Shown: positions 1 to 64,000 of the stretch, one piece after another
Layout of the letters: the number at the start of each line of letters is the position of its first letter
How positions within the stretch are numbered: the stretch's first letter is position 1
DNA from: Acidobacteriota bacterium
GTDB lineage: Bacteria; Acidobacteriota; UBA6911; RPQK01; JAJDTT01
Direction of reading: 5' to 3'
Assembly (NCBI GenBank): GCA_965217775.1
Contig: CBDCJH010000002.1
Coordinates: forward strand, 2,848,001-2,912,000
Length of the DNA: 64,000 nucleotides
Made by a program: the position numbers and the translations under genes
Notes under the pieces: generated by a model
Seen by the model: only the letters and a program-made list of their open reading frames with translations
The model's database searches: none
Told to the model about the DNA's origin: nothing

Positions 1-561
1 TTTCCCTCTGCGGCCTCCTCTGCCCGACGCACCATCAATGCTGTTGACACTTATGTCAGGAATGAATATATACACATTTTCATTGAGATCATACGCGCTC
101 CCTACTTCATTGAGGACACTACTAAGGGTATTGTCAAAATAGTGGATGTCAGGGTGCCGCCCGTCAACACGGTGAACTATCGGTTCCCCTCCAGCATCGG
201 TTTCCAGGTGGAAAGTACTGTTCCCGTAGCCGAGTTCTTGCATCTGCTCGGCAAAGAAGGTCTGAATCTCGACGATGGACGCCTTCATCCGATCGACGAC
301 CTCGGCGCGGTACGGACGATCGTTGGGCAGGAAGTAGATGAGCCGAACCGTGCGGGGCTCCCCAACGTCCAAATCAGGGGCATCAGCGGCACGCAATCGA
401 GCAGCATCGACATGGTCGCCGGCTGGCATATCGAACTCTATGGGCGAGCAGAAATGAACCTCATCCGCCGGCCACGAGGACGAAGCAACCCCGACTGCCT
501 GGGGCAAGAGGACATGGCTGACCAAAAAGAAAACGGCGCAAGTAACAACGAGTCTTCTCAT
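1..561 (-). CDS. Secreted protein, N-terminal part (possible zinc-metallopeptidase-like symbiont protein); runs off the left edge
   Basis: Not in the ORF track because it has no stop in the window. Read manually from ATG 561: MRRLVVTCAVFFLVSHVLLPQA (signal-like)...LDVGEPRTVRLIYFLPNDRPYRAEVVDRMK...QTFFAEQMQELGYG...VHRVDGRHPD, open to base 1. No catalytic motif is visible within the window. Confidence 0.7.
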   Translation of the reverse strand, partial: MRRLVVTCAVFFLVSHVLLPQAVGVASSSWPADEVHFCSPIEFDMPAGDHVDAARLRAADAPDLDVGEPRTVRLIYFLPNDRPYRAEVVDRMKASIVEIQTFFAEQMQELGYGNSTFHLETDAGGEPIVHRVDGRHPDIHYFDNTLSSVLNEVGSAYDLNENVYIFIPDISVNSIDGASGRGGRRGK

Positions 562-723
562 GGTTTCATGTTCCCACAAGTCTAAGAAAGGCAGCCCGAT
601 ATTTCACCATCACCGACGGCTGAGCACCGGACACAAATAATGCGCGCAGGGCAAATTGCGGGCACAGAGACGGGACCAGGGATGCGACAGACCGGAAAGA
701 GCCATTCAATTGCTCAACTTTCC

Positions 724-1611
724 CTATCGCAGAATAGAGCTTGTAACCGGTATTGAGCTGTAAAACCCATGCGACAAGATCAGTGCCATCGCGTGAACGT
801 CATACCCCGGAGTCACCTCCCCGTCGGAATCCACCCGAAGAAAGTGCATGGTCCCATAGAATCGCTCGCCGACCGAAGGAACGATCTCATTGACAAATCG
901 GGCCAATTGACTTCTTGGTTCGAGTGATATTGTTCCGGTTGCGTTGGTCAACCCCTCGTTGTCGAAGAGGTAATACCTCAGTCGAACTGTGACATCCGAA
1001 TTGTTGGCCAGCGCGATGGCAGTATTCGTATCCAGCGAAACGTCTCTTCTGACCGGGACCAGGAAAGCAGGAGTTGCCGAGCTGGCGCCGACACCCACGA
1101 TCGATTGGATCGTCCCTGTTCCGGAATCCAGGATCTGGTACGCGGCGACTCCTCCCATCAATTTCCCGGACGGTGCGGAGACCCTCGCCCAGCCCACCGC
1201 GAGGTCTCCTTCCCCGCGAGTCTCCAGGAATACCGATTCAAAGCCCGGAATCGGGACGACAATCGTAGTGCCCGAACCAACGACCTCCCGAGTTGCGGAA
1301 TCGTAGAGTTCGACTGACATGGGCTCTCCGCCGGATGTCCGGAATTTGAGAGTTGCGTCCAACTCGTCCTTGTCCGCGTTGCTCAGAACGATGGAGGTCG
1401 TGATTCCCAAATTTCCGGAGACCCCGTTCGCCAATTGAGGGAAGACGATCTCGTCGGAGGGATCGACGGCGAACTGCTCTTCCCTGCTGAGCTCCAACAG
1501 CGCGGTGAGCTTTTGTTCATATAGCGCTGCCCGTTCATCCCCACCTAATGCAAGTGGGGACTCAAGGAACATAGTGGATAGCAGCGCGACGGCCAGCAAT
1601 GTTCGTATCAT
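724..1611 (-). CDS. Secreted hypothetical beta-rich protein (FPQLANG...GWARV type seen in Acidobacteria)
   Basis: ORF 724..1668; likely start MIRTLLAVALL (signal-like) at 1611; two internally similar halves (TSIVLSN / TAIALAN). Confidence 0.65.
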   Translation of the reverse strand: MIRTLLAVALLSTMFLESPLALGGDERAALYEQKLTALLELSREEQFAVDPSDEIVFPQLANGVSGNLGITTSIVLSNADKDELDATLKFRTSGGEPMSVELYDSATREVVGSGTTIVVPIPGFESVFLETRGEGDLAVGWARVSAPSGKLMGGVAAYQILDSGTGTIQSIVGVGASSATPAFLVPVRRDVSLDTNTAIALANNSDVTVRLRYYLFDNEGLTNATGTISLEPRSQLARFVNEIVPSVGERFYGTMHFLRVDSDGEVTPGYDVHAMALILSHGFYSSIPVTSSILR

Positions 1612-1733
1612 GCCTGTCTCCTCCAACGGTGAAATCAGGGTGCCTGGATCCTCCTGCCGGATTCTCAACGCCTACGGATCGGCATCCTTCATGACGAAAC
1701 GGAGCCGGACCGGCTTTCCCCCGAGTTCCCTAC

Positions 1734-1891
1734 CAGCCCGTGGCAAAAGTCGTCACGGCATTCGACCGTCCCTGCATCCCGGCGGACTGCGTTGCGACTC
1801 GGTCACATACTCCCGGTATGCTCCCTCATCGCGCCTTGTCCGGCGGGCGCAGGAACGGTCTCGGTGCTCGCGCGACTTTCACCACGGACTG
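1734..1891. mobile_element. MITE family A, copy 1 (158 bp)
   Basis: Terminal inverted repeats CAGCCCGTGGCAAAAGTC / GACTTTCACCACGGACTG; flanks CTAC/CTAA; near-identical copy at 57622-57779. Confidence 0.85.
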
Positions 1892-2181
1892 CTAACGTCG
1901 CTGCCCTTCTCCCAGGTGACGACTCGTTCGATTTCATCGCCGATGGTCTCCTGGCCGCCGGAGCCCGCGAACCCCGGGATTACTTTACAGTTGGCATCCC
2001 CCATCGTCACTCGCAGGCTTCGGGCTCGCGCGCGGCGATGGCCTGTAGGGCCAAAGCCGGACGACATTGTGGGCGCCGCGGGTGACGGTCCCTCCTAACA
2101 AGATGCGGTTAGTCGAGCAAGGGACGACGAGGAGACACGACTACGGTCCGATGATTGCGGATCCCTGCATGAAGTATACGG

Positions 2182-2305
2182 ATCGGAAGAACCGGACGCT
2201 GCACGTCACGCGCACGCCGCGGCCGATCTCCGGCGCTAGTTCCTTGATGAAGGAGGAGTGCTTACGAAAGAGCCGATCGCCCAGGTTGAAGACGTTCACC
2301 GCGAA
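2182..2305 (-). pseudogene. C-terminal remnant of the TonB-dependent receptor
   Basis: Minus strand reads FAVNVFNLGDRLFRKHSSFIKELAPEIGRGVRVTCSVRFF with the stop codon mutated; matches the C-termini at 2430, 4531 and 11850. Confidence 0.8.
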
Positions 2306-2429
2306 TCAAGGACAAACTGTCACGCAGCATCACCGGCGCAACGACCGCCGGGAATTCCGACGGTCGAAGCACCGGTTTGGCCACCCGAGGTGCGCCGACT
2401 GCCGCGGCGCCACAGGAGTAGGAGATAGA

Positions 2430-3020
2430 TCAGAAGAACCGGACCATGTGCGTGAACCGTATGCCGCGGCCGATCTCGGGGGCCAAATCCTTGATGAAAG
2501 ACGAGTGGTTTCGATAGAGGCGGTCGCCCAGGTTGAAAACGTTCACCGCGAACAGGTGCGACAGGTGCTGCTGGACGTAGGTATACGAGGCCTTCAGATT
2601 CACGACTCCGTAGCCGGGGGTGACGGTCCTGTCGTCCTCGGTGAACAAGCTGTCCGGATAGGAGATCACCTGGTCTGTGCCTGCAGGGACCCGATCGAAC
2701 TCGAAGCTGCCATCGTCGCCGCTGAAGGTGCTCCGGCCCAACTCGACGATCAACACCATGGCCTGGTGAAGAGGGTCTCCCGTCTCCTTCAGTGAAACGG
2801 TTCCCTTCAGGCCGCCCTTCGATTGAGCCGCCGCCTGCGATTGGAACAGCAGCGACAGGAGGACGGTCCCGAACGCGAGAAACTTGAAGGCAAGGACCGG
2901 AGAGCCGAAAACGGCGCGTCCACCCTGGGGCCGCCCAGGTTGATCTTTAACCGCGACCCCGCAGGAGCCGAATGCTGCATGGGATTGTGGCGAGGGATGA
3001 ACGCTTTCCTCGCTGACCAT
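2430..3020 (-). pseudogene. Internally deleted TonB-dependent receptor (signal and N-terminal domain fused in frame to the last barrel strands)
   Basis: ...GTVSLKETGDPLHQA...DSLFTEDDRTV joins directly to TPGYGVVNLKASYTY...EIGRGIRFTHMVRFF; plug and most of the barrel are missing compared with 4531..6939. Confidence 0.8.
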
Positions 3021-3196
3021 GCAGCGAGACTCTAGTCATGGTCCGGTCCACGTCTACCAAAAAGCTTCGAACGGGACGAGAACGGCGGTCAGCGGGACCA
3101 CGGACCCGGAAAGCGGAAGCCGGGTCGGATCGATCGGCGATGCCCGGATGCCGAACCCGAATGTCAGCTCCTCGCTTCCAGCCGGGACGGGAAACC

Positions 3197-3399
3197 TTAT
3201 TCCTTGGTGCCGGTCGAGGTCGGAGGCGGCTTCCCCGGGTCGGACCGGAGGAACCTCCCGTACCCCAAGACGATACCCGTCACTTCGGGGGTCGCTTTCA
3301 GTCTCTCCAGGAGTCTCGCCCGCAGCTCCGGGTTCTGCCGGCCCCGGCCGTAGGTCGGATGGGGAAAGGTCAGGAAAAAGAGTCCCGGGGACACCAGAA
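3197..3399 (-). pseudogene. 3' remnant of the glycoside-hydrolase-like gene at 7106..8368
   Basis: LTFPHPTYGRGRQNPELRARLLERL...GIVLGYG matches the C-terminus of 7106..8368; homology ends at ~3399. Confidence 0.8.
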
Positions 3400-3407
3400 C
3401 AACGTAA

Positions 3408-3419
3408 AAAGGGACAGTC
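3408..3419 (+). repeat. AAAGGGACAGTC motif (putative RAYT-associated REP-like motif)
   Basis: Copies or variants at ~3408, 3523, 10776, 11536, 11564, 11693, 11737, 25027 and 25381 (+), and ~26775, 26885 and 26920 (-). Confidence 0.7.
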
Positions 3420-3446
3420 TGTTTTTCGGGGTCTCAGTTGCGGTCC

Positions 3447-3507
3447 GTAGGGGCTCCCCTTGTGGGTGCCCTCTTCGGTCCGTAGGGGCTCCCCTTGTGG
3501 GTGCCCT
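3447..3507 (+). repeat. Tandem pair of GTAG-type REP palindromes
   Basis: GTAGGGGCTCCCCTTGTGGGTGCCCT at 3447 and 3482 (35-bp period); relatives at 10703 and 24986-25011 (-). Confidence 0.75.
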
Positions 3508-3551
3508 CTTCGGACCTGGTAGAAAGGGAAAGTCCATTGTTCCTTCGTCCG

Positions 3552-4400
3552 TCAAACGGCGGTGTCAGGTTCCCAAAAGCCCGATTCGTGAAGATCCCGC
3601 CAGGGGATCAGCCTCCCTGCTTTGCGCTGCTGGGGTTGATCGCCCCCGTAGGCCACGAGGACCGAACATGGACGAGGCAATTGCGAAAGATGTCTGCGAA
3701 CGCGCCGGGCGCCGCGAAACAGAGTGGAGGATGGCGTCGCAGAAGCCTTGGCTTCCACCAGCGTGATATGGGACGGGTGCTCGATGATGAGATCGGCCTC
3801 GGCCCCGTTACTGTCGCGGTAAAAGAACAGACCGCCCATTTCGCCCCGGTTGGTTCGGTATTTCACGATCTCCGAGACGACCCAGGTTTCGAAGATCGGG
3901 CCCCGCAGAGGATGCGCGCGGAGTTGATGGGGGTCACGGATGCCAAGCAACCAGCAGACCAGACCCGTGTCGTAGAAGTACAGTTTCGGCATCTTCACCA
4001 GCCGCTTGCGCAAATTGGCGTGAAAAGCCGTCAGGCGGAACGTGAGAAAACTGGTCTCGAGAATGCCGAGCCAAGCCTTGGCGGTCGGTTGGGAGATGCC
4101 GCAGTCGTCTGCCAACGACGAGTAATTGACCAACTGGGCCGTACGGCCGACGCACAATTGGACGAAGCGTTGGAAGGTGGGGAGATCTCCCACGTTGCTG
4201 ATGGTCCGCACGTCCCGTTCGATATAGGTCGCAACATACGAGCGGAGCCAGTCCGCCGGGTTCAGGTCTCGATCGAATATCCGCGGATAGGCGCCGGCGA
4301 AGAGAGTCTCCCCGAGACTCTGTGGATGCCGATCGAAACGCACGATCTCATTGCGGCTCAACGGAAGCAGGTGGTGGACTGCCGTCCTTCCGGCGAGCGA
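3552..4400 (-). pseudogene. 5'-truncated AAA+ ATPase / DUF4143 family gene
   Basis: Homology begins at SLAGRTAVHHLLPLS; contains TYIERDV, KRLVKMPKLYFYDTGL, GPIFETWV, FFYRDSNGAEADL and VEAK; no Walker A or B N-terminus. Confidence 0.75.
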
Positions 4401-4401
4401 T

Positions 4402-4434
4402 AGGATAATTCAAAATCACATATTGAATTATCCT
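4402..4434. promoter_or_regulatory. Perfect AT-rich inverted repeat, putative operator
   Basis: AGGATAATTCAA-N9-TTGAATTATCCT directly upstream of the truncated ATPase. Confidence 0.5.
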
Positions 4435-4530
4435 GATTTTACGCCCCTTCCATTTCCTGTGCCCGCGAGATCGTGAATTGCAGGGACGATGTTTGGCCAG
4501 CGGCCGCCACGGCAGCACGGATGTGACAGA

Positions 4531-6939
4531 TCAGAAGAACCGGAGGATGTAGGTCACTCTTACGCCGCGGCCGATTTCGGGGGCCAGGTCCTTGATGAAG
4601 GAGGAGTGGTTGCGGTAAAGCCGGTCGCCCAGGTTGAAGAGGTTCACCGCGAATTGGTGCGCCACGTGTTGCTGGGCGTAGGTGTAGGAGGCCTTCAGAT
4701 TTACGACGCCGTATCCGGGAGTCCGCGTCTCGCCGGTGAAGGTCTGATTTTGCTCGCCGGCCACGATCAGCTCGGGATTGATTCGCAATCCTCCGAGGTT
4801 GAAGTCCAGCCCGATCTTGCCCCTCAGGGGCGGGATTCTGGGCAAGGGGGTTCCGGTGTTCGTGTCTTGAGCGTCGACCCTATCCAAACCGAGATCGAGC
4901 CAGAGCACCGGGTTCAATCGGAAACCGAACGCCGCTTCCGCTCCCACGTAGCGGGCATCTCGCTGGGTGAACTCGATGACTTGGAGGCCGTCCTCCTCTT
5001 CTCCCGGTGCGAAGGGGAAGATGAAGTTCTGGAACCCGTAGTAGAAGAAGCTCAGGCTGCCATGGACCTGGTCATCCTCGTGCCGCAGCGACAGTTCGAT
5101 GCCGTCGCCGGTCTCGGCGTCCAGGAACGGATCGCCGATCTCGAACGCGAGGTTCCCGGCGTGCGGGCCGAAATTGTAGAGCTCTTCCAGGGACGGAGCC
5201 CGGTACGAATGGGAGTAGTTCACCACGAATGCCCCGTCCTGCCAGGTGTCGGCATGGATGCCGACTGAGGCGGAAGCACCGGTGAACGTCCGCTCGACGG
5301 CGTCGGCGACCTCCTCGTCGTGGTCCTCCTCCATCTCGTGCTCTGCTTCCTCGTCGTGGTGCTCCTCTTCTTCTTCGTGGCCGTGGCCGGCACTGCGTTC
5401 GGCGAAGCCCGGATGGTAGCGCTGGGTCTCCAGACGCCCGCCGAACTGGAGCTTGAAGGTCTCGAAATCCAGGACCTGCAGGGCGAAAAGGGCGAATCCG
5501 TTCTGCGTGACCGGCGGTGACAGCGCTTCCTCTCCCGTGGCCGAATAGTCTCTGGCCAGGCCCCAGAAACCGAAGCTTCCACTCAAAGGCCCTGACTCCC
5601 GCTGCTCGAAGACCCCACGGTAGGTGAACTGGGTGTTGTCGAACTCGGTGCCCACGATCCGGTCACCATCCTCCAGGAACTCGATCTCGTCGTGCGACCA
5701 GTCGGTGTAGGCCAGTTTCAGAGCGAAATGGTCGAGGGCGCCGCCCAGGTCCTTCAGTCCCCAGTTGAAGCGGTAGCTCAGGCGCTGGGCGTCGACCTGG
5801 ATGCGATCGATCTCCTCTTCCTCCTCGTGCCCGTGCTCGTCTTCTTCGTCGTGATGCTCACCCTCCTCTTCGTCGTGGTGCTCTTCCTCTTCCCCGTGGT
5901 GGCCGTGGAACTCCTGGACGAAGGGGACGCCGTAAATCCCGTCGTCGTACTTGGCTTCCACGCTGAAGAACATCTTCTTGCCGTAGAACCCGAAGCCGCC
6001 GCCGCCGTTGGCAATCTTGGACCGGGAGTTGTAGATGGCGCCCTGCCCCGGGGCCGTGTAGTCGCCGGTGCGCATTCCCCCGCCCTGTCCCCAGAACAGC
6101 CAGTCGCCGGCCCCGAGCTCGAAGCCGGCGTTGACTCCGCCCAGGGAGTTGTTCGTGCCCGCGGAGCCGGAGATGAAGCCGCGCACCCCTTCGTGCGGGT
6201 GATGGTGCACCTGGTGATGACGGCTGATGGCGTTGACCGTGCCCCCCATGGAGCTTCCGCTGTAGAGCAGCGTCGCCGGACCCTTGACGACCTCCAGCCG
6301 CTCCAGTTGCGCCGGGTTGATCAATTCCCCGTGGTCGCCGGACTGGGAGGACAGGGATCCGGACCGGATCCCGTCCTCCATGATCAGGACGCGGTCGCCG
6401 TCGAAACCGCGGATGATGGGCCGCGCCGGACCCGGCCCGAAACCGCGTTTGGCGATACCGCTGCCCACCTTGTGGTCCAGCAACTCGCCGATGGTGACAT
6501 CCGCCGACTCGGCCATCTGGTATGGCCCCAACGACTCGACACTCTGGAAGGACTCGAAGACGGTCTCGTGCTCGTCACTTGCCGTCACCGTGACTTCGTA
6601 TCGCCTGGACAACAGCTCCAGGAAGATGTTCGCTTCTGCCGCCGCTCCAGGGTCGACGTTCACCATGGTGGTGACTTCGGTGAACAGGCTGTCCAGATGG
6701 GTGATCAGACGGTAGGTCCCTGCAGGAATGCCATCGAACTCGTAGTTTCCATCGTCGCCGGTGACGGTGCTCCGATCCAGCTCCTCAATGGACACGCTGG
6801 CGTGGTGCAGAGGTTGACCGGTCTCCTTCAGAGTGACCTTGCCCCTCAGTGAGCCGTTCGATTGGGCGACTACCGCCGGCTGGAACATCCACGGCAGCAG
6901 GACGACCCAGACCGCCAGAAACCTGTGACCAATGCGCAT
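4531..6939 (-). CDS. TonB-dependent receptor with His/Glu-rich loops (ZnuD-like, probable zinc/metal uptake)
   Basis: Signal peptide, carboxypeptidase-like N-domain, plug motifs RPIIRGFDGDR and ERLEVVKGPATLLY, two His/Glu tracts, C-terminal RFF; GGAGG RBS before ATG 6939. Confidence 0.9.
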   Translation of the reverse strand: MRIGHRFLAVWVVLLPWMFQPAVVAQSNGSLRGKVTLKETGQPLHHASVSIEELDRSTVTGDDGNYEFDGIPAGTYRLITHLDSLFTEVTTMVNVDPGAAAEANIFLELLSRRYEVTVTASDEHETVFESFQSVESLGPYQMAESADVTIGELLDHKVGSGIAKRGFGPGPARPIIRGFDGDRVLIMEDGIRSGSLSSQSGDHGELINPAQLERLEVVKGPATLLYSGSSMGGTVNAISRHHQVHHHPHEGVRGFISGSAGTNNSLGGVNAGFELGAGDWLFWGQGGGMRTGDYTAPGQGAIYNSRSKIANGGGGFGFYGKKMFFSVEAKYDDGIYGVPFVQEFHGHHGEEEEHHDEEEGEHHDEEDEHGHEEEEEIDRIQVDAQRLSYRFNWGLKDLGGALDHFALKLAYTDWSHDEIEFLEDGDRIVGTEFDNTQFTYRGVFEQRESGPLSGSFGFWGLARDYSATGEEALSPPVTQNGFALFALQVLDFETFKLQFGGRLETQRYHPGFAERSAGHGHEEEEEHHDEEAEHEMEEDHDEEVADAVERTFTGASASVGIHADTWQDGAFVVNYSHSYRAPSLEELYNFGPHAGNLAFEIGDPFLDAETGDGIELSLRHEDDQVHGSLSFFYYGFQNFIFPFAPGEEEDGLQVIEFTQRDARYVGAEAAFGFRLNPVLWLDLGLDRVDAQDTNTGTPLPRIPPLRGKIGLDFNLGGLRINPELIVAGEQNQTFTGETRTPGYGVVNLKASYTYAQQHVAHQFAVNLFNLGDRLYRNHSSFIKDLAPEIGRGVRVTYILRFF

Positions 6940-7105
6940 GCAAACCTCCCTGCGAATTCCGTGCAATTCGGGCGGGAGTATCGGCGACGGACCAATCTGG
7001 GACTACAAAAAAACGGTGGGCGGGACCGGTCGGTCTGCAACCGGGACCCTGACTCCGGCGAACAGACGGGGAGGCGGTTCAGGTTCGAGGGCGGAATTGG
7101 GTCGC

Positions 7106-8368
7106 CTATTGTGCGGGGTTGGCGGCATGGGACCGGAGGAACGTTCCGTACCCCATGACGATACCCGTCAGTTCGGGGATCGCTTCCAGTTTCTTAAGCA
7201 GTCTCGTCCGCAGCTCCGGGTTCTGCCGGCCGCGGCCGTAGGTCGGATGGGGAAAGGTCAGGTAAAAGAGTCTCGGGTACACCAGAAGATCGACTCCGTG
7301 ACGGGCGCAGAGCGGGCCGTAGTCCTGGCTCAGAGCCTCTTCGACAGGGGGCAGGCCGAGATCGTCCTCCTGGCTTTGGAGGTAGCCCATGGTGCGCTGG
7401 ATGCGCCGCGGGTAGCGGGCTCGTTCGTTGGTGATGTGTCCGACCACGAGTTGGTCGACGATCCCGTCCGAGACCCAGCGCCGCCACTGGATTCTCATGT
7501 TGCCGAAGGGGGGACCCAGGTACTCCCCCTGTTGCACGCCCACCGCCAGCTTCTGTCCCCGGCTCTTGAGGTGATTCTTGACCTCCTTGAGGAAGGTGGT
7601 GAAGAACTCACCTCGCAGATTCCGCCACTTCTCCAGGTCGAAGCGCTCGCGCAGGATGTCCCGTCCGTAGCGGCGCTTGTACTCCTGGACCACCGGCTTG
7701 TTGAAGCCGAATTGATCGGCGTGGACGGGCGGGGGCGAATGGGAGCGAAGGCTCAGGAAGACGCCATCCAGATCGAAGCGGTCGGAGAAGGCCCGGATGA
7801 CCTTGAGCATGTATTGCCGAACCTCCGGGTAGGCGTACTCCATGACCCCCCATTGGTACTTCCGGCCATTCGCGGTGAGGCTTCGGTCGCAGGCCAGAAA
7901 CTGCGGGTTCCGGCGGGTGAAGCGGGACTGCCAGGGAAAAGGAACCGAGTCGGCGGAAAGGACGTCGGGGGGGCACCCTTCGTCCAGGACGGTCAGCCAG
8001 ACGTAGGCACGAATGCCCGCCGCCTTCATGGTGTTGACGGCGGTCTCCATGAGATCCGACTCCCAGGCCGCCCGGGTCTTCGCCATCCCCGTCCGGTGTT
8101 CTTCGTTGGCGGGCACCGCGTCGTGAAAAAGGAGGACGCGGAAGTTGTCGCCGCGGAAGAGGACCTGATCGATTCCCTTCGATTTCCAGGATCGGACGGA
8201 CTGGCGCACCTTGTCGGGAGTGTCCAGTCGAGCCGCCCCCGGGACCTTGGTCATGATGACGTCGCCCCAACTCACGATCATGACGTTCTGTTTGTCGCGA
8301 GCTTGGGCCGGGATTGGCAGGAAGAGGAAGAAGGCGATTGCTGCGATTGAGCCGGTACGCATGTTCAT
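7106..8368 (-). CDS. Secreted glycoside-hydrolase-like TIM-barrel protein (GHL10/DUF187-like)
   Basis: Signal peptide; motifs GIRAYVW, YAYPEVRQY and FDLDGVFL. Confidence 0.6.
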   Translation of the reverse strand: MNMRTGSIAAIAFFLFLPIPAQARDKQNVMIVSWGDVIMTKVPGAARLDTPDKVRQSVRSWKSKGIDQVLFRGDNFRVLLFHDAVPANEEHRTGMAKTRAAWESDLMETAVNTMKAAGIRAYVWLTVLDEGCPPDVLSADSVPFPWQSRFTRRNPQFLACDRSLTANGRKYQWGVMEYAYPEVRQYMLKVIRAFSDRFDLDGVFLSLRSHSPPPVHADQFGFNKPVVQEYKRRYGRDILRERFDLEKWRNLRGEFFTTFLKEVKNHLKSRGQKLAVGVQQGEYLGPPFGNMRIQWRRWVSDGIVDQLVVGHITNERARYPRRIQRTMGYLQSQEDDLGLPPVEEALSQDYGPLCARHGVDLLVYPRLFYLTFPHPTYGRGRQNPELRTRLLKKLEAIPELTGIVMGYGTFLRSHAANPAQ

Positions 8369-8423
8369 TCCTCCTGGAATGGATGGGAGCGGCGGCTTTC
8401 TTGCCGCCGGTTCGGGGGAGCAA

Positions 8424-8449
8424 GAGGGGGACTACAAGTCCCCCCCCTC
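8424..8449. repeat. G/C-rich palindrome family GGGGGAC-N5-7-GTCCCCC
   Basis: Copies at 8424, 15473 and 33912, each just downstream of a stop codon. Confidence 0.55.
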
Positions 8450-10474
8450 CTAGAGAAACTGCAGGTCGCGCATCACGGCCGCCGTGGAGACGCAGGCGAT
8501 GCTCAGGAAGAACAGGGCGCAGGCCACCATGATCAGCCTGATGTACCAGGCGGGCCTCAGCTCCCGGGGCAACAGTTTGCAGTTGACGGCCAGGACGCAG
8601 AGCGCGGAGAACCCCAGACCGAAGTTCAACGGGATGCCCGCAATCTTCACGATCATCATGCGGTCGGGAATCAGGGTCAGCGCCATCACTCCCCAGATGG
8701 CGTAGGCGGCCAGGAGTCCGTAGTAGACATACTTGACCTTCTCTTCCTCCAGCCCCCGGGCGCGGGTGCTGGCGGTCCAGATCAGATCGGTCCAACGCCG
8801 GCAGAAGGCATCCGCCGCCGCGATCTGGGTCGGGCCCAGGACCAGGAAGCCGCAGAGCAGGGTGAGAAACCAGAAGATGGGTTCGCCCGTCTTCTCGACG
8901 ACTCCCTGCGCCGTCAAGGCGGCCAGCGAATCGCCCCGGACCTGCTGTCCGGCGGCGAACTGAAGCGAGAGCAGGGCCGGTATGCCCATGCCCAGGATAC
9001 AGCCCACGACCCAGATCCCCAGTTGGTCCCGAATCGTGACCTTGCGCCATCCCGTCCACATTTTTTTCGATTCCGGCGTGATCTGGAACACCCGGCCCTC
9101 GTGGAGCAGACTGATGCCCTTCCCGCCCACGGCGCTGGCGATGGCGCCCACCCGGGCCCCCATTCCCCAGCCTTTGTCCCGAACGTAGTTGGCGAAACTG
9201 GCGTTGCCGAGCCCTCCGCTTCCGGCAATGGCGGCGAAAATGGCCAACAGCCCCACGTCCAGAGCCGGCCTTGCCCCTCCGATTCCGAAGGTCCCCCGGA
9301 ACAGTTCCGACCACGTCAACGGGTTCCCGCCCACTTCGGGAAGCGCGCCGAACTTGACGAACCCCGAAAAGATCTCGACCCAGACCCGCCATTCGACGTA
9401 GAAGACCCCCAGGAAGATGAGAAAGCCCAGGACCAGGACCGTCTTGGCGGCCATGATCTTCTCCACCATGTTGTAGACCTTGCCGCCGAAGATCAGCGGG
9501 ACGAAGGCAGAGAGGAAGATGGCGTAGCCGAGCCAGCTCACAGTCCTCCTCTCCGGATCGACCCACTTTTCCAGCACCGGGCCGGGCGTGGCTTTCCACC
9601 GGTCCGTGACGCCATAGGCGCTCGGGTTCCGAGCCATTTCATGGACGATCTCGGCCGGAAGTCCGGTTTCGCGGATGACCTGCTCCACGGGAGCGAACAA
9701 CTCCGGCCTCCCTTGAACCTTTTCCAAGATCTCGGAGTCCAGACCGGTTCTGGCCGCCACCTCCGTGACCGATGCCCCGTCCTGCCACTCGGTGAGCGGA
9801 TGAGGCAGGGGCCGCCAGCGGCGGGTGTCGCCGTAATTCTCCGGGTTCCGTGACATCTCCCGGATCACCTCGACCGGCAGTCCCGTGTCGCGCTCGATGT
9901 CCTGGACTCGTCCGAAACGACCGGGGTGTTGCGACATCTCCTCTACCAGCCGAGCCGAAAGGCCCGTCTCGGCCACGATTTCCTCCTGGGAAAGATAGGT
10001 CGTGGGAAGCGTCCCCGGGAGATGCCCCAAAAAAGCCGCCAACAGGGGAACCGCCGCGTTGGCGGACAGGTAGGGCCAGATGGCGCCGAAGTCGACCACC
10101 AGGAAGACGCCGGTCCAGAAGCGCGGGCCCGGCGCCAATCGGAAAAAGCCGGTGAACATGGGCTCGCCGCAATAGAGGGCGTAGCGCATCACCTCCAGGT
10201 TGTAGCAGCACTGGAACAGGATGCTCATGGTGGCGATCCACATCAGCACCCCGCCGTATTGTGCCGTCAGGGCGGGACCGGTCAGCCACTCCCCTCCTCC
10301 GATGGCCAATCCCACCATGAGCAGGCCCGGTCCCAGGAACCGGCGCAAATCGAAGCGGTCGGGGGGAGGAACGGGAAGCGTGTCCACTCCCCAGGGCGCC
10401 ATTTTCCCGGCCGGGACGCGGAGGTTGGCGGCGGGATCCGTGCCGGGAGTGTGGCTGTGTGTCTGGTCGGTCAT
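8450..10474 (-). CDS. Nramp/APC-superfamily (YcsG-like) membrane transporter with an inserted soluble repeat domain
   Basis: LGPGLLMVGLAIGGGEW TM1 motif, about 11 hydrophobic segments, YVRDKGWGMG; ~140-aa polar insertion. Confidence 0.75.
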   Translation of the reverse strand: MTDQTHSHTPGTDPAANLRVPAGKMAPWGVDTLPVPPPDRFDLRRFLGPGLLMVGLAIGGGEWLTGPALTAQYGGVLMWIATMSILFQCCYNLEVMRYALYCGEPMFTGFFRLAPGPRFWTGVFLVVDFGAIWPYLSANAAVPLLAAFLGHLPGTLPTTYLSQEEIVAETGLSARLVEEMSQHPGRFGRVQDIERDTGLPVEVIREMSRNPENYGDTRRWRPLPHPLTEWQDGASVTEVAARTGLDSEILEKVQGRPELFAPVEQVIRETGLPAEIVHEMARNPSAYGVTDRWKATPGPVLEKWVDPERRTVSWLGYAIFLSAFVPLIFGGKVYNMVEKIMAAKTVLVLGFLIFLGVFYVEWRVWVEIFSGFVKFGALPEVGGNPLTWSELFRGTFGIGGARPALDVGLLAIFAAIAGSGGLGNASFANYVRDKGWGMGARVGAIASAVGGKGISLLHEGRVFQITPESKKMWTGWRKVTIRDQLGIWVVGCILGMGIPALLSLQFAAGQQVRGDSLAALTAQGVVEKTGEPIFWFLTLLCGFLVLGPTQIAAADAFCRRWTDLIWTASTRARGLEEEKVKYVYYGLLAAYAIWGVMALTLIPDRMMIVKIAGIPLNFGLGFSALCVLAVNCKLLPRELRPAWYIRLIMVACALFFLSIACVSTAAVMRDLQFL

Positions 10475-10702
10475 TTGCCCCCCTGGAGAAGACGCGTAAC
10501 GTTATTCCCTGAAGCAGGTCATCTGAACTTGTCGAGGTTACGCCGACGCGGATCGACCGACCAGCAGCCAGCGTTTTCGATTCGATATCTGGCCGCAGGC
10601 TCGGCGGACATTCGATCGAATGCTAGAACCCTACCACGGCCAGGATTCCTGTCAAACGGCGGTTTCCGGCTCCCAATACCGGCTCGGTCACTGGCAAGGC
10701 AC

Positions 10703-10790
10703 GTAGGGGCGCCCCTTGTGTGTTTGCCCTCTTCGGTCCAAAGCGGAGCAAGGCGGGACCAGACGCAAGGTGTAGAAGGGGACAGTCTTT
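10703..10790 (+). repeat. GTAG REP plus GGGACAGTC composite repeat
   Basis: GTAGGGGCGCCCCTTGTGTG...CTCTTCGGTCC followed by GTAGAAGGGGACAGTC, like 3447-3535. Confidence 0.65.
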
Positions 10791-10835
10791 TTTTCTTAGC
10801 TGCGCTCTGGTTCACTTTCTCTATTGTGGCTCGAC

Positions 10836-11255
10836 TCACTCCAGGAATGGATTCGTGATCACGACGCCTGAAATCTGCTGTCCATGCTGAAGATCTTCGC
10901 TGTAGAGGGTTCTGCAGCCCGATTCGATCGCGGCCGCAACGATCAGGCTATCGTAGAAGCCGAGCCGATAGCGAACTTTCAGGTCGAGGGTATTCTGGTA
11001 AAGCGCCTGGGTCGGGAAGACCCGACAAAGAGGCATCAAGATTCCGTTCAATAGCTGTCGAGCCGTCTCCGGTGGCACCTTGAGCTTACCCGTCATGACA
11101 TTGAGGGTTTCCTGGACGACCTGGAAACTGATGCAACCGGTTTGGCGCTCCAAGGCCCGTTGAACCAAACGCTCTGCTCGTTCCCGCTTGCTGTCGTCGG
11201 TCTCATCGAACAAGTAAACGAAGACGTTGGTGTCGAGGAAGCTTTCAACGCTCAT
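10836..11255 (-). CDS. vapC: PIN-domain toxin (VapC family)
   Basis: FLDTNVFVY, QVVQE, FYDSLIVAAA and LYSEDLQHG motifs. Confidence 0.9.
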   Translation of the reverse strand: MSVESFLDTNVFVYLFDETDDSKRERAERLVQRALERQTGCISFQVVQETLNVMTGKLKVPPETARQLLNGILMPLCRVFPTQALYQNTLDLKVRYRLGFYDSLIVAAAIESGCRTLYSEDLQHGQQISGVVITNPFLE

Positions 11256-11469
11256 TCATTTGATCCCGAGTGAACTTGCGTCCTCCGGTGAATATGCGGC
11301 CTTGCAGTTCGCGGATCACTCTCATGGCCTCGGCAGCCTGCTGCTCGCGTCGAACGTAGTTTTCGAGCCAGACTCGAAATTGCTCGTTCAACGTCGTGTG
11401 CTCCGCAGCAGCACGCCAGCGCGCCGCTTCAATCAGATTCTCGTCGGCACTCAACGTAATGTTTTTCAT
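11245..11469 (-). CDS. Antitoxin (RHH / DUF6364-like)
   Basis: MKNITLSADENLIEAAR...KFTRDQMNER; overlaps the toxin start by 11 nt. Confidence 0.8.
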   Translation of the reverse strand: MKNITLSADENLIEAARWRAAAEHTTLNEQFRVWLENYVRREQQAAEAMRVIRELQGRIFTGGRKFTRDQMNER

Positions 11470-11496
11470 CTATCAGATCTCTACTTTCATGGGGAA

Positions 11497-11519
11497 GTGT
11501 ACACTGTTTCAGTGTACAC
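11497..11519. promoter_or_regulatory. Palindromic operator of the TA module
   Basis: GTGTACACTG-TTT-CAGTGTACAC, 28 bp upstream of the antitoxin start. Confidence 0.65.
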
Positions 11520-11531
11520 GATCCTAGTGTG

Positions 11532-11587
11532 ATAGAAAGGGACAGTCCATTGTTCCGTCATAGAAAGGGACAGTCCATTGTTCCGTC
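11532..11587 (+). repeat. 28-bp perfect tandem duplication carrying the AAAGGGACAGTC motif
   Basis: ATAGAAAGGGACAGTCCATTGTTCCGTC x2. Confidence 0.8.
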
Positions 11588-11592
11588 GTCCG

Positions 11593-11683
11593 TCACCCGA
11601 CGGTGTCCGGTTCCCAAAAGCCCGCTTCGTGAAGATCCCGGCAGGGGATCAGGCTCCCTTCTGTCCGCTGCTGGGGTTGATCG
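11593..11683 (-). pseudogene. 3' remnant of a second DUF4143 ATPase copy
   Basis: DQPQQRTEGSLIPCRDLHEAGFWEPDTVG matches the C-terminus of 3552..4400. Confidence 0.75.
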
Positions 11684-11849
11684 TCAACGTAAAAAGGGAC
11701 AGTCTTTTCAGTGCAGTAGAAAGGGAAGGGCAGTAGAAAGGGACAGTCTGTTTTTCGGGGTCTCACTCCCACTACCTCTGCCCGCGAGCTCGTGAATGAC
11801 ACGGACGACGTACGGCCAGAGGGCGCGGCGCCGGAGTGGCAGGGACGGG

Positions 11850-14332
11850 CTAGAAGAACCGCATGATGTAGGTCACCCGCACGCCGCGGCCGATCTCCGG
11901 CGCCAGGTCCTTGATGAAGGAGGAGTGGTTGCGGTAGAGGCGATCGCCCAGGTTGAAGACGTTCACCGCGACCTGATGCGCCACATGCTGCTGGGCGTAG
12001 GTATAGGAGGCCTTCAGATTCACGACGCCATAGCCGGGGGTCCGGGTCTCGCCGGTGAAGGTCTGGTTCTGCTCGCTGGCCAGAATCAACTCCGGGTTGA
12101 TCCGCAACGCGCCGTAGTTGAGATCCAAACCGATCTTGCCCCGCAACGGCGGGATTCTGGGCAGCGGCGTGCCGGTGTCGGTGTCCTGGGCGTCGACCAG
12201 GTCCAGGCCCAGATCGAGCCAGAGGGCGAGTTCAGGCGGATGTCGAGGCCCGCCTCCGCCCCCACGTAGCGGGCATTCCGCTGGGTGAACTCGATCACCG
12301 TCAGTCCACTCTGCTGCTCGCCCGGGGCGTAGGGGAAGATGAAGTTCCGGAATCCGTAGTAGAAGAAATTCACGCTGCCCTGCACCGGTTCGTCTTCATG
12401 ACGCAATGACAGCTCGATCCCGTCTCCGGTCTCCGCCAGCAGGGACGGGTTGCCGACCTCGAAGGCGAGATTCCCGGCGTGCGGCCCGAAATTGTAGAGC
12501 TCCTCCAGGGAAGGGGCCCGATACGAATGGGCATAGTTGGCGACGAAAGCCCCACCGTGCCAGGTCTCGGCGTGAATACCGACTGAGGCGGAGGCTCCGG
12601 TGAAGGTCCTTTCGACCGCTTCGGCGATCTCCTCGTCGTGGTCGTCCTCGTGCTCCATCTCGTGATCGTCTGCTTCGGCGTGATGGTCATCCTCGTCACC
12701 GGCGGTACCGCGCAGGCCGAAAGCCGGCCTGTAGCGTTGAGTCTCCACACGCCCGCCGAGCTGGATCTTGAAGGTATCGAAATCCAGCACCTGCAAGGCG
12801 AAAACCGCGAATGCGTTCTGGTCGACCGGGGGCGCCAGCGCTTCTTCTCCCGAGGCCGAATAGTCTCGCGCCAGTCCCCAGAATCCGAAGCGCCCACTCA
12901 ACGGTCCCGCCTCTCCTTGCTCGAAGGCTCCCCGATAGGTGAACTGGCGGTTGTCGAACTCGGTGCCCACGAGTCTCTCATCGTGCTCCAGGTACTCGAC
13001 CTCTTCTTGAAACCAGTCGGTGTAGCCCAACCTCAGCACGAAATGGTCGATGGCGCCGCCCAATTCCTTCAACCCCCAATTGAAACGGTAGGTCCGGCGT
13101 TGGGTGTCGACCTGGACGCGTTCGATCTCCTCATGACCGTGCTCGTCGTCTTCGTGGTGGTCTTCCTCATCGTGGTCCCCTTCCTCCTCATCGTGGTCAC
13201 CTTCCTCCTCGTCGTGGTCACCTTCCTCCTCGTCGTGATGTTCGTCCTCCCCCCCAAGATGAGCGTGGTAGTTCTGGACGAAGGGGACGCCGTAGGACCC
13301 GTCATCAAATTTGGTCTCTACGCTGAAGAACATCTTCTCGCCGTAGAACCCGAATCCGCCGCCGCCGTTGGTCACTCCCGAACGGGAGTTGAAGATCTTG
13401 CCCTGCCCGGGTGCTGTGTAGTCCCCGGTTCGAACGCCGCCGCCCTGACCCCAGAACAACCATTCGCCGACGCCGTACTCGACCGCGGCATTGACCCCGC
13501 CCAACGCATTGGTCGTCCCGGCCGAGCCGGAGACGAAACCTCGCACACCCTCGTGGGGGTGATGGTGAACCTGGTGATGGCGGCTGATGGCATTGACCGT
13601 CCCTCCCATGGCGCTCCCGCTGTAGAGCAACGTGGCCGGTCCCTTGACGATCTCCATTCGCTCCAGTTGGGCCGGGTTGATCAATTCCCCATGATCTCCC
13701 GACTGGGAGGCCAGGGACCCGGTCCGGATCCCGTCCTCCAGAATCAGGATCCGATCGCCGTCGAACCCCCGGATGATGGGCCGGGATGCGCCCGGTCCGA
13801 AGCCCCGCTTGGCGATTCCGGTGCCCACCTTGTGGTCCAATAACTCGCCCACCGAGACGTTCGCCGACTCGGCCAAGTCATACGGTCCCAACGATTCGAT
13901 GCTCTGAAAGGCCTCGAAAACCGTTTCGTGCCCCTCATGACCCGTCACCGTGACCTCGTACCGTCGAGGCAACAACTCCAACACGATGCCGGCCTCCGTC
14001 GTCTCCCCCGGCTCGATGGTCACGGTGATGTGGACCTCGGTGAAGAGACTGTCCAGATGGCCTATCAGATGGTAGGTCCCGGGAGGCACATCCTCGAACT
14101 CGTAGACTCCATCGTGTTCGGTGACGGTGCTGCGGTCGAGGTCCTCGATCGCCACGCTGACGTGGTGCAGGGGTTCACCCGTCTCCTTGAGCGTCACGAT
14201 ACCCTTCAGCGCACCGTGCGATTCCGCCGCAGCCATGGGTTGGAGCGCCGGTGAAAGCAAGACGATCCATAACCGAAGAAACTTGAGGCCTACGCGACTG
14301 CATCGGCCAGATTTCACGAGAACTTGCGCCAT
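11850..14332 (-). pseudogene. Second His/Glu-rich TonB-dependent receptor with a single 1-bp deletion near 12224 (pseudogene or sequencing error)
   Basis: ORF 12086..14332 is collinear with 4531..6939 up to RLNSP; the C-terminus continues in ORF 11850..12146; one extra G at GGG 12224-12226 restores NSPLWLDLG. Confidence 0.85.
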
Positions 14333-14378
14333 GATGCCCGTTTACTCACGAATAACCGAAACCGCCACTGATCGATAG

Positions 14379-14407
14379 TTGACATTGCCCTGATCACCAC
14401 AACAATA
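14379..14407 (+). promoter_or_regulatory. Possible sigma70 promoter for the CDF gene
   Basis: TTGACA at 14379 with a weak -10-like AACAAT about 16 nt downstream, in an AT-rich divergent spacer. Confidence 0.35.
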
Positions 14408-14458
14408 TTGAGTTTATTCGCCAATTTACAGCACAATTCCGTTGATTTGAATCACACG

Positions 14459-15436
14459 ATGGACACACATCATCACAATCACGGCCACCATCATCACGGA
14501 CCTGGGGAACATGACCACGATCTGCACGGCGCCAGCCGGCGCAGCCTGACCGTCGCCCTCGTCTTGACCGTCGGGTATATGGTCATCCAGCTCGTCGGCA
14601 GCATCCTCTCCGGCAGTCTGGCGCTGCTGGCAGAGGCCGCACACAAGGTGACGGACGCGGCGTCCATCGGCTTCGCCCTGGTCGCCCTCCATTTCTCGAC
14701 CCGGCCCGCCTCCGCCCAACGGACCTTCGGCTATCGCCGCCTGGAGATCCTGGCGGCCCTGGTCAACGCCCTCTCCCTCTGGCTGGTCGCCGGGTGGCTG
14801 ATCATGGAGGCATACGAACGCACCCATGATGCGCTCCATCACGTCGAAGGCGGAGTCATGCTGGCGTTCGGCGCAGTCGGCCTGCTGGTCAATCTCTCGG
14901 TGGCCTGGGTCCTCCACCGCTCGTCCAAGCACAGCGTCAACGTCGAGGGTGCCTTCCGGCACGTCATGGTCGATCTGCTGGGGACCGTCGGCGTGGTGGT
15001 CTCCGGCCTGCTGGTCTGGGCCTTCCACTGGGACCATGCGGACACGGTCGTGAGCGTGATCATCGGCGCCCTCATCCTGCTCAGCACCTGGCGTCTGATC
15101 GGAAAAGTCGTGCATGTGCTGCTTGAGGGGGTGCCCAAACACATCGACGTCTATCGGCTCTGCAGCGAGATGGAAGAGGTGCAAGGCGTCGGCCTGATCC
15201 ACGACATCCACGTCTGGAGCCTCGTCCCCGGCTACGAGATGCTCACGGCCCACGTCCTGGTCGATCCCGAGTTCGAAGACCTGGAATTCCTGCGGCGCCG
15301 CCTGCGAGAGATCGCAGCCGATGATTTCGGCATCCACCACATCACCATTCAACTGGAGTACACGGCGGACGGATGTACCGAACACCACCACGTCGACCAT
15401 CTGCACGCGTACAGCGCGGACGATAGAATCTCCTGA
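14459..15436 (+). CDS. Cation diffusion facilitator (CzcD/ZitB-like metal exporter)
   Basis: His-rich N-terminus, SGSLALLAEAAHKVTD, RTFGYRRLEILAAL, HVMVDLLG, HDIHVW and HITIQLE. Confidence 0.9.
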   Translation: MDTHHHNHGHHHHGPGEHDHDLHGASRRSLTVALVLTVGYMVIQLVGSILSGSLALLAEAAHKVTDAASIGFALVALHFSTRPASAQRTFGYRRLEILAALVNALSLWLVAGWLIMEAYERTHDALHHVEGGVMLAFGAVGLLVNLSVAWVLHRSSKHSVNVEGAFRHVMVDLLGTVGVVVSGLLVWAFHWDHADTVVSVIIGALILLSTWRLIGKVVHVLLEGVPKHIDVYRLCSEMEEVQGVGLIHDIHVWSLVPGYEMLTAHVLVDPEFEDLEFLRRRLREIAADDFGIHHITIQLEYTADGCTEHHHVDHLHAYSADDRIS

Positions 15437-15562
15437 GAAACCGGGGAAAGGCGGTTCCGGGTCGGCGCTGAAGAGGGGGACAAGAATGTCCCCCCTCCCA
15501 CCGGGGCTCGGGACGGCAGTGAGTGTTCCGTCCGAATCTCGCGTTCACCAGACGCCTCCAGT

Positions 15563-18517
15563 ATGATGGCCGCAATCCGGAGCTTCTCGATGATGCCTAA
15601 TTCAGGGAACACCTTGGCATTCCTCAGGGTCTGCCGCCGTCTCATCTGGCTCGCTCCCTTGTTGTTCACTCCCGTTTCCGGAGCCGGCGAGGCTCGATCT
15701 GACGTCTTCGAGTCTTCGATTCTTCCCATCTTCGAGAACAGTTGCCTGGCCTGTCACGGCGAATCCACACCTCAGGCCGAACTGGACCTGCGAACGGCCG
15801 CCTCGATCCTGAAGGGCGGCAAGTCGGGTCCGGCCGTCATCGCAGGGTCGGCGGATCGGAGCCTGCTGCTGGACAAGGTGGTCTCCGGAACCATGCCTCC
15901 CGGAGACGATGCGCTGCGCCGGGAGGAAATCGCAGCCATTCGCGGCTGGATCGACCGGCTGGGACAGGCGCACGCGGCCTTGGCTTCCGGGGGAATCAGC
16001 GAGCAGGACGTGCTCCCCATCTTTCTCATGAGATGCGTGGTCTGTCACGGCAAGCGGGCGCAGGAAGGGGGTCTGGACCTCAGGACGCAGGCCGGGCGAC
16101 TCCACGGCGGCAAGTCGGGGCCGGCGCTGGTTCCCGGAGACCCCGAAGCCAGTCTTCTGTTTCAGCGCATCGTGCGCGAGGAGATGCCCCCGGAACACCT
16201 CCTCTTCAAATACCGGGTGCGGCCTCCCAGCACCGAGGAGGTGGAGACCCTGCGCCGGTGGATCGCAGCCGGCGCCCTCACGGACCCGCCTCTTGACCCG
16301 AGCCGGGAAGCCGATCTCGCCCCGACCGAGGGCGACCGCCAATTCTGGTCCTTCCAGACTCCGAGACGACCTCCGATTCCAACGGTCGAGCACGGCGACC
16401 TGGTCCGGAATCCCATCGACGCCTTCCTGCTGGAAAAGCTGGAAGCCCACGGCCTGAGCTTCTCTCCCGAAACGGATCGTCTCACCCTCATGCGCCGGGC
16501 CTACCTGGACCTCGTCGGGATGCCTCCCACCGCGGTCCAGGTCCGAGCCTATCTGCAAGACGGGTCCCCGGACGCCTACGAGCGCATGATCGAGGACCTG
16601 TTGAGCTCGCCCCACTACGGAGAGCGCTGGGCCCAGCACTGGCTGGACGTGGCGGGCTATGCCGATACCGAGGGGATCAAGCACGCCGACCATTTCCGTC
16701 CCCAGGCCTGGCGCTACCGGGACTACGTGATCCGCTCCCTGAACCAGGACAAGCCCTATGACCGGTTCCTGGTGGAGCAGTTGGCCGGAGACGAGTTGGT
16801 GGACTACAAGAAGGAGGTCACCCCGGCCGTGCTGGAGTCGCTGGCCGCCACCGGCTTTCTCAGGCTCGCTTCGGATCCCACCGACTCGCCGACGAACGCC
16901 TCCCTGGCCGAGAAGATGGACGTGATCCACGACGAGATCCAGGTGCTGGGCTCGTCGGTCCTGGGTCTGACCATGGGATGCGCGCGCTGCCACGACCACA
17001 AGTACGACCCCATCTCGCAGCAGGACTATTACCGCCTCAGCGCCATTTTTCAGAGCGCATACGACCCCTACGACTGGCTGGACCCCACCCAACGCTATCT
17101 GAAGGTCGGTGACCCGGAGGAAATCGAGGAGACGGAGCGCCACAACGCTCCCATCCGGAAGCAGATCGGTGACCTGGAGAGAGCCTGGAAGGCCAAGACG
17201 GAGCCGCTTCGAAACCGGATCCTGGAAGCCCGCCTGGCGGCCCTGCCCGAAGCCCTCCGGCAGGACCTCGGAACCCTGCTGAAGACTCCGGAGGAAGATC
17301 GCGATCCGGTTCAGAAATACCTGCAACGCCGATTCCGCAAGACCCTGAAGGTGAGCGACCAGGCGCTGCCCCTCGCAGATGACCAGTTCAAGGCCCCATT
17401 GGACGAGTACAACAAGGCTCTGGCCGACCTCAAGAAGAAGCTGCGGGCCAAACCCGCCATCCGGGCTCTGTTCGACATGGGCGGCGAGGGCTCCCCGGCC
17501 TACGTCCTGCGGCGCGGCAACGCCGAGACCATCGGGGAACGGGTCTATCCCGGAGTGCCTTCGGTCCTCCGCGCGAACCTGCCCGAATACAAGCCGGAAC
17601 TCCCTTCGGAGCGAACCGACACCACCGGCACCCGTCTGGCACTGGCCCGCTGGTTGATCCATCCGGACCATCCCCTGACCTCCCGGGTCCCGGTCAACCG
17701 GGTCTGGATGCATCACTTCGGCCGCGGCATCGTCGCCACGCCCGCCGACTTCGGCCGAACCGGCGCCCGGCCCTCGCACCCGGAGCTTTTGGACTGGCTC
17801 GCGACCTGGTTCGTGGACCAGGACTGGAGCCTCAAGTCGCTGCACCGGCTCATGATGACCTCCACGGCGTACCGTCAGAGTTCGCGCCGAGGTCCGGAAG
17901 GCGGCGCCGATCCGGATGGGCACCTCTGGTCCCGCATGACGTTGCGGCGGATGGAAGCGGAGGTCCTCTACGATTCCATGCTCCAAGCGGCAGGCCGGTT
18001 GGACCCGGACCGGTTCGGTCCGGCCGAACCGGTGGAGAAGATGGCCGACGGCGAGGTCGTTGCCAAGGGATCGAAGCAGGGATGGAGGCGGGCCATCTAC
18101 ACCGAGAAACGGCGCCTCACGCGGATGACGTTTCTGGATCTCTTCGACGCCCCGCAGATGGCGCCCAACTGCACCGAGCGAATCTCCTCCAACGTGGCGC
18201 CCCAGGCCCTGCAGTTGATGAACGGGTACCTGACCCGGAAGCTGTCCCGCCATCTGGCGGGCCGCCTCGTGGACGCCCATCCCCATCGGTCGGAGGACCA
18301 GATTCGGGAACTCTACCTGCGGGTCCTCTCCCGGGAACCCACTCCCGGGGAGATTCGCATGTCCCTGGATTCCCTCTCCGAACTGGCGGAGAAGTGGGTC
18401 CACCACCTGGAGAACGAAAACGACGAAGCTCCGCGCCGAAACACGGCCCACTGGTCCGCGCTGGCATCCGTGTCTCACGCCTTGCTCACGTCGGCGGAGT
18501 TCTCCTACATCGATTAG
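15563..18517 (+). CDS. Planctomycete-type cytochrome c protein (2x PSCyt1 plus DUF1549/DUF1553 PSD1)
   Basis: CLACH, CVVCH and CARCHDHK heme motifs; [37 protein letters not shown]; start codon uncertain. Confidence 0.9.
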
Positions 18518-18521
18518 GCCG

Positions 18522-19976
18522 GTGACCATGCACAAATCACCCGATAGCCAACACCTCCCCCGGCGGGAATTCTTTTCCAGGATCGGTGACGGGCTCTACG
18601 CAACGGCCCTGGCCTCCCTTTTGGGCAACGATCTCTTTGCAGCCAATCCGGCTCTGGCCGGCAATGGAACCCACGACCTGAAACCCCGCGCTCCCCACTA
18701 CCGGCCCCAGGCCAAATCGGTGATCCACCTGTTCATGAACGGCGGACCCAGCCAGGTCGACCTGTTCGACCCCAAGCCGGAGCTGGCCCGGCTCGCCGGC
18801 AGCGCCCCTCCCAGGGACATCCTCAACAAGATCGAGTTCGCCGACCAGGTGGGGGGACTGCTCCCGTCACCCTACAAGTTCAACCGGCACGGGCGCTGTG
18901 GCATGGAGCTCACGGAGCTCCTGCCCCACCTGGGCGAGGTGGTGGACGACATCACCCTGATCCGTTCCATGTACGGGGAACACTTCAACCACGAACCGGC
19001 CATCTATCTCATGCACTCGGGCCGCACCCTGCCCAATCGGCCCTCGCTCGGATCATGGGTCGTCTACGGCCTGGGAAGCGAGACCCGGAACCTGCCCGGC
19101 TACGTGGTTCTGGACGACCCCAAGGGGCTGCCCATCAACCGGGAACAGAACTGGCAGTCGGCCTGGCTTCCGCCCATCTACCAGGGAACCCGGTTTCGCT
19201 CCGAAGGGCCGCCGGTTCTCAACCTGGAATCGCGGCGGAAGCTGCCCAGCGACCTGATCGAAGCGGAGCGGGCGCTGTTGCGCCGCCTCGACCTGGCGCA
19301 TCGGGACGCCCGGCCCCGGGAACCGGAGCTGGACGCCCGCATCGCCAGCTACGAGCTGGCCGCCCGGATGCAGTTGGCCACCTCGGACGCCCTGGATCTG
19401 TCCCAGGAGGACGAGGCCACTCGGGAGATGTACGGCCTCAACGACGAGCTGACCCGTTCCTACGGCAAACGGTGCCTGATGGCCCGGCGGCTGGTGGAAC
19501 GGGGAGTCCGGTTCGTCCAGATCTTCATCGAGGGCCAGATTTGGGACGCCCATCACAATCTGGAGAAGTCTCTGGCCTACAGTTGCGGCAAGACGGATCG
19601 CCCCGCGGCCGCCCTGATCAAGGACCTCAAGCGGCGCGGCCTGCTGGAGGAGACCCTGGTGATCTGGGGAGGAGAGTTCGGGAGAATGCCCCTGGCCCAA
19701 GTCGCCGACCGGGGCGCCGACGGGCGCGACCACGGTCCCGACGGCTTCAGCATCTGGATGGCCGGCGGCGGCGTCAAAGGGGGGCTCACCTACGGGGGGA
19801 CCGACGATATCGGACACAAGGCGGTGGACCAGAGGGTCAGCGTCCACGACTTCCACGCCACCCTGCTGCACCTTCTGGGCATGAACTACCGGGACCTGGT
19901 CTACCGGCGCCACGGACTGGACGAGCGCCTGACCGACCAGTTTCCCGCCCGGGTGGTGGAGGAGATCCTGGTTTAA
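18522..19976 (+). CDS. DUF1501 family protein (Tat-exported, alkaline-phosphatase/sulfatase-like)
   Basis: RREFF Tat motif, VIHLFMNGGPSQVDLFDPKP, WGGEFGRMP, GRDH. Confidence 0.9.
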   Translation: MTMHKSPDSQHLPRREFFSRIGDGLYATALASLLGNDLFAANPALAGNGTHDLKPRAPHYRPQAKSVIHLFMNGGPSQVDLFDPKPELARLAGSAPPRDILNKIEFADQVGGLLPSPYKFNRHGRCGMELTELLPHLGEVVDDITLIRSMYGEHFNHEPAIYLMHSGRTLPNRPSLGSWVVYGLGSETRNLPGYVVLDDPKGLPINREQNWQSAWLPPIYQGTRFRSEGPPVLNLESRRKLPSDLIEAERALLRRLDLAHRDARPREPELDARIASYELAARMQLATSDALDLSQEDEATREMYGLNDELTRSYGKRCLMARRLVERGVRFVQIFIEGQIWDAHHNLEKSLAYSCGKTDRPAAALIKDLKRRGLLEETLVIWGGEFGRMPLAQVADRGADGRDHGPDGFSIWMAGGGVKGGLTYGGTDDIGHKAVDQRVSVHDFHATLLHLLGMNYRDLVYRRHGLDERLTDQFPARVVEEILV

Positions 19977-19998
19977 GCCGGGGAAACGCCGCGCCTCG

Positions 19999-21045
19999 CT
20001 ATCGTTTGTTTCCAGCGGAATCGGTCGCGGGGGGTGGAGCGAACCGCCGCCGGAACGCGTCCATGTGGACGTAAAGAGCCGGCGAGCCTCCGGTGTGAAT
20101 GAAGACCACCTTCTGTCCCTTGCGGAACACTCCCTTGCGGATCAGGTCGATGGTCCCGGCCATGGCCTTGCCCGTGTAGACCGGGTCCAGGAGGATCCCT
20201 TCGGACCGGGCCACGAGCCCGACCGCTTCCATCATCTCCGGCGTCGGGAGGGCGTACCCCGGGCCCACGTAGTCGCCGTTGCAGTCCACCGAATCCCTGG
20301 GAAGCGGGGATTCGACGCCCAGGCGGGAGACGGTCGCCAAGGCCAGCTCGTAGACGCTTCGCTCCTGTGGTTCCCGGCCGCGGCTCACATTCATGCCGGT
20401 CACGGCCAGCGAGGACCCGGCGCCCCGGAGCCCGGCCAGGAGTCCAGATTGGGTCCCGGCGCTTCCGCTCGGAACCACCAAGTGGTCCACCTGGAGATCC
20501 TGCTGCCGGAACTGGGAGATCAACTCCAGGGCGCAGGCGGCGTATCCGGTGGCGCCGACGGCGTTGGATCCGCCCACGGGGATCAAGTAGGGGTTCCGTC
20601 CCCGCGCCCGGCACTCGCGAGCCAACTGCTCCATCGCGGGCGCCGCCTGTCCCCGCCCGGAGACGATCCGCAGGCTGTCCGCCCCCAGCAACTGGTAGAG
20701 GAAATTGTTGCCGCCGGCCTCGGGGTCGAAGGCGCCGGGCGCCGGTTCCTGCAGCACCAGGTGGCACTCGAGTCCCTCCACCCGGGCCCAGGAGAGGGTC
20801 AGCCGGCAGTGGTTGGATTGAATGGCGCCACTGGTGATGAGGGTATCCGCACCCTGGGCCAGGGCCTCCCCGATGGAGAACTCCAACTTGCGAGTCTTGT
20901 TCCCTCCGCCCGCTCCCGGCAACAGGTCGTCCCGTTTGATGTAGATCTGCGGGCCACCCAGCAATCGGGACAGGCGAGGGGCCGGCTGCAGGGGAGTCGG
21001 CTCCGTGACATAGATTCTGCGGGGGAAGGAGGACAGTGATTTCAA
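19999..21045 (-). CDS. dcyD: D-cysteine desulfhydrase (PLP, ACC deaminase family)
   Basis: IKRDDL...GGNKTRKLE, GAIQSNH, GSAGT, LLDPVYTGKA, FIHTGG. Confidence 0.85.
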   Translation of the reverse strand: MKSLSSFPRRIYVTEPTPLQPAPRLSRLLGGPQIYIKRDDLLPGAGGGNKTRKLEFSIGEALAQGADTLITSGAIQSNHCRLTLSWARVEGLECHLVLQEPAPGAFDPEAGGNNFLYQLLGADSLRIVSGRGQAAPAMEQLARECRARGRNPYLIPVGGSNAVGATGYAACALELISQFRQQDLQVDHLVVPSGSAGTQSGLLAGLRGAGSSLAVTGMNVSRGREPQERSVYELALATVSRLGVESPLPRDSVDCNGDYVGPGYALPTPEMMEAVGLVARSEGILLDPVYTGKAMAGTIDLIRKGVFRKGQKVVFIHTGGSPALYVHMDAFRRRFAPPPATDSAGNKR

Positions 21046-21084
21046 GATTTACGACTCCGGAGTCTGATTCGAGATTCGGTCGGT

Positions 21085-22515
21085 TCAGGCAAACAGCTCT
21101 TGGATCGGTTGTCCCCGGCCGTCCTTGGTGACGAAGAAGGGCCGCTTCTCGACCTCGTAAGCCTGATCCGGAGGAATGCCCAAGGCGGCATAGAGGGTGG
21201 CGTGGAGGTCCTCGATGGAGACCGGGTTTTCCACCACCCGGCAGGGGCGCTCGTCGTCGGTCCGGCCGTAGAGGAAGCCGGACTTGAATCCGCCCCCGAA
21301 AATCAGAACCGATGAGGCTTCGGTGAAGTGCCGGTGCATGCCGTAGTGGCGCGGCTCGGTCATCCGGTCCGGGACCTTGATCTGCTGCCTCACGCCCAGG
21401 TCCGGCTTGCCTTCGATGAGGGCGTCCCGGCCGAACTCGCTGGCCACGACCACGACCGTCCGTTCCAGGAGACCCCGTTCCTCCAGGTCCAGGACCAGTT
21501 GGGCGATGGGGGCGTCGATGGTCCGCTTGAGGTGGATCATCCGCTCGTGGCCGTTCTCGTGAGTGTCGAAGTAGCGAAAAGGGATGTACCCGGTGGTGAC
21601 CTCCAAGAAGCGGGCGCCCGCCTCGACGAGCCGGCGGGCCAGAAGGCAACCCTGACCGAAGCGGCCCGTGCCGTACCTTTGATGACTCTCCTCGGGCTCC
21701 TGGGACAGATCGAAGGCTGCGGCCGCGGGAGAATCCACGAGGCGGTGGGCCTTGTCCAGATAGCGGAGCAACGACTTCTGCTGATAGCTCGTGCCCTCTT
21801 GAAGAACCGGGCTCTCGGCCACCAGGCGGCGGTAGGCGCGGTAGCGCCGTGCGGCGCGGGCCCGGTTCACGCCCTGGGGCGGCCGCATGGCCCCGGCCGC
21901 AGTGGCGGGATCGGGGATCAGCATGGGACCGTACTCGGCGCCCAGGAACCCGGCCGTGTGGAAGGCCTTGAGAGAGTCGCTCTCCGCCCCGATCTCCATG
22001 TCCTGGCCGATGTCCACGAAGGCGGGCACCTCCGGACGCCGTGGACCCAGCGTGCGAGCCACCACCGAACCCAGGTGGGGAGCCGCCACCGAGAGGGGCG
22101 GCGCATAACCGGTGTGCCAGTGATACTGGTGGCGGGAGTGGAGAATGAACCCCAAGTCTCCCAGACGGTGACTGCGGATCAGGGTGGCCCGGTCCATCAC
22201 CTGGGCCAAGCGGTCCAGGCCGCTGGAGAGTTGGATGCCGTCCACCACCGTGTCGATGGCGGGAAAGGTGCTCAATACCCGTTTCGACTCGACACCGGGT
22301 TCGAACGGAGTGTAGCGCTTGGGATCGAAGGTTTCGGTCTGGGCCATGCCTCCGGCCATCCAGAGCAGAATCATGGCGTCGGCCCGGGCCGGCAGCGATG
22401 GAGCCGCCAAAAGCCGGGGCTCGCGACTTCTCCAGGCCGCCAATGCGGCGGCGGAGAGCTGGAGAAATCGTCTGCGATCGAAGCCTTCCGAGGGGTCTGG
22501 ACTCAAGTTCCGCAC
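21085..22515 (-). CDS. DUF1501 family protein (Tat-exported)
   Basis: DRRRFL Tat motif, LWMAGGMAQTETFDPK, SEFGR. Confidence 0.85.
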   Translation of the reverse strand: MRNLSPDPSEGFDRRRFLQLSAAALAAWRSREPRLLAAPSLPARADAMILLWMAGGMAQTETFDPKRYTPFEPGVESKRVLSTFPAIDTVVDGIQLSSGLDRLAQVMDRATLIRSHRLGDLGFILHSRHQYHWHTGYAPPLSVAAPHLGSVVARTLGPRRPEVPAFVDIGQDMEIGAESDSLKAFHTAGFLGAEYGPMLIPDPATAAGAMRPPQGVNRARAARRYRAYRRLVAESPVLQEGTSYQQKSLLRYLDKAHRLVDSPAAAAFDLSQEPEESHQRYGTGRFGQGCLLARRLVEAGARFLEVTTGYIPFRYFDTHENGHERMIHLKRTIDAPIAQLVLDLEERGLLERTVVVVASEFGRDALIEGKPDLGVRQQIKVPDRMTEPRHYGMHRHFTEASSVLIFGGGFKSGFLYGRTDDERPCRVVENPVSIEDLHATLYAALGIPPDQAYEVEKRPFFVTKDGRGQPIQELFA

Positions 22516-22639
22516 GGTGGGTTCTCCGCCTTGCCGGACAGATCGGGATCGCCGTTCATGTTACGCATTCCCCCTGCGGGCTCGCAAGCTCGCGGGTTGC
22601 GTCGACGAACTGCCCCAAATCAGGGTCACCGGATGCGGG

Positions 22640-22882
22640 CTAGCTTGCTGGCTTGAGTGTTCCCTCTTCGTGATCGTGGCGATGGTCATGGCGACCCTGG
22701 TGAAACACGGCGTGGAGCAGCGTACCGCCGACAAAGGCCTGGTAGAGCTCGAGCCCGTCCCCATCGGCAAAGAGCCGGGCACCGATGGCGTACCCGGCGA
22801 TCGTAGCGGCCAGAATCGTCCCGATGCCGATCGCCGCGACTCGGAAGCCGTGGCGGGGCCGCAAGATCCACCAGATCATCAA
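22640..22882 (-). pseudogene. C-terminal fragment of a ZIP-like membrane protein
   Basis: Two TM segments, YQAFVGGTLLHAVFH and a His-rich tail; too short for a full transporter. Confidence 0.45.
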
Positions 22883-22949
22883 GCCGACCGGAATTCGGCG
22901 GCATCAGCAAATTCCTGCCAACACAGTCGAGACACGGCACGGTCCCGGA

Positions 22950-23939
22950 TTACCCGGGGGATACCAGGCCAGGGTCAACGGAGCGGCCGCCGACATGGTG
23001 ATCCTCATCGGGACAGCCTTCCGCCGTGTCTTCCAACTGAATCGTGACGTGCCGGATGCCGAAGTCACGGGAGGCGATCTCGCGAAGTTGGTTCCGAATG
23101 AAGACCATGTCTTCATTCCCGGGATCTACCAGAACGTGAGCCGTGAGGACATCGTAGTCGGAGGCGAGGCTCCAAACATGAATATCGTGAATCGAGCCGA
23201 CGCCCGGCACATCTTCCATTTGCCTGCACAGGCGACGAATGTCGATGTGTTGCGGCACCCCTTCAAGGAGGACATGGATCACCTTACCCAGCAGGCGCCA
23301 TGAACTCACCAGAATGAGGATACCGATGATCACGCTCACGATGGGGTCCGCGATTTTCCAATTGAAACCCCAAACCAGAATGCCCGATACGACCACACCG
23401 ATGGACCCGAGAAGATCGGCCATGACGTGCTGGTAGGCGCCTTCGACGTTCACGCTGTGCCCAGCCGACCGGTGCAGGATCCGGGCCGCGATGAGGTTGA
23501 CGACGAGGCCAATGGAGCCGACGGTCAGCATCACCTCTCCCTTGACGTCGGGCAGAACCGTGAAGCGGTGGTAGGCTTCAAAAACGACCCACCCGGCAAT
23601 CAGCCAGAGCGTGACTGCGTTCAGCAGGGCCGCCAGGATCTCGAGGCGGCGATAACCAAAGGTACGCCGTGCGGACGCCGGCCGATTTGAAAAGTGAAGG
23701 GCGACCAGAGCGAGGCCGATCGACGCCGCGTCGGTCAACATGTGCCCGGCGTCCGCCATGAGCGCCAGACTTCCGGAGAGGATGCCGCCGATGATCTCGG
23801 CGAACATAAAGCCGACGATCAGCACCAGCGCAGAGGTCAGATTGCGCCGGCTGGACCCGCGAAGGTCATGCGAACATCCGTCCAGGCCAGGGTCTTGGTC
23901 TTGGCAACGGCCATGGTGCTGGTGACGGCCTTTGGACAT
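22950..23939 (-). CDS. Second cation diffusion facilitator (CzcD/ZitB-like)
   Basis: SGSLALMADAGHMLTD, RTFGYRRLEILAAL, HVMADLLG, HDIHVW; paralogue of 14459..15436. Confidence 0.9.
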   Translation of the reverse strand: MSKGRHQHHGRCQDQDPGLDGCSHDLRGSSRRNLTSALVLIVGFMFAEIIGGILSGSLALMADAGHMLTDAASIGLALVALHFSNRPASARRTFGYRRLEILAALLNAVTLWLIAGWVVFEAYHRFTVLPDVKGEVMLTVGSIGLVVNLIAARILHRSAGHSVNVEGAYQHVMADLLGSIGVVVSGILVWGFNWKIADPIVSVIIGILILVSSWRLLGKVIHVLLEGVPQHIDIRRLCRQMEDVPGVGSIHDIHVWSLASDYDVLTAHVLVDPGNEDMVFIRNQLREIASRDFGIRHVTIQLEDTAEGCPDEDHHVGGRSVDPGLVSPG

Positions 23940-24115
23940 TGCTTTACTCTACAACATCAACTCGACCGGATGTCTCACCGGCAAAGTAAATCAAGGTTGA
24001 GGTATGCACTGTAAGCGCATTTTCCGCTTCAGTCCGAAATCCTCGCCTGGAACTGTTAATCTTCGAATCTCAGGGACCGTACCGGATCTACTGAGCCGGA
24101 CGGAGGAGACGCCAC

Positions 24116-24976
24116 ATGCGCAGAGTGGTCGTGATCGGGTCCAAAGGGCAGCTTGGATCCGATTTGGTGCGGGAGCTGGGCGATCCGGATCGGATCGTTC
24201 CCCTTTCCCATCAGGATCTGGAGATCTGCGACCACGCCAACACGCGAGAGGTTCTGACCGGGCTCCGGCCGGACGCCGTCATCAATACGGCAGCCTATCA
24301 CCGGGTCGACGACTGCGAGGACCATGAGTCCAGAGCCTTCGAGAACAACGCGGCCGCGGTCCTGAACCTGGGCCGGATCTGCAACGACCTGGACGCGCTC
24401 CTGGTGCACGTGAGCACCGACTACGTGTTCGGCGGTGATGGTGACCGGACGTCGCCTTACACCGAGGAAGATCCCCCTTGCCCCTTGAACGTCTACGGGG
24501 CCTCCAAGCTCGCCGGCGAGAACCTGCTTCGAGAAGAGTGCCGGCGGCACCTGATCGTGAGGACCTCCGGGCTCTACGGTCTGGCCGGAGACCGCAACTT
24601 CGTGGCCGTCATGCTGAGACTGGCCGGAAGGAGCCGTCCCCTCCGGGTGGTGGACGACCAGCGCCTGCGACCGACGTATACGGCGCATCTGGCTCGCAAG
24701 ATGGTCCAGTTGTTGGCTTCGACGGCTCGGGGAACGGTGCACGTCACCAATCAGGGCGAGTGCACCTGGTACGAATTCGCCCGCCGGCTCTTCGAGTTGG
24801 CCGGCCTCACAGCAGACCTGACGCCCACCACCTCCCAGGAATTCGGAGCCAAGGCCACCCGGCCGGCGTACTCGGTCCTGGCCAACGAGGCCCTGACCCG
24901 GGCGGGCCTCGACCCCATGCCCCACTGGAGCCAGGGCTTGGCCGACTATCTGGCGGGGAAACGGAGCGGACGGTAA
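24116..24976 (+). CDS. rfbD: dTDP-4-dehydrorhamnose reductase
   Basis: GSKGQLG, STDYVF, YGASK, VDDQ..PT, RPAYSVL; GGAGG RBS. Confidence 0.9.
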   Translation: MRRVVVIGSKGQLGSDLVRELGDPDRIVPLSHQDLEICDHANTREVLTGLRPDAVINTAAYHRVDDCEDHESRAFENNAAAVLNLGRICNDLDALLVHVSTDYVFGGDGDRTSPYTEEDPPCPLNVYGASKLAGENLLREECRRHLIVRTSGLYGLAGDRNFVAVMLRLAGRSRPLRVVDDQRLRPTYTAHLARKMVQLLASTARGTVHVTNQGECTWYEFARRLFELAGLTADLTPTTSQEFGAKATRPAYSVLANEALTRAGLDPMPHWSQGLADYLAGKRSGR

Positions 24977-24985
24977 CGGCAAGGG

Positions 24986-25011
24986 AAGGCGACCACAAGC
25001 GTCGCCCCTAC
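24986..25011 (-). repeat. GTAG-type REP palindrome
   Basis: Minus strand GTAGGGGCGACGCTTGTGGTCGCCTT, just after rfbD. Confidence 0.7.
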
Positions 25012-25023
25012 CAGAATTTTCCC

Positions 25024-25374
25024 GGAAAAGGGGACAGTCTATTTTTCTGGGACGGGGGCACATGGGACGGGGGCACACACACAGGTCAGACCACAAGGGG
25101 GCACAGGTCAGACCACAAGGGTATCGGCGACTTCGGCTACCAAGACGACTCAGGTGGTCACTTAGTCACATTTCGTCGGATTCTTCCGGGAACGCGAGAT
25201 TTGCTGATTTTCTTGAGTTTCCTTCGCCTTTCTCAGTTCTGAATCGTTGGTGTCACAAAGGGTTGCGAAACGACTCCCCCGCGAGTCCGAGTCCGATTAA
25301 CCGAACCGAGGATCGTGGCCATGGCCCGAACCGCACGACACAAGAGTTCAGAAGCCGCCTTCTATCACCTCACC
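25024..25374 (+). repeat. Diverged duplicate of the RAYT upstream region and first 18 codons
   Basis: Parallels 25378-25686, including GGAAAAGGGGACAGTC, CAGGTCAGACCAC and ATGGCCCGAACCGCACGACACAAGAG. Confidence 0.8.
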
Positions 25375-25632
25375 GATGGAAAAGGGGACAGTCTATTTCT
25401 CTGGCACGGAAGGCACAGGTCAGACCACCACGGTGCCGGCTTTTTCGGCTGCAAAGACAACTGAGATCGTCGCTTGGTCAAGTTCCCTCGGTTGCTTCCG
25501 GAAACGCGAGGCTTGCCGGTTTTCTTGAGTTTCCTTCGCTGTTCTCAGTTCAGAATCGTTGTTGTCATCAGGGGTGCGAAACAGCTCCCCCGCCGAGTCC
25601 GAGTCCGATTAACCGAACCGAGGATCGTGGCC

Positions 25633-26568
25633 ATGGCCCGAACCGCACGACACAAGAGCACAGAAGCCGCCTTCTATCACCTCACCAATCGAGTCGCCGG
25701 CAATTCCGATTGGTTCCCCTTTAAAAACCACCAAGCCGGTCGCAAACTCCTGGACATGATGTCGTTCTACGTCAATGTCTACCGGTGTCGTTTGGCCGCT
25801 TTCCAGATCATGGGCAATCACTTCCACTTCGTCATCCATTTTGAGAAACCCCGCCCCCTGTCCCGCGACGAGTTGATGGACAGCGCCCACAAGCTTTATG
25901 GACAACAGGCAGAGAAGAAAACCGCCGATTGGACCGTCGCCCAGTGGGAGGCTTTCAACCAGCGTCTCTTTGACGTGTCGAAACTGATGGCGAACGTGGA
26001 CGGGTTCTATGCCCGGTGGTTCAACCGCAATTTCAAACGGCGAGGCCATCTTTGGGGTGATCGTTTCAAGAACCCGGAACTCTTGGGAAGCGAAGCCGTC
26101 CAGGACGCCATCCTCTACGTGGAACTCAACGCCGTCCGGGCCGGACTGGTCAAAAGGCCCGAGCAATGGCAGTGGGGCTCGGCCCGCTGGAGACTCACCG
26201 GCGAGGATCAAAATCTGATTCCACTGGAGGAACTGTTCCCCTCGGATCCCGGAGCGGACGTGTACAGAAGTTACCGGGCTCGCTTGTACTATCGAGGAGC
26301 CGTCCCCACCCGGGAGAACCAGGCTGCGATCCCCCGGTGGATCCTCCTTCAGGAGCAGCGACGTGGATTTACCCGTGCCGGAGCCTTTCGCCGGCGTTTG
26401 CGATTTCTGACGGACGGGTTGGCCGTCGGTCCGGCAGAGAAGGTGGCGCAACTGCTGGAGACGTATCGAAAGCAAGGTCGATATCGGCGTCGCCGACACC
26501 CCATCCCCCAACTGGGCGGAGTGCTGTTTTCCCTGCGGGAGCAGCGCTCGCACGCCTTCGTCACGTAG
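25633..26568 (+). mobile_element. REP-associated tyrosine transposase (RAYT/TnpA-REP, IS200/IS605 Y1 HUH superfamily)
   Basis: FYHLTNR, HUH motif MGNHFH, WFNRNFKRRGHLWGDRFK, catalytic-Tyr helix YVELNAVRAGLVKRPEQWQWGS. Confidence 0.9.
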
Positions 26569-26786
26569 ACTCTTCTGATCTCCGACGCGCCAGATCTCCA
26601 ACCGTCGATTCTGCCACCGTGGCACCGGACGACCCAGATCACGGAAACCACCCAATAGACTCTGGTCTTTCCCCATTTTCCTGACGGTTCAGGAGAACAG
26701 GGGAAGCAGGTTTGAACGAGGATCGTGACGAGGCGGTCCAATCCCGGCGACCCGGCCATGCAAGAGAAATCGAGACTGTCCCTTTC

Positions 26787-26869
26787 CGCTCGCACGCCTT
26801 CGTCACGTAGACTCTTCTGATCTCCGACGCGCCAGATCTCCAACCGTCGATTCTGCCACCGTGGCACCG
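26787..26869 (+). repeat. Exact 83-bp duplicate of the RAYT 3' end (26545-26627)
   Basis: CGCTCGCACGCC...GTGGCACCG is identical at both sites. Confidence 0.85.
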
Positions 26870-26873
26870 CGTA

Positions 26874-27013
26874 CGTAAAAGAGGCTGTCCCTTTCCGAAG
26901 GGGAACTTCGTAAAAGAGGCTGTCCCTTTCCGAAGGGGAACTTCAGCGAATGGTCTGGAACTCGGGGGAGAGGAAGGGGAACTTCAGCGAATGGTCTGGA
27001 ACTCGGGGGAGAG
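26874..27013 (+). repeat. Overlapping tandem duplications (35 bp x2 and 41 bp x2)
   Basis: 26874-26908 = 26909-26943; 26932-26972 = 26973-27013 (the latter includes the stop of the PSD1 gene). Confidence 0.8.
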
Positions 27014-29428
27014 GAAAAGGGTCCAGAGCAGGTCTTCCACGCCTTCCGTATCCAGTGCTCCCTCGGATCCGGGATTCCCCAACAGGGAGAGGGCCAGCTT
27101 CCGCTCCGAAGCGGTTGGATCCCGGGTTAGGCAGTAGCGGTAGAGATAGGAGACCAGTTCGTCAGCCGAGAACTGCTGGGGAGGCTTGGCCACCGGCGGG
27201 TTTCCCTCCTCCCGGACCAGGCGGTCCCGGTCGGGCTCCCGATCGAAGACGAAGAAACGGACGCTGGGGTGGATGTCGCTCCCCAGGCTCTCCTCGTCCA
27301 CGCCCACAACGGCCCGAAAACGAGTGAATCCGCTCCCGTCCAGAGGAAAGACGATCTCGCCGGGTAGCCCGGTGACCAGTGCCTCGGAATAGGGATGGGG
27401 GGTTGTGTCGGCGACCGTCGTGGTGGTCCCGTCGTCAGCCGTGACTCGCCGGGTCGTCCGCTCCAGGAATCGGACCGGCCCCTTCTCGAATTTCTCCTCG
27501 ACCTGCAATTGGTGGAGTGGTGTGACTCCCCCGGGTCCCGCTAGTTCCGCCGCGGCCCAGGCCACTCGGACCCGCGAGGGGTCGTAGGAATCCATGTCGA
27601 TGGCCAGAAGCCGCAGCTCGCGGAACCCCTCGATGTCGATGTCGACCTCCACCTTTCCCCACCTCACGTCGCCGCTGTCGAAATGGTTCCGAGGAACCGG
27701 CCGGAGCTGCCCGGCCAATCTGGCGGCTCCCTGGCGGATCAGCCGGTTCAACTCATCTCCAAACGAGAGCTCCAGGGCCTGCAGGGTGCTGGATTCGTGG
27801 TTGCGCTCCAGCACAACTTGATCCCGAATGGGACGGCCCAGGAACCGGGTCAAGGGGCTGGACTTGAATCTCCAGGCACGGCTGGGCCGGCCCGGGTCGC
27901 CCGACGCGGAGCTCAGGACCTTCCACTCGCCGGTCACCGAGGAGACGCCGTCCAGAAACTGCTCCGCGGACAGACGCCTGGGGACGGGTCCCCCAAACGG
28001 CGCGGACGCGGACGGCTCCGCCGGCGGCGGGTCCTGGACCGAAGGCATCTGATAGGTCCGGGAAGTCAGGATCTGTGCCAGTAGCCTCCGGAGATCGTGG
28101 CCGTTCTCCACGAAGTCCCAAGCCAGCCAGTCCAGGAGATCGGGGGACCAGGCCGTGCTTTCCGGATCATCCATGGACTGCACCAGATTACGGCCCAGCA
28201 GCCGGCCCCAGATGCGATTCACCAGGGTTCGGGCGAAGCGGCCGTTGCGTGGCGAGGTGAAGAGTGACGCCGCCTGACGCCGCCGCTGCTCCAGGTCGCC
28301 GGCGGAAATCCCCCCCAACTCGGGGAAGATGAACCGGGGAGCCGCCGTCCGTCCCAGCGGGACGTCGCAGCGCACCAGCTCCAACTCCTCCTCGGCGAAG
28401 AGGCTGGCGAGGCCGTAGCTGTCGGACAACTTCCAGCGGTCCACGAAGCTGTCGTGGCAGGAGGCGCACTTCAGATTGACCCCCAGGAAGACGTGGGCGC
28501 TGTTTACCGCCGCCTGCATGGATCGGCTCTGGCTGGCGCTGATCTGGCCCCGCCAGTTGACTCCCACCAGAAACCCCCGGGGATCGTCCTCGGCCGCCGG
28601 GTCCAGGAGCGCCTGCACCAGGCGGTCGTAGGACAAATTCTCTTGGAGCGATTTCCGCAACCATTCCGAGATCGGTTCCCGTTCCCCGTGGTAGCGGACT
28701 CCTTCGTCGTTGCGCAGGAGGTCGTTCCAGTAACTCATCCAGTGCTCGGTGTAGCGGTCCGAATCCGCCAGCAGAACTCGGACCCGACGTTCCCGCTTCC
28801 CGTCGCTCTCTTCCCAGAGGAAGCTCTCGACTTCCTGGGGAGAGGGCAGGAGTCCCCAAAGATCCAGATGGACTCTCCTCAGGAAGACCCGGTCCGAGAC
28901 GGGCTGGGGAAAGGGTCTCCCCTGAGCCGAGAGAAACGCGGCCACGAAGCGATCGATGGGATTCTCAAGGTGCGCCGGCCCCTCCGGGACCCGGGGCCGG
29001 CGGGGCGCGAGCCGGGGCGTTGCCGCCGGGGGCGGCTGATCGGTGGGCCATCTCGCTCCCTGGTCGATCCAGCGCCGCAGTAGAGCCAGTTCCTGCGAAG
29101 CCAAGGGCTCTTCCCGGAAGGGCATCCGGGGCTCCTTGAGTCCGCTGACTCGTTGGAAGAGGAGGCTGTCCCCACTGGAACCGGGGACCAGAGCCGGTCC
29201 GCTGACGCCCCCCTTCAAGACGTCCGTCAGGGTCCGGAGAGAGAGCCCACCCTGCAGGAGTCGGCTATTGTGGCAGGAGTGGCACCGGTCATGGAGGATG
29301 GATTGGACTTGGCGGACATCCCCGGCCGAGCCGTCCTGACCCGGCGCCGGAATCTGGAACATGGCAGCGACCGCCAGTACGGCGGCGGTGGGCCGCCAGC
29401 GTCCGGTCTGTGTTCTCGGAGTCCGCAT
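26984..29428 (-). CDS. Planctomycete-type cytochrome c / DUF1549 / DUF1553 protein with an NPCBM-like insert
   Basis: Signal peptide, CHSCH, NPIDRF, CASCHD, RTLVNRIW; FRAVVGVD beta-domain. Confidence 0.85.
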   Translation of the reverse strand: MRTPRTQTGRWRPTAAVLAVAAMFQIPAPGQDGSAGDVRQVQSILHDRCHSCHNSRLLQGGLSLRTLTDVLKGGVSGPALVPGSSGDSLLFQRVSGLKEPRMPFREEPLASQELALLRRWIDQGARWPTDQPPPAATPRLAPRRPRVPEGPAHLENPIDRFVAAFLSAQGRPFPQPVSDRVFLRRVHLDLWGLLPSPQEVESFLWEESDGKRERRVRVLLADSDRYTEHWMSYWNDLLRNDEGVRYHGEREPISEWLRKSLQENLSYDRLVQALLDPAAEDDPRGFLVGVNWRGQISASQSRSMQAAVNSAHVFLGVNLKCASCHDSFVDRWKLSDSYGLASLFAEEELELVRCDVPLGRTAAPRFIFPELGGISAGDLEQRRRQAASLFTSPRNGRFARTLVNRIWGRLLGRNLVQSMDDPESTAWSPDLLDWLAWDFVENGHDLRRLLAQILTSRTYQMPSVQDPPPAEPSASAPFGGPVPRRLSAEQFLDGVSSVTGEWKVLSSASGDPGRPSRAWRFKSSPLTRFLGRPIRDQVVLERNHESSTLQALELSFGDELNRLIRQGAARLAGQLRPVPRNHFDSGDVRWGKVEVDIDIEGFRELRLLAIDMDSYDPSRVRVAWAAAELAGPGGVTPLHQLQVEEKFEKGPVRFLERTTRRVTADDGTTTTVADTTPHPYSEALVTGLPGEIVFPLDGSGFTRFRAVVGVDEESLGSDIHPSVRFFVFDREPDRDRLVREEGNPPVAKPPQQFSADELVSYLYRYCLTRDPTASERKLALSLLGNPGSEGALDTEGVEDLLWTLFLSPEFQTIR

Positions 29429-29505
29429 TTCCCCGGATCAGTCTACTACGGCCACAGTGCCGGTTGAAAAGACCCGGCGTTACGCGTGTACTGGCGCCCG
29501 GGAGG

Positions 29506-30762
29506 CTAACCCGCAACCCGTTCCAGACTGCGAACCAGCGACTGTTCCAGGAGACGGTAGTAGCAGGGAAAGCACTCTGCCGCATCCTGGAAGAGCCGCC
29601 GCAGATCCGGGTCTTGTGGAGTCCGGGAGGAGAGATCCGCCATGAACGCCATGGCCTCCGCCTGAACGGGATCCACGTCGATCTCCAGCCGGCGGAGGCA
29701 TTCCGCGGGACTCAGGCCGCCCTGCCCCAGAATGGTCCGGATGCTGCTGAAGATCCCGTGATTCAGTCTGCGGGCCCATTTCAGTTCGATGGCCATCAGC
29801 TCCCGGACCTCGAAGTGCCGGGGAGCATTGACGTAGAAGTGGTAGCGGCCGGCCCGGATCCGCACGAAACGCACGTTCTCGATGAGGCTGGAAAGGGGGT
29901 CGGAGACCATTGCCGACAGACTCTCCTTCAGGATTCCCGCGTCCGATGTTGCAGGGAGCCGAAGGTGGCGGATCGACTCGCGCACCGGGTCGCGCAACTC
30001 GGCGAAGGCCGCGAACAGGAACTCTTCGAATTCACGGAGCCGCCGCGGGTGGTCCAACTCCCGAGTCTCGTAGTGGCTGTCGACCTGGTGCAGTACCGCC
30101 TCCACCGCCGCCGTGACGTGGCCCGCTCTCCGGAGCCAGTTCAGCCCCCGGCGTTTGCCGGAGAGATTGCGCTTCGCCAGCAGGGAGGCCGCCGACAGCA
30201 TGGGAGGCGCGAAGTAGTGCCAGCAGCGGGAGTGGAGCGGGTATTTGGGCTCGAAGCGGCCCAGGTTGATGGGGGGATCGATACCCTGGATGTAGGGGGA
30301 GTAGTAGCCCAGGAAACGGCTGAGATGGTAGTGCTCGTCCAACCGGTCGAAGGGTCTCCGGCGGATCCGGCGTTCCAGTTCCCGATACCACTCCTCTTCT
30401 CCCCACCAGACGGACCAGGCGGCGTACTCGGGGTTGTGGAAGCGACGGTCCATGGCCTCGCCGACGGTGAGGCCGGCGCCGGCGGTGTGCTCGTTGATCC
30501 GGTTCCATTCCGGGTGGGTGCGGACCATCTCCAGATGGATCTCGCCCACCGCGCGATCCACCACGACCCAGTCTTCGGCCGTGGTCCCGTCGTCGCAGAT
30601 GACCCGAAAGTCGAGGTCGCTCAGACCCGGAACCAGATCGCCTTTCTGCCACTTGGCCACCAGGGCGACCAGATGGGGCGTCCGCCGGCGTAACCCGTCC
30701 CCGAGGGTCCGGCTGACCGACTCGAAATCGGAGCGGAGTTGTTCCAGCGACGATGTGTCCAC
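29506..30762 (-). CDS. Hypothetical protein with a nucleotidyltransferase-like motif
   Basis: KWQKGDLVPGLSDLDFRVI resembles the pol-beta NTase G-x-SDxD signature but lacks the usual GS; last gene of the operon. Confidence 0.5.
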   Translation of the reverse strand: MDTSSLEQLRSDFESVSRTLGDGLRRRTPHLVALVAKWQKGDLVPGLSDLDFRVICDDGTTAEDWVVVDRAVGEIHLEMVRTHPEWNRINEHTAGAGLTVGEAMDRRFHNPEYAAWSVWWGEEEWYRELERRIRRRPFDRLDEHYHLSRFLGYYSPYIQGIDPPINLGRFEPKYPLHSRCWHYFAPPMLSAASLLAKRNLSGKRRGLNWLRRAGHVTAAVEAVLHQVDSHYETRELDHPRRLREFEEFLFAAFAELRDPVRESIRHLRLPATSDAGILKESLSAMVSDPLSSLIENVRFVRIRAGRYHFYVNAPRHFEVRELMAIELKWARRLNHGIFSSIRTILGQGGLSPAECLRRLEIDVDPVQAEAMAFMADLSSRTPQDPDLRRLFQDAAECFPCYYRLLEQSLVRSLERVAG

Positions 30763-30766
30763 GGGT

Positions 30767-31768
30767 TCAGTCCAGCGCGGTCCAGGCTCCCTGCCGGGCG
30801 GATCGGAAGATGGCGTCCATGATTCGAGTGGCCTGGAGACCGTCCTCGCCGGTAAAACGGGGCGGCCGGTCTTCCACTACGGACCGGGCGAAGTCGTCCA
30901 CCACGGGACCGTGCGCGTTTTCCGGGTTGGGCACGTGGCGCTGCTCCACGTCGCGCCCCACCGTAAGGGTCACCGTCCCGCCGTCGCACGGATGGAGGGT
31001 GAGCCTGGCCTCGGTTCCCACCAGGTGAATCTCGTCGGTCCAGGTCCGGCTGTTCCAGTTGAATGAGAGGGTGCCGGCCGGACCGCCTTCCCATTCCAGA
31101 AGCGCGGTGACCGAATCCTCAGCCGGGTACTCATGGGTCAGGGTCATGACCCGGGACACCAGCTTATCGGGCAGGCCCAGCCACCAGGCCAGCAGATCCA
31201 GACGATGACATCCCACGTCGCCGAGCACTCCCCCGCCCGATTTGGATGGAGTGACCCTCCAATCCCCAGCTTCCCCGCCCCGTCCCGGATACCAACTGTG
31301 CAGCGCGATCCGGATCAGGACCAACTCTCCCAGCTCGCCCCGGTCCAGCATCTCCTTGACCAGTTGAAAGCGGGGCCAGAAGCGGCGGTAGTAGGCCACC
31401 GCCAACCGGCGGCTCCGGACCCGGGCGACCCGGCACATCTCCCTGGCCTGCAGGAGATCCAGGGCCATGGGCTTCTCCACCAGGACGTCCTTCCCCGCCT
31501 CCAAGGCCGCAATAGCCTGGGGAGCGTGCAGAAAGACCGGCGTGGCCAGGTAGACGGCGTCGACGGACTCGTCCTCCAGCATCTCCTCGAAGCGGGCGTG
31601 GACCGCCTCCGGAGCCAGCGCCTGCAACTCCGGGGCCCGGGCCTTTGGGTCCCGGCTGACCAGGCTGTGGAGGGTACTGCCGGGTTGAGACCGGATGGCG
31701 GCGGCGAGCCGCTTTCGAGCCAGGTCTCCCGACCCCACCAGAGCCCAGCGAACCTTGCGCGTCGTCAT
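30767..31768 (-). CDS. Gfo/Idh/MocA family oxidoreductase
   Basis: VGSGDLA, AVYLATP..H, VLVEKPMA, GGGVLGDVGCH. Confidence 0.9.
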   Translation of the reverse strand: MTTRKVRWALVGSGDLARKRLAAAIRSQPGSTLHSLVSRDPKARAPELQALAPEAVHARFEEMLEDESVDAVYLATPVFLHAPQAIAALEAGKDVLVEKPMALDLLQAREMCRVARVRSRRLAVAYYRRFWPRFQLVKEMLDRGELGELVLIRIALHSWYPGRGGEAGDWRVTPSKSGGGVLGDVGCHRLDLLAWWLGLPDKLVSRVMTLTHEYPAEDSVTALLEWEGGPAGTLSFNWNSRTWTDEIHLVGTEARLTLHPCDGGTVTLTVGRDVEQRHVPNPENAHGPVVDDFARSVVEDRPPRFTGEDGLQATRIMDAIFRSARQGAWTALD

Positions 31769-32940
31769 GCGGCTTCCAGCAGACTCTGCTTCAAGGCCCA
31801 GGCCAGGTAGGCGCAGTCTTCGGTCGTGGTCTGGGGAAAGAGGGGGAGGCTGAACACCTGCTTTCCGGCCAGCGCAGCCACGGGACAGCCGGCCGCAGCC
31901 TCACTGTAGCCCAGTCGCGCGAGAACGTCCCAGTTCCAGACCGGCGGGTAATGGATGCCGCAGCCGACCCGGTACTTCCGCTTGAGCGTTCTCAGAAAAG
32001 CCTCCCGGCCGAACGGCACCCGTCCGGTGTCCAAGCGGCACACATAGAGGTGACACCCGTGGCCCGGCCCGATCCCGGCGGGCCGGATGATCTCCTCCAC
32101 CCCTTCCAATTGCCGGTGCATCTCGCGGAAGACCTCAAGGCGGCGGGCCACGACCTGATCGATCTTCCGGAGTTGCGAGATTCCCACCGCCGCCTGGACC
32201 TTGGTCATCCGGTAGTTGAATCCGACCGTGACCACCCGTGTCTCCTTGCCGTAGACATAGCCGAAGGTCTTCATCCGCCGGACGCTCTCGGCGAACTCCT
32301 CGTCGTCCGTCGTCACGGCGCCCCCTTCCCCCAGGGTCGTCATGTTCTTGTTGGACTGGAAACTGTAGCAGCTCGCCTGGCCGAGGCCGCCGATGGGCCG
32401 GCCCCGCCACTTGGTGGAGACGGCGTGGGCGGCGTCGTAGACGACCGGCACACCGGTTTCGCGGGTGAGCCGCTCGAAGGCGCCGCAGTCCGCGGCCAGG
32501 CCGGCAAAGTGAACGGGGATCACGGCCCGCGTCCGTTCGGTCATGCGGCGGCGCACCTGGTCCGGATCCAGGCAGAGCGTCTCCGGGTCCACGTCGGCCA
32601 GGACCACGTCGGCGCCTCGGGCCAAGGCGCAGGTGGCGGTGCAGACGAAGGTGAGCGGGGTGGTGATCACCTCGTCTCCCGGTCCCACTCCCAGGGCCAT
32701 CATGCAGAGATCCAGGGCGGTGCCGCAGCTGTTGACCGCAACCGCCTTGGCGCCCCCCTCGTGGCGGGCGAAGGCGTTCTGAAAATCCACCTCCTCGGGA
32801 AGGGGAAAGAAGCTTCCATCCCCCTCCGCCGCCGCTTGGAGAACCTCCAGCGCCGCCTGGATGTCGTCCTGATCGTAAAGTCCACCCATGGATCCGAAGG
32901 GGATCTCTCGAATGGGATAGGAGGTTTCGCCGAAACCCAT
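31765..32940 (-). CDS. DegT/DnrJ/EryC1/StrS PLP aminotransferase
   Basis: VNSCGTAL, GPGDEVI, PVHFAG, YDAAHA, YSFQSNKNMTTLGEGG, GFNYRM; start MGFGE at 32940 overlaps the upstream stop. Confidence 0.9.
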   Translation of the reverse strand: MGFGETSYPIREIPFGSMGGLYDQDDIQAALEVLQAAAEGDGSFFPLPEEVDFQNAFARHEGGAKAVAVNSCGTALDLCMMALGVGPGDEVITTPLTFVCTATCALARGADVVLADVDPETLCLDPDQVRRRMTERTRAVIPVHFAGLAADCGAFERLTRETGVPVVYDAAHAVSTKWRGRPIGGLGQASCYSFQSNKNMTTLGEGGAVTTDDEEFAESVRRMKTFGYVYGKETRVVTVGFNYRMTKVQAAVGISQLRKIDQVVARRLEVFREMHRQLEGVEEIIRPAGIGPGHGCHLYVCRLDTGRVPFGREAFLRTLKRKYRVGCGIHYPPVWNWDVLARLGYSEAAAGCPVAALAGKQVFSLPLFPQTTTEDCAYLAWALKQSLLEAA

Positions 32941-33830
32941 CAAAGGACCTCTTCCCCGGGTCGGGCGGAGGCACGGCGATGAGCCCTGGCCGCCGCGCCA
33001 ATGGTCGAGGGAATCAGATCGAGCCCTTTCCGGTCCGCCAGTTGTCCCAGGTCGCGGATCATCTGCCGCAGGGTCTGACGGCGAAAATCCGCGGGGTCCG
33101 AATAGTCGAAGATGTTGTGGGTCAGGACCACCACGGTTCGGACCAGACCGGAAGGACGAGCCTGCTCTCGTGACAGAATCTTGTCGATCATGTAGCGGTG
33201 GTTCTTGGCGTCGAACAGCTCCACCCGCAGATCCTGAGGATGGCCTCCGGACCAGAGCATGGAGTCGGGATCGGTGGTCACCGGAACTTCCACCAGGTCC
33301 ATGTCTCCCTCCAGGAGCCGGTTCGCGCGGTGAGCCGAGTGGACGCTCAAGGGGGCATTGACCCAGTTGCTTCTGAGCCCGGGCAGGTTTCGTCCCGGCA
33401 TGGAATGGGAGCAACTGGTGAACCCCAACTCCTGGGTCACCGGGAAAGTGGAGTCGTTCGCCGAGCAGTTCCCGGTTCGAAAGGTTTCCGGGACGAAGCC
33501 GACCGCTTCGGCAAACTGCTCCAGGGCGCGGCCGTACATGGCCTGCTGCTCCTCGGCCGTGTAGGCCCCGCAATAGTCCTCGTAGCCCTCCTCCTGGGGA
33601 TGGAAGTGAAGACCGATCTGGAGCCCGTTTCCGGCCAGCTCCCTCAGCAGCGCAGGATACGCCCGGGCGTCACCCGGCACCACGAACAGGGTCCCGGCGC
33701 AACCATTCTCCAGCAACAGGTCGCTGAACCCGCGAAGAGAGCGGACACCCAAGGCGGTATCGTCGATGGCCTTTTGGGTCGCCTCGCAGTCGATGGTCCA
33801 ACAGACGTGAATCGGGTTGCGGACGGTCAT
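32940..33830 (-). CDS. Polysaccharide deacetylase (NodB/CE4-like)
   Basis: WTIDCE, TLFV, IGLHFHP, FRTGN, VVLTHN. Confidence 0.7.
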   Translation of the reverse strand: MTVRNPIHVCWTIDCEATQKAIDDTALGVRSLRGFSDLLLENGCAGTLFVVPGDARAYPALLRELAGNGLQIGLHFHPQEEGYEDYCGAYTAEEQQAMYGRALEQFAEAVGFVPETFRTGNCSANDSTFPVTQELGFTSCSHSMPGRNLPGLRSNWVNAPLSVHSAHRANRLLEGDMDLVEVPVTTDPDSMLWSGGHPQDLRVELFDAKNHRYMIDKILSREQARPSGLVRTVVVLTHNIFDYSDPADFRRQTLRQMIRDLGQLADRKGLDLIPSTIGAAARAHRRASARPGEEVL

Positions 33831-33932
33831 GGGAGAATTCTGCTGCTGAGGCCGCGACAGTCTATTACGGCGGCGAAGAGGGGATCAAGAGAGTTGGAGG
33901 GAGGAGGATAGGAGGGGGGACTTGTAGTCCCC

Positions 33933-34721
33933 CTAACCCCCCCTGGCCGGCGGCAAGAAAGCCGCCGCTTCTGCAAGCTCCGGCAGAATCCGGTTCACGT
34001 CCCCCTCGATCTTCAGATCGGCGATGGTGTCGTGTGCCGTGGAACCCCGATTGATGATGGCGTAGAAGGCGCCGCGCTGCTGGGCCGCTCGAGGCACCGA
34101 GGCCGCCGGTTCCACCTCCAGTGTGGATCCGATGGAGCAGACCACCTGAGCCCGGCCGGCCGCCTCAAAAGCCTGTTCCAACTTGTCCCGGGGCATGGCT
34201 TGGCCGAAGGAGACCGTCGCCGGTTTCAGGAAGCCTCCGCACGAGCACCGAGGGGGATCTCCGGTTTGCGCAAACTCCGAATAGACCGGGTCCGGGTCTC
34301 GACGGCTGCCACAGCCGATGCATTCCACCATCCGATTCGTTCCATGCAACTCGATGACTCTTCCCGGAGGATGCCCGGCCAACTGATGCAAGCCGTCGAT
34401 GTTCTGGGTGACCAGGGCATCGAGACGTCCCTGCCGGTCCAGACGGGAAAGCGCACGATGGGCCGCGTTGGGCTTGGCGTCGCGGAACCCCTCCCAGCCC
34501 TCCAACTTGTACTGCCAGTGCCGGACCCGGGCCTCATGAGAAACCAGGAACTCCTGGTAGTAGACCGGTGTCCATTTCTTCCAGACGCCCTGGGGTCCCC
34601 GGAAGTCAGGGATCCCGGATCCCGTGGAGACGCCCGCTCCCGTGAAGACGAGGAAGCGTGGCCGCCCCCGCAGCCGATCCACCAACGGAGTCAATTCCGG
34701 AAGAGTCCCTTTCACCGACAC
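33933..34721 (-). CDS. Sir2-family NAD-dependent protein deacylase
   Basis: TGAGVSTGSGIPDFRG, TQNIDGLHQ, ELHG, CIGC..CSC zinc site, GSTL. Confidence 0.92.
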   Translation of the reverse strand: MSVKGTLPELTPLVDRLRGRPRFLVFTGAGVSTGSGIPDFRGPQGVWKKWTPVYYQEFLVSHEARVRHWQYKLEGWEGFRDAKPNAAHRALSRLDRQGRLDALVTQNIDGLHQLAGHPPGRVIELHGTNRMVECIGCGSRRDPDPVYSEFAQTGDPPRCSCGGFLKPATVSFGQAMPRDKLEQAFEAAGRAQVVCSIGSTLEVEPAASVPRAAQQRGAFYAIINRGSTAHDTIADLKIEGDVNRILPELAEAAAFLPPARGG

Positions 34722-34735
34722 CCCTCTTTACCTCC

Positions 34736-35641
34736 TCACAACGGGTCCAGGACGATCGAAGGCTGAATCGTCCCGGCGTCGGTTTCACCGAGCGCCACCA
34801 GACGGCCGCCATGGAAGATCCGGCACCAGCCCTCGGGAAGTTGGAGACCGACCTCGATCTTGCCTCCGTGACGGACCCGCCTCCCCTCGGCATCCCCCAA
34901 CTCGACCAGGGGAAGCTCCGGAAGCAGCTTCTCCAAGGGGAAATGGGCACGGTCCCATTCCTGCATCATCCGTTCGGGCGATATCGCCTGAGCCAGATCG
35001 AAGGCGCCGGAGCGAGTCCGTCTCAGACTCTCCAGAAAAGCGCCGCAGCCGACCGCCTCGCCCAGGTCGTGCGCCAGCGTCCGGATGTAGGTTCCGGCGG
35101 AACAGTGGACCTGAAGCGTCCACTCGTCCCGCTTCCGATCCAGCAACTCGATTCCATGAATCCTGACCTGGCGGAGGGGAGGCTCTCCCCGCTGCCTGCT
35201 CCGGGCCAGTTCGTAGAGCCGCCGGCCCTGGACCCGAACGGCCGAATAGAGAGGCGGACGCTGGGGGATTTCGCCCACGAATCGATCCAGAAACTCCCGG
35301 ACCTCCCGGGTCGAGAGTTCGGGAACCGCAACCTCCCGGACCACGGCTCCCTCCCGGTCGTAGGTCTCGGTCGTCCGTCCCAGACCGATCCGGGCCAGAT
35401 ACTCCTTGTCCTGGTTCTGGTAGAAACGGCTCAGGCGAGTCGCCTTTCCCAGCACCAGGGGAAGGACCCCGGTCGCCAGGGGATCCAGTGTGCCGGTGTG
35501 TCCTGCCCGCGTTCCGAGCGAGCGCCGCGCCGACTCCACGATGTCGTGGGACGTGGGGCCCTCCGGCTTGTCGATGACCAGAACACCGTGCGGAGCAGGA
35601 CCGCGCGGGCCGGTTCGAGAGCGGTCGGCCGCATTGCTCAC
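34736..35641 (-). CDS. truB: tRNA pseudouridine(55) synthase
   Basis: IDKPEGPTSHD, GHTGTLDPLATGVL, PPLYSA, CSAGTYIRTL; GTG start inferred at 35641. Confidence 0.93.
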   Translation of the reverse strand: MSNAADRSRTGPRGPAPHGVLVIDKPEGPTSHDIVESARRSLGTRAGHTGTLDPLATGVLPLVLGKATRLSRFYQNQDKEYLARIGLGRTTETYDREGAVVREVAVPELSTREVREFLDRFVGEIPQRPPLYSAVRVQGRRLYELARSRQRGEPPLRQVRIHGIELLDRKRDEWTLQVHCSAGTYIRTLAHDLGEAVGCGAFLESLRRTRSGAFDLAQAISPERMMQEWDRAHFPLEKLLPELPLVELGDAEGRRVRHGGKIEVGLQLPEGWCRIFHGGRLVALGETDAGTIQPSIVLDPL

Positions 35642-35670
35642 GGCTCCACGCCGCCGGGCCCGCCGTCTGC

Positions 35671-36645
35671 TCAAGATGCCGGGGATCCTTGGTCGACAGG
35701 GTCCAGCAACTGCTCCAGGCGGCCCAGAACTTCTGCGGACACACGGCCGGTGCCGCCCTTCATTCTCAAGCCGGCCGCATTTCGGTGCCCTCCACCACCC
35801 AGACGGGACGCCACGAACCCGACGTCGTAGTCTCCCTTGGAACGCAGGCTTACCCGTACCTGACCGTTCTTGTCCTGACGGACCAGGGCCGCCATCCGGA
35901 TGCCTTCGAGACCCAGGGCATGGTTCACCAGACCCTCCGCATCCTCTTCGGTGGCTCCGGCTTCGCTCAACATGGCTGGCGTCAGGTAGATCGAGGCGAT
36001 CCTCCCGGAGGGATGGATCTCCAACGTGTCCAGGACTTTGACCAGCAGGCCCACTCGGGATCGCGGCTGGTTCATGTAGACCTGTTGGGCGATCCAGCCC
36101 GGATCCGCCCCCGCTTCGGTCAACCGGGCAGCCGCCTGGAAGGTCCCGGCATGGGTGCTGGAATAACGAAACGAGCCGGTATCGGTCAGAATCGCCACAT
36201 AGAGATTGGTGGCGATTTCGGGGGTGACGGCCACCTCCAGTTCCAGCAGGAGCCGGTAGACCATTTCGGCGACGGCGGCGGCTCCCGAGTCCACCCAGTT
36301 GAAGGTCCCGAAAGGTTCGGTGCGGGCGTGGTGATCGATGTTGACCACCGGATAGCGATCCAGGTTCCGGACCCCGGGACGGCTCAGGTCGTTGCACTCC
36401 AGGACGTAGACGGCCTCCCAACTCCCTTCCAAGCGGTGGACGGTCCGAACTTTTTCGGCGCCCGGCAGCCAGCGGTAGATCCGCGGCACCGGGTCCGCGT
36501 TGACGATGGTGACCGTCTTCCCAAGAGCCTCCAGGGCCAGTCCCAATCCCAGCTCCGACCCGATGGAATCCCCGTCCGGGCGAGCGTGGGAGGTGACGGC
36601 GAAGCGATGGTGATCCCGGGTGAAACGGACGATTTCGTCAAGCAT
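35671..36645 (-). CDS. nrnA: DHH/DHHA1 phosphoesterase (NrnA-like)
   Basis: SHARPDGDSIGS, NIDHH, TDTGSF, SLRS, GGGGHRNAAG. Confidence 0.88.
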   Translation of the reverse strand: MLDEIVRFTRDHHRFAVTSHARPDGDSIGSELGLGLALEALGKTVTIVNADPVPRIYRWLPGAEKVRTVHRLEGSWEAVYVLECNDLSRPGVRNLDRYPVVNIDHHARTEPFGTFNWVDSGAAAVAEMVYRLLLELEVAVTPEIATNLYVAILTDTGSFRYSSTHAGTFQAAARLTEAGADPGWIAQQVYMNQPRSRVGLLVKVLDTLEIHPSGRIASIYLTPAMLSEAGATEEDAEGLVNHALGLEGIRMAALVRQDKNGQVRVSLRSKGDYDVGFVASRLGGGGHRNAAGLRMKGGTGRVSAEVLGRLEQLLDPVDQGSPAS

Positions 36646-36765
36646 GGCGCCGAGCCTTGGTTGCGACGCACCGAAGCTGTGGGTTCGGTGAACGCATCGG
36701 AAATGCGGGGAGAGCATACGCGAGGTGTGTGACCGCGGAAGGAGACCGGCGACGGGGATCAACCG

Positions 36766-37056
36766 TCAGTCATGATCGAAGATGTCGATGCGGTAGTCCA
36801 CCAGATCTCCTCCCAGAATCTTTTCGCTTTCCCGGATGAGCCGATTGGAGACCCGTTCCAGAGTCACCCGGTCGGGTCCCACCGAGACCGCGCCGAGCCG
36901 GGCTCTCCGGTGCAGACCCTGATAGTCGATCTCGGCCACGGAGAAGTTGAGACGGGCACGGAGGCGGTCCGCCGTCTTGCGGACCACATTCCGCTTCTCC
37001 TTGAGAGAGCGGCTGTAGGGGAGGTAAATCTCAAGTGAGCAGAAGACGATGGGCAT
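36766..37056 (-). CDS. DUF503 (YlxP-like) protein
   Basis: SRSLKEKRNVV...NFSVAEID; typical position after infB. Confidence 0.85.
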   Translation of the reverse strand: MPIVFCSLEIYLPYSRSLKEKRNVVRKTADRLRARLNFSVAEIDYQGLHRRARLGAVSVGPDRVTLERVSNRLIRESEKILGGDLVDYRIDIFDHD

Positions 37057-37097
37057 CGACGAATACGCCTTGGAATGGGGAGGACGTTGACAGACTC

Positions 37098-37345
37098 CTA
37101 GCCCGCATTTCTCATCAGGGGGCGTGATGATCGCGCAGGATTTTCGCCCTCAGCGCGTGCTCGCGACCGAAAGCGTAGTGGTGACTACGTTTGAGGGAGC
37201 ATGTGCGCGCTGAGGGCGAAAAGACCAGCGAGCGCGCGCCCAGCGCAGTCTGTCCCGGAGCAACCCTGGAAAAATTCGCGTAAATGTTCAAAAACAGATC
37301 CTTTTTCATCATACGCATAGCGACCTGGTGAGAAATTCGGGCTAG
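37098..37345. mobile_element. MITE family B, long copy
   Basis: CTAG-flanked inverted termini CCCGCATTTCTCATCAGG / CCTGGTGAGAAATTCGGG; the right CTAG contains the infB stop; relative at 56674. Confidence 0.8.
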
Positions 37346-39828
37346 ACCAACTGGGGTGCCACGGACTCCTTGACGAAGGCTTCGATCACATCCCCGACCT
37401 TGATGTCCTGGTAGTTGGCGATGGAGATACCGCACTCGTACCCGCTCCTGACCTCGTTGACGTCGTCCCGAAAACGCCGCAACGAGGCGGTCCGGCCTTC
37501 GTGAATGACGGCGCCGTCCCGAACCAGTCGAATCATGGAGTTGCGGGCGACCGACCCGTCCAGAATGAAGCAACCGGCGACGGTTCCGAATTTGGCCACG
37601 CGAAAGGTGTCGCGTACTTCCGCCCGGCCCACCAACCGCTCACGAATGGTGGGTTCCAGAAGACCCAGCATGGCCTGCTGGATTTCTTCGATCAGCTCGT
37701 AGATAACCGTGTACATCAGAAGTTCGACTTGCTCTCGTTCCGCGGTCATCTGAGCGTTGCGTTCGGGGCGGACGTTGAATCCCACCACCAGAGCCTTGGA
37801 GGCGGCGGCCAGCAAGACGTCCGATTCGGAAATGGCGCCGACTCCGCTGTGGACGATCTTGATCCGGACCTTCTCTCCACTCAGTTTCCGAAGCGAACCT
37901 TCCAGGACCTCGACCGATCCCCGCCCGTCGGCCTTGATGATCAGGTCCAGTTCCTTGACTTCCTTCGTTGCCATTTGGGCGAACAGCTTGTCCAAACCCA
38001 TCGGACCCGATCTGGCCAATTCCTTCCGGCGCTGCTCCTGACGCCTCTGCCCCGCGATTTCCCGTGATTTGGAGGCACTTGCCAGCACCTGGAAGGAGTC
38101 TCCCGCCTGGGGCAGATCGTGCAACCCCAGGACCTCGACGGCGGAGCTGGGCCCGGCTTCCACCACGGGTTGTCCCCGATCGTCGAACATGGCGCGGACC
38201 TTGCCGTAGGCGGTGCCCGCAACGAAGGAGTCTCCCACCCGGAGCGTCCCGTCCTGGATCAGCGCCGTCGCCACCGGACCCCGTCCCCGATCCAGTTGAG
38301 CCTCCAACACCGCCGCCACGGCCGGCTTCTGGGGATTGGCGGTTCTCTCCGTCAGATCCGCCACCAGAAGGACCATCTCCAGCAGCAGGTCCAGGTTGGT
38401 CTGGGCCAGGGCAGAAACCTCCACCATGACCGTGTCCCCGCCCCAGTCCTCGGGGGTGAGCCCCCGGTCCGCCAACTGCTGCTTGACCCGGTCCGGCCTG
38501 GCGTCCGGCCGATCCATCTTGTTGACGGCCACGATGATGGGAACATCGGCGGCCTTGGCGTGGTCCATGGCTTCGAGAGTCTGCGGCATGACGCCGTCGT
38601 CCGCAGCGACGACCAGGACCACGATGTCGGTCACCTGGGCGCCGCGAGCCCGCATCAGGGTGAAGGCTTCGTGGCCGGGCGTGTCCAGAAAGACGATCTT
38701 GCTGCCGTCGACGGAGACGTGGTAGGCCCCGATATGCTGCGTGATCCCCCCCGCCTCAGAAGCCGCCACACGCGATTCCCGGATGGCGTCCAATAGCGAG
38801 GTCTTTCCATGGTCGACATGCCCCATGACGGTGACGACCGGGGCCCGCACCTGAATGTCCTCAGGACGTTCGACGACGTGCTCCTCGTGGACCAGGGCCT
38901 CCTGCTCGGAAACGAACTCGACCTGAGCGTCGAAGCTGTCGCACAACTGTTGAATCGTGTCGCGGTCCAGACTCCGATTGATGGTAGCCATCACACCCCG
39001 GGAGAAGAGCTTCTTGATGAGCACCTTGCTCTTGACACCCAACTTCTCGCTCAAATCCCTCACGGTCACCGAATCGCTGACCGTGATCACGGCGGGACCT
39101 TCGGGCTCTTTGACAACCTCTGCGGGCTGGGGTTCCGCCTCGGGGGCTTCGGCGACAGGAGTCTCGGCTTCGGCAGCGGCTGCGACCGCCTCCTCCGGCA
39201 GTTCGGGAGCAGGTGGCTCGTCTGCAGCCGGCCTCACTGCATCTTCCGCCGCCGGAGGTGCCGGAACCGGAGGCGGAGCCAGCGGTCCAGCCATGCCCGG
39301 CGGCACCAGAGGAAGGCTGGCGGAAGCGATCGGCGTTTGCGTGGAAAGGACCATTCGCTGCGCCTGTTCCAGAAGCTCCGCCGAAATCTGGGCTTCGACC
39401 TTTTCGATGATGGGCTCGTCTTCGATGGTGACTTCCGTCTTCTCCAGGACCGCCTCCGGCGGCTCGGTCACGATCCTTCGATAGTTCCCCTTCCCTTTTC
39501 TGGGTTTCAGAGATCCCATGAGGAACGGGCTGTCGATCGTCTCCGCCGATGGCGACGAGGCTTTCCTGGGCTGGCCCAATTGCTTGATGGTCTTGCGAGG
39601 CTTGGCGGCCGGCCGCTTCCTGACCTTCGCCTTTACGGACCGGGCCTGCTCCTCCTGTTCCGTATCGATGACGAGTTGCAGCCGCCGGCGAATTCGATTG
39701 GCGATGTCAAAGTCCACCGGAGTCTCGGGTGAAGGCACCCAGACCCCGATCTTCTTGAGCTCCAAGATGACCGCCGTACTCCGCATCTCGAATTCCGAAG
39801 CCAGTTCGTTGACTCTCACCTGTTCCAT
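37342..39828 (-). CDS. infB: Translation initiation factor IF-2
   Basis: VRVNELA N-terminus, [30 protein letters not shown]. Confidence 0.97.
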
Positions 39829-39845
39829 AACCGTCTTGATGCTTT

Positions 39846-41168
39846 CTACGCTTCCCCGGCAGCTTCCGCAACCGCGTCCTCGGCCCGGTTCCGGATCCAA
39901 GCCTCAGCCAGGGCAAGGATCTTCAGAGCCGACTCTTCACCGATCATGGGAATGGTCGACAAGTCCTCGACCGATCGGTTCGAAAGTTCCTCAATGGTTT
40001 GCACACCCGCGTCCTCGAGGCGAATTCGAGTCTCCCCACCCAGACCCTCCAACTCATCCAGGCCCGGCTGTGCTGCCTGTTCGGCCTGTGCTGCCTGTGC
40101 GGCCAACTGTTCCATCTGAGCCAGGATCTCTTGTTTCTTGTCTTCCTCGCTCTTGATGTTGATTTCCCAGCCCAGCAGCTTGGAACCCAGACGAACATTC
40201 TGTCCCTTCCTGCCGATGGCGAGAGACAGTTGATCCTCCGGGACGATGACTTCCAGAACCTTGTCCAGCGGATCCTGGACCAGCACCTTGGCGATCCGCG
40301 CGGGGTTCAAGGCGTTGATGGTGTACTCCACGATGTCGTCCGAGTATTGGATGATGTCGATCTTCTCTCCCCGCAACTCCCGGATCACCGCGTTGATCCG
40401 ACTGCCCCTCATCCCGACGCAGGCACCGACCGGATCCACGTTGTCGTCGCGGCTCGACACCGCCACTTTGGCCCGTTCACCCGCTTCCCGAACCGCATTC
40501 TTGATGATGACGGTGTGGTCGTAGACCTCGGGAATCTCGGCCTCGAACAGGCGGATCAGGAGGCTGGGGTCCCCTCGGGAAACCACGATCTGGGGCCCCT
40601 TGGAGAGACGGTGCACCTTGATGATGACCGCTCGCACCCGATCCCCCATGCGATATTCTTCGGTGCGGGCCTGCTCGTTGTAGGGGAGCACGGCCTCGGT
40701 CCGGCCGATGTCCAGCACGATGTTGCCCCCCTCGTAGCGCCGCACGATCCCGTGGACCACCTGTCCGATCTGGCCCGAATACTCCTCGAAGACGTTCTCC
40801 CGTTCGGCTTCCCGAACTTTCTGGAAAATGACCTGCTTGGCCGTCTGGGCGGCGATTCGACCCAACTCCAAAGGAGGCTTGGGTATCTCCAGGTAGTCAC
40901 CCACCTCGAAGCTGTCGTCGTACTGCAAGGCCTCGGACAGAGCCATCTCCGTCTCTTCTTCCTCGACTTCCTCCACGATGCGCCTGACGGCAAACACTTC
41001 GATGGTGCCGGTCACCGGATCGTATCGCGCCTGCAGATCCTCCTCGGTCCTGAAATGCTTCCTGGCGGCGGCCACCATGGCGTCCTCAAGGGCTTCGTAA
41101 ATGACCTTGGATTCAACACCCTTTTCCCGGCTGAGCTGCTCGATGCTCTGACTGAGGGCATTCGACAT
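39846..41168 (-). CDS. nusA: Transcription termination/antitermination factor NusA
   Basis: GRIAAQTAKQVI, DPVGACVGMRGSR, LSLAIGRKGQNVRL; C-terminal HhH. Confidence 0.97.
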   Translation of the reverse strand: MSNALSQSIEQLSREKGVESKVIYEALEDAMVAAARKHFRTEEDLQARYDPVTGTIEVFAVRRIVEEVEEEETEMALSEALQYDDSFEVGDYLEIPKPPLELGRIAAQTAKQVIFQKVREAERENVFEEYSGQIGQVVHGIVRRYEGGNIVLDIGRTEAVLPYNEQARTEEYRMGDRVRAVIIKVHRLSKGPQIVVSRGDPSLLIRLFEAEIPEVYDHTVIIKNAVREAGERAKVAVSSRDDNVDPVGACVGMRGSRINAVIRELRGEKIDIIQYSDDIVEYTINALNPARIAKVLVQDPLDKVLEVIVPEDQLSLAIGRKGQNVRLGSKLLGWEINIKSEEDKKQEILAQMEQLAAQAAQAEQAAQPGLDELEGLGGETRIRLEDAGVQTIEELSNRSVEDLSTIPMIGEESALKILALAEAWIRNRAEDAVAEAAGEA

Positions 41169-41210
41169 GCTTCGCTATATCCTCACTGTTGCCGCCCGTC
41201 GCGGCCGATT

Positions 41211-41684
41211 CTACTTCCTGAACGAGTCGGCAAACCGGTAGACCAGGTTGGCCCTGGCGATCATCCCGAAGGGGATCCGGTAAGTCTTGTCTTGGCAGCT
41301 CAACTGCACGACGCCGTCACGAAGGTCCTGGATGAAACCCGTGAACCTGCGGCGACTGTCGATCTTCTCCCGGGTGGTGAGACGAACCTCGCGACCCGAG
41401 AATCGCAAGTAGTCCTCCACCCGGAAGAGAGGGCGATCCAGACCCGGAGAAGACACCTCCAACACGTACCGGTCGGAGATCAGATCCTCCACGTCCAGGA
41501 GAACACCGGCCTGCCGGCTGACGGTCCGACAGTCCTCCAACGTAACGCCTCCGGGCTTGTCGATATAAACTCTCAACAACGGACTCCGCTGTTGGGCAAG
41601 GTACTGGACGTAAACCAGTTCCATCCCTTGTTCCTCTACGGCCCCCCGCAGCAGGAATTCCACCTTTTCGGCCACTTCCGCCAT
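41211..41684 (-). CDS. rimP: Ribosome maturation factor RimP
   Basis: LRVYIDKPGGVTLEDC, YVLEVSSPGLDRPL. Confidence 0.95.
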   Translation of the reverse strand: MAEVAEKVEFLLRGAVEEQGMELVYVQYLAQQRSPLLRVYIDKPGGVTLEDCRTVSRQAGVLLDVEDLISDRYVLEVSSPGLDRPLFRVEDYLRFSGREVRLTTREKIDSRRRFTGFIQDLRDGVVQLSCQDKTYRIPFGMIARANLVYRFADSFRK

Positions 41685-41805
41685 TGTCGCATCCTGAACC
41701 GATCTTGCGGGCGCCGGCCCACCGAATGAGGTGAATCGACCCCTTCTGAGCCCCGGACAAAACTCTCCGCAGGCTCCTAGAATATAGCCGAGCCCCAGAT
41801 ACAGT

Positions 41806-43221
41806 TCAACGGACGGTCGAGATTTGAACCGGTCCCAATTGCTCGAGTTCGGGCTTGAGTTCGGCGGCGGGACCACCGACGACGAGCAGTGAAGAGTCTT
41901 GCGAGAGGTACTCCATCAGGAGCTTTCGAAAGTCCTCGGGTGTGACCCGCCGCAGGCGGAGGCCATAGTTCGCGATGTAGGTGACACCCAGATCGTAGAG
42001 GCTGGTGTCCAGAAGGCGAGTCAGTCGCGCAACCGGATCTTCCAGCCGATTGCGGAATTCCAGATAGGCCAGGCTTCGGGCTTCCTCCATCAGAGACGGG
42101 TCCACCTGGCCCTCCCGAAGCCCACTCATGGTCTGAAGAAACTCCTTCAGATAGGGCATGAGACGGTCCGCGGAGGTTCTGAGACTCAATTGGAGATATC
42201 CCGGCATTCGAAACGCTTTCACCCGGGAAGAGGCCTGGATCTGTTGCTCGGCCTCGACCACTCGGGCCAACCCCGGCAGGGAGAGGGTCAGATACTCCTC
42301 CAACATCTTGAGGGCATAGTAATCTCGGCTGCCCATCTCGACGCCCAGCCTGCCCCAGCGAAAGAGGGCCTCGTCCCCGGGCAGGTCCTGCAACAGGATC
42401 CGCCAACCTTCCAGGACCGGGGCCCGGCGAAACGTGAACGGGGCCGCTTCGGCCCTGATCCAGACGCCCCAGCGGCGACTCAGTTCACGGAACATGGCCT
42501 GCGGCTCGGCAGACGTATGCAGGGCGAGCCTGGCCTGGTTGGGAAGAAAGAGCTTCCGGTATTGGATCTTGACGTCTCTCAGCTCCAGGTTCTCCAGCGT
42601 CTCCACCGTCCCCAGTACGCCGTGTCCGTAGGGATTCGGTCCGAAAAGATGGGCGAGAAACGCTTTCTGGGTGACCACTTCGGGTCTCTCCAACTGTTTC
42701 TCGACCGCTTCCAGTTGCTGCTTCCGCAGCCTCTCGAAGGTTTCCTCCCGGAAAAAGGGGCGCACCACGACCTCCCCCAGAAGGCCCAGCACCGCCGCGA
42801 GATTCTCTTCCGGAGCGCTTCCGTAGAGGTATATGGCATCCCAATCGACCTGAAGCTCCAACTCGCCGTTGAGGCTCTCGAGCTGCCGCTGAATCAGGGC
42901 CCCGGATCGAAGCTCCGTCTCTTCCAGCAACATCCGAGTGGTGAGGTGGGTGATGCCCCATTTGTCCACGGGATCGAAAGCGGCCCCGTTCTCGATCATG
43001 AGACGGAACGACCGGCGCGAGGGACCCGGCCGGAGCATCAGCACCTCCATTCCGTTCAGGAGGGACTTCCGCTCGAACGAAGGAACGGTCAGCTTCGCCA
43101 GCTTCACCGTCGGCGCGCCGGGTGCGGGCGCTATAATCAAGGCGATGACACCTGTCAGGATCGAAACCAGGCGGAATCCGAAACCAGGGCGGCAACCGGA
43201 GTACTGGATTGGATCTCTCAT
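41806..43221 (-). CDS. Secreted M16 peptidase-like protein, non-catalytic
   Basis: Hydrophobic signal segment, LLNGMEV, NPYGH..LGT; HXXEH replaced by HLTTR. Confidence 0.75.
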   Translation of the reverse strand: MRDPIQYSGCRPGFGFRLVSILTGVIALIIAPAPGAPTVKLAKLTVPSFERKSLLNGMEVLMLRPGPSRRSFRLMIENGAAFDPVDKWGITHLTTRMLLEETELRSGALIQRQLESLNGELELQVDWDAIYLYGSAPEENLAAVLGLLGEVVVRPFFREETFERLRKQQLEAVEKQLERPEVVTQKAFLAHLFGPNPYGHGVLGTVETLENLELRDVKIQYRKLFLPNQARLALHTSAEPQAMFRELSRRWGVWIRAEAAPFTFRRAPVLEGWRILLQDLPGDEALFRWGRLGVEMGSRDYYALKMLEEYLTLSLPGLARVVEAEQQIQASSRVKAFRMPGYLQLSLRTSADRLMPYLKEFLQTMSGLREGQVDPSLMEEARSLAYLEFRNRLEDPVARLTRLLDTSLYDLGVTYIANYGLRLRRVTPEDFRKLLMEYLSQDSSLLVVGGPAAELKPELEQLGPVQISTVR

Positions 43222-43320
43222 GGATCGGACCATTGTATCAGTGTCCCGCGAGCCCGGCGCAAAAGAGATGGCGGGATTTCGGGTTCCCGGAAAAATGGAC
43301 TTACACGGAGGCAGCCGAGC

Positions 43321-44589
43321 TTGACCTTGAAGGGAGGCGTGACCGGATTCCGGGTTCCTCCAGTCCATCGGCACCGTCTCGAAAATGGACTGACGCTGCT
43401 GGTACGGCCGGATCACACCAGCCCCGTCGTCACCACCATGATCTGCTATCGGGTGGGTTCCAGAGTGGAGCCTCCGGGCCGGACCGGGATCTCCCATTTC
43501 CTGGAGCACATGATGTTCAAGGGCACCGGACGCTACGGACCCGGAGAGATCGATCGGATCACGGCGCTCCATGGGGGTTCCAACAACGCCTTCACCACGC
43601 AGGACTATACCGGCTACTTCTTCAGCTTCGCCTCCGACCGATGGGTCTGCGCTCTGGAAATCGAGGCTGACCGGATGTCGAACAATCGTTTCGACCCCCA
43701 GCAGTTCGAGCTGGAGCGGCAGGTGATCCTCGAGGAATCCGGAATGGAACAGGATCATCCCTGGGGAGCACTTCGCCGATCGGTCGAATTGAAGGCCTTC
43801 GAGAGGCACCCATACCGCTTCCCCATCATCGGATTGAGCCGGGACATCCAGGCGCTGACCGCGGAACAGATGGTGGAACACTACCGCAGGTACTACGTCC
43901 CCGGGAACGCCGTGCTGGCCGTCGCCGGCGACACCGATCCGGAGTTCACTCTCCGGACCGTGGAGCAGCTCTTCCGGCAGACGGCCTCCGGTTTTCCTCC
44001 GCCGCTCCTTCCACCCCAGGAGGAAGGGGGCAGCGGCCGGGTCAAGATCAAGGTTCGGCGACGGAGCCGCGTGCCCAGAATGTTGGTGGCCCTCCCCGCC
44101 CCCTCCATTCATCAGAGCGATCACGACGCCTTTCAGATCCTGGACCGGGTGCTCTCCGAGGGTCGACTTTCGCGCCTCTACAGGAAGTTCGTCGAAGAGA
44201 CCCGGTTGGCTTCCCTGGTCCATACCGAACTGGGCGACACCTTCGACCCCTACCTGCTGCTGATCCGCCTGGAGTTGCGCGAGGATGCCGATCTGCAACA
44301 GACGGAGGAACTCCTCTTCCACGAACTCATGCAGTTGTGCACCAGCCCCCTGAGCCGGAAGGAGCTGACCCGGGCCAAGAACCAGTGCATCAACCAGTTT
44401 CTTTTCGAACTGGAGACGACGTTCGACCAATGCATGCAACTGGCCTCGATGGAAGCCCTGCAGCGCCCCGGCTACTGGGACGACTACGTGGCACGAATCT
44501 CCAGGCTGACCGCCGGGGAGGTCATGGCGGCCGCGGCCAGGCACTGGTCCGGGCGGCGCTGGACCGTCGGCGTCGTGGAGATCGGATAG
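43321..44589 (+). CDS. M16 zinc peptidase, catalytic subunit
   Basis: LENGL, GISHFLEHMMFKGT, NAFT, HPYRFPIIG; start uncertain (TTG 43321 with GGAGG, or GTG 43339). Confidence 0.88.
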   Translation: MTLKGGVTGFRVPPVHRHRLENGLTLLVRPDHTSPVVTTMICYRVGSRVEPPGRTGISHFLEHMMFKGTGRYGPGEIDRITALHGGSNNAFTTQDYTGYFFSFASDRWVCALEIEADRMSNNRFDPQQFELERQVILEESGMEQDHPWGALRRSVELKAFERHPYRFPIIGLSRDIQALTAEQMVEHYRRYYVPGNAVLAVAGDTDPEFTLRTVEQLFRQTASGFPPPLLPPQEEGGSGRVKIKVRRRSRVPRMLVALPAPSIHQSDHDAFQILDRVLSEGRLSRLYRKFVEETRLASLVHTELGDTFDPYLLLIRLELREDADLQQTEELLFHELMQLCTSPLSRKELTRAKNQCINQFLFELETTFDQCMQLASMEALQRPGYWDDYVARISRLTAGEVMAAAARHWSGRRWTVGVVEIG

Positions 44590-44641
44590 GAGTCTGCGCG
44601 GATGCGCACCGCGCGGCGCCGGTAGCCGGGAAGTTTCGAAA

Positions 44642-45913
44642 ATGGTCTTGGACGGGTTCGAACGACGGGTCTGGGACAACGGACTGGTGCTCCTCAGTTG
44701 CCGGAACGACCGCCTTCCCGTGGTCTCGGTCAACGCCTTCGTTCTTGCCGGCACCGACCGGAACCCGCTTCGGCAGCCGGGACTGGCGGCTCTTGCTTCA
44801 CGGATGTTGGAGGAGGGAACCGCCAAATACCGGGCCGACGACATCTCCCGCCTGGTGGAGGACGCGGGCGGCAACCTCTCTACCTTCTGCCAACATGAAA
44901 TGATCGGGATCTCCCTCCATCTCAGGGGCCGGGATCTGCCGGAAGGACTCGATCTGCTGGCCCAGATGCTGTCCCGTCCCACCTTCCCTAGGGAACGGCT
45001 CGGTCTGGAGCGGGAGAAGGCTCTGACCCAACTGGAGGCGCTGGAGGACGATCCACAGGTGGTGGTGAGCAACCTGCTGAACCGGGAGATCTACCAGGGC
45101 GGTCCGCTGCAGTTCCCTGCCCTGGGAACCCCGGCGTCGGTAAGGCGGCTCCAAATCGAGGACATTCGGGCGTTTCACCGCCTGCGATATGCTCCTGGGA
45201 ACACGATTCTGGTCATTGTGGGCAACGCCGGAAGCGCCGGCGTTGCCGATCTGGTCGACAACTGCCTGGGATCCTGGCGAAACGGCCACTACCGGAGGAG
45301 CCGACCTCCCGTGCCCCGGCGGCAGCGGGCGCCTCGGGTGCGGGAGCGGGTCCTGGAGGGCCGGGAACAGGTCCACATCTGTCTGGGACACCTGGGCGTC
45401 GCCCGGAACCACCCTGATTTCTACGCACTCCAGGTGATGGACGCCGTGCTGGGCAGCGGACCGGGGTTCAGCAGCCGGATCCCCCGGGAGCTCAGGGACC
45501 GCCGGGGCCTCGCCTACACCACCTACAGCGACCTCACTGGTTCCGCCGGCCGCTATCCGGGGCGGTTTCTCGCCTACATCTGCACCTCGCCGTCCAATCG
45601 TCAGGCCGCCATGAGTGGGCTCTTGGGAGAGATCGAGAATTTCATCGAGGGTGGACCCACGGAAGACGAATTGGCGCTGGCACAGAAATACCTGACCGGC
45701 AGCTTCGTTTTCGATTTCCAGTCCAACGCCCACGTGGCCCGATTCCTGCTCACGGCGGAACTCTTCGAACTCGATGCGGATTTCATCCGCTTGTATCCGG
45801 AATGGATCCGCGCGGTCGATGCGGAGGAGGTGAGGCGAGTTGCCCGGCTTCATTTGGATACGGTAAACTTCACGGCAATCGTCGCCGGACCTGAGTATGC
45901 CCTTACTCGCTGA
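44642..45913 (+). CDS. M16 peptidase, non-catalytic partner subunit
   Basis: PGLAALASRMLEEGT (no HXXEH), FSSRI..ELRDRRGLAY. Confidence 0.85.
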   Translation: MVLDGFERRVWDNGLVLLSCRNDRLPVVSVNAFVLAGTDRNPLRQPGLAALASRMLEEGTAKYRADDISRLVEDAGGNLSTFCQHEMIGISLHLRGRDLPEGLDLLAQMLSRPTFPRERLGLEREKALTQLEALEDDPQVVVSNLLNREIYQGGPLQFPALGTPASVRRLQIEDIRAFHRLRYAPGNTILVIVGNAGSAGVADLVDNCLGSWRNGHYRRSRPPVPRRQRAPRVRERVLEGREQVHICLGHLGVARNHPDFYALQVMDAVLGSGPGFSSRIPRELRDRRGLAYTTYSDLTGSAGRYPGRFLAYICTSPSNRQAAMSGLLGEIENFIEGGPTEDELALAQKYLTGSFVFDFQSNAHVARFLLTAELFELDADFIRLYPEWIRAVDAEEVRRVARLHLDTVNFTAIVAGPEYALTR

Positions 45914-46742
45914 AAGGCACCCCCTCACGATCCCTTACCGTCTGCTGTTCCTGCTCTTGGGGCTTCTGGTCCTGGCGGGAGCCGCCTGCGGCAGAAACCG
46001 GGTTCCGCCCCCTCTTCCCGGCGGCGCCGACCGGGACACCGGCGCCGGTTCCGGCACTGCCAGGACGGGGACCGATGCCGCCGAGCCGGCCGTTGCTTCG
46101 GCGCCCAGCCTGGAGATTCGCGTCGAGCCGGCCGTGATCCGGAGAGGGGGCTCGGCCCTGTTGTCATGGGAGTCTCACGACGCTGACGAAGTGCGGATCG
46201 ATCAGGGCATCGGAGTCGTCGATCCCTCCGGAAGGATCAAGCTCTTTCCCGAAGAAACGACCTCCTACCGGCTGAGCGCCACAGGGCAGGGGGGTACGGT
46301 GGAGCGATTGGTGACGATCGAGGTCTCGGCGGACCTGACCGGAGCGATCGACCAGGAGAATCTCCTGTCGCCGGCCCGGGACGAGGAAATCCCGCTTACG
46401 GTCGAGCCCGTCTTCTTCAGCTTCGACAGCAACGCGCTCGACGCTCAGAATATGGCCACCGTGGAGGCAAACGCGCGGTGGTTTTCCCAGCCCGAAAACG
46501 CCCAGGTCCGATTCGTGCTGGAAGGGCATTGCGACGAGCGCGGTACCGACGAATACAATCTGGCTCTCGCCGACAGGAGGGGACAGGTGGTGCGCCAAAT
46601 TCTGGTGGATGCCGGAATCGACCCCGACCGCATGACCACCATTGCGTTGGGGGAGGAGCGGCCCTTCGACACCGGCCAAACGGAAGAAGCATGGGCCATG
46701 AACCGGCGAGTTCATTTCGTCCTGATCCAGGAGCAGGAGTAG
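45897..46742 (+). CDS. OmpA/Pal-family peptidoglycan-associated lipoprotein with an Ig-like linker domain
   Basis: Lipobox-like GAAC; VFFSFDS, EGHCDERGTDEYNLALADRR, AWAMNRRVHF. Confidence 0.88.
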   Translation: MPLLAERHPLTIPYRLLFLLLGLLVLAGAACGRNRVPPPLPGGADRDTGAGSGTARTGTDAAEPAVASAPSLEIRVEPAVIRRGGSALLSWESHDADEVRIDQGIGVVDPSGRIKLFPEETTSYRLSATGQGGTVERLVTIEVSADLTGAIDQENLLSPARDEEIPLTVEPVFFSFDSNALDAQNMATVEANARWFSQPENAQVRFVLEGHCDERGTDEYNLALADRRGQVVRQILVDAGIDPDRMTTIALGEERPFDTGQTEEAWAMNRRVHFVLIQEQE

Positions 46743-46749
46743 ACCGACC

Positions 46750-47250
46750 ATGTTCCAGACTACCTCCGCCGCCCGCACCAAAGAGCATTGGAAAATCCTG
46801 GTTCCCGTCGGGTTGGCGGCCACGTTGATCGTGGGCGTGGTGGTCTTCATGCATGAGCCCAAGCCCCGGCAGCGGGAGGAGCTGACCGGCGTGCTCCGCG
46901 AAGGGCACTCGGACTACGGATGGTATCGAGAGCACGTCAGCCTGACCCAACCTCGCCTCCAGATGGCCACGAACCTGGCCGGAAACCGAATGGCCATATT
47001 TTCGGCCACCATCGAGAATCAGGGGGAGAGGGCGCTGGACGTGGTCGAGATGAAGATGACCTTCTTCAACTACGACACGCCGGTCTGGGAAACCACCCGG
47101 ACTCCGATTCGGCCGGGCGCCTACACGGCCCCGATACAGCCCATGAAAAAACGGAGCTTCACGTTCTACATCCAGGATCTGCCCGGGGGGTGGATGGCCA
47201 GCCGCGCCGAGATGGACATTAACGGGTTTCGGTTCACCGCGCCGCAGTGA
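46750..47250 (+). CDS. Membrane-anchored hypothetical protein (DUF2393/FxLYD-like)
   Basis: Single TM followed by a beta domain (ATIENQGERAL). Confidence 0.55.
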   Translation: MFQTTSAARTKEHWKILVPVGLAATLIVGVVVFMHEPKPRQREELTGVLREGHSDYGWYREHVSLTQPRLQMATNLAGNRMAIFSATIENQGERALDVVEMKMTFFNYDTPVWETTRTPIRPGAYTAPIQPMKKRSFTFYIQDLPGGWMASRAEMDINGFRFTAPQ

Positions 47251-48355
47251 CGGCCAAGCTGCCGGCCAGACGCCGGCCCAAGCTCTTCTCATCCGGCGGC
47301 GCCTGCGCGAACACCTTGCTCCAGACTCCCGGACGCTCCATGCACAAATAGACGGGAGTCCTGGGGCTGCGAGCCCTGACCCACTCCACGGCCGAACGGT
47401 ACATCCGCACCCGAATCGGCCAGAAGTAGCGAAGCTTGCCGTCCGGGACCGGGACCAGCTCGCCCAGCGGAAGTGCACTCCGGGGAAAACGGGACCTCAT
47501 GAAGGCTTTCAACTCCGCGCTCAGGCGGAGGCTGCCCAGGGAAATCCAGGAGACGGACTCGGGCGGTAAACGGCGGAAAATCTCGTCGACCAGATCCTCG
47601 TAGTCCCGCTCCCATCCCGAGTAATGGATCATGGGGTCCAGGTGGAACCCGACCCGGTACCCGTCGAGTACACAACGTTCCGCTGCCTTCAGCCGCCGTT
47701 CGATGCCCGCCGTGCGATGTTCCTCGCTCGCCTGGACCGTCCTGGGGTTGATGGACCAGGACACCACGGTGCGTCCGCCATGGTCCAGCCCCATCAGGTT
47801 GTCCACGCAATCCGACTTGGTCTTGAACTCCAGGATCGCGTTGTCGTAGCCGGAGAAGAATTCCACCAAAGGGACCGAATAGCGGGTCAGCGGATCCAGG
47901 GCCAGGCTGTCGGCCAGCTCGCCCGTGCCCACCCGGAAGGGGGTCTTGGGATGGGATCCGAAGCGGGTCTCAAGCTCCTGGATCAGGTCCCGATAGTTGG
48001 CGTAGACGACCAGGTGGGGGAAGTTGAGGTGGGTCTGGAGATAGCAGTAGCTGCACTCCATGTGGCAGTTGCTGGCGTAATTGACGACGAAGTAGTTGCA
48101 GCAGACGTTCCGCTCTCCCCGTGACCGGCTGGCCGGACAGTCCTTGAAGAAGCGGCCCTTGTGCCGAGCCAACACCAGGGATCTCTTGGCCGCTGCCGGA
48201 GAAGGACTCCAGCGGCGGGATTCGGACAGCAGGGTACGGGAGTCCTCGAGCCATTCGACCGGTGTGGAGGGCAGCCGGCGCAGCACGTTTCGTGTGATCC
48301 ACGAGTCCGCCACGCAGCGTTCCACGTAGATCCTGTCCGGTTTGTACGCAATCAT
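47234..48355 (-). CDS. Radical SAM protein, spore photoproduct lyase (SplB)-like family
   Basis: NCHMECSYCYLQ CX3CX2C motif, GTGELADSL, EFKTKS, VVSWSINP, GKLRY, YLCME. Confidence 0.85.
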   Translation of the reverse strand: MIAYKPDRIYVERCVADSWITRNVLRRLPSTPVEWLEDSRTLLSESRRWSPSPAAAKRSLVLARHKGRFFKDCPASRSRGERNVCCNYFVVNYASNCHMECSYCYLQTHLNFPHLVVYANYRDLIQELETRFGSHPKTPFRVGTGELADSLALDPLTRYSVPLVEFFSGYDNAILEFKTKSDCVDNLMGLDHGGRTVVSWSINPRTVQASEEHRTAGIERRLKAAERCVLDGYRVGFHLDPMIHYSGWERDYEDLVDEIFRRLPPESVSWISLGSLRLSAELKAFMRSRFPRSALPLGELVPVPDGKLRYFWPIRVRMYRSAVEWVRARSPRTPVYLCMERPGVWSKVFAQAPPDEKSLGRRLAGSLAVTAAR

Positions 48356-48424
48356 GGCGTCGGCCTCCGCCCATCCCTTCCGCTGCCGGCGGGGGACACA
48401 CTACAGCTTATCAGTCCCTCTTGA

Positions 48425-48461
48425 CAGCCCGTGGCAAAAGTCGTCACGGCATTCGACCGTC
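48425..48461. repeat. Truncated left end of MITE family A
   Basis: CAGCCCGTGGCAAAAGTCGTCACGGCATTCGACCGTC, identical to the start of the 1734 copy. Confidence 0.75.
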
Positions 48462-48469
48462 ATGGTCCG

Positions 48470-49471
48470 TCACAACAGCTCGAAGATCCGTCCCAGCTCC
48501 GGACGGCCGGCCATTTCCTCGAGCCTGCCCACCAGGTGGCGAAACTCGGCGGGGTTGCGGCAGGAGAAGGAGACCGAGAGCAGATCCCCCTCGAAATAGG
48601 GAGGAACCTGCAAGCGGATCTGGGGTGGAACCTTGAGACCCCCCTTCAACCTGCGGTACCGATCCTGATGACGGGACAAGTGGGGCCGGCGCAATCGATG
48701 GAGACACTCCAGGATCCTGCGAAGACGCAGGGGGCGGACCGTCCGGGCGTCCTCATCCGCTTCCCTGGCGCCCGACGCCTCCCAGACCCGATCCAGCGCC
48801 CCGGACCCGCGTGGCCGCTCGGCGGACCTGAGGTCGTCCAACAGATCGAACAGTTCCCGCTGCCGGTTCCGCCCGGGTTCGTACCGTTCCAGGAGATCGA
48901 GAAACAGCTGGCGCTCCACAGCCGTCCAAGCCGCGAGCCTGAGCGCCGTCGCCGGGTCCAGGGCGCGATGAACGGCACGCTGCAAGGCCTCGTCGAGGCG
49001 CCCGAGGCGGAGGAAGAAGCGGAGACGGTAGCGGCTGGGCGAGGTGTTCAGGAGCGGCAGATAGCGCTCGATGAGTGCCTCTTCCCGGACCTCGAATTGC
49101 TCCCGGAGCTTGACCAGAGCCCGAGCCCGCTCCAGATCGTGAAGCGGACCGGCCGCTTTCTCCGCCAGCGCCCACTCGAAGAGCTGCCAGTCCGACGCCC
49201 GGCTCCAGACCAACGCCGGCGCCGCACGCAAACCGGCCTCCCGAGCCGCCCGGTAGCGGCGGAATCCCATGGCGATTCTCAGATTGCCCGCCGCAGCCGG
49301 CTGCAGGTGCAAGGGGGTCACCACTCCCACGCTCCGGACGGAGGCCGCCAATCGATCCATGGGGAACCAGTCGGGAGTGATGGCCAGGGTCTCATCCGAG
49401 CCGTCGATACGGGCCAGTTCCACAGCTTCCAGGGCGGGAGGCGGCTCCGGAAATATCATGGCGGGGATCAA
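48470..49471 (-). CDS. ParB/Srx N-terminal domain protein
   Basis: LAASVRSVGVVTPL, IAMGFRRYRAA, LERARAL; helical C-terminus. Confidence 0.7.
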   Translation of the reverse strand: MIPAMIFPEPPPALEAVELARIDGSDETLAITPDWFPMDRLAASVRSVGVVTPLHLQPAAAGNLRIAMGFRRYRAAREAGLRAAPALVWSRASDWQLFEWALAEKAAGPLHDLERARALVKLREQFEVREEALIERYLPLLNTSPSRYRLRFFLRLGRLDEALQRAVHRALDPATALRLAAWTAVERQLFLDLLERYEPGRNRQRELFDLLDDLRSAERPRGSGALDRVWEASGAREADEDARTVRPLRLRRILECLHRLRRPHLSRHQDRYRRLKGGLKVPPQIRLQVPPYFEGDLLSVSFSCRNPAEFRHLVGRLEEMAGRPELGRIFELL

Positions 49472-49627
49472 CCTCGGAAGCGACCGGTCGGCCGGTGTTT
49501 GTTCACGGAAACGACACCCAGGCGGACCGAAGGGAGATTGAACCTGGGACGCGCCTTGTGGTAGTGTCGCTCCTACTTGCTTTGAGCCTAAACCTTATTA
49601 CACTGCATGAGAAGGGTACAGCAATTG

Positions 49628-50626
49628 ATGACATTCAAAGCACGGCGAAAGGGTCTGCGGATCGGATTGGCCTTTGCCCTGACGGCCTTGGTACTGAACC
49701 CCCTGGCGGGACAACAGAAGGTCCCCTACAGCATCCAGGATTATCAGATCTACAAGGCAGCCATCGACGAACCGGATCTGGGTAAACGGGAAAACGCCAT
49801 CGTCGGCTTCATGAAGGCCAAGCCCTCTTCGAAGCTGAGCGAGTATGCCCTGGGCAACTACGTGAAGTTGCTGCAGGAGTACCAGACCAAGGCCAACCAT
49901 CGGAAGGTGGTATCGGCCGGGGAGAAGCTTCTGGCCCTGAAACCGAACGAGCCCAATGCGCTGAGGATGGTGACCTACGCCGCATTCCAGAGCCGGCAGC
50001 TTCAGAAGGCGGCCCAGTACGGCGAAAAATTCTACGCCAAAATGCCGTCGGCCGGACTCGCCTACATTCTGGCCCTTTCCTACGGGACCAAGAATCAGGC
50101 CAAGTACATCTCCTACGGCGAGAAGGCGGTGGCCGGGCTCAAGGCCGCCGAGACCTTCCAGATCGTGGCGGAGCTGACCAATATCTACGTGGGCAAAAAG
50201 CAGTGGAAGAGGGCGTCCGAGTATGGCCGCAAGACCATCAGGGCCTTCTCCGCGATCAAGAAACCGCAGGGCACCTCCCAGGCGGAATGGGACAAATACG
50301 TCAAGCTGCAGACGGCCGTTGCCCACGGCGCCGTGGCTCGTAACGCCGCCGAGTCCAGGAACTGGGGAGGCGCCATCTCCAGCTACAGCCGGGCCCTGCG
50401 CGCCACCTCCTCGCCGGGGCTCAGGGGAGAAGCCTACTTCTATATCGGGATGGGGCGATGGCAGCAGAATCGGATCGATGACGCCATGAAGGCTTTCGCC
50501 CGCGGCTCCGTCCAACGAAGGGCGCCTCATTCCAAGCATTGCCGCAAGCACCTGGAACAGCTCTACAAGTCCACCCACAACGACTCCCTCGCTGGAATCG
50601 AAGAGTTCGTCGAGCGGGTCAACTGA
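49628..50626 (+). CDS. Secreted TPR-like helical repeat protein
   Basis: Signal peptide; Ala/Tyr/Lys-rich helical repeats (GEAYFYIGMGRW). Confidence 0.7.
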   Translation: MTFKARRKGLRIGLAFALTALVLNPLAGQQKVPYSIQDYQIYKAAIDEPDLGKRENAIVGFMKAKPSSKLSEYALGNYVKLLQEYQTKANHRKVVSAGEKLLALKPNEPNALRMVTYAAFQSRQLQKAAQYGEKFYAKMPSAGLAYILALSYGTKNQAKYISYGEKAVAGLKAAETFQIVAELTNIYVGKKQWKRASEYGRKTIRAFSAIKKPQGTSQAEWDKYVKLQTAVAHGAVARNAAESRNWGGAISSYSRALRATSSPGLRGEAYFYIGMGRWQQNRIDDAMKAFARGSVQRRAPHSKHCRKHLEQLYKSTHNDSLAGIEEFVERVN

Positions 50627-50658
50627 GTCATCCAGTCTGCCACCGGCAGATTCACCTC

Positions 50659-50697
50659 AAGGGCCGGGAGGGTAAGCCCCTTTCCCGGCCCTTTTTT
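50659..50697 (+). terminator. Rho-independent terminator
   Basis: GGGCCGGGA...TCCCGGCCC hairpin followed by a T6 run. Confidence 0.8.
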
Positions 50698-50759
50698 CAC
50701 ATCCCCATCCTCGCGTTGTCGCCTGCTCCCGCCCGCGACGCCGTATTCATCCCGGTTCC

Positions 50760-52931
50760 ATGGACGAATATCTCCAAAACCTGAACGACCGGCAGAAGCT
50801 GGCGGTCACGACCACCGAGGGTCCCATGCTCGTGGTGGCCGGCGCCGGAAGCGGAAAAACACGGGTCATCACCTGCAAGGTCGCTCACCTGATCCACCAG
50901 GGGAGATGCCGTCCCTGGGAGATCCTGGGAGTCACCTTCACCAACAAGGCGGCCGAGGAAATGCGTCTTCGGGTGGAGGGCCTGCTGCAGGGCCTGGACT
51001 CGGTCCCGAGTCTGTCGACCTTTCATTCCTTCTGCGTCCGGGTTCTGCGCCGGCATGCCGAACACTTGGGCTACGGCCGGGACTTCGCCATCTGCGACAC
51101 GGATGATCAGAACGCCGTTCTCAAGAAGATCTGCAAGGATGCGGGCGTCAGTTCGCCGGTGCGCAGGATCCGAAGCCTCATCAGCAAAAGGAAAAACCAG
51201 AGCCGGAGACGAGTATACGATTTCCACTACGACTCCGACCCCTACGACCAGGAGGGTGTGGAGCCGGTGATGGCGCGCTATCAGGCGCATCTGGAGAAGT
51301 CCAACGCCATGGACTTCGACGACCTGCTTCTGCTCACGGACAAACTGTTTCGGGAACAGCCCGAAATCCGGGAGGCCTGGTCGGAACGATACCGCTATCT
51401 CCTCATCGACGAATACCAGGACACCAACGCCAGTCAATACGCCCTGGTCCGGCATCTGGCGTCGACCCACGGGAACGTGACCGCCGTGGGTGACGAGGAT
51501 CAGTCCATTTACGCCTTTCGAGGAGCGGACGTCGGCAACATTCTCAGCTTTGAAGAGGATTTCCCCGGCGCCGTCGTGGTCAAGCTGGAGCAGAACTACC
51601 GATCCCGCCAGAGCATCCTGGACGCCGCCATGGCGGTCGTCTCTCACAACTCGGAGAGAAAGCCCAAACGGCTCTGGACCCGGAATCCCCACGGGGAGCC
51701 GGTCGAGGTCCATTCGGCGGAGAGTTCATACGCGGAATCCCGGTTCGTGTGCCGGCGGATCGAACGCTACCTCCAACAGGGCGAGACGGGAGTCGCCGTC
51801 TTGTATCGCATCAATTTTCTGTCCCGTCAGTTCGAGGACACTTTGAACCGCTTCGGGCTCCCTTTCCGTCTGGTAGGAGGTGTGAGCTTCTACAAGCGGA
51901 AGGAGGTACGGGACGCCCTCGCCTACCTGAGGGTCGCCCGCAATCCCAGGGACAACCTGGCGTTGGAGCGAATTATCAATACTCCGCCCAGAGGCATCGG
52001 ACCAAAGAGCCTGGCCCGGCTCCGCCTGGGGGCGGCGCGAAACGGCGACTCGCTCTGGGACGCCGTTCGCCGGGACGCCGATCAGGACGATACTCCCCGG
52101 AGGTTGCGAAACGTCCTGGAACGGTTCGTCGCCCTGGTCGGTCAGTGGCGGCAATGGATCGACCTGGAGCAGTCCCTTCAGGTCGTCCTGGAACAGGTCC
52201 TCCATTCCAGCGGCTATGCCCGGGCGCTGGAAAGAGAAGAATCGGAGGAGGCCAACAACAGGCTGTTGAACCTGCAGGAGCTCCTGGGCGTGGCTCGCGA
52301 CCATTCGGGCTCCGGCCGGAGCCTCCAGGAATTCCTGGACGAAACCGCGCTCCGATCGGAAGCGGACGACTACGACGAGGCGGCCCCGGTCACGCTGATG
52401 ACGCTCCACAACGCCAAGGGACTCGAGTTTCCCATCGTCTTCCTGGTGGGAATGGAGGAAAAGCTGCTGCCCCACACCCGGTCGCTGGCGGAGGGCAACG
52501 TGGAAGAAGAACGGCGACTCTGCTACGTGGGAATGACCCGGGCCCGGAAGCGCCTGATCCTCACCCTGGCCCGCACCCGGAGGATGTGGGGGGGAGATGT
52601 GGAGGAGCGCCGCCAAGCGAGCAGCTTCCTGGCCGAGATCCCCCGGCGCCTGGTGCGATACTCCGGACCGGAGTGGTCTCAGGTCCAGCTCTGGGGGACC
52701 GGTCACTCCCCAGGACGTTCCGGGACCCCGGGCTCCGGGTCCGGACGGACGGCGGGCGTCTCCAGGAGCCGGAGCTTCGCCCCGGGGGTCAGAGTGGAGC
52801 ATCCCGAATACGGGCACGGCACCGTCTTGCAGGTCCAGAAGGTCCGGGACGATCTCAAGTTGACCGTCTCGTTCTCCGGGCGGGGGAAAAAAATGTTCTA
52901 CCAGAGATACGCGAGGGTCAAGCTCCTCTGA
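50760..52931 (+). CDS. pcrA: UvrD/PcrA DNA helicase
   Basis: AGAGSGKT, TFTNKAA, DEYQDTN, VGDEDQSIY, LEQNYRS, TLHNAKGLEF, YVGMTRA; C-terminal Tudor-like domain. Confidence 0.92.
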   Translation: MDEYLQNLNDRQKLAVTTTEGPMLVVAGAGSGKTRVITCKVAHLIHQGRCRPWEILGVTFTNKAAEEMRLRVEGLLQGLDSVPSLSTFHSFCVRVLRRHAEHLGYGRDFAICDTDDQNAVLKKICKDAGVSSPVRRIRSLISKRKNQSRRRVYDFHYDSDPYDQEGVEPVMARYQAHLEKSNAMDFDDLLLLTDKLFREQPEIREAWSERYRYLLIDEYQDTNASQYALVRHLASTHGNVTAVGDEDQSIYAFRGADVGNILSFEEDFPGAVVVKLEQNYRSRQSILDAAMAVVSHNSERKPKRLWTRNPHGEPVEVHSAESSYAESRFVCRRIERYLQQGETGVAVLYRINFLSRQFEDTLNRFGLPFRLVGGVSFYKRKEVRDALAYLRVARNPRDNLALERIINTPPRGIGPKSLARLRLGAARNGDSLWDAVRRDADQDDTPRRLRNVLERFVALVGQWRQWIDLEQSLQVVLEQVLHSSGYARALEREESEEANNRLLNLQELLGVARDHSGSGRSLQEFLDETALRSEADDYDEAAPVTLMTLHNAKGLEFPIVFLVGMEEKLLPHTRSLAEGNVEEERRLCYVGMTRARKRLILTLARTRRMWGGDVEERRQASSFLAEIPRRLVRYSGPEWSQVQLWGTGHSPGRSGTPGSGSGRTAGVSRSRSFAPGVRVEHPEYGHGTVLQVQKVRDDLKLTVSFSGRGKKMFYQRYARVKLL

Positions 52932-53069
52932 CCGAGCCGGACCGCGAGTCCGGCACCGGCGTCGTACAATCGCCGGTAGAATGTGAACCCCGGCCGGAGA
53001 CCCGGCGTATAACTTTACGAAAGAACAGACCGACGATCACGATTCGAAATCGAGCGGAGGATAGAAAGC

Positions 53070-54701
53070 ATGACCTTGCGAAACACGCTGTTCCGGCACC
53101 GGTCCGGTGTCGGCTTTCTCGCCGTCCTGGCCGCCTTGGCTTTGGGCATCGCCATTGGAACCGTGCTCGTTCTGGATGGTGTCTCCAGCACGGAGAAAGA
53201 GCCGAACTCTCGACTGAAGACTCCTGAGGGACGGGCAAAACCGCTGGTCGCGGTCAACGGGGCCAGCTTGACGGAAGGTTTCACCCGGGTGGCCGAGACC
53301 GTGGAGGCGGCGGTGGTCAACATCAATACCATCTCCATCGTCAACACGGAGCGGCGCCAGAGGGAGTTGCGGGAGTTCTTCGGAGACAACTTCTGGAACC
53401 GTATGCCCAGGGGACCCGCCCGGCGGACCAGTCTGGGCTCGGGGGTGATCGTCGACAGCCAGGGTTATATCCTCTCCAACCATCATGTGATCGCTCCGGT
53501 CGAGGAGAACGTCGGCCGGCGGGTGGCCGACAAGATCTCCGTGACCCTCCATTCGGGGGAGACCCATCCGGCTGTGGTCGTGGGGGTCGATCATGAGTCG
53601 GACCTGGCCGTGATCAAGATCAAGGCCCCTGAAGCTCTGCCCTTCGTCCCGGTGGGCGATGCCACCGACCTTCGGATCGGCGAGTGGGTGCTGGCCATCG
53701 GCAATCCCTTCGGCGTGGGCAAGACCATCACCGCGGGGATCGTCTCGGCGACGGCGCGAGTCATCGGCGGGCCGGTCATGGGAGCGGCGTTCGGGGACTT
53801 CATTCAGACCGACGCCGCCATCAATCCGGGCAACAGCGGCGGCCCACTGGTAAACATGTCGGGTGAAGTCGTGGGAATCAATACTCTCATCGTCTCCGGT
53901 TCCCGGGGTTCGCAGGGGGTCGGGTTCGCCATCCCTTCCACAGTCTTCGTCAACTCCTACAACCAGCTCTTGAGCAAGGGAAAGATCGAACGGGGCTGGA
54001 TGGGAATCTCCATGAACGACCGGCCCCTGAACCCGGAGATGGCCGAGTATTTCGGAGTCGCGGGAGAAGATCCGGACGGGATCAAGGACGGTGACGGCGT
54101 GCTGATCACGCAATTGGTAAACGAGAGAGGCGAGCCGAACGAGACCGGACCGGCATACGACGCAGGAATCCGGGAAGAGGACATCATCGTGAAACTGGGA
54201 GACCAGGAGGTGGAAACCAACTTCGACCTGCGTGTGACCGTGGCCAACACTCCTCCCGGGGACGAGCTTCCCGTGGTGGTGGTCCGCCGGGGAGAAGTGA
54301 AGAACTTCACGGTGATGCTGGCCGAACGCACGATGGAGGCCCAGGAACGGTCGGAGGCCGGAGGACTATCCTTCGAAGCGGAGGAGGACCAGGAGAAACG
54401 GCGCAAAGAGATCGGGCTGAGGTGGCGTACCTTGAATCCCCGGGATTCCGACCAGTTGGGACTGGACGAGGAGGGTGGTGTGTTCATCACCGAGATCTGG
54501 CCCGGCAGTCTCGGCGACGAGGCGGGGCTGAGGCGTTTCGATATCATCACCCACGTGAACGGGAAAGCGGTGCAGACCGACCGCGAGTTCAAGGAGACCA
54601 TCGACGGCATCGAGCCGGACCACGCCATCATCCTCCGTGTCGTGAGCATCAATCAGAACCGAAGACCCTCCGTGCGTTACGTCTCGTTCCGGAAACCCTG
54701 A
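53070..54701 (+). CDS. HtrA/DegP serine protease with two PDZ domains
   Basis: GSGVIV, SNHHV, SDLAV, IQTDAAINPGNSGGPL. Confidence 0.92.
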   Translation: MTLRNTLFRHRSGVGFLAVLAALALGIAIGTVLVLDGVSSTEKEPNSRLKTPEGRAKPLVAVNGASLTEGFTRVAETVEAAVVNINTISIVNTERRQRELREFFGDNFWNRMPRGPARRTSLGSGVIVDSQGYILSNHHVIAPVEENVGRRVADKISVTLHSGETHPAVVVGVDHESDLAVIKIKAPEALPFVPVGDATDLRIGEWVLAIGNPFGVGKTITAGIVSATARVIGGPVMGAAFGDFIQTDAAINPGNSGGPLVNMSGEVVGINTLIVSGSRGSQGVGFAIPSTVFVNSYNQLLSKGKIERGWMGISMNDRPLNPEMAEYFGVAGEDPDGIKDGDGVLITQLVNERGEPNETGPAYDAGIREEDIIVKLGDQEVETNFDLRVTVANTPPGDELPVVVVRRGEVKNFTVMLAERTMEAQERSEAGGLSFEAEEDQEKRRKEIGLRWRTLNPRDSDQLGLDEEGGVFITEIWPGSLGDEAGLRRFDIITHVNGKAVQTDREFKETIDGIEPDHAIILRVVSINQNRRPSVRYVSFRKP

Positions 54702-54735
54702 GGACAATCTCCAACCCTGGTGAGGGCTCGCTCTA

Positions 54736-55539
54736 TTGATCCCGACTGACGTGGAGGCTCCACCGGATTGGTTGTGCGTCCTGAGCCCGCCACTGGACGG
54801 CGCTTCCAACATGCGGATCGACCGGCGGTTGCAGCTCTTCACGGAGCAAAGCTGCCGCCGCGTGACGCTGGTTCGTTTCTACGGTTGGACGGAACCGACC
54901 GTCTCATTGGGATGTCATCAAAGTCCTGACCTGGCTTTCGCCAAGAACTACTGCCGGACGCACGGCATCCCGTGGGTCCATCGTCCCACCGGCGGTCGAG
55001 CCGTATTCCACCACGATGAACTCACCTACATGGTGACATCCAACGACAGCCGCCATTTTCCGCTGCAGAGCGTCCGGAGGATCCACCGCGAGATTTCTTC
55101 GGCTTTGCAGGCCGGGTTGTCCCGGCTGGGAATCCGCCCCGTATCGGCGCCCGGAGACAGGCTCCGGGACCGGGCTCTGACACGAGCCCAAAAACCCTGT
55201 TTCGTGGCGCCGTCACGGCACGAACTCGTCCAGGGCACGAGAAAGATGGTGGGGAGCGCCCAGAAGAAGACGAAGCGCAGCTTTCTGCAGCATGGTTCGA
55301 TTCCGTTGGTGATTCACTACGATCTCATGGCCGCCGCCCTGGGAGTCGATGCGGAGTTTCTGAGATCGAGGACCGTCAGTGTGTCGGAAGCCGCAGGCAG
55401 GCCGGTCTCCTTCGGCGAGTTGTCCCAAGCCCTGATTCAGGGCTTTCAGCAGGTATTCGGCATCCGTTTCCGGAAGACGATTGACGACTCCCGGGAGTGG
55501 TCTCCGGGCATTGCCTCCGGCCAAGCCGTTATGCTATAA
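54736..55539 (+). CDS. Lipoate-protein ligase A / LipM-like octanoyltransferase
   Basis: NMRID, VSLG, RPTGGRAVFH, KMVGSAQ, LQHGSI. Confidence 0.85.
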   Translation: MIPTDVEAPPDWLCVLSPPLDGASNMRIDRRLQLFTEQSCRRVTLVRFYGWTEPTVSLGCHQSPDLAFAKNYCRTHGIPWVHRPTGGRAVFHHDELTYMVTSNDSRHFPLQSVRRIHREISSALQAGLSRLGIRPVSAPGDRLRDRALTRAQKPCFVAPSRHELVQGTRKMVGSAQKKTKRSFLQHGSIPLVIHYDLMAAALGVDAEFLRSRTVSVSEAAGRPVSFGELSQALIQGFQQVFGIRFRKTIDDSREWSPGIASGQAVML

Positions 55540-55574
55540 AACCTCGGCAATCTACAGAGTTTTACTGGTCCGTG

Positions 55575-56639
55575 ATGACGAAGAGTAAGCCCTCGGCGGA
55601 ACTCACTCAACGCGCTCACCAACTGCTCCACCTGCTGGTTCTCGAGTACATTCGAACCGGCGTACCCGTCGGCTCCAAGAGGTTGGCGTCTCTCCATCGG
55701 GAGGGGATCAGTCCCGCGACCATTCGAGCCATCATGGCCCGGCTGGAACAAGCGGGATTCCTGAACCAGCCCCACACGTCCGCGGGAAGAGTCCCCACCA
55801 CCAAGGGCTTTCAGTTCTATATCGACGGGTTGGAGAGGACTCCTGACCTGCCCCACCGGCAAGTGGCCCGGATCCGGCAGATGCTGGAGCAGGAGACGGA
55901 TCCTGGCGACCTCATGGTCCAGACGTCTCAGATCCTTTCCCGGCATTCCAACAATCTCGGGTTCGTCCTGGCTCCGCCGCAGTCGGTGTCATTTCTCAAA
56001 CGAATCGAGTTCGTGAAAATCTCATCCCGACGGATCCTGGCCATACTGGTAACTCGCGCAGGCTTGGTTCAGAGTCGCCTGATCGCGTCCAGCCGGGATC
56101 TGAATCAGGAGGATCTGGACCGGGCCGGCCGCTTTTTCCAAGAGGAATTCCAGGGACAGACCCTGTCCCATATCCGTCGTGAACTCCGGAGACTTCAGAC
56201 CTGCAGCAGACGGGAGGCCCGTCCTCGCACCGACGCCATCCGTCTGGGATCGGCCAGCCTGTTCAGATCGCGGAGAAACCCAGGGAGCGATTCCGAGGTC
56301 TATTTCGGCGGGACCTCGCGGCTGCTTCAACAACCGGAGTTGACCGATCAGGATCGGGCAGCCGGTCTGTTCAGGACCATGGAGAGAAAGAGCCGCTTGG
56401 CCAAGGTTCTCACCGAACGTCTCGATGCCGACCAACCGGCTCCACGTGTGACCTTGGATCTGGATCGTCACATTCCGGAGATGCGGGGTTGGGCCATGAT
56501 CTCCTCACCCTATCTCTACCGGGAAAGAGTGGCGGGCAGCTTGGGAATTCTCGGTCCCAGGCGCATGAAATACGACAAGGGGATCAGCTTGGTCGGATAT
56601 GTAGCCCGGCTCTTCGGTCAGATCCTGAGCGCGGCGTGA
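55575..56639 (+). CDS. hrcA: Heat-inducible transcription repressor HrcA
   Basis: YIRTGVPVGSK, SPATIR, QPHTSAGRVPT, GILGPRRMKY. Confidence 0.95.
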   Translation: MTKSKPSAELTQRAHQLLHLLVLEYIRTGVPVGSKRLASLHREGISPATIRAIMARLEQAGFLNQPHTSAGRVPTTKGFQFYIDGLERTPDLPHRQVARIRQMLEQETDPGDLMVQTSQILSRHSNNLGFVLAPPQSVSFLKRIEFVKISSRRILAILVTRAGLVQSRLIASSRDLNQEDLDRAGRFFQEEFQGQTLSHIRRELRRLQTCSRREARPRTDAIRLGSASLFRSRRNPGSDSEVYFGGTSRLLQQPELTDQDRAAGLFRTMERKSRLAKVLTERLDADQPAPRVTLDLDRHIPEMRGWAMISSPYLYRERVAGSLGILGPRRMKYDKGISLVGYVARLFGQILSAA

Positions 56640-56673
56640 CCCGCCGCCAGATAGTCGACACGCGGTTTGAGCG

Positions 56674-56811
56674 CTAGCCCGCATTTCTCACCAGGCCGCT
56701 ATGTGTATGATGAAAAATATCTTTCTCATAGGCATTTACGCAATTTTTCCCAACGTCGCTCCGGAACCGACTGCGCTGGGCGCGCGCTCGCTGGTGAGAA
56801 ATGCGGGCTAG
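56674..56811. mobile_element. MITE family B, short copy (inverted relative to 37098)
   Basis: CTAGCCCGCATTTCTCACCAG...CTGGTGAGAAATGCGGGCTAG; interior matches the reverse complement of ~37222-37345. Confidence 0.8.
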
Positions 56812-56913
56812 AACCGGGCCTTGTCCTTTACCGTCTCGAAACGATCCCGTCTAACCTGAAACTTGCTCACGCGAAACCGCCGTGACCGGCAAGACCGAAA
56901 AGAGTTGAAGACA

Positions 56914-57510
56914 ATGGAACGACCAGAAGAAATCGAAAATCAATCCGAAGTCTCTTCCGACGAAGACGGTCAGGAAGGGCCGCAGGACGATCCTGCCCCG
57001 GCCGAGACCACCGAGTCGATTTACGAAGATGCTCTTGAGGACCTCGCCAGGCAGCGAGACGAATACTACGACCTGCTGCTCCGAAAACAGGCCGAGTTCG
57101 ACAACTACCGCAAGCGGACGGAGAAGAACCGATTCGAAGCCCGGCTTCAGGGACAGGCGGACCTGGTGGTCGAGCTGCTTCCCGTACTGGATGCCTGTGC
57201 CAAGGGACTGGAGGTCATGTCGGCGGCCGATCCGGATCCCGCCCTCACCCCGTATCTGGAAGGCTACCGCCTGCTCGCCGAACAGATGAAGGCGGTGTTG
57301 GAGAAGTTTCAGGTGACGACCGCTCCCGGAGTCGGCAGCCAGTTCGACCCCAGAGTTCACGAGGCGGTGCTTCGGGAGTTCACCCGGGAACATGAGGACG
57401 GCACCGTGATCGAGGAGTATCGGCCCGGTTACCTGATCCGGCGCCGGCTCCTCCGGGCCGCCCAGGTCAAGGTGGCCATGCTTCCACCGGACGAACCTCC
57501 GGGTCGGTAA
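56914..57510 (+). CDS. grpE: Nucleotide exchange factor GrpE
   Basis: RKQAEFDNYRKR, LLPVLD, FDPRVHEA, GY...LLRAAQV. Confidence 0.95.
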   Translation: MERPEEIENQSEVSSDEDGQEGPQDDPAPAETTESIYEDALEDLARQRDEYYDLLLRKQAEFDNYRKRTEKNRFEARLQGQADLVVELLPVLDACAKGLEVMSAADPDPALTPYLEGYRLLAEQMKAVLEKFQVTTAPGVGSQFDPRVHEAVLREFTREHEDGTVIEEYRPGYLIRRRLLRAAQVKVAMLPPDEPPGR

Positions 57511-57591
57511 GGGGCCCAGTCTTGGGTCCCTGCCCAGGGACCGGGGTCTGGTGGGAAACTCGGGTCAGTCCGCACCGCAGAGTGGAACACC

Positions 57592-60500
57592 ATGAAACAG
57601 GACGGTTTTCTCGATCCTTACCAGCCCGTGGCAAAAGTCGTCACGGCATTCGACCGGCCCTGCATCCCGGCGGACTGCGTTGCTATCGGCTCACATACTC
57701 CCGGTATGCTCCCTCATCGCGCCTGGTCCGGCGGGCGCAGGACCGGTCTCGGTGCTCGCGGGACTTTCACCACGGACTGTTACGAAATTCTGCCCGCCGA
57801 CCATGAGGGCGGAAGACGAAAGGAAGTCCGGTCCGGAGAGCCGATCGCCATCGTGGGCATGGCCTGCCGGTTCCCCGGCGCGAGGAACCTGGCGGCCTTC
57901 TGGCGTTTGCTCGAAGCTGGCCGGAACGCCGTTATCGAAGGTATTCCCGGATCCGGCGCCGGGCGTGTGGGTGAACTCTTTCCGGATCCCTCGGTTCAGA
58001 GCGTGGCCTGCCGGTTCGGTGCCTACCTCGATGGAATCGACCGGTTCGACGCTCGGTTTTTCCGTATCTCGCCAGTCGAGGCACAACTGCTGGATCCTCA
58101 ACAGCGGCTGATGTTGGAGACCAGTTGGCAGGCCCTCGAGGATGCGGGAATCGATCCTGAACGTCTCAAGGGCAGCCGTACGGGAGTGTACGCCGGGATC
58201 AGCAACTACGACTATCGGGCGCTGATCCTGGACTCGGGTAAGTGTACCGAGCCTGCCAAAAGCCTCTATTCCGTAACGGGGACGTCGTTCAACACCGCCA
58301 TCGGGCGGGTGGCCTTCGTGCTGGGACTTGGGGGACCGGCATTGGCGTTGGATACTGCCTGCTCTTCATCTCTGGTCGCCATCCACCAAGCGGTGTCGGG
58401 CCTGCAGCGGGGAGAGTCCGACCTGGCGCTCGCGGGAGGCGTGCACGCGATCCTGTCCGGCCGGCTGCTGGAACTGCGTGCGAATGCCGGGATGCTTTCT
58501 CCGGATGGACGGTGCGCGACCTTTGATGCTGCAGCGAACGGGTACGTGCGGGGGGAAGGCTGCGGAATCCTGGTCCTCAAGCGGCTCAGCCAGGCGGAAG
58601 CGGACGGCGACCGAATCTGGGCCGTGATCCGCGGCGCGGCGGTGAACCAGGACGGGGCGACCCCGGGACTGACCGTTCCAAACCAGGCGGCGCAGACACA
58701 GGTTATCAAGGAGGCACTCTTTCGGGCGGGGGTCCGACCGGCGGAAGTGGACTACGTCGAAGCGCACGGTACGGGGACCGAGGTGGGCGACCCCATCGAG
58801 TTGCGTTCCACGGCGGCGGCGTACGCCAGGGGACGCCAAGCGGACCATCCGCTTCTGATCGGGTCGGTGAAGACGAATATCGGCCATCTGGAGCCCGCGG
58901 CGGGGGTCGCCGGCGTGATCAAGGTCGCACTCTCCATGAAGCACCGCGCAATTCCACGGCATTTGCACTTCCGAAACCCGACTCCGCAGGTGGACTGGGA
59001 CCGGCTGTGTCTGCGGGTGACTTCGGCACCGATGGAGTGGCCGTTCCATTCCGATCGCCCATTGAGGGCAGGCGTCAGCGGGTTCGGATGGTCGGGCACC
59101 AACGCCCATGTGGTGGTGGAGGGATACGAAGCGGCGAACGGGGCCGACGCCGGCCTGGACCTGAGGCGGCGGCCTCTGGGTTCGCCGAGGCCAATCGCCG
59201 TTTCACTGCCGGAGAGAATCCCGGAGCCGGCACTGGCCGGGAAAGGGCTTGCCCGGCGAAAGACACGTCTCCTGCCACTCTCGGCCAAGTCGGACAAGGC
59301 GCTTCGCCAACTGGCGGAGCGGTATCTGAGTTGGCTCGGCGAGCATCCCGGTGATCCGCTGCTGTGGGACATGGCGTGGACGGCGGGAGTGGGGCGCAGT
59401 CATTTCAGACATCGGGCAGGCGTGGTGTTCCGGGATGCCGGGTCGCTGAGGGAAGGCCTGAGGGGGATCGTAGAGCCGGAGGGTGGCTCGGGAACGGATC
59501 CGGGACCGGAGGCGGTCGCCAAGGTGGCGTTCGCATACGCGGGACAGGCCAGCCAGTGGGTCGGAATGGGGGAATCACTCTACCGGAGCGAGCCGGTGGT
59601 GCGGGCCGTTCTGGACCGGTGTGAGGAGGTGTTTCGGGAGGAGAGAGGGGCTTCGCTCCTGGATGTGATGTTCGGCCGGGGCGAATGCGCCGGGGATCTC
59701 GACGATCCGGCGTGGACCCAGCCGTCCATCTATGCGCTGGAGTGCGCGCTGACTGCGCTCTGGTCGAGCGTCGGCATTCGGCCGAGCGTCGTGGTCGGCC
59801 ACAGCCTGGGAGAGTTGGCGGCGGCCCAGGCGGCGGGGGTGTTCAGCCTCGAGGACGGGTTGCGGTTCGCCGCGTCCCGCGGGTTGCTGATGGCCAACCT
59901 CCCTGGCGGGGGGGCCATGGGAGCGATCTTCGCCCCGGCCTCCCGCGTGGCGGCAACGGTCGAGGAGATGAACGCGTCGTCCCGGGACTCGAGCCTCAGC
60001 GTGGCCGCGGACAACGGGGCGCATCAGGCGGTAAGCGGACCGGCGGCGGACGTCGAGTCCATTCTGGAGCGCTTCGAGAGAGAAGGGGTGCGGGTACGGC
60101 GGTTGAGGAAGAGCCCCGCCTACCACAGCGCTCTGGTCGAGCCGGCGCTGGACGACCTGGAAGCGGCGCTTGCCGGTGTCGCCATCGCGCCGCCCTCCCT
60201 GACCTTTGTCAGCACTCTGACCGGCCGGTCCGTCGGCCCCGGCACGGCCCTCGACGGAGCGTACTGGCGCCGCCAGACGGGAGAGCCGGTCGCCTTCCGT
60301 AGCGCAGTGGCGACGCTCGCCCAATTGGGGGTGGAGGCCATAGTGGAAGTTGGACCTCATGCCGTGCTGGGTCCGATGGTGGTTCTGGCTTGGCCCGAGT
60401 CGGCCGACTCTGGCGGTTCTCCGGCCGTGCTTTCGAGCCTCAGGCGTCCGGGCCGCCATGTTTCGGAGGAAGAGGCCGGGGACGCGTTCGTCGCGGCGGT

Positions 60501-63500
60501 GGCACAAGTTTACGAGACGGGTCTGCCGATCTCTTTTCCGGGGCTTTTCGCCGGGGAGTCCCGGCGCCGGATCTCGCTGCCGGGATACCCGTTCCAGCGC
60601 GAAAGCCACTGGATCAGGGCCCCGAAGCGGCGCCGGCTTGCCGCAGGTCATCCCTTGCTCGGCACCCGGCACGAATCCGCAAGTGGGGAGATCTCATTCG
60701 AAACGGAAGTGTTCCCCTCAGACCCGGCGTGGCTGGATGATCACCGGGTATTCGGCCGGCTCCTGGCGCCGGGTGCGCTCTACGGCGCCATGGGGGCGGC
60801 AGCATCCGTGGCCGAGGGCCCCGGATTGCAGGTATTGGAGGACATGCAGTTGCGCAATCCCCTCGTTTTCCCAGAGGGGAATTCCGAGGAGGGCAGTGGT
60901 GACGGAGGCCGGAAATTGCAGCTCCTGGTCGACGCCTCCGGTGACGAGCCGTCGCGCCGTGTCCGGATTCTCAGCCGAGGAGACGCCGGAGAGGAATGGA
61001 CGCTGCATGCGGAGGGCCGGATCTCGCCCCTGTCCCGTGAACCGAAAGTCGCGCCGCGCCTGGACCCGGAGGATCTCAAAGCTGGCCTGTCGTCCCGGGA
61101 CGTGGCGGCAATCTACCGCTCCAAGGCCAGCGTGGGGATCGATCTCGGCCCACAGTTTCGAACCCTGAAGGCGGTCTGGTCCCGGGCAGGCGAGGCATTG
61201 GGCGAGGTCGCGATCCTGAACGCGCCGGACGGGAACGGGTCGGACATCCATCCGCTTCTGCTCGACGGTTGCTTTCAGGTCATGTCGGCGGCGCGGGGTC
61301 CTGAGGGGACCGGGGACGGGGCCACGTATCTTCCATTCGCGTGGGACCGGCTGTGGTTGACGGGGCGCCTTCCGGAGCGCGTCGTCTGCCATGCACGCAT
61401 GAGGGAAAACTCGCCGGACCGGGCACCGGATTCGAATACCGCCGAGCCGCCAGAGATCCTGACCGGAGATCTCCGGATCTACGATCCAAGCGGGGTCCTG
61501 CTGGGAGGTTTGAACGGGTACACGGTGAAGCGGGCGACACGGGCAGCGCTGCTCTCGGCGGTGGAAGGTTTGCAGGAGCTGCTCTACGAGATTGTGTGGC
61601 CGGAACGAGCCCTTGCGCCGGGCCTGCCGGTTGCGGATTTCCTCCCGAGTCCGGCAACCGTTGCGGCACCCTCAAGACTGTTCTCCCAGTATCTCGCAGC
61701 CGAAGGAGTCGGATCCGAAGACAGGGACTCCATGCTGGAAGACCTGGAGCGGTTGTCCCGGTCTTACGCACTCTCGACCCTGGACAGGCTGGGCTGGGAA
61801 CGGAGGGCAGGGGTGTCCGCAGACTCCGAGGACTTGCGCCGGCGCCTGCGGGTTATCGGAGATCACGGGCGCCTTTTCCGCCGGATACTTGAAATGCTGG
61901 CCCAGGCGGGCGTGCTGGAGGAGGTGGGAGACGGTTTCGTGGTGGTGGTGGGATCCGGGGATCCCCTGCCGGAAGGAATGGGCGATCCCGAGGAGTCTGC
62001 GATCCGGATCGCCAGGTTGTACCCGCACGGATCGAACGAGATCGGACTCCTTCGGCGGTGTGCCTCCGCTCTGGCGGAGGTGCTTCGCGGTCGCGCCGAC
62101 CCGCTGGCGCTTCTATTCGGCGGCGGCGAACCGAGTGCCGCCGATCTGTATCTGAAGGCGCCGGTGGCACGTGCGGGGAACCGGATGCTCGGGGACGCGG
62201 TTCGGGCGCTCGTGGCTGCGTTGCCGGCGGAACGGAGGCTGCGGGTGGTGGAGGTCGGAGCGGGTACCGGCTCGGCGACCACTTCCGTTCTGCCGGAGCT
62301 TCCTTCCGGACGGTTCGACTATACGTATACCGACATCACGGCGGGCTTCTTCGCCAAAGCCGAGACGCGTTTCGGGGACGCTGACGGGGCCATCGAATAC
62401 CGGGTGCTGGACCTCGAGAAGGATCCGGCGGCGCAGGGCTTCGACTGGCACGGCTATGACCTGCTGATCGCTTCCAACGTGCTGCATGCGACGCGGGACC
62501 TCCAGGAGACTCTGACGCACTGTCGAAGGCTTCTGGCGCCATCGGGGCAGCTCTTGGCGCTGGAGAATCTGCGTGCTCAGGGCTGGCTGGATCTGACGTT
62601 CGGACAATTGGACGGATGGTGGCGATTCGCCGACAGCTACCGCCCGCATCATGCCGTGGCGGGCCCCGCGGTTTGGCGCCAGGCTCTCGGGGACACGGGA
62701 TTCGGCGAGGTCGGGATCCTGGGAGTGGACGAGTCGGAATCGGCCGGAATGCCCGACCGGGGGGTGATCGTGGCGCGGGGACCGGCGGAGGTGGACGAGC
62801 CGCAAGGCGCCTGGATTCTGGCGGCGGACGAAGGTGGCGCCGCGGCCGGGTTGGCAGCGGAACTTGCGGCCCGCAAGCAGAGGGTCGTCTTGGCAAGCCG
62901 GTATGCGCCGGCGGTCAGGGGACGCGCGGAGAACGGTTCCGGGATAGTCGGCACCAAGGTGGAGATGGAGCGGCGCGAATCGTGGCGATCGCTCGTGAAC
63001 GATCTGCCGGACGATGTGCCCCTCGGCGGCGTGGTGCATCTTGCGGCCCTGGACGGCCATGGCCCCGGGGCGACGTCCGCGGAAATGGCGGAGGATTCGA
63101 GGCGGGCGGCGGAGACCGCGCTGGCGCTGGTGCAGGGCGTCGCCGACTCCGATGTGATCCCCGGGAAGGGCGTTTGGTTGGTCACGCGCGGCGCGCAGGT
63201 CCTGGAGCGCGAACGTACCGGGGAGCTTGCCGGCGCGCTGCTCTGGGGCTTCGGCAAGGTGGTGGCCCGGGAAGCGCCCCAGTTGCAGCCGAGGATGATC
63301 GACCTCGACCCCGAATCGGCGGCGCTCCCATCCCGCCTCGCCGATGAGCTGCTCCATCCCGACCCTGAGACTCATATCGCGTACCGTGGGGATTTTCGCC
63401 GGGTGGCCCGGCTGGTTCGGGCCGGGGCCGGGGCGGAGCGGCTGTCCCTGCCGCAAGGGACCGGCTGGCGGCTGGAACCCGACCCGGGCGGCGCGCTCAA

Positions 63501-64000
63501 GCGACTGCGCGTGGCGCCGAAGCCGGCGCGTCCGCTGGAGCCGCGAGAGGTTCGCGTCGCCGTCGAGGCGACCGGGCTCAACTTCAGGGATGTGCTCCGC
63601 TCCATCGGTTTGATCGACAAGGGGCTTCTGGGCCGCGAGATGTCCGGCCACATTCTGGAAGTGGGTTCCGGCGTGTCGAACGTGGCGGTGGGCGACCGCG
63701 TGGTCGGATTGGGCTTCGGCACCTTCGGGCCCGAAGTGGTCACGCGGGAGGAGCTGGTGGCGCCCGCGCCGCCGGGGGTAGCGGCCGCGGCGCTCGCGAC
63801 GTTGCCGACCGCGTTCGTAACTGCCGCGCTGTCTTACGAACTTGCCGGATTGAAGTCCGGCGAACGGGTCTTGATTCATTCCGGCGCGGGGGGCGTGGGG
63901 TTGGCGGCGATCCAGTTGGCAGGCGCCGCGGGAGCGCCGGTCTTCACGACCGCGAGTGCTTCCAAGTGGGACTATCTCCGGTCGCTGGGCGTGGAGCACG
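57592..64000 (+). CDS. Type I polyketide synthase, KS-AT-DH-cMT-(structural KR)-ER..., SupA-like; runs off the right edge
   Basis: Frame is open to the window end (no same-frame ORF in the track). KS EPIAIVGMACRFPG, DTACSSS, HGTGT, KTNIGHLE; AT GHSLG, AYHS; DH HRVFGRLLAPG; MT VEVGAGTG; ER LNFRDV, LIHSGAGGVG. Start uncertain. Confidence 0.9.
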   Translation, partial: MKQDGFLDPYQPVAKVVTAFDRPCIPADCVAIGSHTPGMLPHRAWSGGRRTGLGARGTFTTDCYEILPADHEGGRRKEVRSGEPIAIVGMACRFPGARNLAAFWRLLEAGRNAVIEGIPGSGAGRVGELFPDPSVQSVACRFGAYLDGIDRFDARFFRISPVEAQLLDPQQRLMLETSWQALEDAGIDPERLKGSRTGVYAGISNYDYRALILDSGKCTEPAKSLYSVTGTSFNTAIGRVAFVLGLGGPALALDTACSSSLVAIHQAVSGLQRGESDLALAGGVHAILSGRLLELRANAGMLSPDGRCATFDAAANGYVRGEGCGILVLKRLSQAEADGDRIWAVIRGAAVNQDGATPGLTVPNQAAQTQVIKEALFRAGVRPAEVDYVEAHGTGTEVGDPIELRSTAAAYARGRQADHPLLIGSVKTNIGHLEPAAGVAGVIKVALSMKHRAIPRHLHFRNPTPQVDWDRLCLRVTSAPMEWPFHSDRPLRAGVSGFGWSGTNAHVVVEGYEAANGADAGLDLRRRPLGSPRPIAVSLPERIPEPALAGKGLARRKTRLLPLSAKSDKALRQLAERYLSWLGEHPGDPLLWDMAWTAGVGRSHFRHRAGVVFRDAGSLREGLRGIVEPEGGSGTDPGPEAVAKVAFAYAGQASQWVGMGESLYRSEPVVRAVLDRCEEVFREERGASLLDVMFGRGECAGDLDDPAWTQPSIYALECALTALWSSVGIRPSVVVGHSLGELAAAQAAGVFSLEDGLRFAASRGLLMANLPGGGAMGAIFAPASRVAATVEEMNASSRDSSLSVAADNGAHQAVSGPAADVESILERFEREGVRVRRLRKSPAYHSALVEPALDDLEAALAGVAIAPPSLTFVSTLTGRSVGPGTALDGAYWRRQTGEPVAFRSAVATLAQLGVEAIVEVGPHAVLGPMVVLAWPESADSGGSPAVLSSLRRPGRHVSEEEAGDAFVAAVAQVYETGLPISFPGLFAGESRRRISLPGYPFQRESHWIRAPKRRRLAAGHPLLGTRHESASGEISFETEVFPSDPAWLDDHRVFGRLLAPGALYGAMGAAASVAEGPGLQVLEDMQLRNPLVFPEGNSEEGSGDGGRKLQLLVDASGDEPSRRVRILSRGDAGEEWTLHAEGRISPLSREPKVAPRLDPEDLKAGLSSRDVAAIYRSKASVGIDLGPQFRTLKAVWSRAGEALGEVAILNAPDGNGSDIHPLLLDGCFQVMSAARGPEGTGDGATYLPFAWDRLWLTGRLPERVVCHARMRENSPDRAPDSNTAEPPEILTGDLRIYDPSGVLLGGLNGYTVKRATRAALLSAVEGLQELLYEIVWPERALAPGLPVADFLPSPATVAAPSRLFSQYLAAEGVGSEDRDSMLEDLERLSRSYALSTLDRLGWERRAGVSADSEDLRRRLRVIGDHGRLFRRILEMLAQAGVLEEVGDGFVVVVGSGDPLPEGMGDPEESAIRIARLYPHGSNEIGLLRRCASALAEVLRGRADPLALLFGGGEPSAADLYLKAPVARAGNRMLGDAVRALVAALPAERRLRVVEVGAGTGSATTSVLPELPSGRFDYTYTDITAGFFAKAETRFGDADGAIEYRVLDLEKDPAAQGFDWHGYDLLIASNVLHATRDLQETLTHCRRLLAPSGQLLALENLRAQGWLDLTFGQLDGWWRFADSYRPHHAVAGPAVWRQALGDTGFGEVGILGVDESESAGMPDRGVIVARGPAEVDEPQGAWILAADEGGAAAGLAAELAARKQRVVLASRYAPAVRGRAENGSGIVGTKVEMERRESWRSLVNDLPDDVPLGGVVHLAALDGHGPGATSAEMAEDSRRAAETALALVQGVADSDVIPGKGVWLVTRGAQVLERERTGELAGALLWGFGKVVAREAPQLQPRMIDLDPESAALPSRLADELLHPDPETHIAYRGDFRRVARLVRAGAGAERLSLPQGTGWRLEPDPGGALKRLRVAPKPARPLEPREVRVAVEATGLNFRDVLRSIGLIDKGLLGREMSGHILEVGSGVSNVAVGDRVVGLGFGTFGPEVVTREELVAPAPPGVAAAALATLPTAFVTAALSYELAGLKSGERVLIHSGAGGVGLAAIQLAGAAGAPVFTTASASKWDYLRSLGVEH
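57622..57779. mobile_element. MITE family A, copy 2, with TTAC target duplication
   Basis: Same termini as 1734-1891; TTAC at both 57618-57621 and 57780-57783. Confidence 0.85.

Follow-up and report, generated by a model that had tools for sequence, protein, structure and literature searches.

Dispersed end-repeat units of a probable TIRYT-type element family coincide with gene-fragment junctions and fixed-border duplications in an Acidobacteriota genus

Results

Features of the locus

The window (the whole 64,000-nucleotide stretch of DNA that was analyzed) contains a gene for a RAYT-like HUH/Y1 transposase, units of a short polar motif, and pieces of genes lying beside these units (Table 1).

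Table 1. Positions of the features in the window
Feature	Position	Strand	Remarks
C-terminal GHL10-like gene fragment, cut within the gene	3242..3399	−	Paralogue of 7106–8368
37-nt motif unit at the fragment junction	3400..3436	+	Recurs at 11685–11765
Motif unit, 1 mismatch	3520..3546	+	Natural position downstream of the DUF4143 gene 3552–4361(−)
Motif unit downstream of vapC	10769..10797	+	Orthologous units in relatives G002, G003, and G005
PIN-toxin (VapC-like) gene and small upstream partner gene	10836..11469	−	Between two co-oriented motif units
Motif unit (28 nt), tandemly doubled (×2)	11532..11587	+
DUF4143 ATPase-family gene remnant (last ~35 codons and 3′ flank)	11561..11683	−
37-nt unit of 3400–3436 with 44 extra bases	11685..11765	+	Insert exactly between GGGAC and AGTC
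Truncated extra left end (motif, 5′ leader, 17 codons)	25027..25374	+	Directly adjoins the inner left repeat at its outer foot
Left end-repeat of the complete element (core GGGGACAGTC)	25381..25407	+	Start of the homology between copies
TIRYT (RAYT-like HUH/Y1 tyrosine transposase) gene	25633..26568	+	311 aa; NHFH 62–65; YVELNA (Y162)
~100-bp repeat in the right part of the element	26661..26766	+	Also alone at at least 15 other genome sites
Right end-repeat unit of the full element	26763..26786	−	Inverted relative to the left unit; motif at 26774–26785
Exact 83-bp copy of 26545–26627 (last 8 codons and 59 nt)	26787..26869	+	Outer foot of the right repeat
35-nt unit ×2	26874..26943	−	Each with the motif variant GGGACAGCC
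3′ end of the neighboring PSCyt/PSD1 gene, tandemly duplicated (~41 nt)	26933..27013	+

In the part at 3–12 kb, the GHL10-like fragment is 90.5% identical to positions 7130–7287, the C-terminal part of its paralogue on the minus strand, and the homology stops at 3399. The DUF4143 remnant is 90% identical to positions 3520–3642, the 3′ end of the DUF4143 gene at 3552–4361, with homology up to 11683. An identical run of 21 bases comes after each of the two junctions (3400–3420 and 11685–11705), as the initial annotation had pointed out for what it called the GH and ATPase remnants. Truncations beside the motifs at these loci differ among relatives: the DUF4143 gene at the position of the remnant is full length in G001 and G002 and has a different cut point in G003, while G006 keeps the other part of the gene and has lost the C-terminal part. 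The VapC module is absent in G001, and a ~30-nt repeat of the end of the DUF4143 gene lies on either side of the insertion. Insertions are flanked by target repeats of 30–80 bp.

In the part at 25–27 kb, positions 25100–25374 are 86% identical to 25412–25686, and this homology ends 6 nt ahead of the inner motif. The extra left end is missing from the orthologous single-copy locus in G003. With an identity of just 86% to the inner copy, the duplicate at 25027–25374 is not a simple recent tandem copy. The 83-bp copy on the right is 100% identical to its source and begins 1 nt outward of the motif on the reverse strand. At least one element copy occupies the same locus in another species (G003), where the target sequence of the ~41-nt duplication occurs once at either side of the element. 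The locus of G006, in which the element is absent between the same two genes, was considered as a clean empty site and was rejected; its 236-bp spacer is unrelated and thus does not reveal exactly which unit was inserted.

On either side of the transposase gene, the motif is directed inward (+ at 25027 and 25381; − at 26774–26785, 26883–26894, and 26918–26929), alignments reproduce the four fragment junctions (3399, 11683, 25374, and 26787), and the short tandem duplications at 11532 and 26874 contain the motif. All these observations had been made in the initial annotation and are confirmed, while its interpretation, a transposase-driven rearrangement system, is partly supported, as described below.

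The region is filled with repeats, and the junction at 25374/25381 is bridged by none of the listed short public contigs, as would be expected if the junctions were assembly artefacts. However, a short public contig bridges the junction at 26786/26787 (151 nt, 0 differences, run X14), and others cover 24940–25050 and 25029–25212, including the outer left end, without differences (run X13); these runs may be the source sample and hence do not give independent support. Similar structures are also present at at least 100 sites in this genome and in independently assembled relatives. We regard an artefact as extremely improbable.

The transposase and its class

The 311-residue protein matches Pfam Y1_Tnp with 29.1 bits (cut-off, 23) and NCBIfam REP_Tyr_transpos with 51 bits, which is under the cut-off of 80. 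Its HUH (NHFH) and Tyr (YVELNA) motifs are invariant across 10 relatives, and ~75 residues lie between the HUH motif and the W motif. A Pfam search at E up to 10 gave Y1_Tnp alone, with no C-terminal HTH-like domain (Bac_DnaA_C, HTH_23, HTH_28), and a sequence search for solved relatives gave no match at E up to 1. The genome has 11 full-length matches of the gene, one of them with an internal stop, and one fragment; the copies are 74–99% identical. Each of eight other genomes of the genus has 2–11 matches.

TIRYTs are HUH/Y1 single-strand-DNA transposases, kin to the REP-associated RAYTs. The initial annotation had proposed a RAYT using a non-GTAG motif. The partnership of motif and gene stands, as described in the next section, but its novelty does not, since a RAYT-like gene with non-GTAG inverted ends bearing GGGGWSAS was published in 2013 as TIRtron/TIRYT, according to passages of PMC3733652. 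Judging from the sequence, the element is of this published type (Di Nocera 2013; Quentin 2018) and not of a new class.

The end-repeat unit and its association with the gene

The motif AAAGGGACAGTC with up to one mismatch has 12 matches in the window, against 0.27 expected, and none of 100 shuffles reached 12. The 13-mer with an extra G has 5 matches, against 0.12 expected. The motif unit is an imperfect palindrome of ~27 nt, in which a core, GGGGAC-A-GTC, lies between a purine-rich arm and a pyrimidine-rich arm. The bases GGGGACAG at 25384–25391 match the TIR consensus published as GGGG[AT][CG]A[CG] in passages of PMC3733652 and PMC6006769. The GTAG foot is absent from the units flanking the gene. 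The genome also has a separate GTAG repeat family, which does not bracket the TIRYT gene.

The genome contains 169 motif units, spread over its whole length. Homology among the 11 element copies begins at the motif, and inward motifs are found on both sides of all gene copies that were aligned. In related genomes, inward motifs on both sides of the gene are found at 44 of the 56 loci with at least 600 bp of flank, a comparison that the initial annotation had suggested for related RAYTs; the motif sites and loci from relatives are not mutually independent. In distant relatives, the core shifts along with protein divergence, to GGGACAGAC or GGGACAGTT. These results support the motif as the specific partner of the RAYT-like gene. 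The initial annotation had also envisaged an action on genes up to 22 kb away. This reach is not a distance effect, because the motif units, like the 11 gene copies, lie genome-wide.

The pairing of the two arms should be noted. A covarying hairpin was our first impression, but it was not upheld by the pairing count: pairs are formed in 72.5% of cells, against at most 63% in slid registers, and two of the seven proposed arm pairs exceed shuffles. This weak pairing suggests that the unit may act as double-stranded DNA. Reading the unit as an RNA motif was likewise rejected, as no Rfam match was obtained at E up to 1 in window positions 1–30000. By GC skew, 62 of the 94 solo units lie on the leading strand (p = 0.009 by sites), which becomes 30 of 51 when the units are collapsed to clusters.

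Homology breakpoints and copied gene fragments

Breakpoints were counted at 108 motif sites far from TIRYT genes. On the 5′ side, one-sided homology ends between −25 and +5 of the core at 26 of these sites, in contrast to 15 of 600 random intergenic sites (Fisher p = 3.5e-13). The initial annotation had placed the breakpoints 5′ of the motif; the genome-wide scan bears out this enrichment but not its restriction to one side, since one-sided homology also ends on the 3′ side at 21 of the 108 sites (controls, 27/600). The GTAG repeat has no 5′-side excess (3/113). Homology of the partner runs on inside a gene at 14 of 108 sites on the 5′ side (1/600 in controls) and at 12 of 108 on the 3′ side (4/600). 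The sources of the copied fragments are often 5–15 kb away and 95–99% identical, and one copied fragment is an internal gene piece of 567 bp between two units. Simple insertion of a 27-nt mobile unit into an intact sequence was considered and rejected; just 3 of the 45 sites with a 5′-side breakpoint lack a one-sided break, which means that at nearly all sites the homology with the same partner is not resumed on the far side.

The units might instead be boundary markers only, that is, regulatory or terminator-like signals at the ends of gene modules, with homology ending where modules are duplicated as units. Their placement is in line with such a role: of 152 A- and T-type units, rough gene calls place 131 between genes, 28 of 61 intergenic A-type units are opposite to both neighboring genes, and 55 of 76 neighboring unit pairs are co-oriented. 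Contrarily, many of the fragments are cut within genes (the 14/108 against 1/600 above), the 567-bp piece comes from the interior of a gene, the Rfam search of positions 1–30000 found nothing, and the motif is tied to a transposase gene at the 44 of 56 loci. We consider this role improbable.

The co-oriented arrays, with a spacing of 0.8–2.7 kb and with toxin–antitoxin genes, defense genes, and gene scraps between the units, also bring to mind another recombinase, integron-like or of the tyrosine type, that would recognize the unit and assemble the arrays. However, the best frame for an integron integrase (TIGR02249) has two matching stretches of 80.6 and 58.3 bits, where the cut-off is 265, and is found at none of the listed arrays; the similarity is confined to the ~27-nt units; and TIRYT is the sole gene constantly linked to the unit. 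An integron was ruled out by the lack of an integrase above the cut-off, and the participation of any such recombinase seems very improbable.

Tandem duplications and their borders

Tandem duplications (period 7–60, within 100 nt) are present at 60 of the 169 motif sites, in contrast to 9 of the 113 sites with a GTAG-type hairpin repeat and 15 of 600 intergenic sites taken at random. The positions of their borders should be noted. Of 85 regions, 8 have an upstream duplication whose end falls exactly behind GGGAC, while every other coordinate has at most 3. At 199 distinct motif sites in other genomes, 12 downstream duplications start exactly at GTC and 6 upstream duplications end after GGGAC; in relatives, upstream duplications also end within the G run (8 cases at coordinate 2), so that this border is not unique. 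All five duplications of a whole unit start at −7. As a whole, the borders pile up at the center of GAC-N-GTC in a mirror-symmetric manner, both in this genome and in relatives. The sharp duplication borders are within the core, whereas the large junctions sit at the feet of the units (−3 to −25 and +16 to +44).

These scars could arise at a passive fragile site, where a quasi-palindrome stalls replication or misaligns strands, and slippage, template switching, and short-homology recombination follow without a transposase. The unit is indeed an imperfect palindrome, most of the copied fragments derive from DNA in the vicinity, as predicted for template switching at a fork, and recombination between gene copies alone explains a split locus in G002. 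However, the GTAG-type hairpin repeat, which is abundant and more stable, has far fewer duplications and no 5′ breakpoint excess, and borders that are sharp and, in several genomes, arranged as mirror images around the core's central base fit a site-specific nick better than slippage. A fragile site is rather unlikely in our view.

Discussion

Possible mechanism

We moderately favor a reading with two joined parts: the motif constitutes the terminal inverted repeat of a TIRYT/TIRtron family with multiple copies in an Acidobacteriota genus, and the enzyme of this family would nick at the core, where faulty resealing or repair would leave the scars. The enzyme may nick single-stranded or hairpin DNA at or beside the central base of GAC-N-GTC on either strand and may remain joined to the 5′ end after the nick. 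If the free 3′-OH is extended some way before the enzyme reseals the nick, a tandem duplication of the stretch 3′ of the nick would result. If the broken end is repaired or transferred with nearby DNA as the template, the unit would receive a copied piece of a neighboring gene at its foot, or DNA beside it would be lost. The four junctions in the window would be such nick-and-repair scars, and any one of the 11 gene copies could act in trans on the units at 3.4 kb and 10.7–11.8 kb. Since the large junctions are at the feet and not at the presumed nick, a second step must be assumed. From these sequence patterns, we infer that the duplications, deletions, and captures are the work of the enzyme itself, as the initial annotation had proposed. 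The scars with a fixed border predict cleavage at or beside the center of GAC-N-GTC and a nick-extend-reseal reaction.

A more speculative and rather doubtful extension is that TIRYT and its end-repeat constitute an HUH-based system of DNA capture, in which copying of nearby DNA starts from the nick at GAC-N-GTC, the product is sealed into place at a repeat unit, and repeated rounds build the arrays of co-oriented modules.

Our literature search, made outside subscription journals, found neither biochemical work on any TIRYT nor a paper describing such scars for TIRYT elements. A precedent is TnpA-REP of Escherichia coli, which, in the passages of PMC3333891, cuts single-stranded REP DNA in vitro through a covalent intermediate and assembles tandem copies by strand transfer; its authors (Ton-Hoang 2012) propose such building of tandem copies as the source of repeat variability.

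Comparison with known systems

The element resembles the TIRtrons/TIRYT as presented in passages of Di Nocera, De Gregorio & Rocco 2013 (PMC3733652) in that a RAYT-like HUH/Y1 gene without GTAG REPs lies between inverted end-repeats, the ends bear GGGGWSAS (here GGGGACAG), and the ends double as a dispersed repeat family. An Acidobacteria group is the best defined one there. The present family is distinguished by its 11 full gene copies per genome (2–11 matches in the eight other genomes of the genus) and by the fixed-border duplication scars and gene-fragment junctions at the repeats, which the main-text passages of that paper do not describe.

Passages of Quentin et al. 2018 (PMC6006769) equate TIRYT with TnpA-REP subclass 2.1, whose HuH motif NH[YF]H and Y motif YIELNP are near NHFH and YVELNA. 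The mean of 1.9 copies per genome in that subclass differs from the 11 found here, and its C-terminal HTH-like domain has no counterpart here by Pfam. Subclass 2.3, which according to the same passages is embedded in 2.1 and is reported from Chromatiales and Alteromonadales but not from Acidobacteriota, has ~325 residues, an insertion between the core halves, and more than five copies of moderate identity, to be compared with 311 residues and 11 copies of 74–99% identity here.

Like the E. coli REP/BIME system with its RAYT in the passages of PMC3333891, the present system has a Y1 enzyme between inverted copies of a short palindrome that is dispersed in intergenic DNA. Unlike the E. coli system, it has a multicopy gene, no GTAG foot, and a repeat in which the conserved part is the center of the unit and not the stem; the score of 51 is also under the NCBIfam cut-off of 80 for REP-associated transposases. 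The Y1_Tnp domain, the several copies per genome, and the expected action on single-strand DNA are shared with IS200/IS605. However, the ends are inverted here, whereas those of IS200/IS605 are same-strand subterminal hairpins, and YVELNA is of the class-2 (RAYT) kind, in contrast to the Y---Q tyrosine motif. The copies are 74–99% identical and at least one is at a locus shared with G003, whereas IS200/IS605 copies are near-identical. Integron cassette arrays are similar in that co-oriented short sites part small gene modules, many of them toxin–antitoxin pairs, but here no integron integrase scores above the cut-off, the sites are ~27 nt, the modules are often gene fragments, and the linked enzyme is HUH/Y1.

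Implications

The genus is rich in natural scars, namely fixed-border duplications and copied fragments, and the predictions can be tested directly on oligonucleotides with the purified protein. Should the enzyme be responsible, the repeats would contribute greatly to local duplication, truncation of genes, and shuffling of modules in the lineage, and annotators should expect gene fragments beside them. If the capture reading is true, the system would be an equivalent, based on single-strand DNA, of gene capture by integrons or by ISCR/Helitron-type elements, and it would shape variable genome regions in these Acidobacteriota.

The TIRYT gene and its flanking motif

The RAYT-like HUH/Y1 transposase gene (TIRYT gene) encodes a protein of 311 residues, which exceeds the cut-off for the Pfam Y1_Tnp domain (29.1 bits; cut-off, 23). 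No further Pfam domain is found at E values up to 10, the score for the NCBIfam REP-associated tyrosine transposase (51 bits) is under the cut-off (80), and no related solved structure is detected by sequence search. Eleven full-length copies, of which one contains an internal stop, and additional fragments are present in the genome. Each of eight other genomes of the genus has 2–11 matches, and a match is present in 27 of the 41 genomes searched, a count that takes in one weak match (G016).

In the 11 copies, the left border of homology is the motif, whereas the right border is variable and is followed by reverse-strand motif units. The initial annotation had described inward-facing motifs around the gene in the window. 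Such bracketing recurs at related RAYT genes: at 44 of the 56 loci whose flanks reach 600 bp or more, inward-facing GGGAC[AG]G[TA][CT] lies on each side at a distance of no more than 600 bp. The other 12 are mostly distant relatives (39–56% identity), and the core in relatives at 54–58% identity is GGGACAGAC or GGGACAGTT.

In the available text of Di Nocera et al. (2013), inverted repeats sharing GGGGWSAS flank RAYT-like genes, and Acidobacteria form the best-defined group (PMC3733652). In that of Quentin et al. (2018), TIRYT is TnpA-REP subclass 2.1, and subclass 2.3 is embedded, multicopy, and approximately 325 aa (PMC6006769). Our literature search on TIRYT returned nothing beyond these two papers. 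Since GGGGACAG matches the published TIRYT end-repeat consensus, the element is a member of the known, little-studied TIRtron/TIRYT class (the gene with inverted end-repeats). Compared with subclass 2.1 as described there, the copy number and the missing recognizable HTH tail differ, and these features are reminiscent of subclass 2.3. The link between motif and transposase is firm and, as a class, already published.

In the copy at C2:5113658-5115173, the right-part repeat of approximately 100 bp and the motif are duplicated together in tandem. At C2:1200001-1213000, three TIRYT copies, one of them with an internal stop, lie inside 10 kb; the stretches separating them contain numerous motif units as well as 13-nt and 21-nt tandem arrays.

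Features of the window
Feature	Position	Strand	Remarks
Hairpin element, ~165 bp	1728-1894		248 matches in genome; abundant in relatives, up to 99% identity
TonB-dependent receptor paralogues	2178-3020, 4531-6939, 12086-14236		12086-14236 without last part of barrel
Additional C-terminal scrap of receptor	2178-2306
Receptor internal-deletion derivative	2430-3020		N- and C-terminal parts retained
GTAG-footed REP-like palindrome	3441-3513, 10700-10745, 24985-25010(-)		113 strict matches genome-wide; one occurrence in window is a 35-nt tandem pair
Expanded motif unit	11685-11765		unit 3400-3436 plus 44 bases placed precisely between GGGAC and AGTC
Inverted paralogous segment, left arm	14532-15381		75% identical to right arm; overlaps cation-efflux gene 14408-15436
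Inverted paralogous segment, right arm	23008-23854		within gene 22950-23939
TIRYT gene	25633-26568	+	HUH motif NHFH, tyrosine motif YVELNA (translation)
Right-part repeat, ~100 bp	26661-26766		makes up the right part in some TIRYT elements; solitary at at least 15 sites as well
Tandem repeat of neighbor gene's 3' end	~26933-27013

Distribution and structure of the motif units

The 12-mer AAAGGGACAGTC, with up to one mismatch, has 12 matches in the window of 64 kb, where 0.27 would be expected. Every position, strand, and junction in the initial annotation was reproduced by motif scan and alignments within the window. Genome-wide, [AG]3GGGACAG[TC]C has 179 matches, including some on contigs C1 (66–68 kb) and C2 (3.33–3.39 Mb); subtracting ten that come from an unrelated palindrome gives 169 units. 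The bare 9-mer occurs 255 times, compared with approximately 79 expected from base composition. The proposed reach of up to 22 kb for the transposase is to be dropped, since the units located at 3.4 and 11 kb are just two of 169, and any of the 11 TIRYT copies could serve them.

Conservation extends from about −7 to +20 around GGGAC, and whole-unit tandem copies (26–28 nt) start at −7 in all five cases. The arms are able to pair, with weakly supported compensatory change; the unit is an imperfect palindrome and a possible hairpin. Units of the GTCAC flavor form co-oriented arrays distant from TIRYT genes, and those of the GTCT flavor mostly adjoin them; in genome G023, the right end of the element is a GTCAC unit. 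By rough gene calls, 131 of 152 units of the two flavors are intergenic. Neighboring pairs less than 4 kb apart are co-oriented in 55 of 76 cases.

Rearrangement scars at the units

We compared the motif with two internal comparators, the hairpin element of approximately 165 bp and the GTAG-footed repeat. The Y1 genes at C2:5635604 and C2:4665981 may be the partners of the GTAG-footed family. Tandem duplications were defined by a period of 7–60 at most 100 nt from a site. For copied fragments, 500 bp on each side of a unit was compared with the genome (matches of at least 80 bp, up to 8 copies) at 108 motif sites, all more than 1.5 kb from any TIRYT gene.

Duplications and one-sided homology at motif and comparison sites (positions relative to the core)
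Feature	Motif	GTAG repeat	Random intergenic	Fisher p
Tandem duplication	60/169	9/113	15/600
One-sided homology end, −25 to +5 (GTAG, 5' side)	26/108	3/113	15/600	3.5e-13
One-sided homology start, +5 to +45	21/108		27/600	7.8e-7
5' side, partner runs on inside gene, at least 60 bp from gene ends	14/108		1/600
3' side, partner runs on inside gene, at least 60 bp from gene ends	12/108		4/600

The excess of breakpoints extends genome-wide and to either side of the unit. Rearrangement junctions occur at the motif far more often than expected by chance, and more often than at another hairpin repeat of this genome.

The borders of the duplications are sharp. Upstream duplications have their end directly after GGGAC in 8 of the 85 regions, with at most three at any other coordinate. 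At 199 distinct motif sites (203 regions) from other genomes, downstream duplications start precisely at GTC 12 times, with different sequences in at least 10 of these cases, and upstream ones stop after GGGAC (6 cases) or within the G run (8 cases). The two sharp borders are mirror images about the central base of GAC-N-GTC.

Several segments between units are recent copies of nearby DNA: a 567-bp internal gene piece with its source 10 kb off (97.5% identical), a 376-bp segment with its source 5 kb off (98.4%), and a 926-bp local repeat beside a TIRYT copy (99.7%). The arrays contain toxin-antitoxin pairs, genes for a ThsB-like TIR protein and a DruA-like protein, and ordinary enzymes, as well as gene remnants of integrases and DDE transposases.

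Window loci in related genomes

At the transposase locus, G003 carries one element at the corresponding position; the additional left-end copy is missing, and the element is bordered on both sides by approximately 35 bp of the neighbor gene's 3' end, the sequence repeated in tandem in the window. In G001 the element lies inverted at the same site, adjoining a target repeat of approximately 60 bp, and in G006 it is absent. The locus is split in G002 by a large rearrangement with a TIRYT copy at each breakpoint; the flanks (C1:1615298-1619073 and C1:5089151-5093192) are 3.5 Mb apart, each adjoining a copy. Among public contigs matching the 24900-27100 region, one of run X13 has the gene broken at 25970, followed by an inverted unit, and is another truncated TIRYT copy in the community.

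At 10.7–11.8 kb, G001 lacks the VapC-like PIN-toxin module; elsewhere the module is enclosed by co-oriented units. The adjacent DUF4143 gene has its full length in both G001 and G002, retains only its last approximately 35 codons in the window, is truncated at a different point in G003, and keeps its N-terminal part but has lost the C-terminal part in G006. Extra unit-bounded pieces at this locus comprise a TonB-dependent receptor gene end (G002 and G003) and a DUF4143 gene end (G002 only).

A possible origin of the scars

A nick at the center of GAC-N-GTC, on either strand, would yield both mirrored borders if the 3'-OH were extended a short way and the nick were then resealed by the enzyme while it remained attached to the 5' end. 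A parallel is Escherichia coli TnpA-REP, for which strand-transfer products and tandem assembly of BIMEs are reported in the available text (PMC3333891). The pattern noticed in the initial annotation is real, and we infer, with good motivation, that the scars are the work of the enzyme and that this is its cut site.
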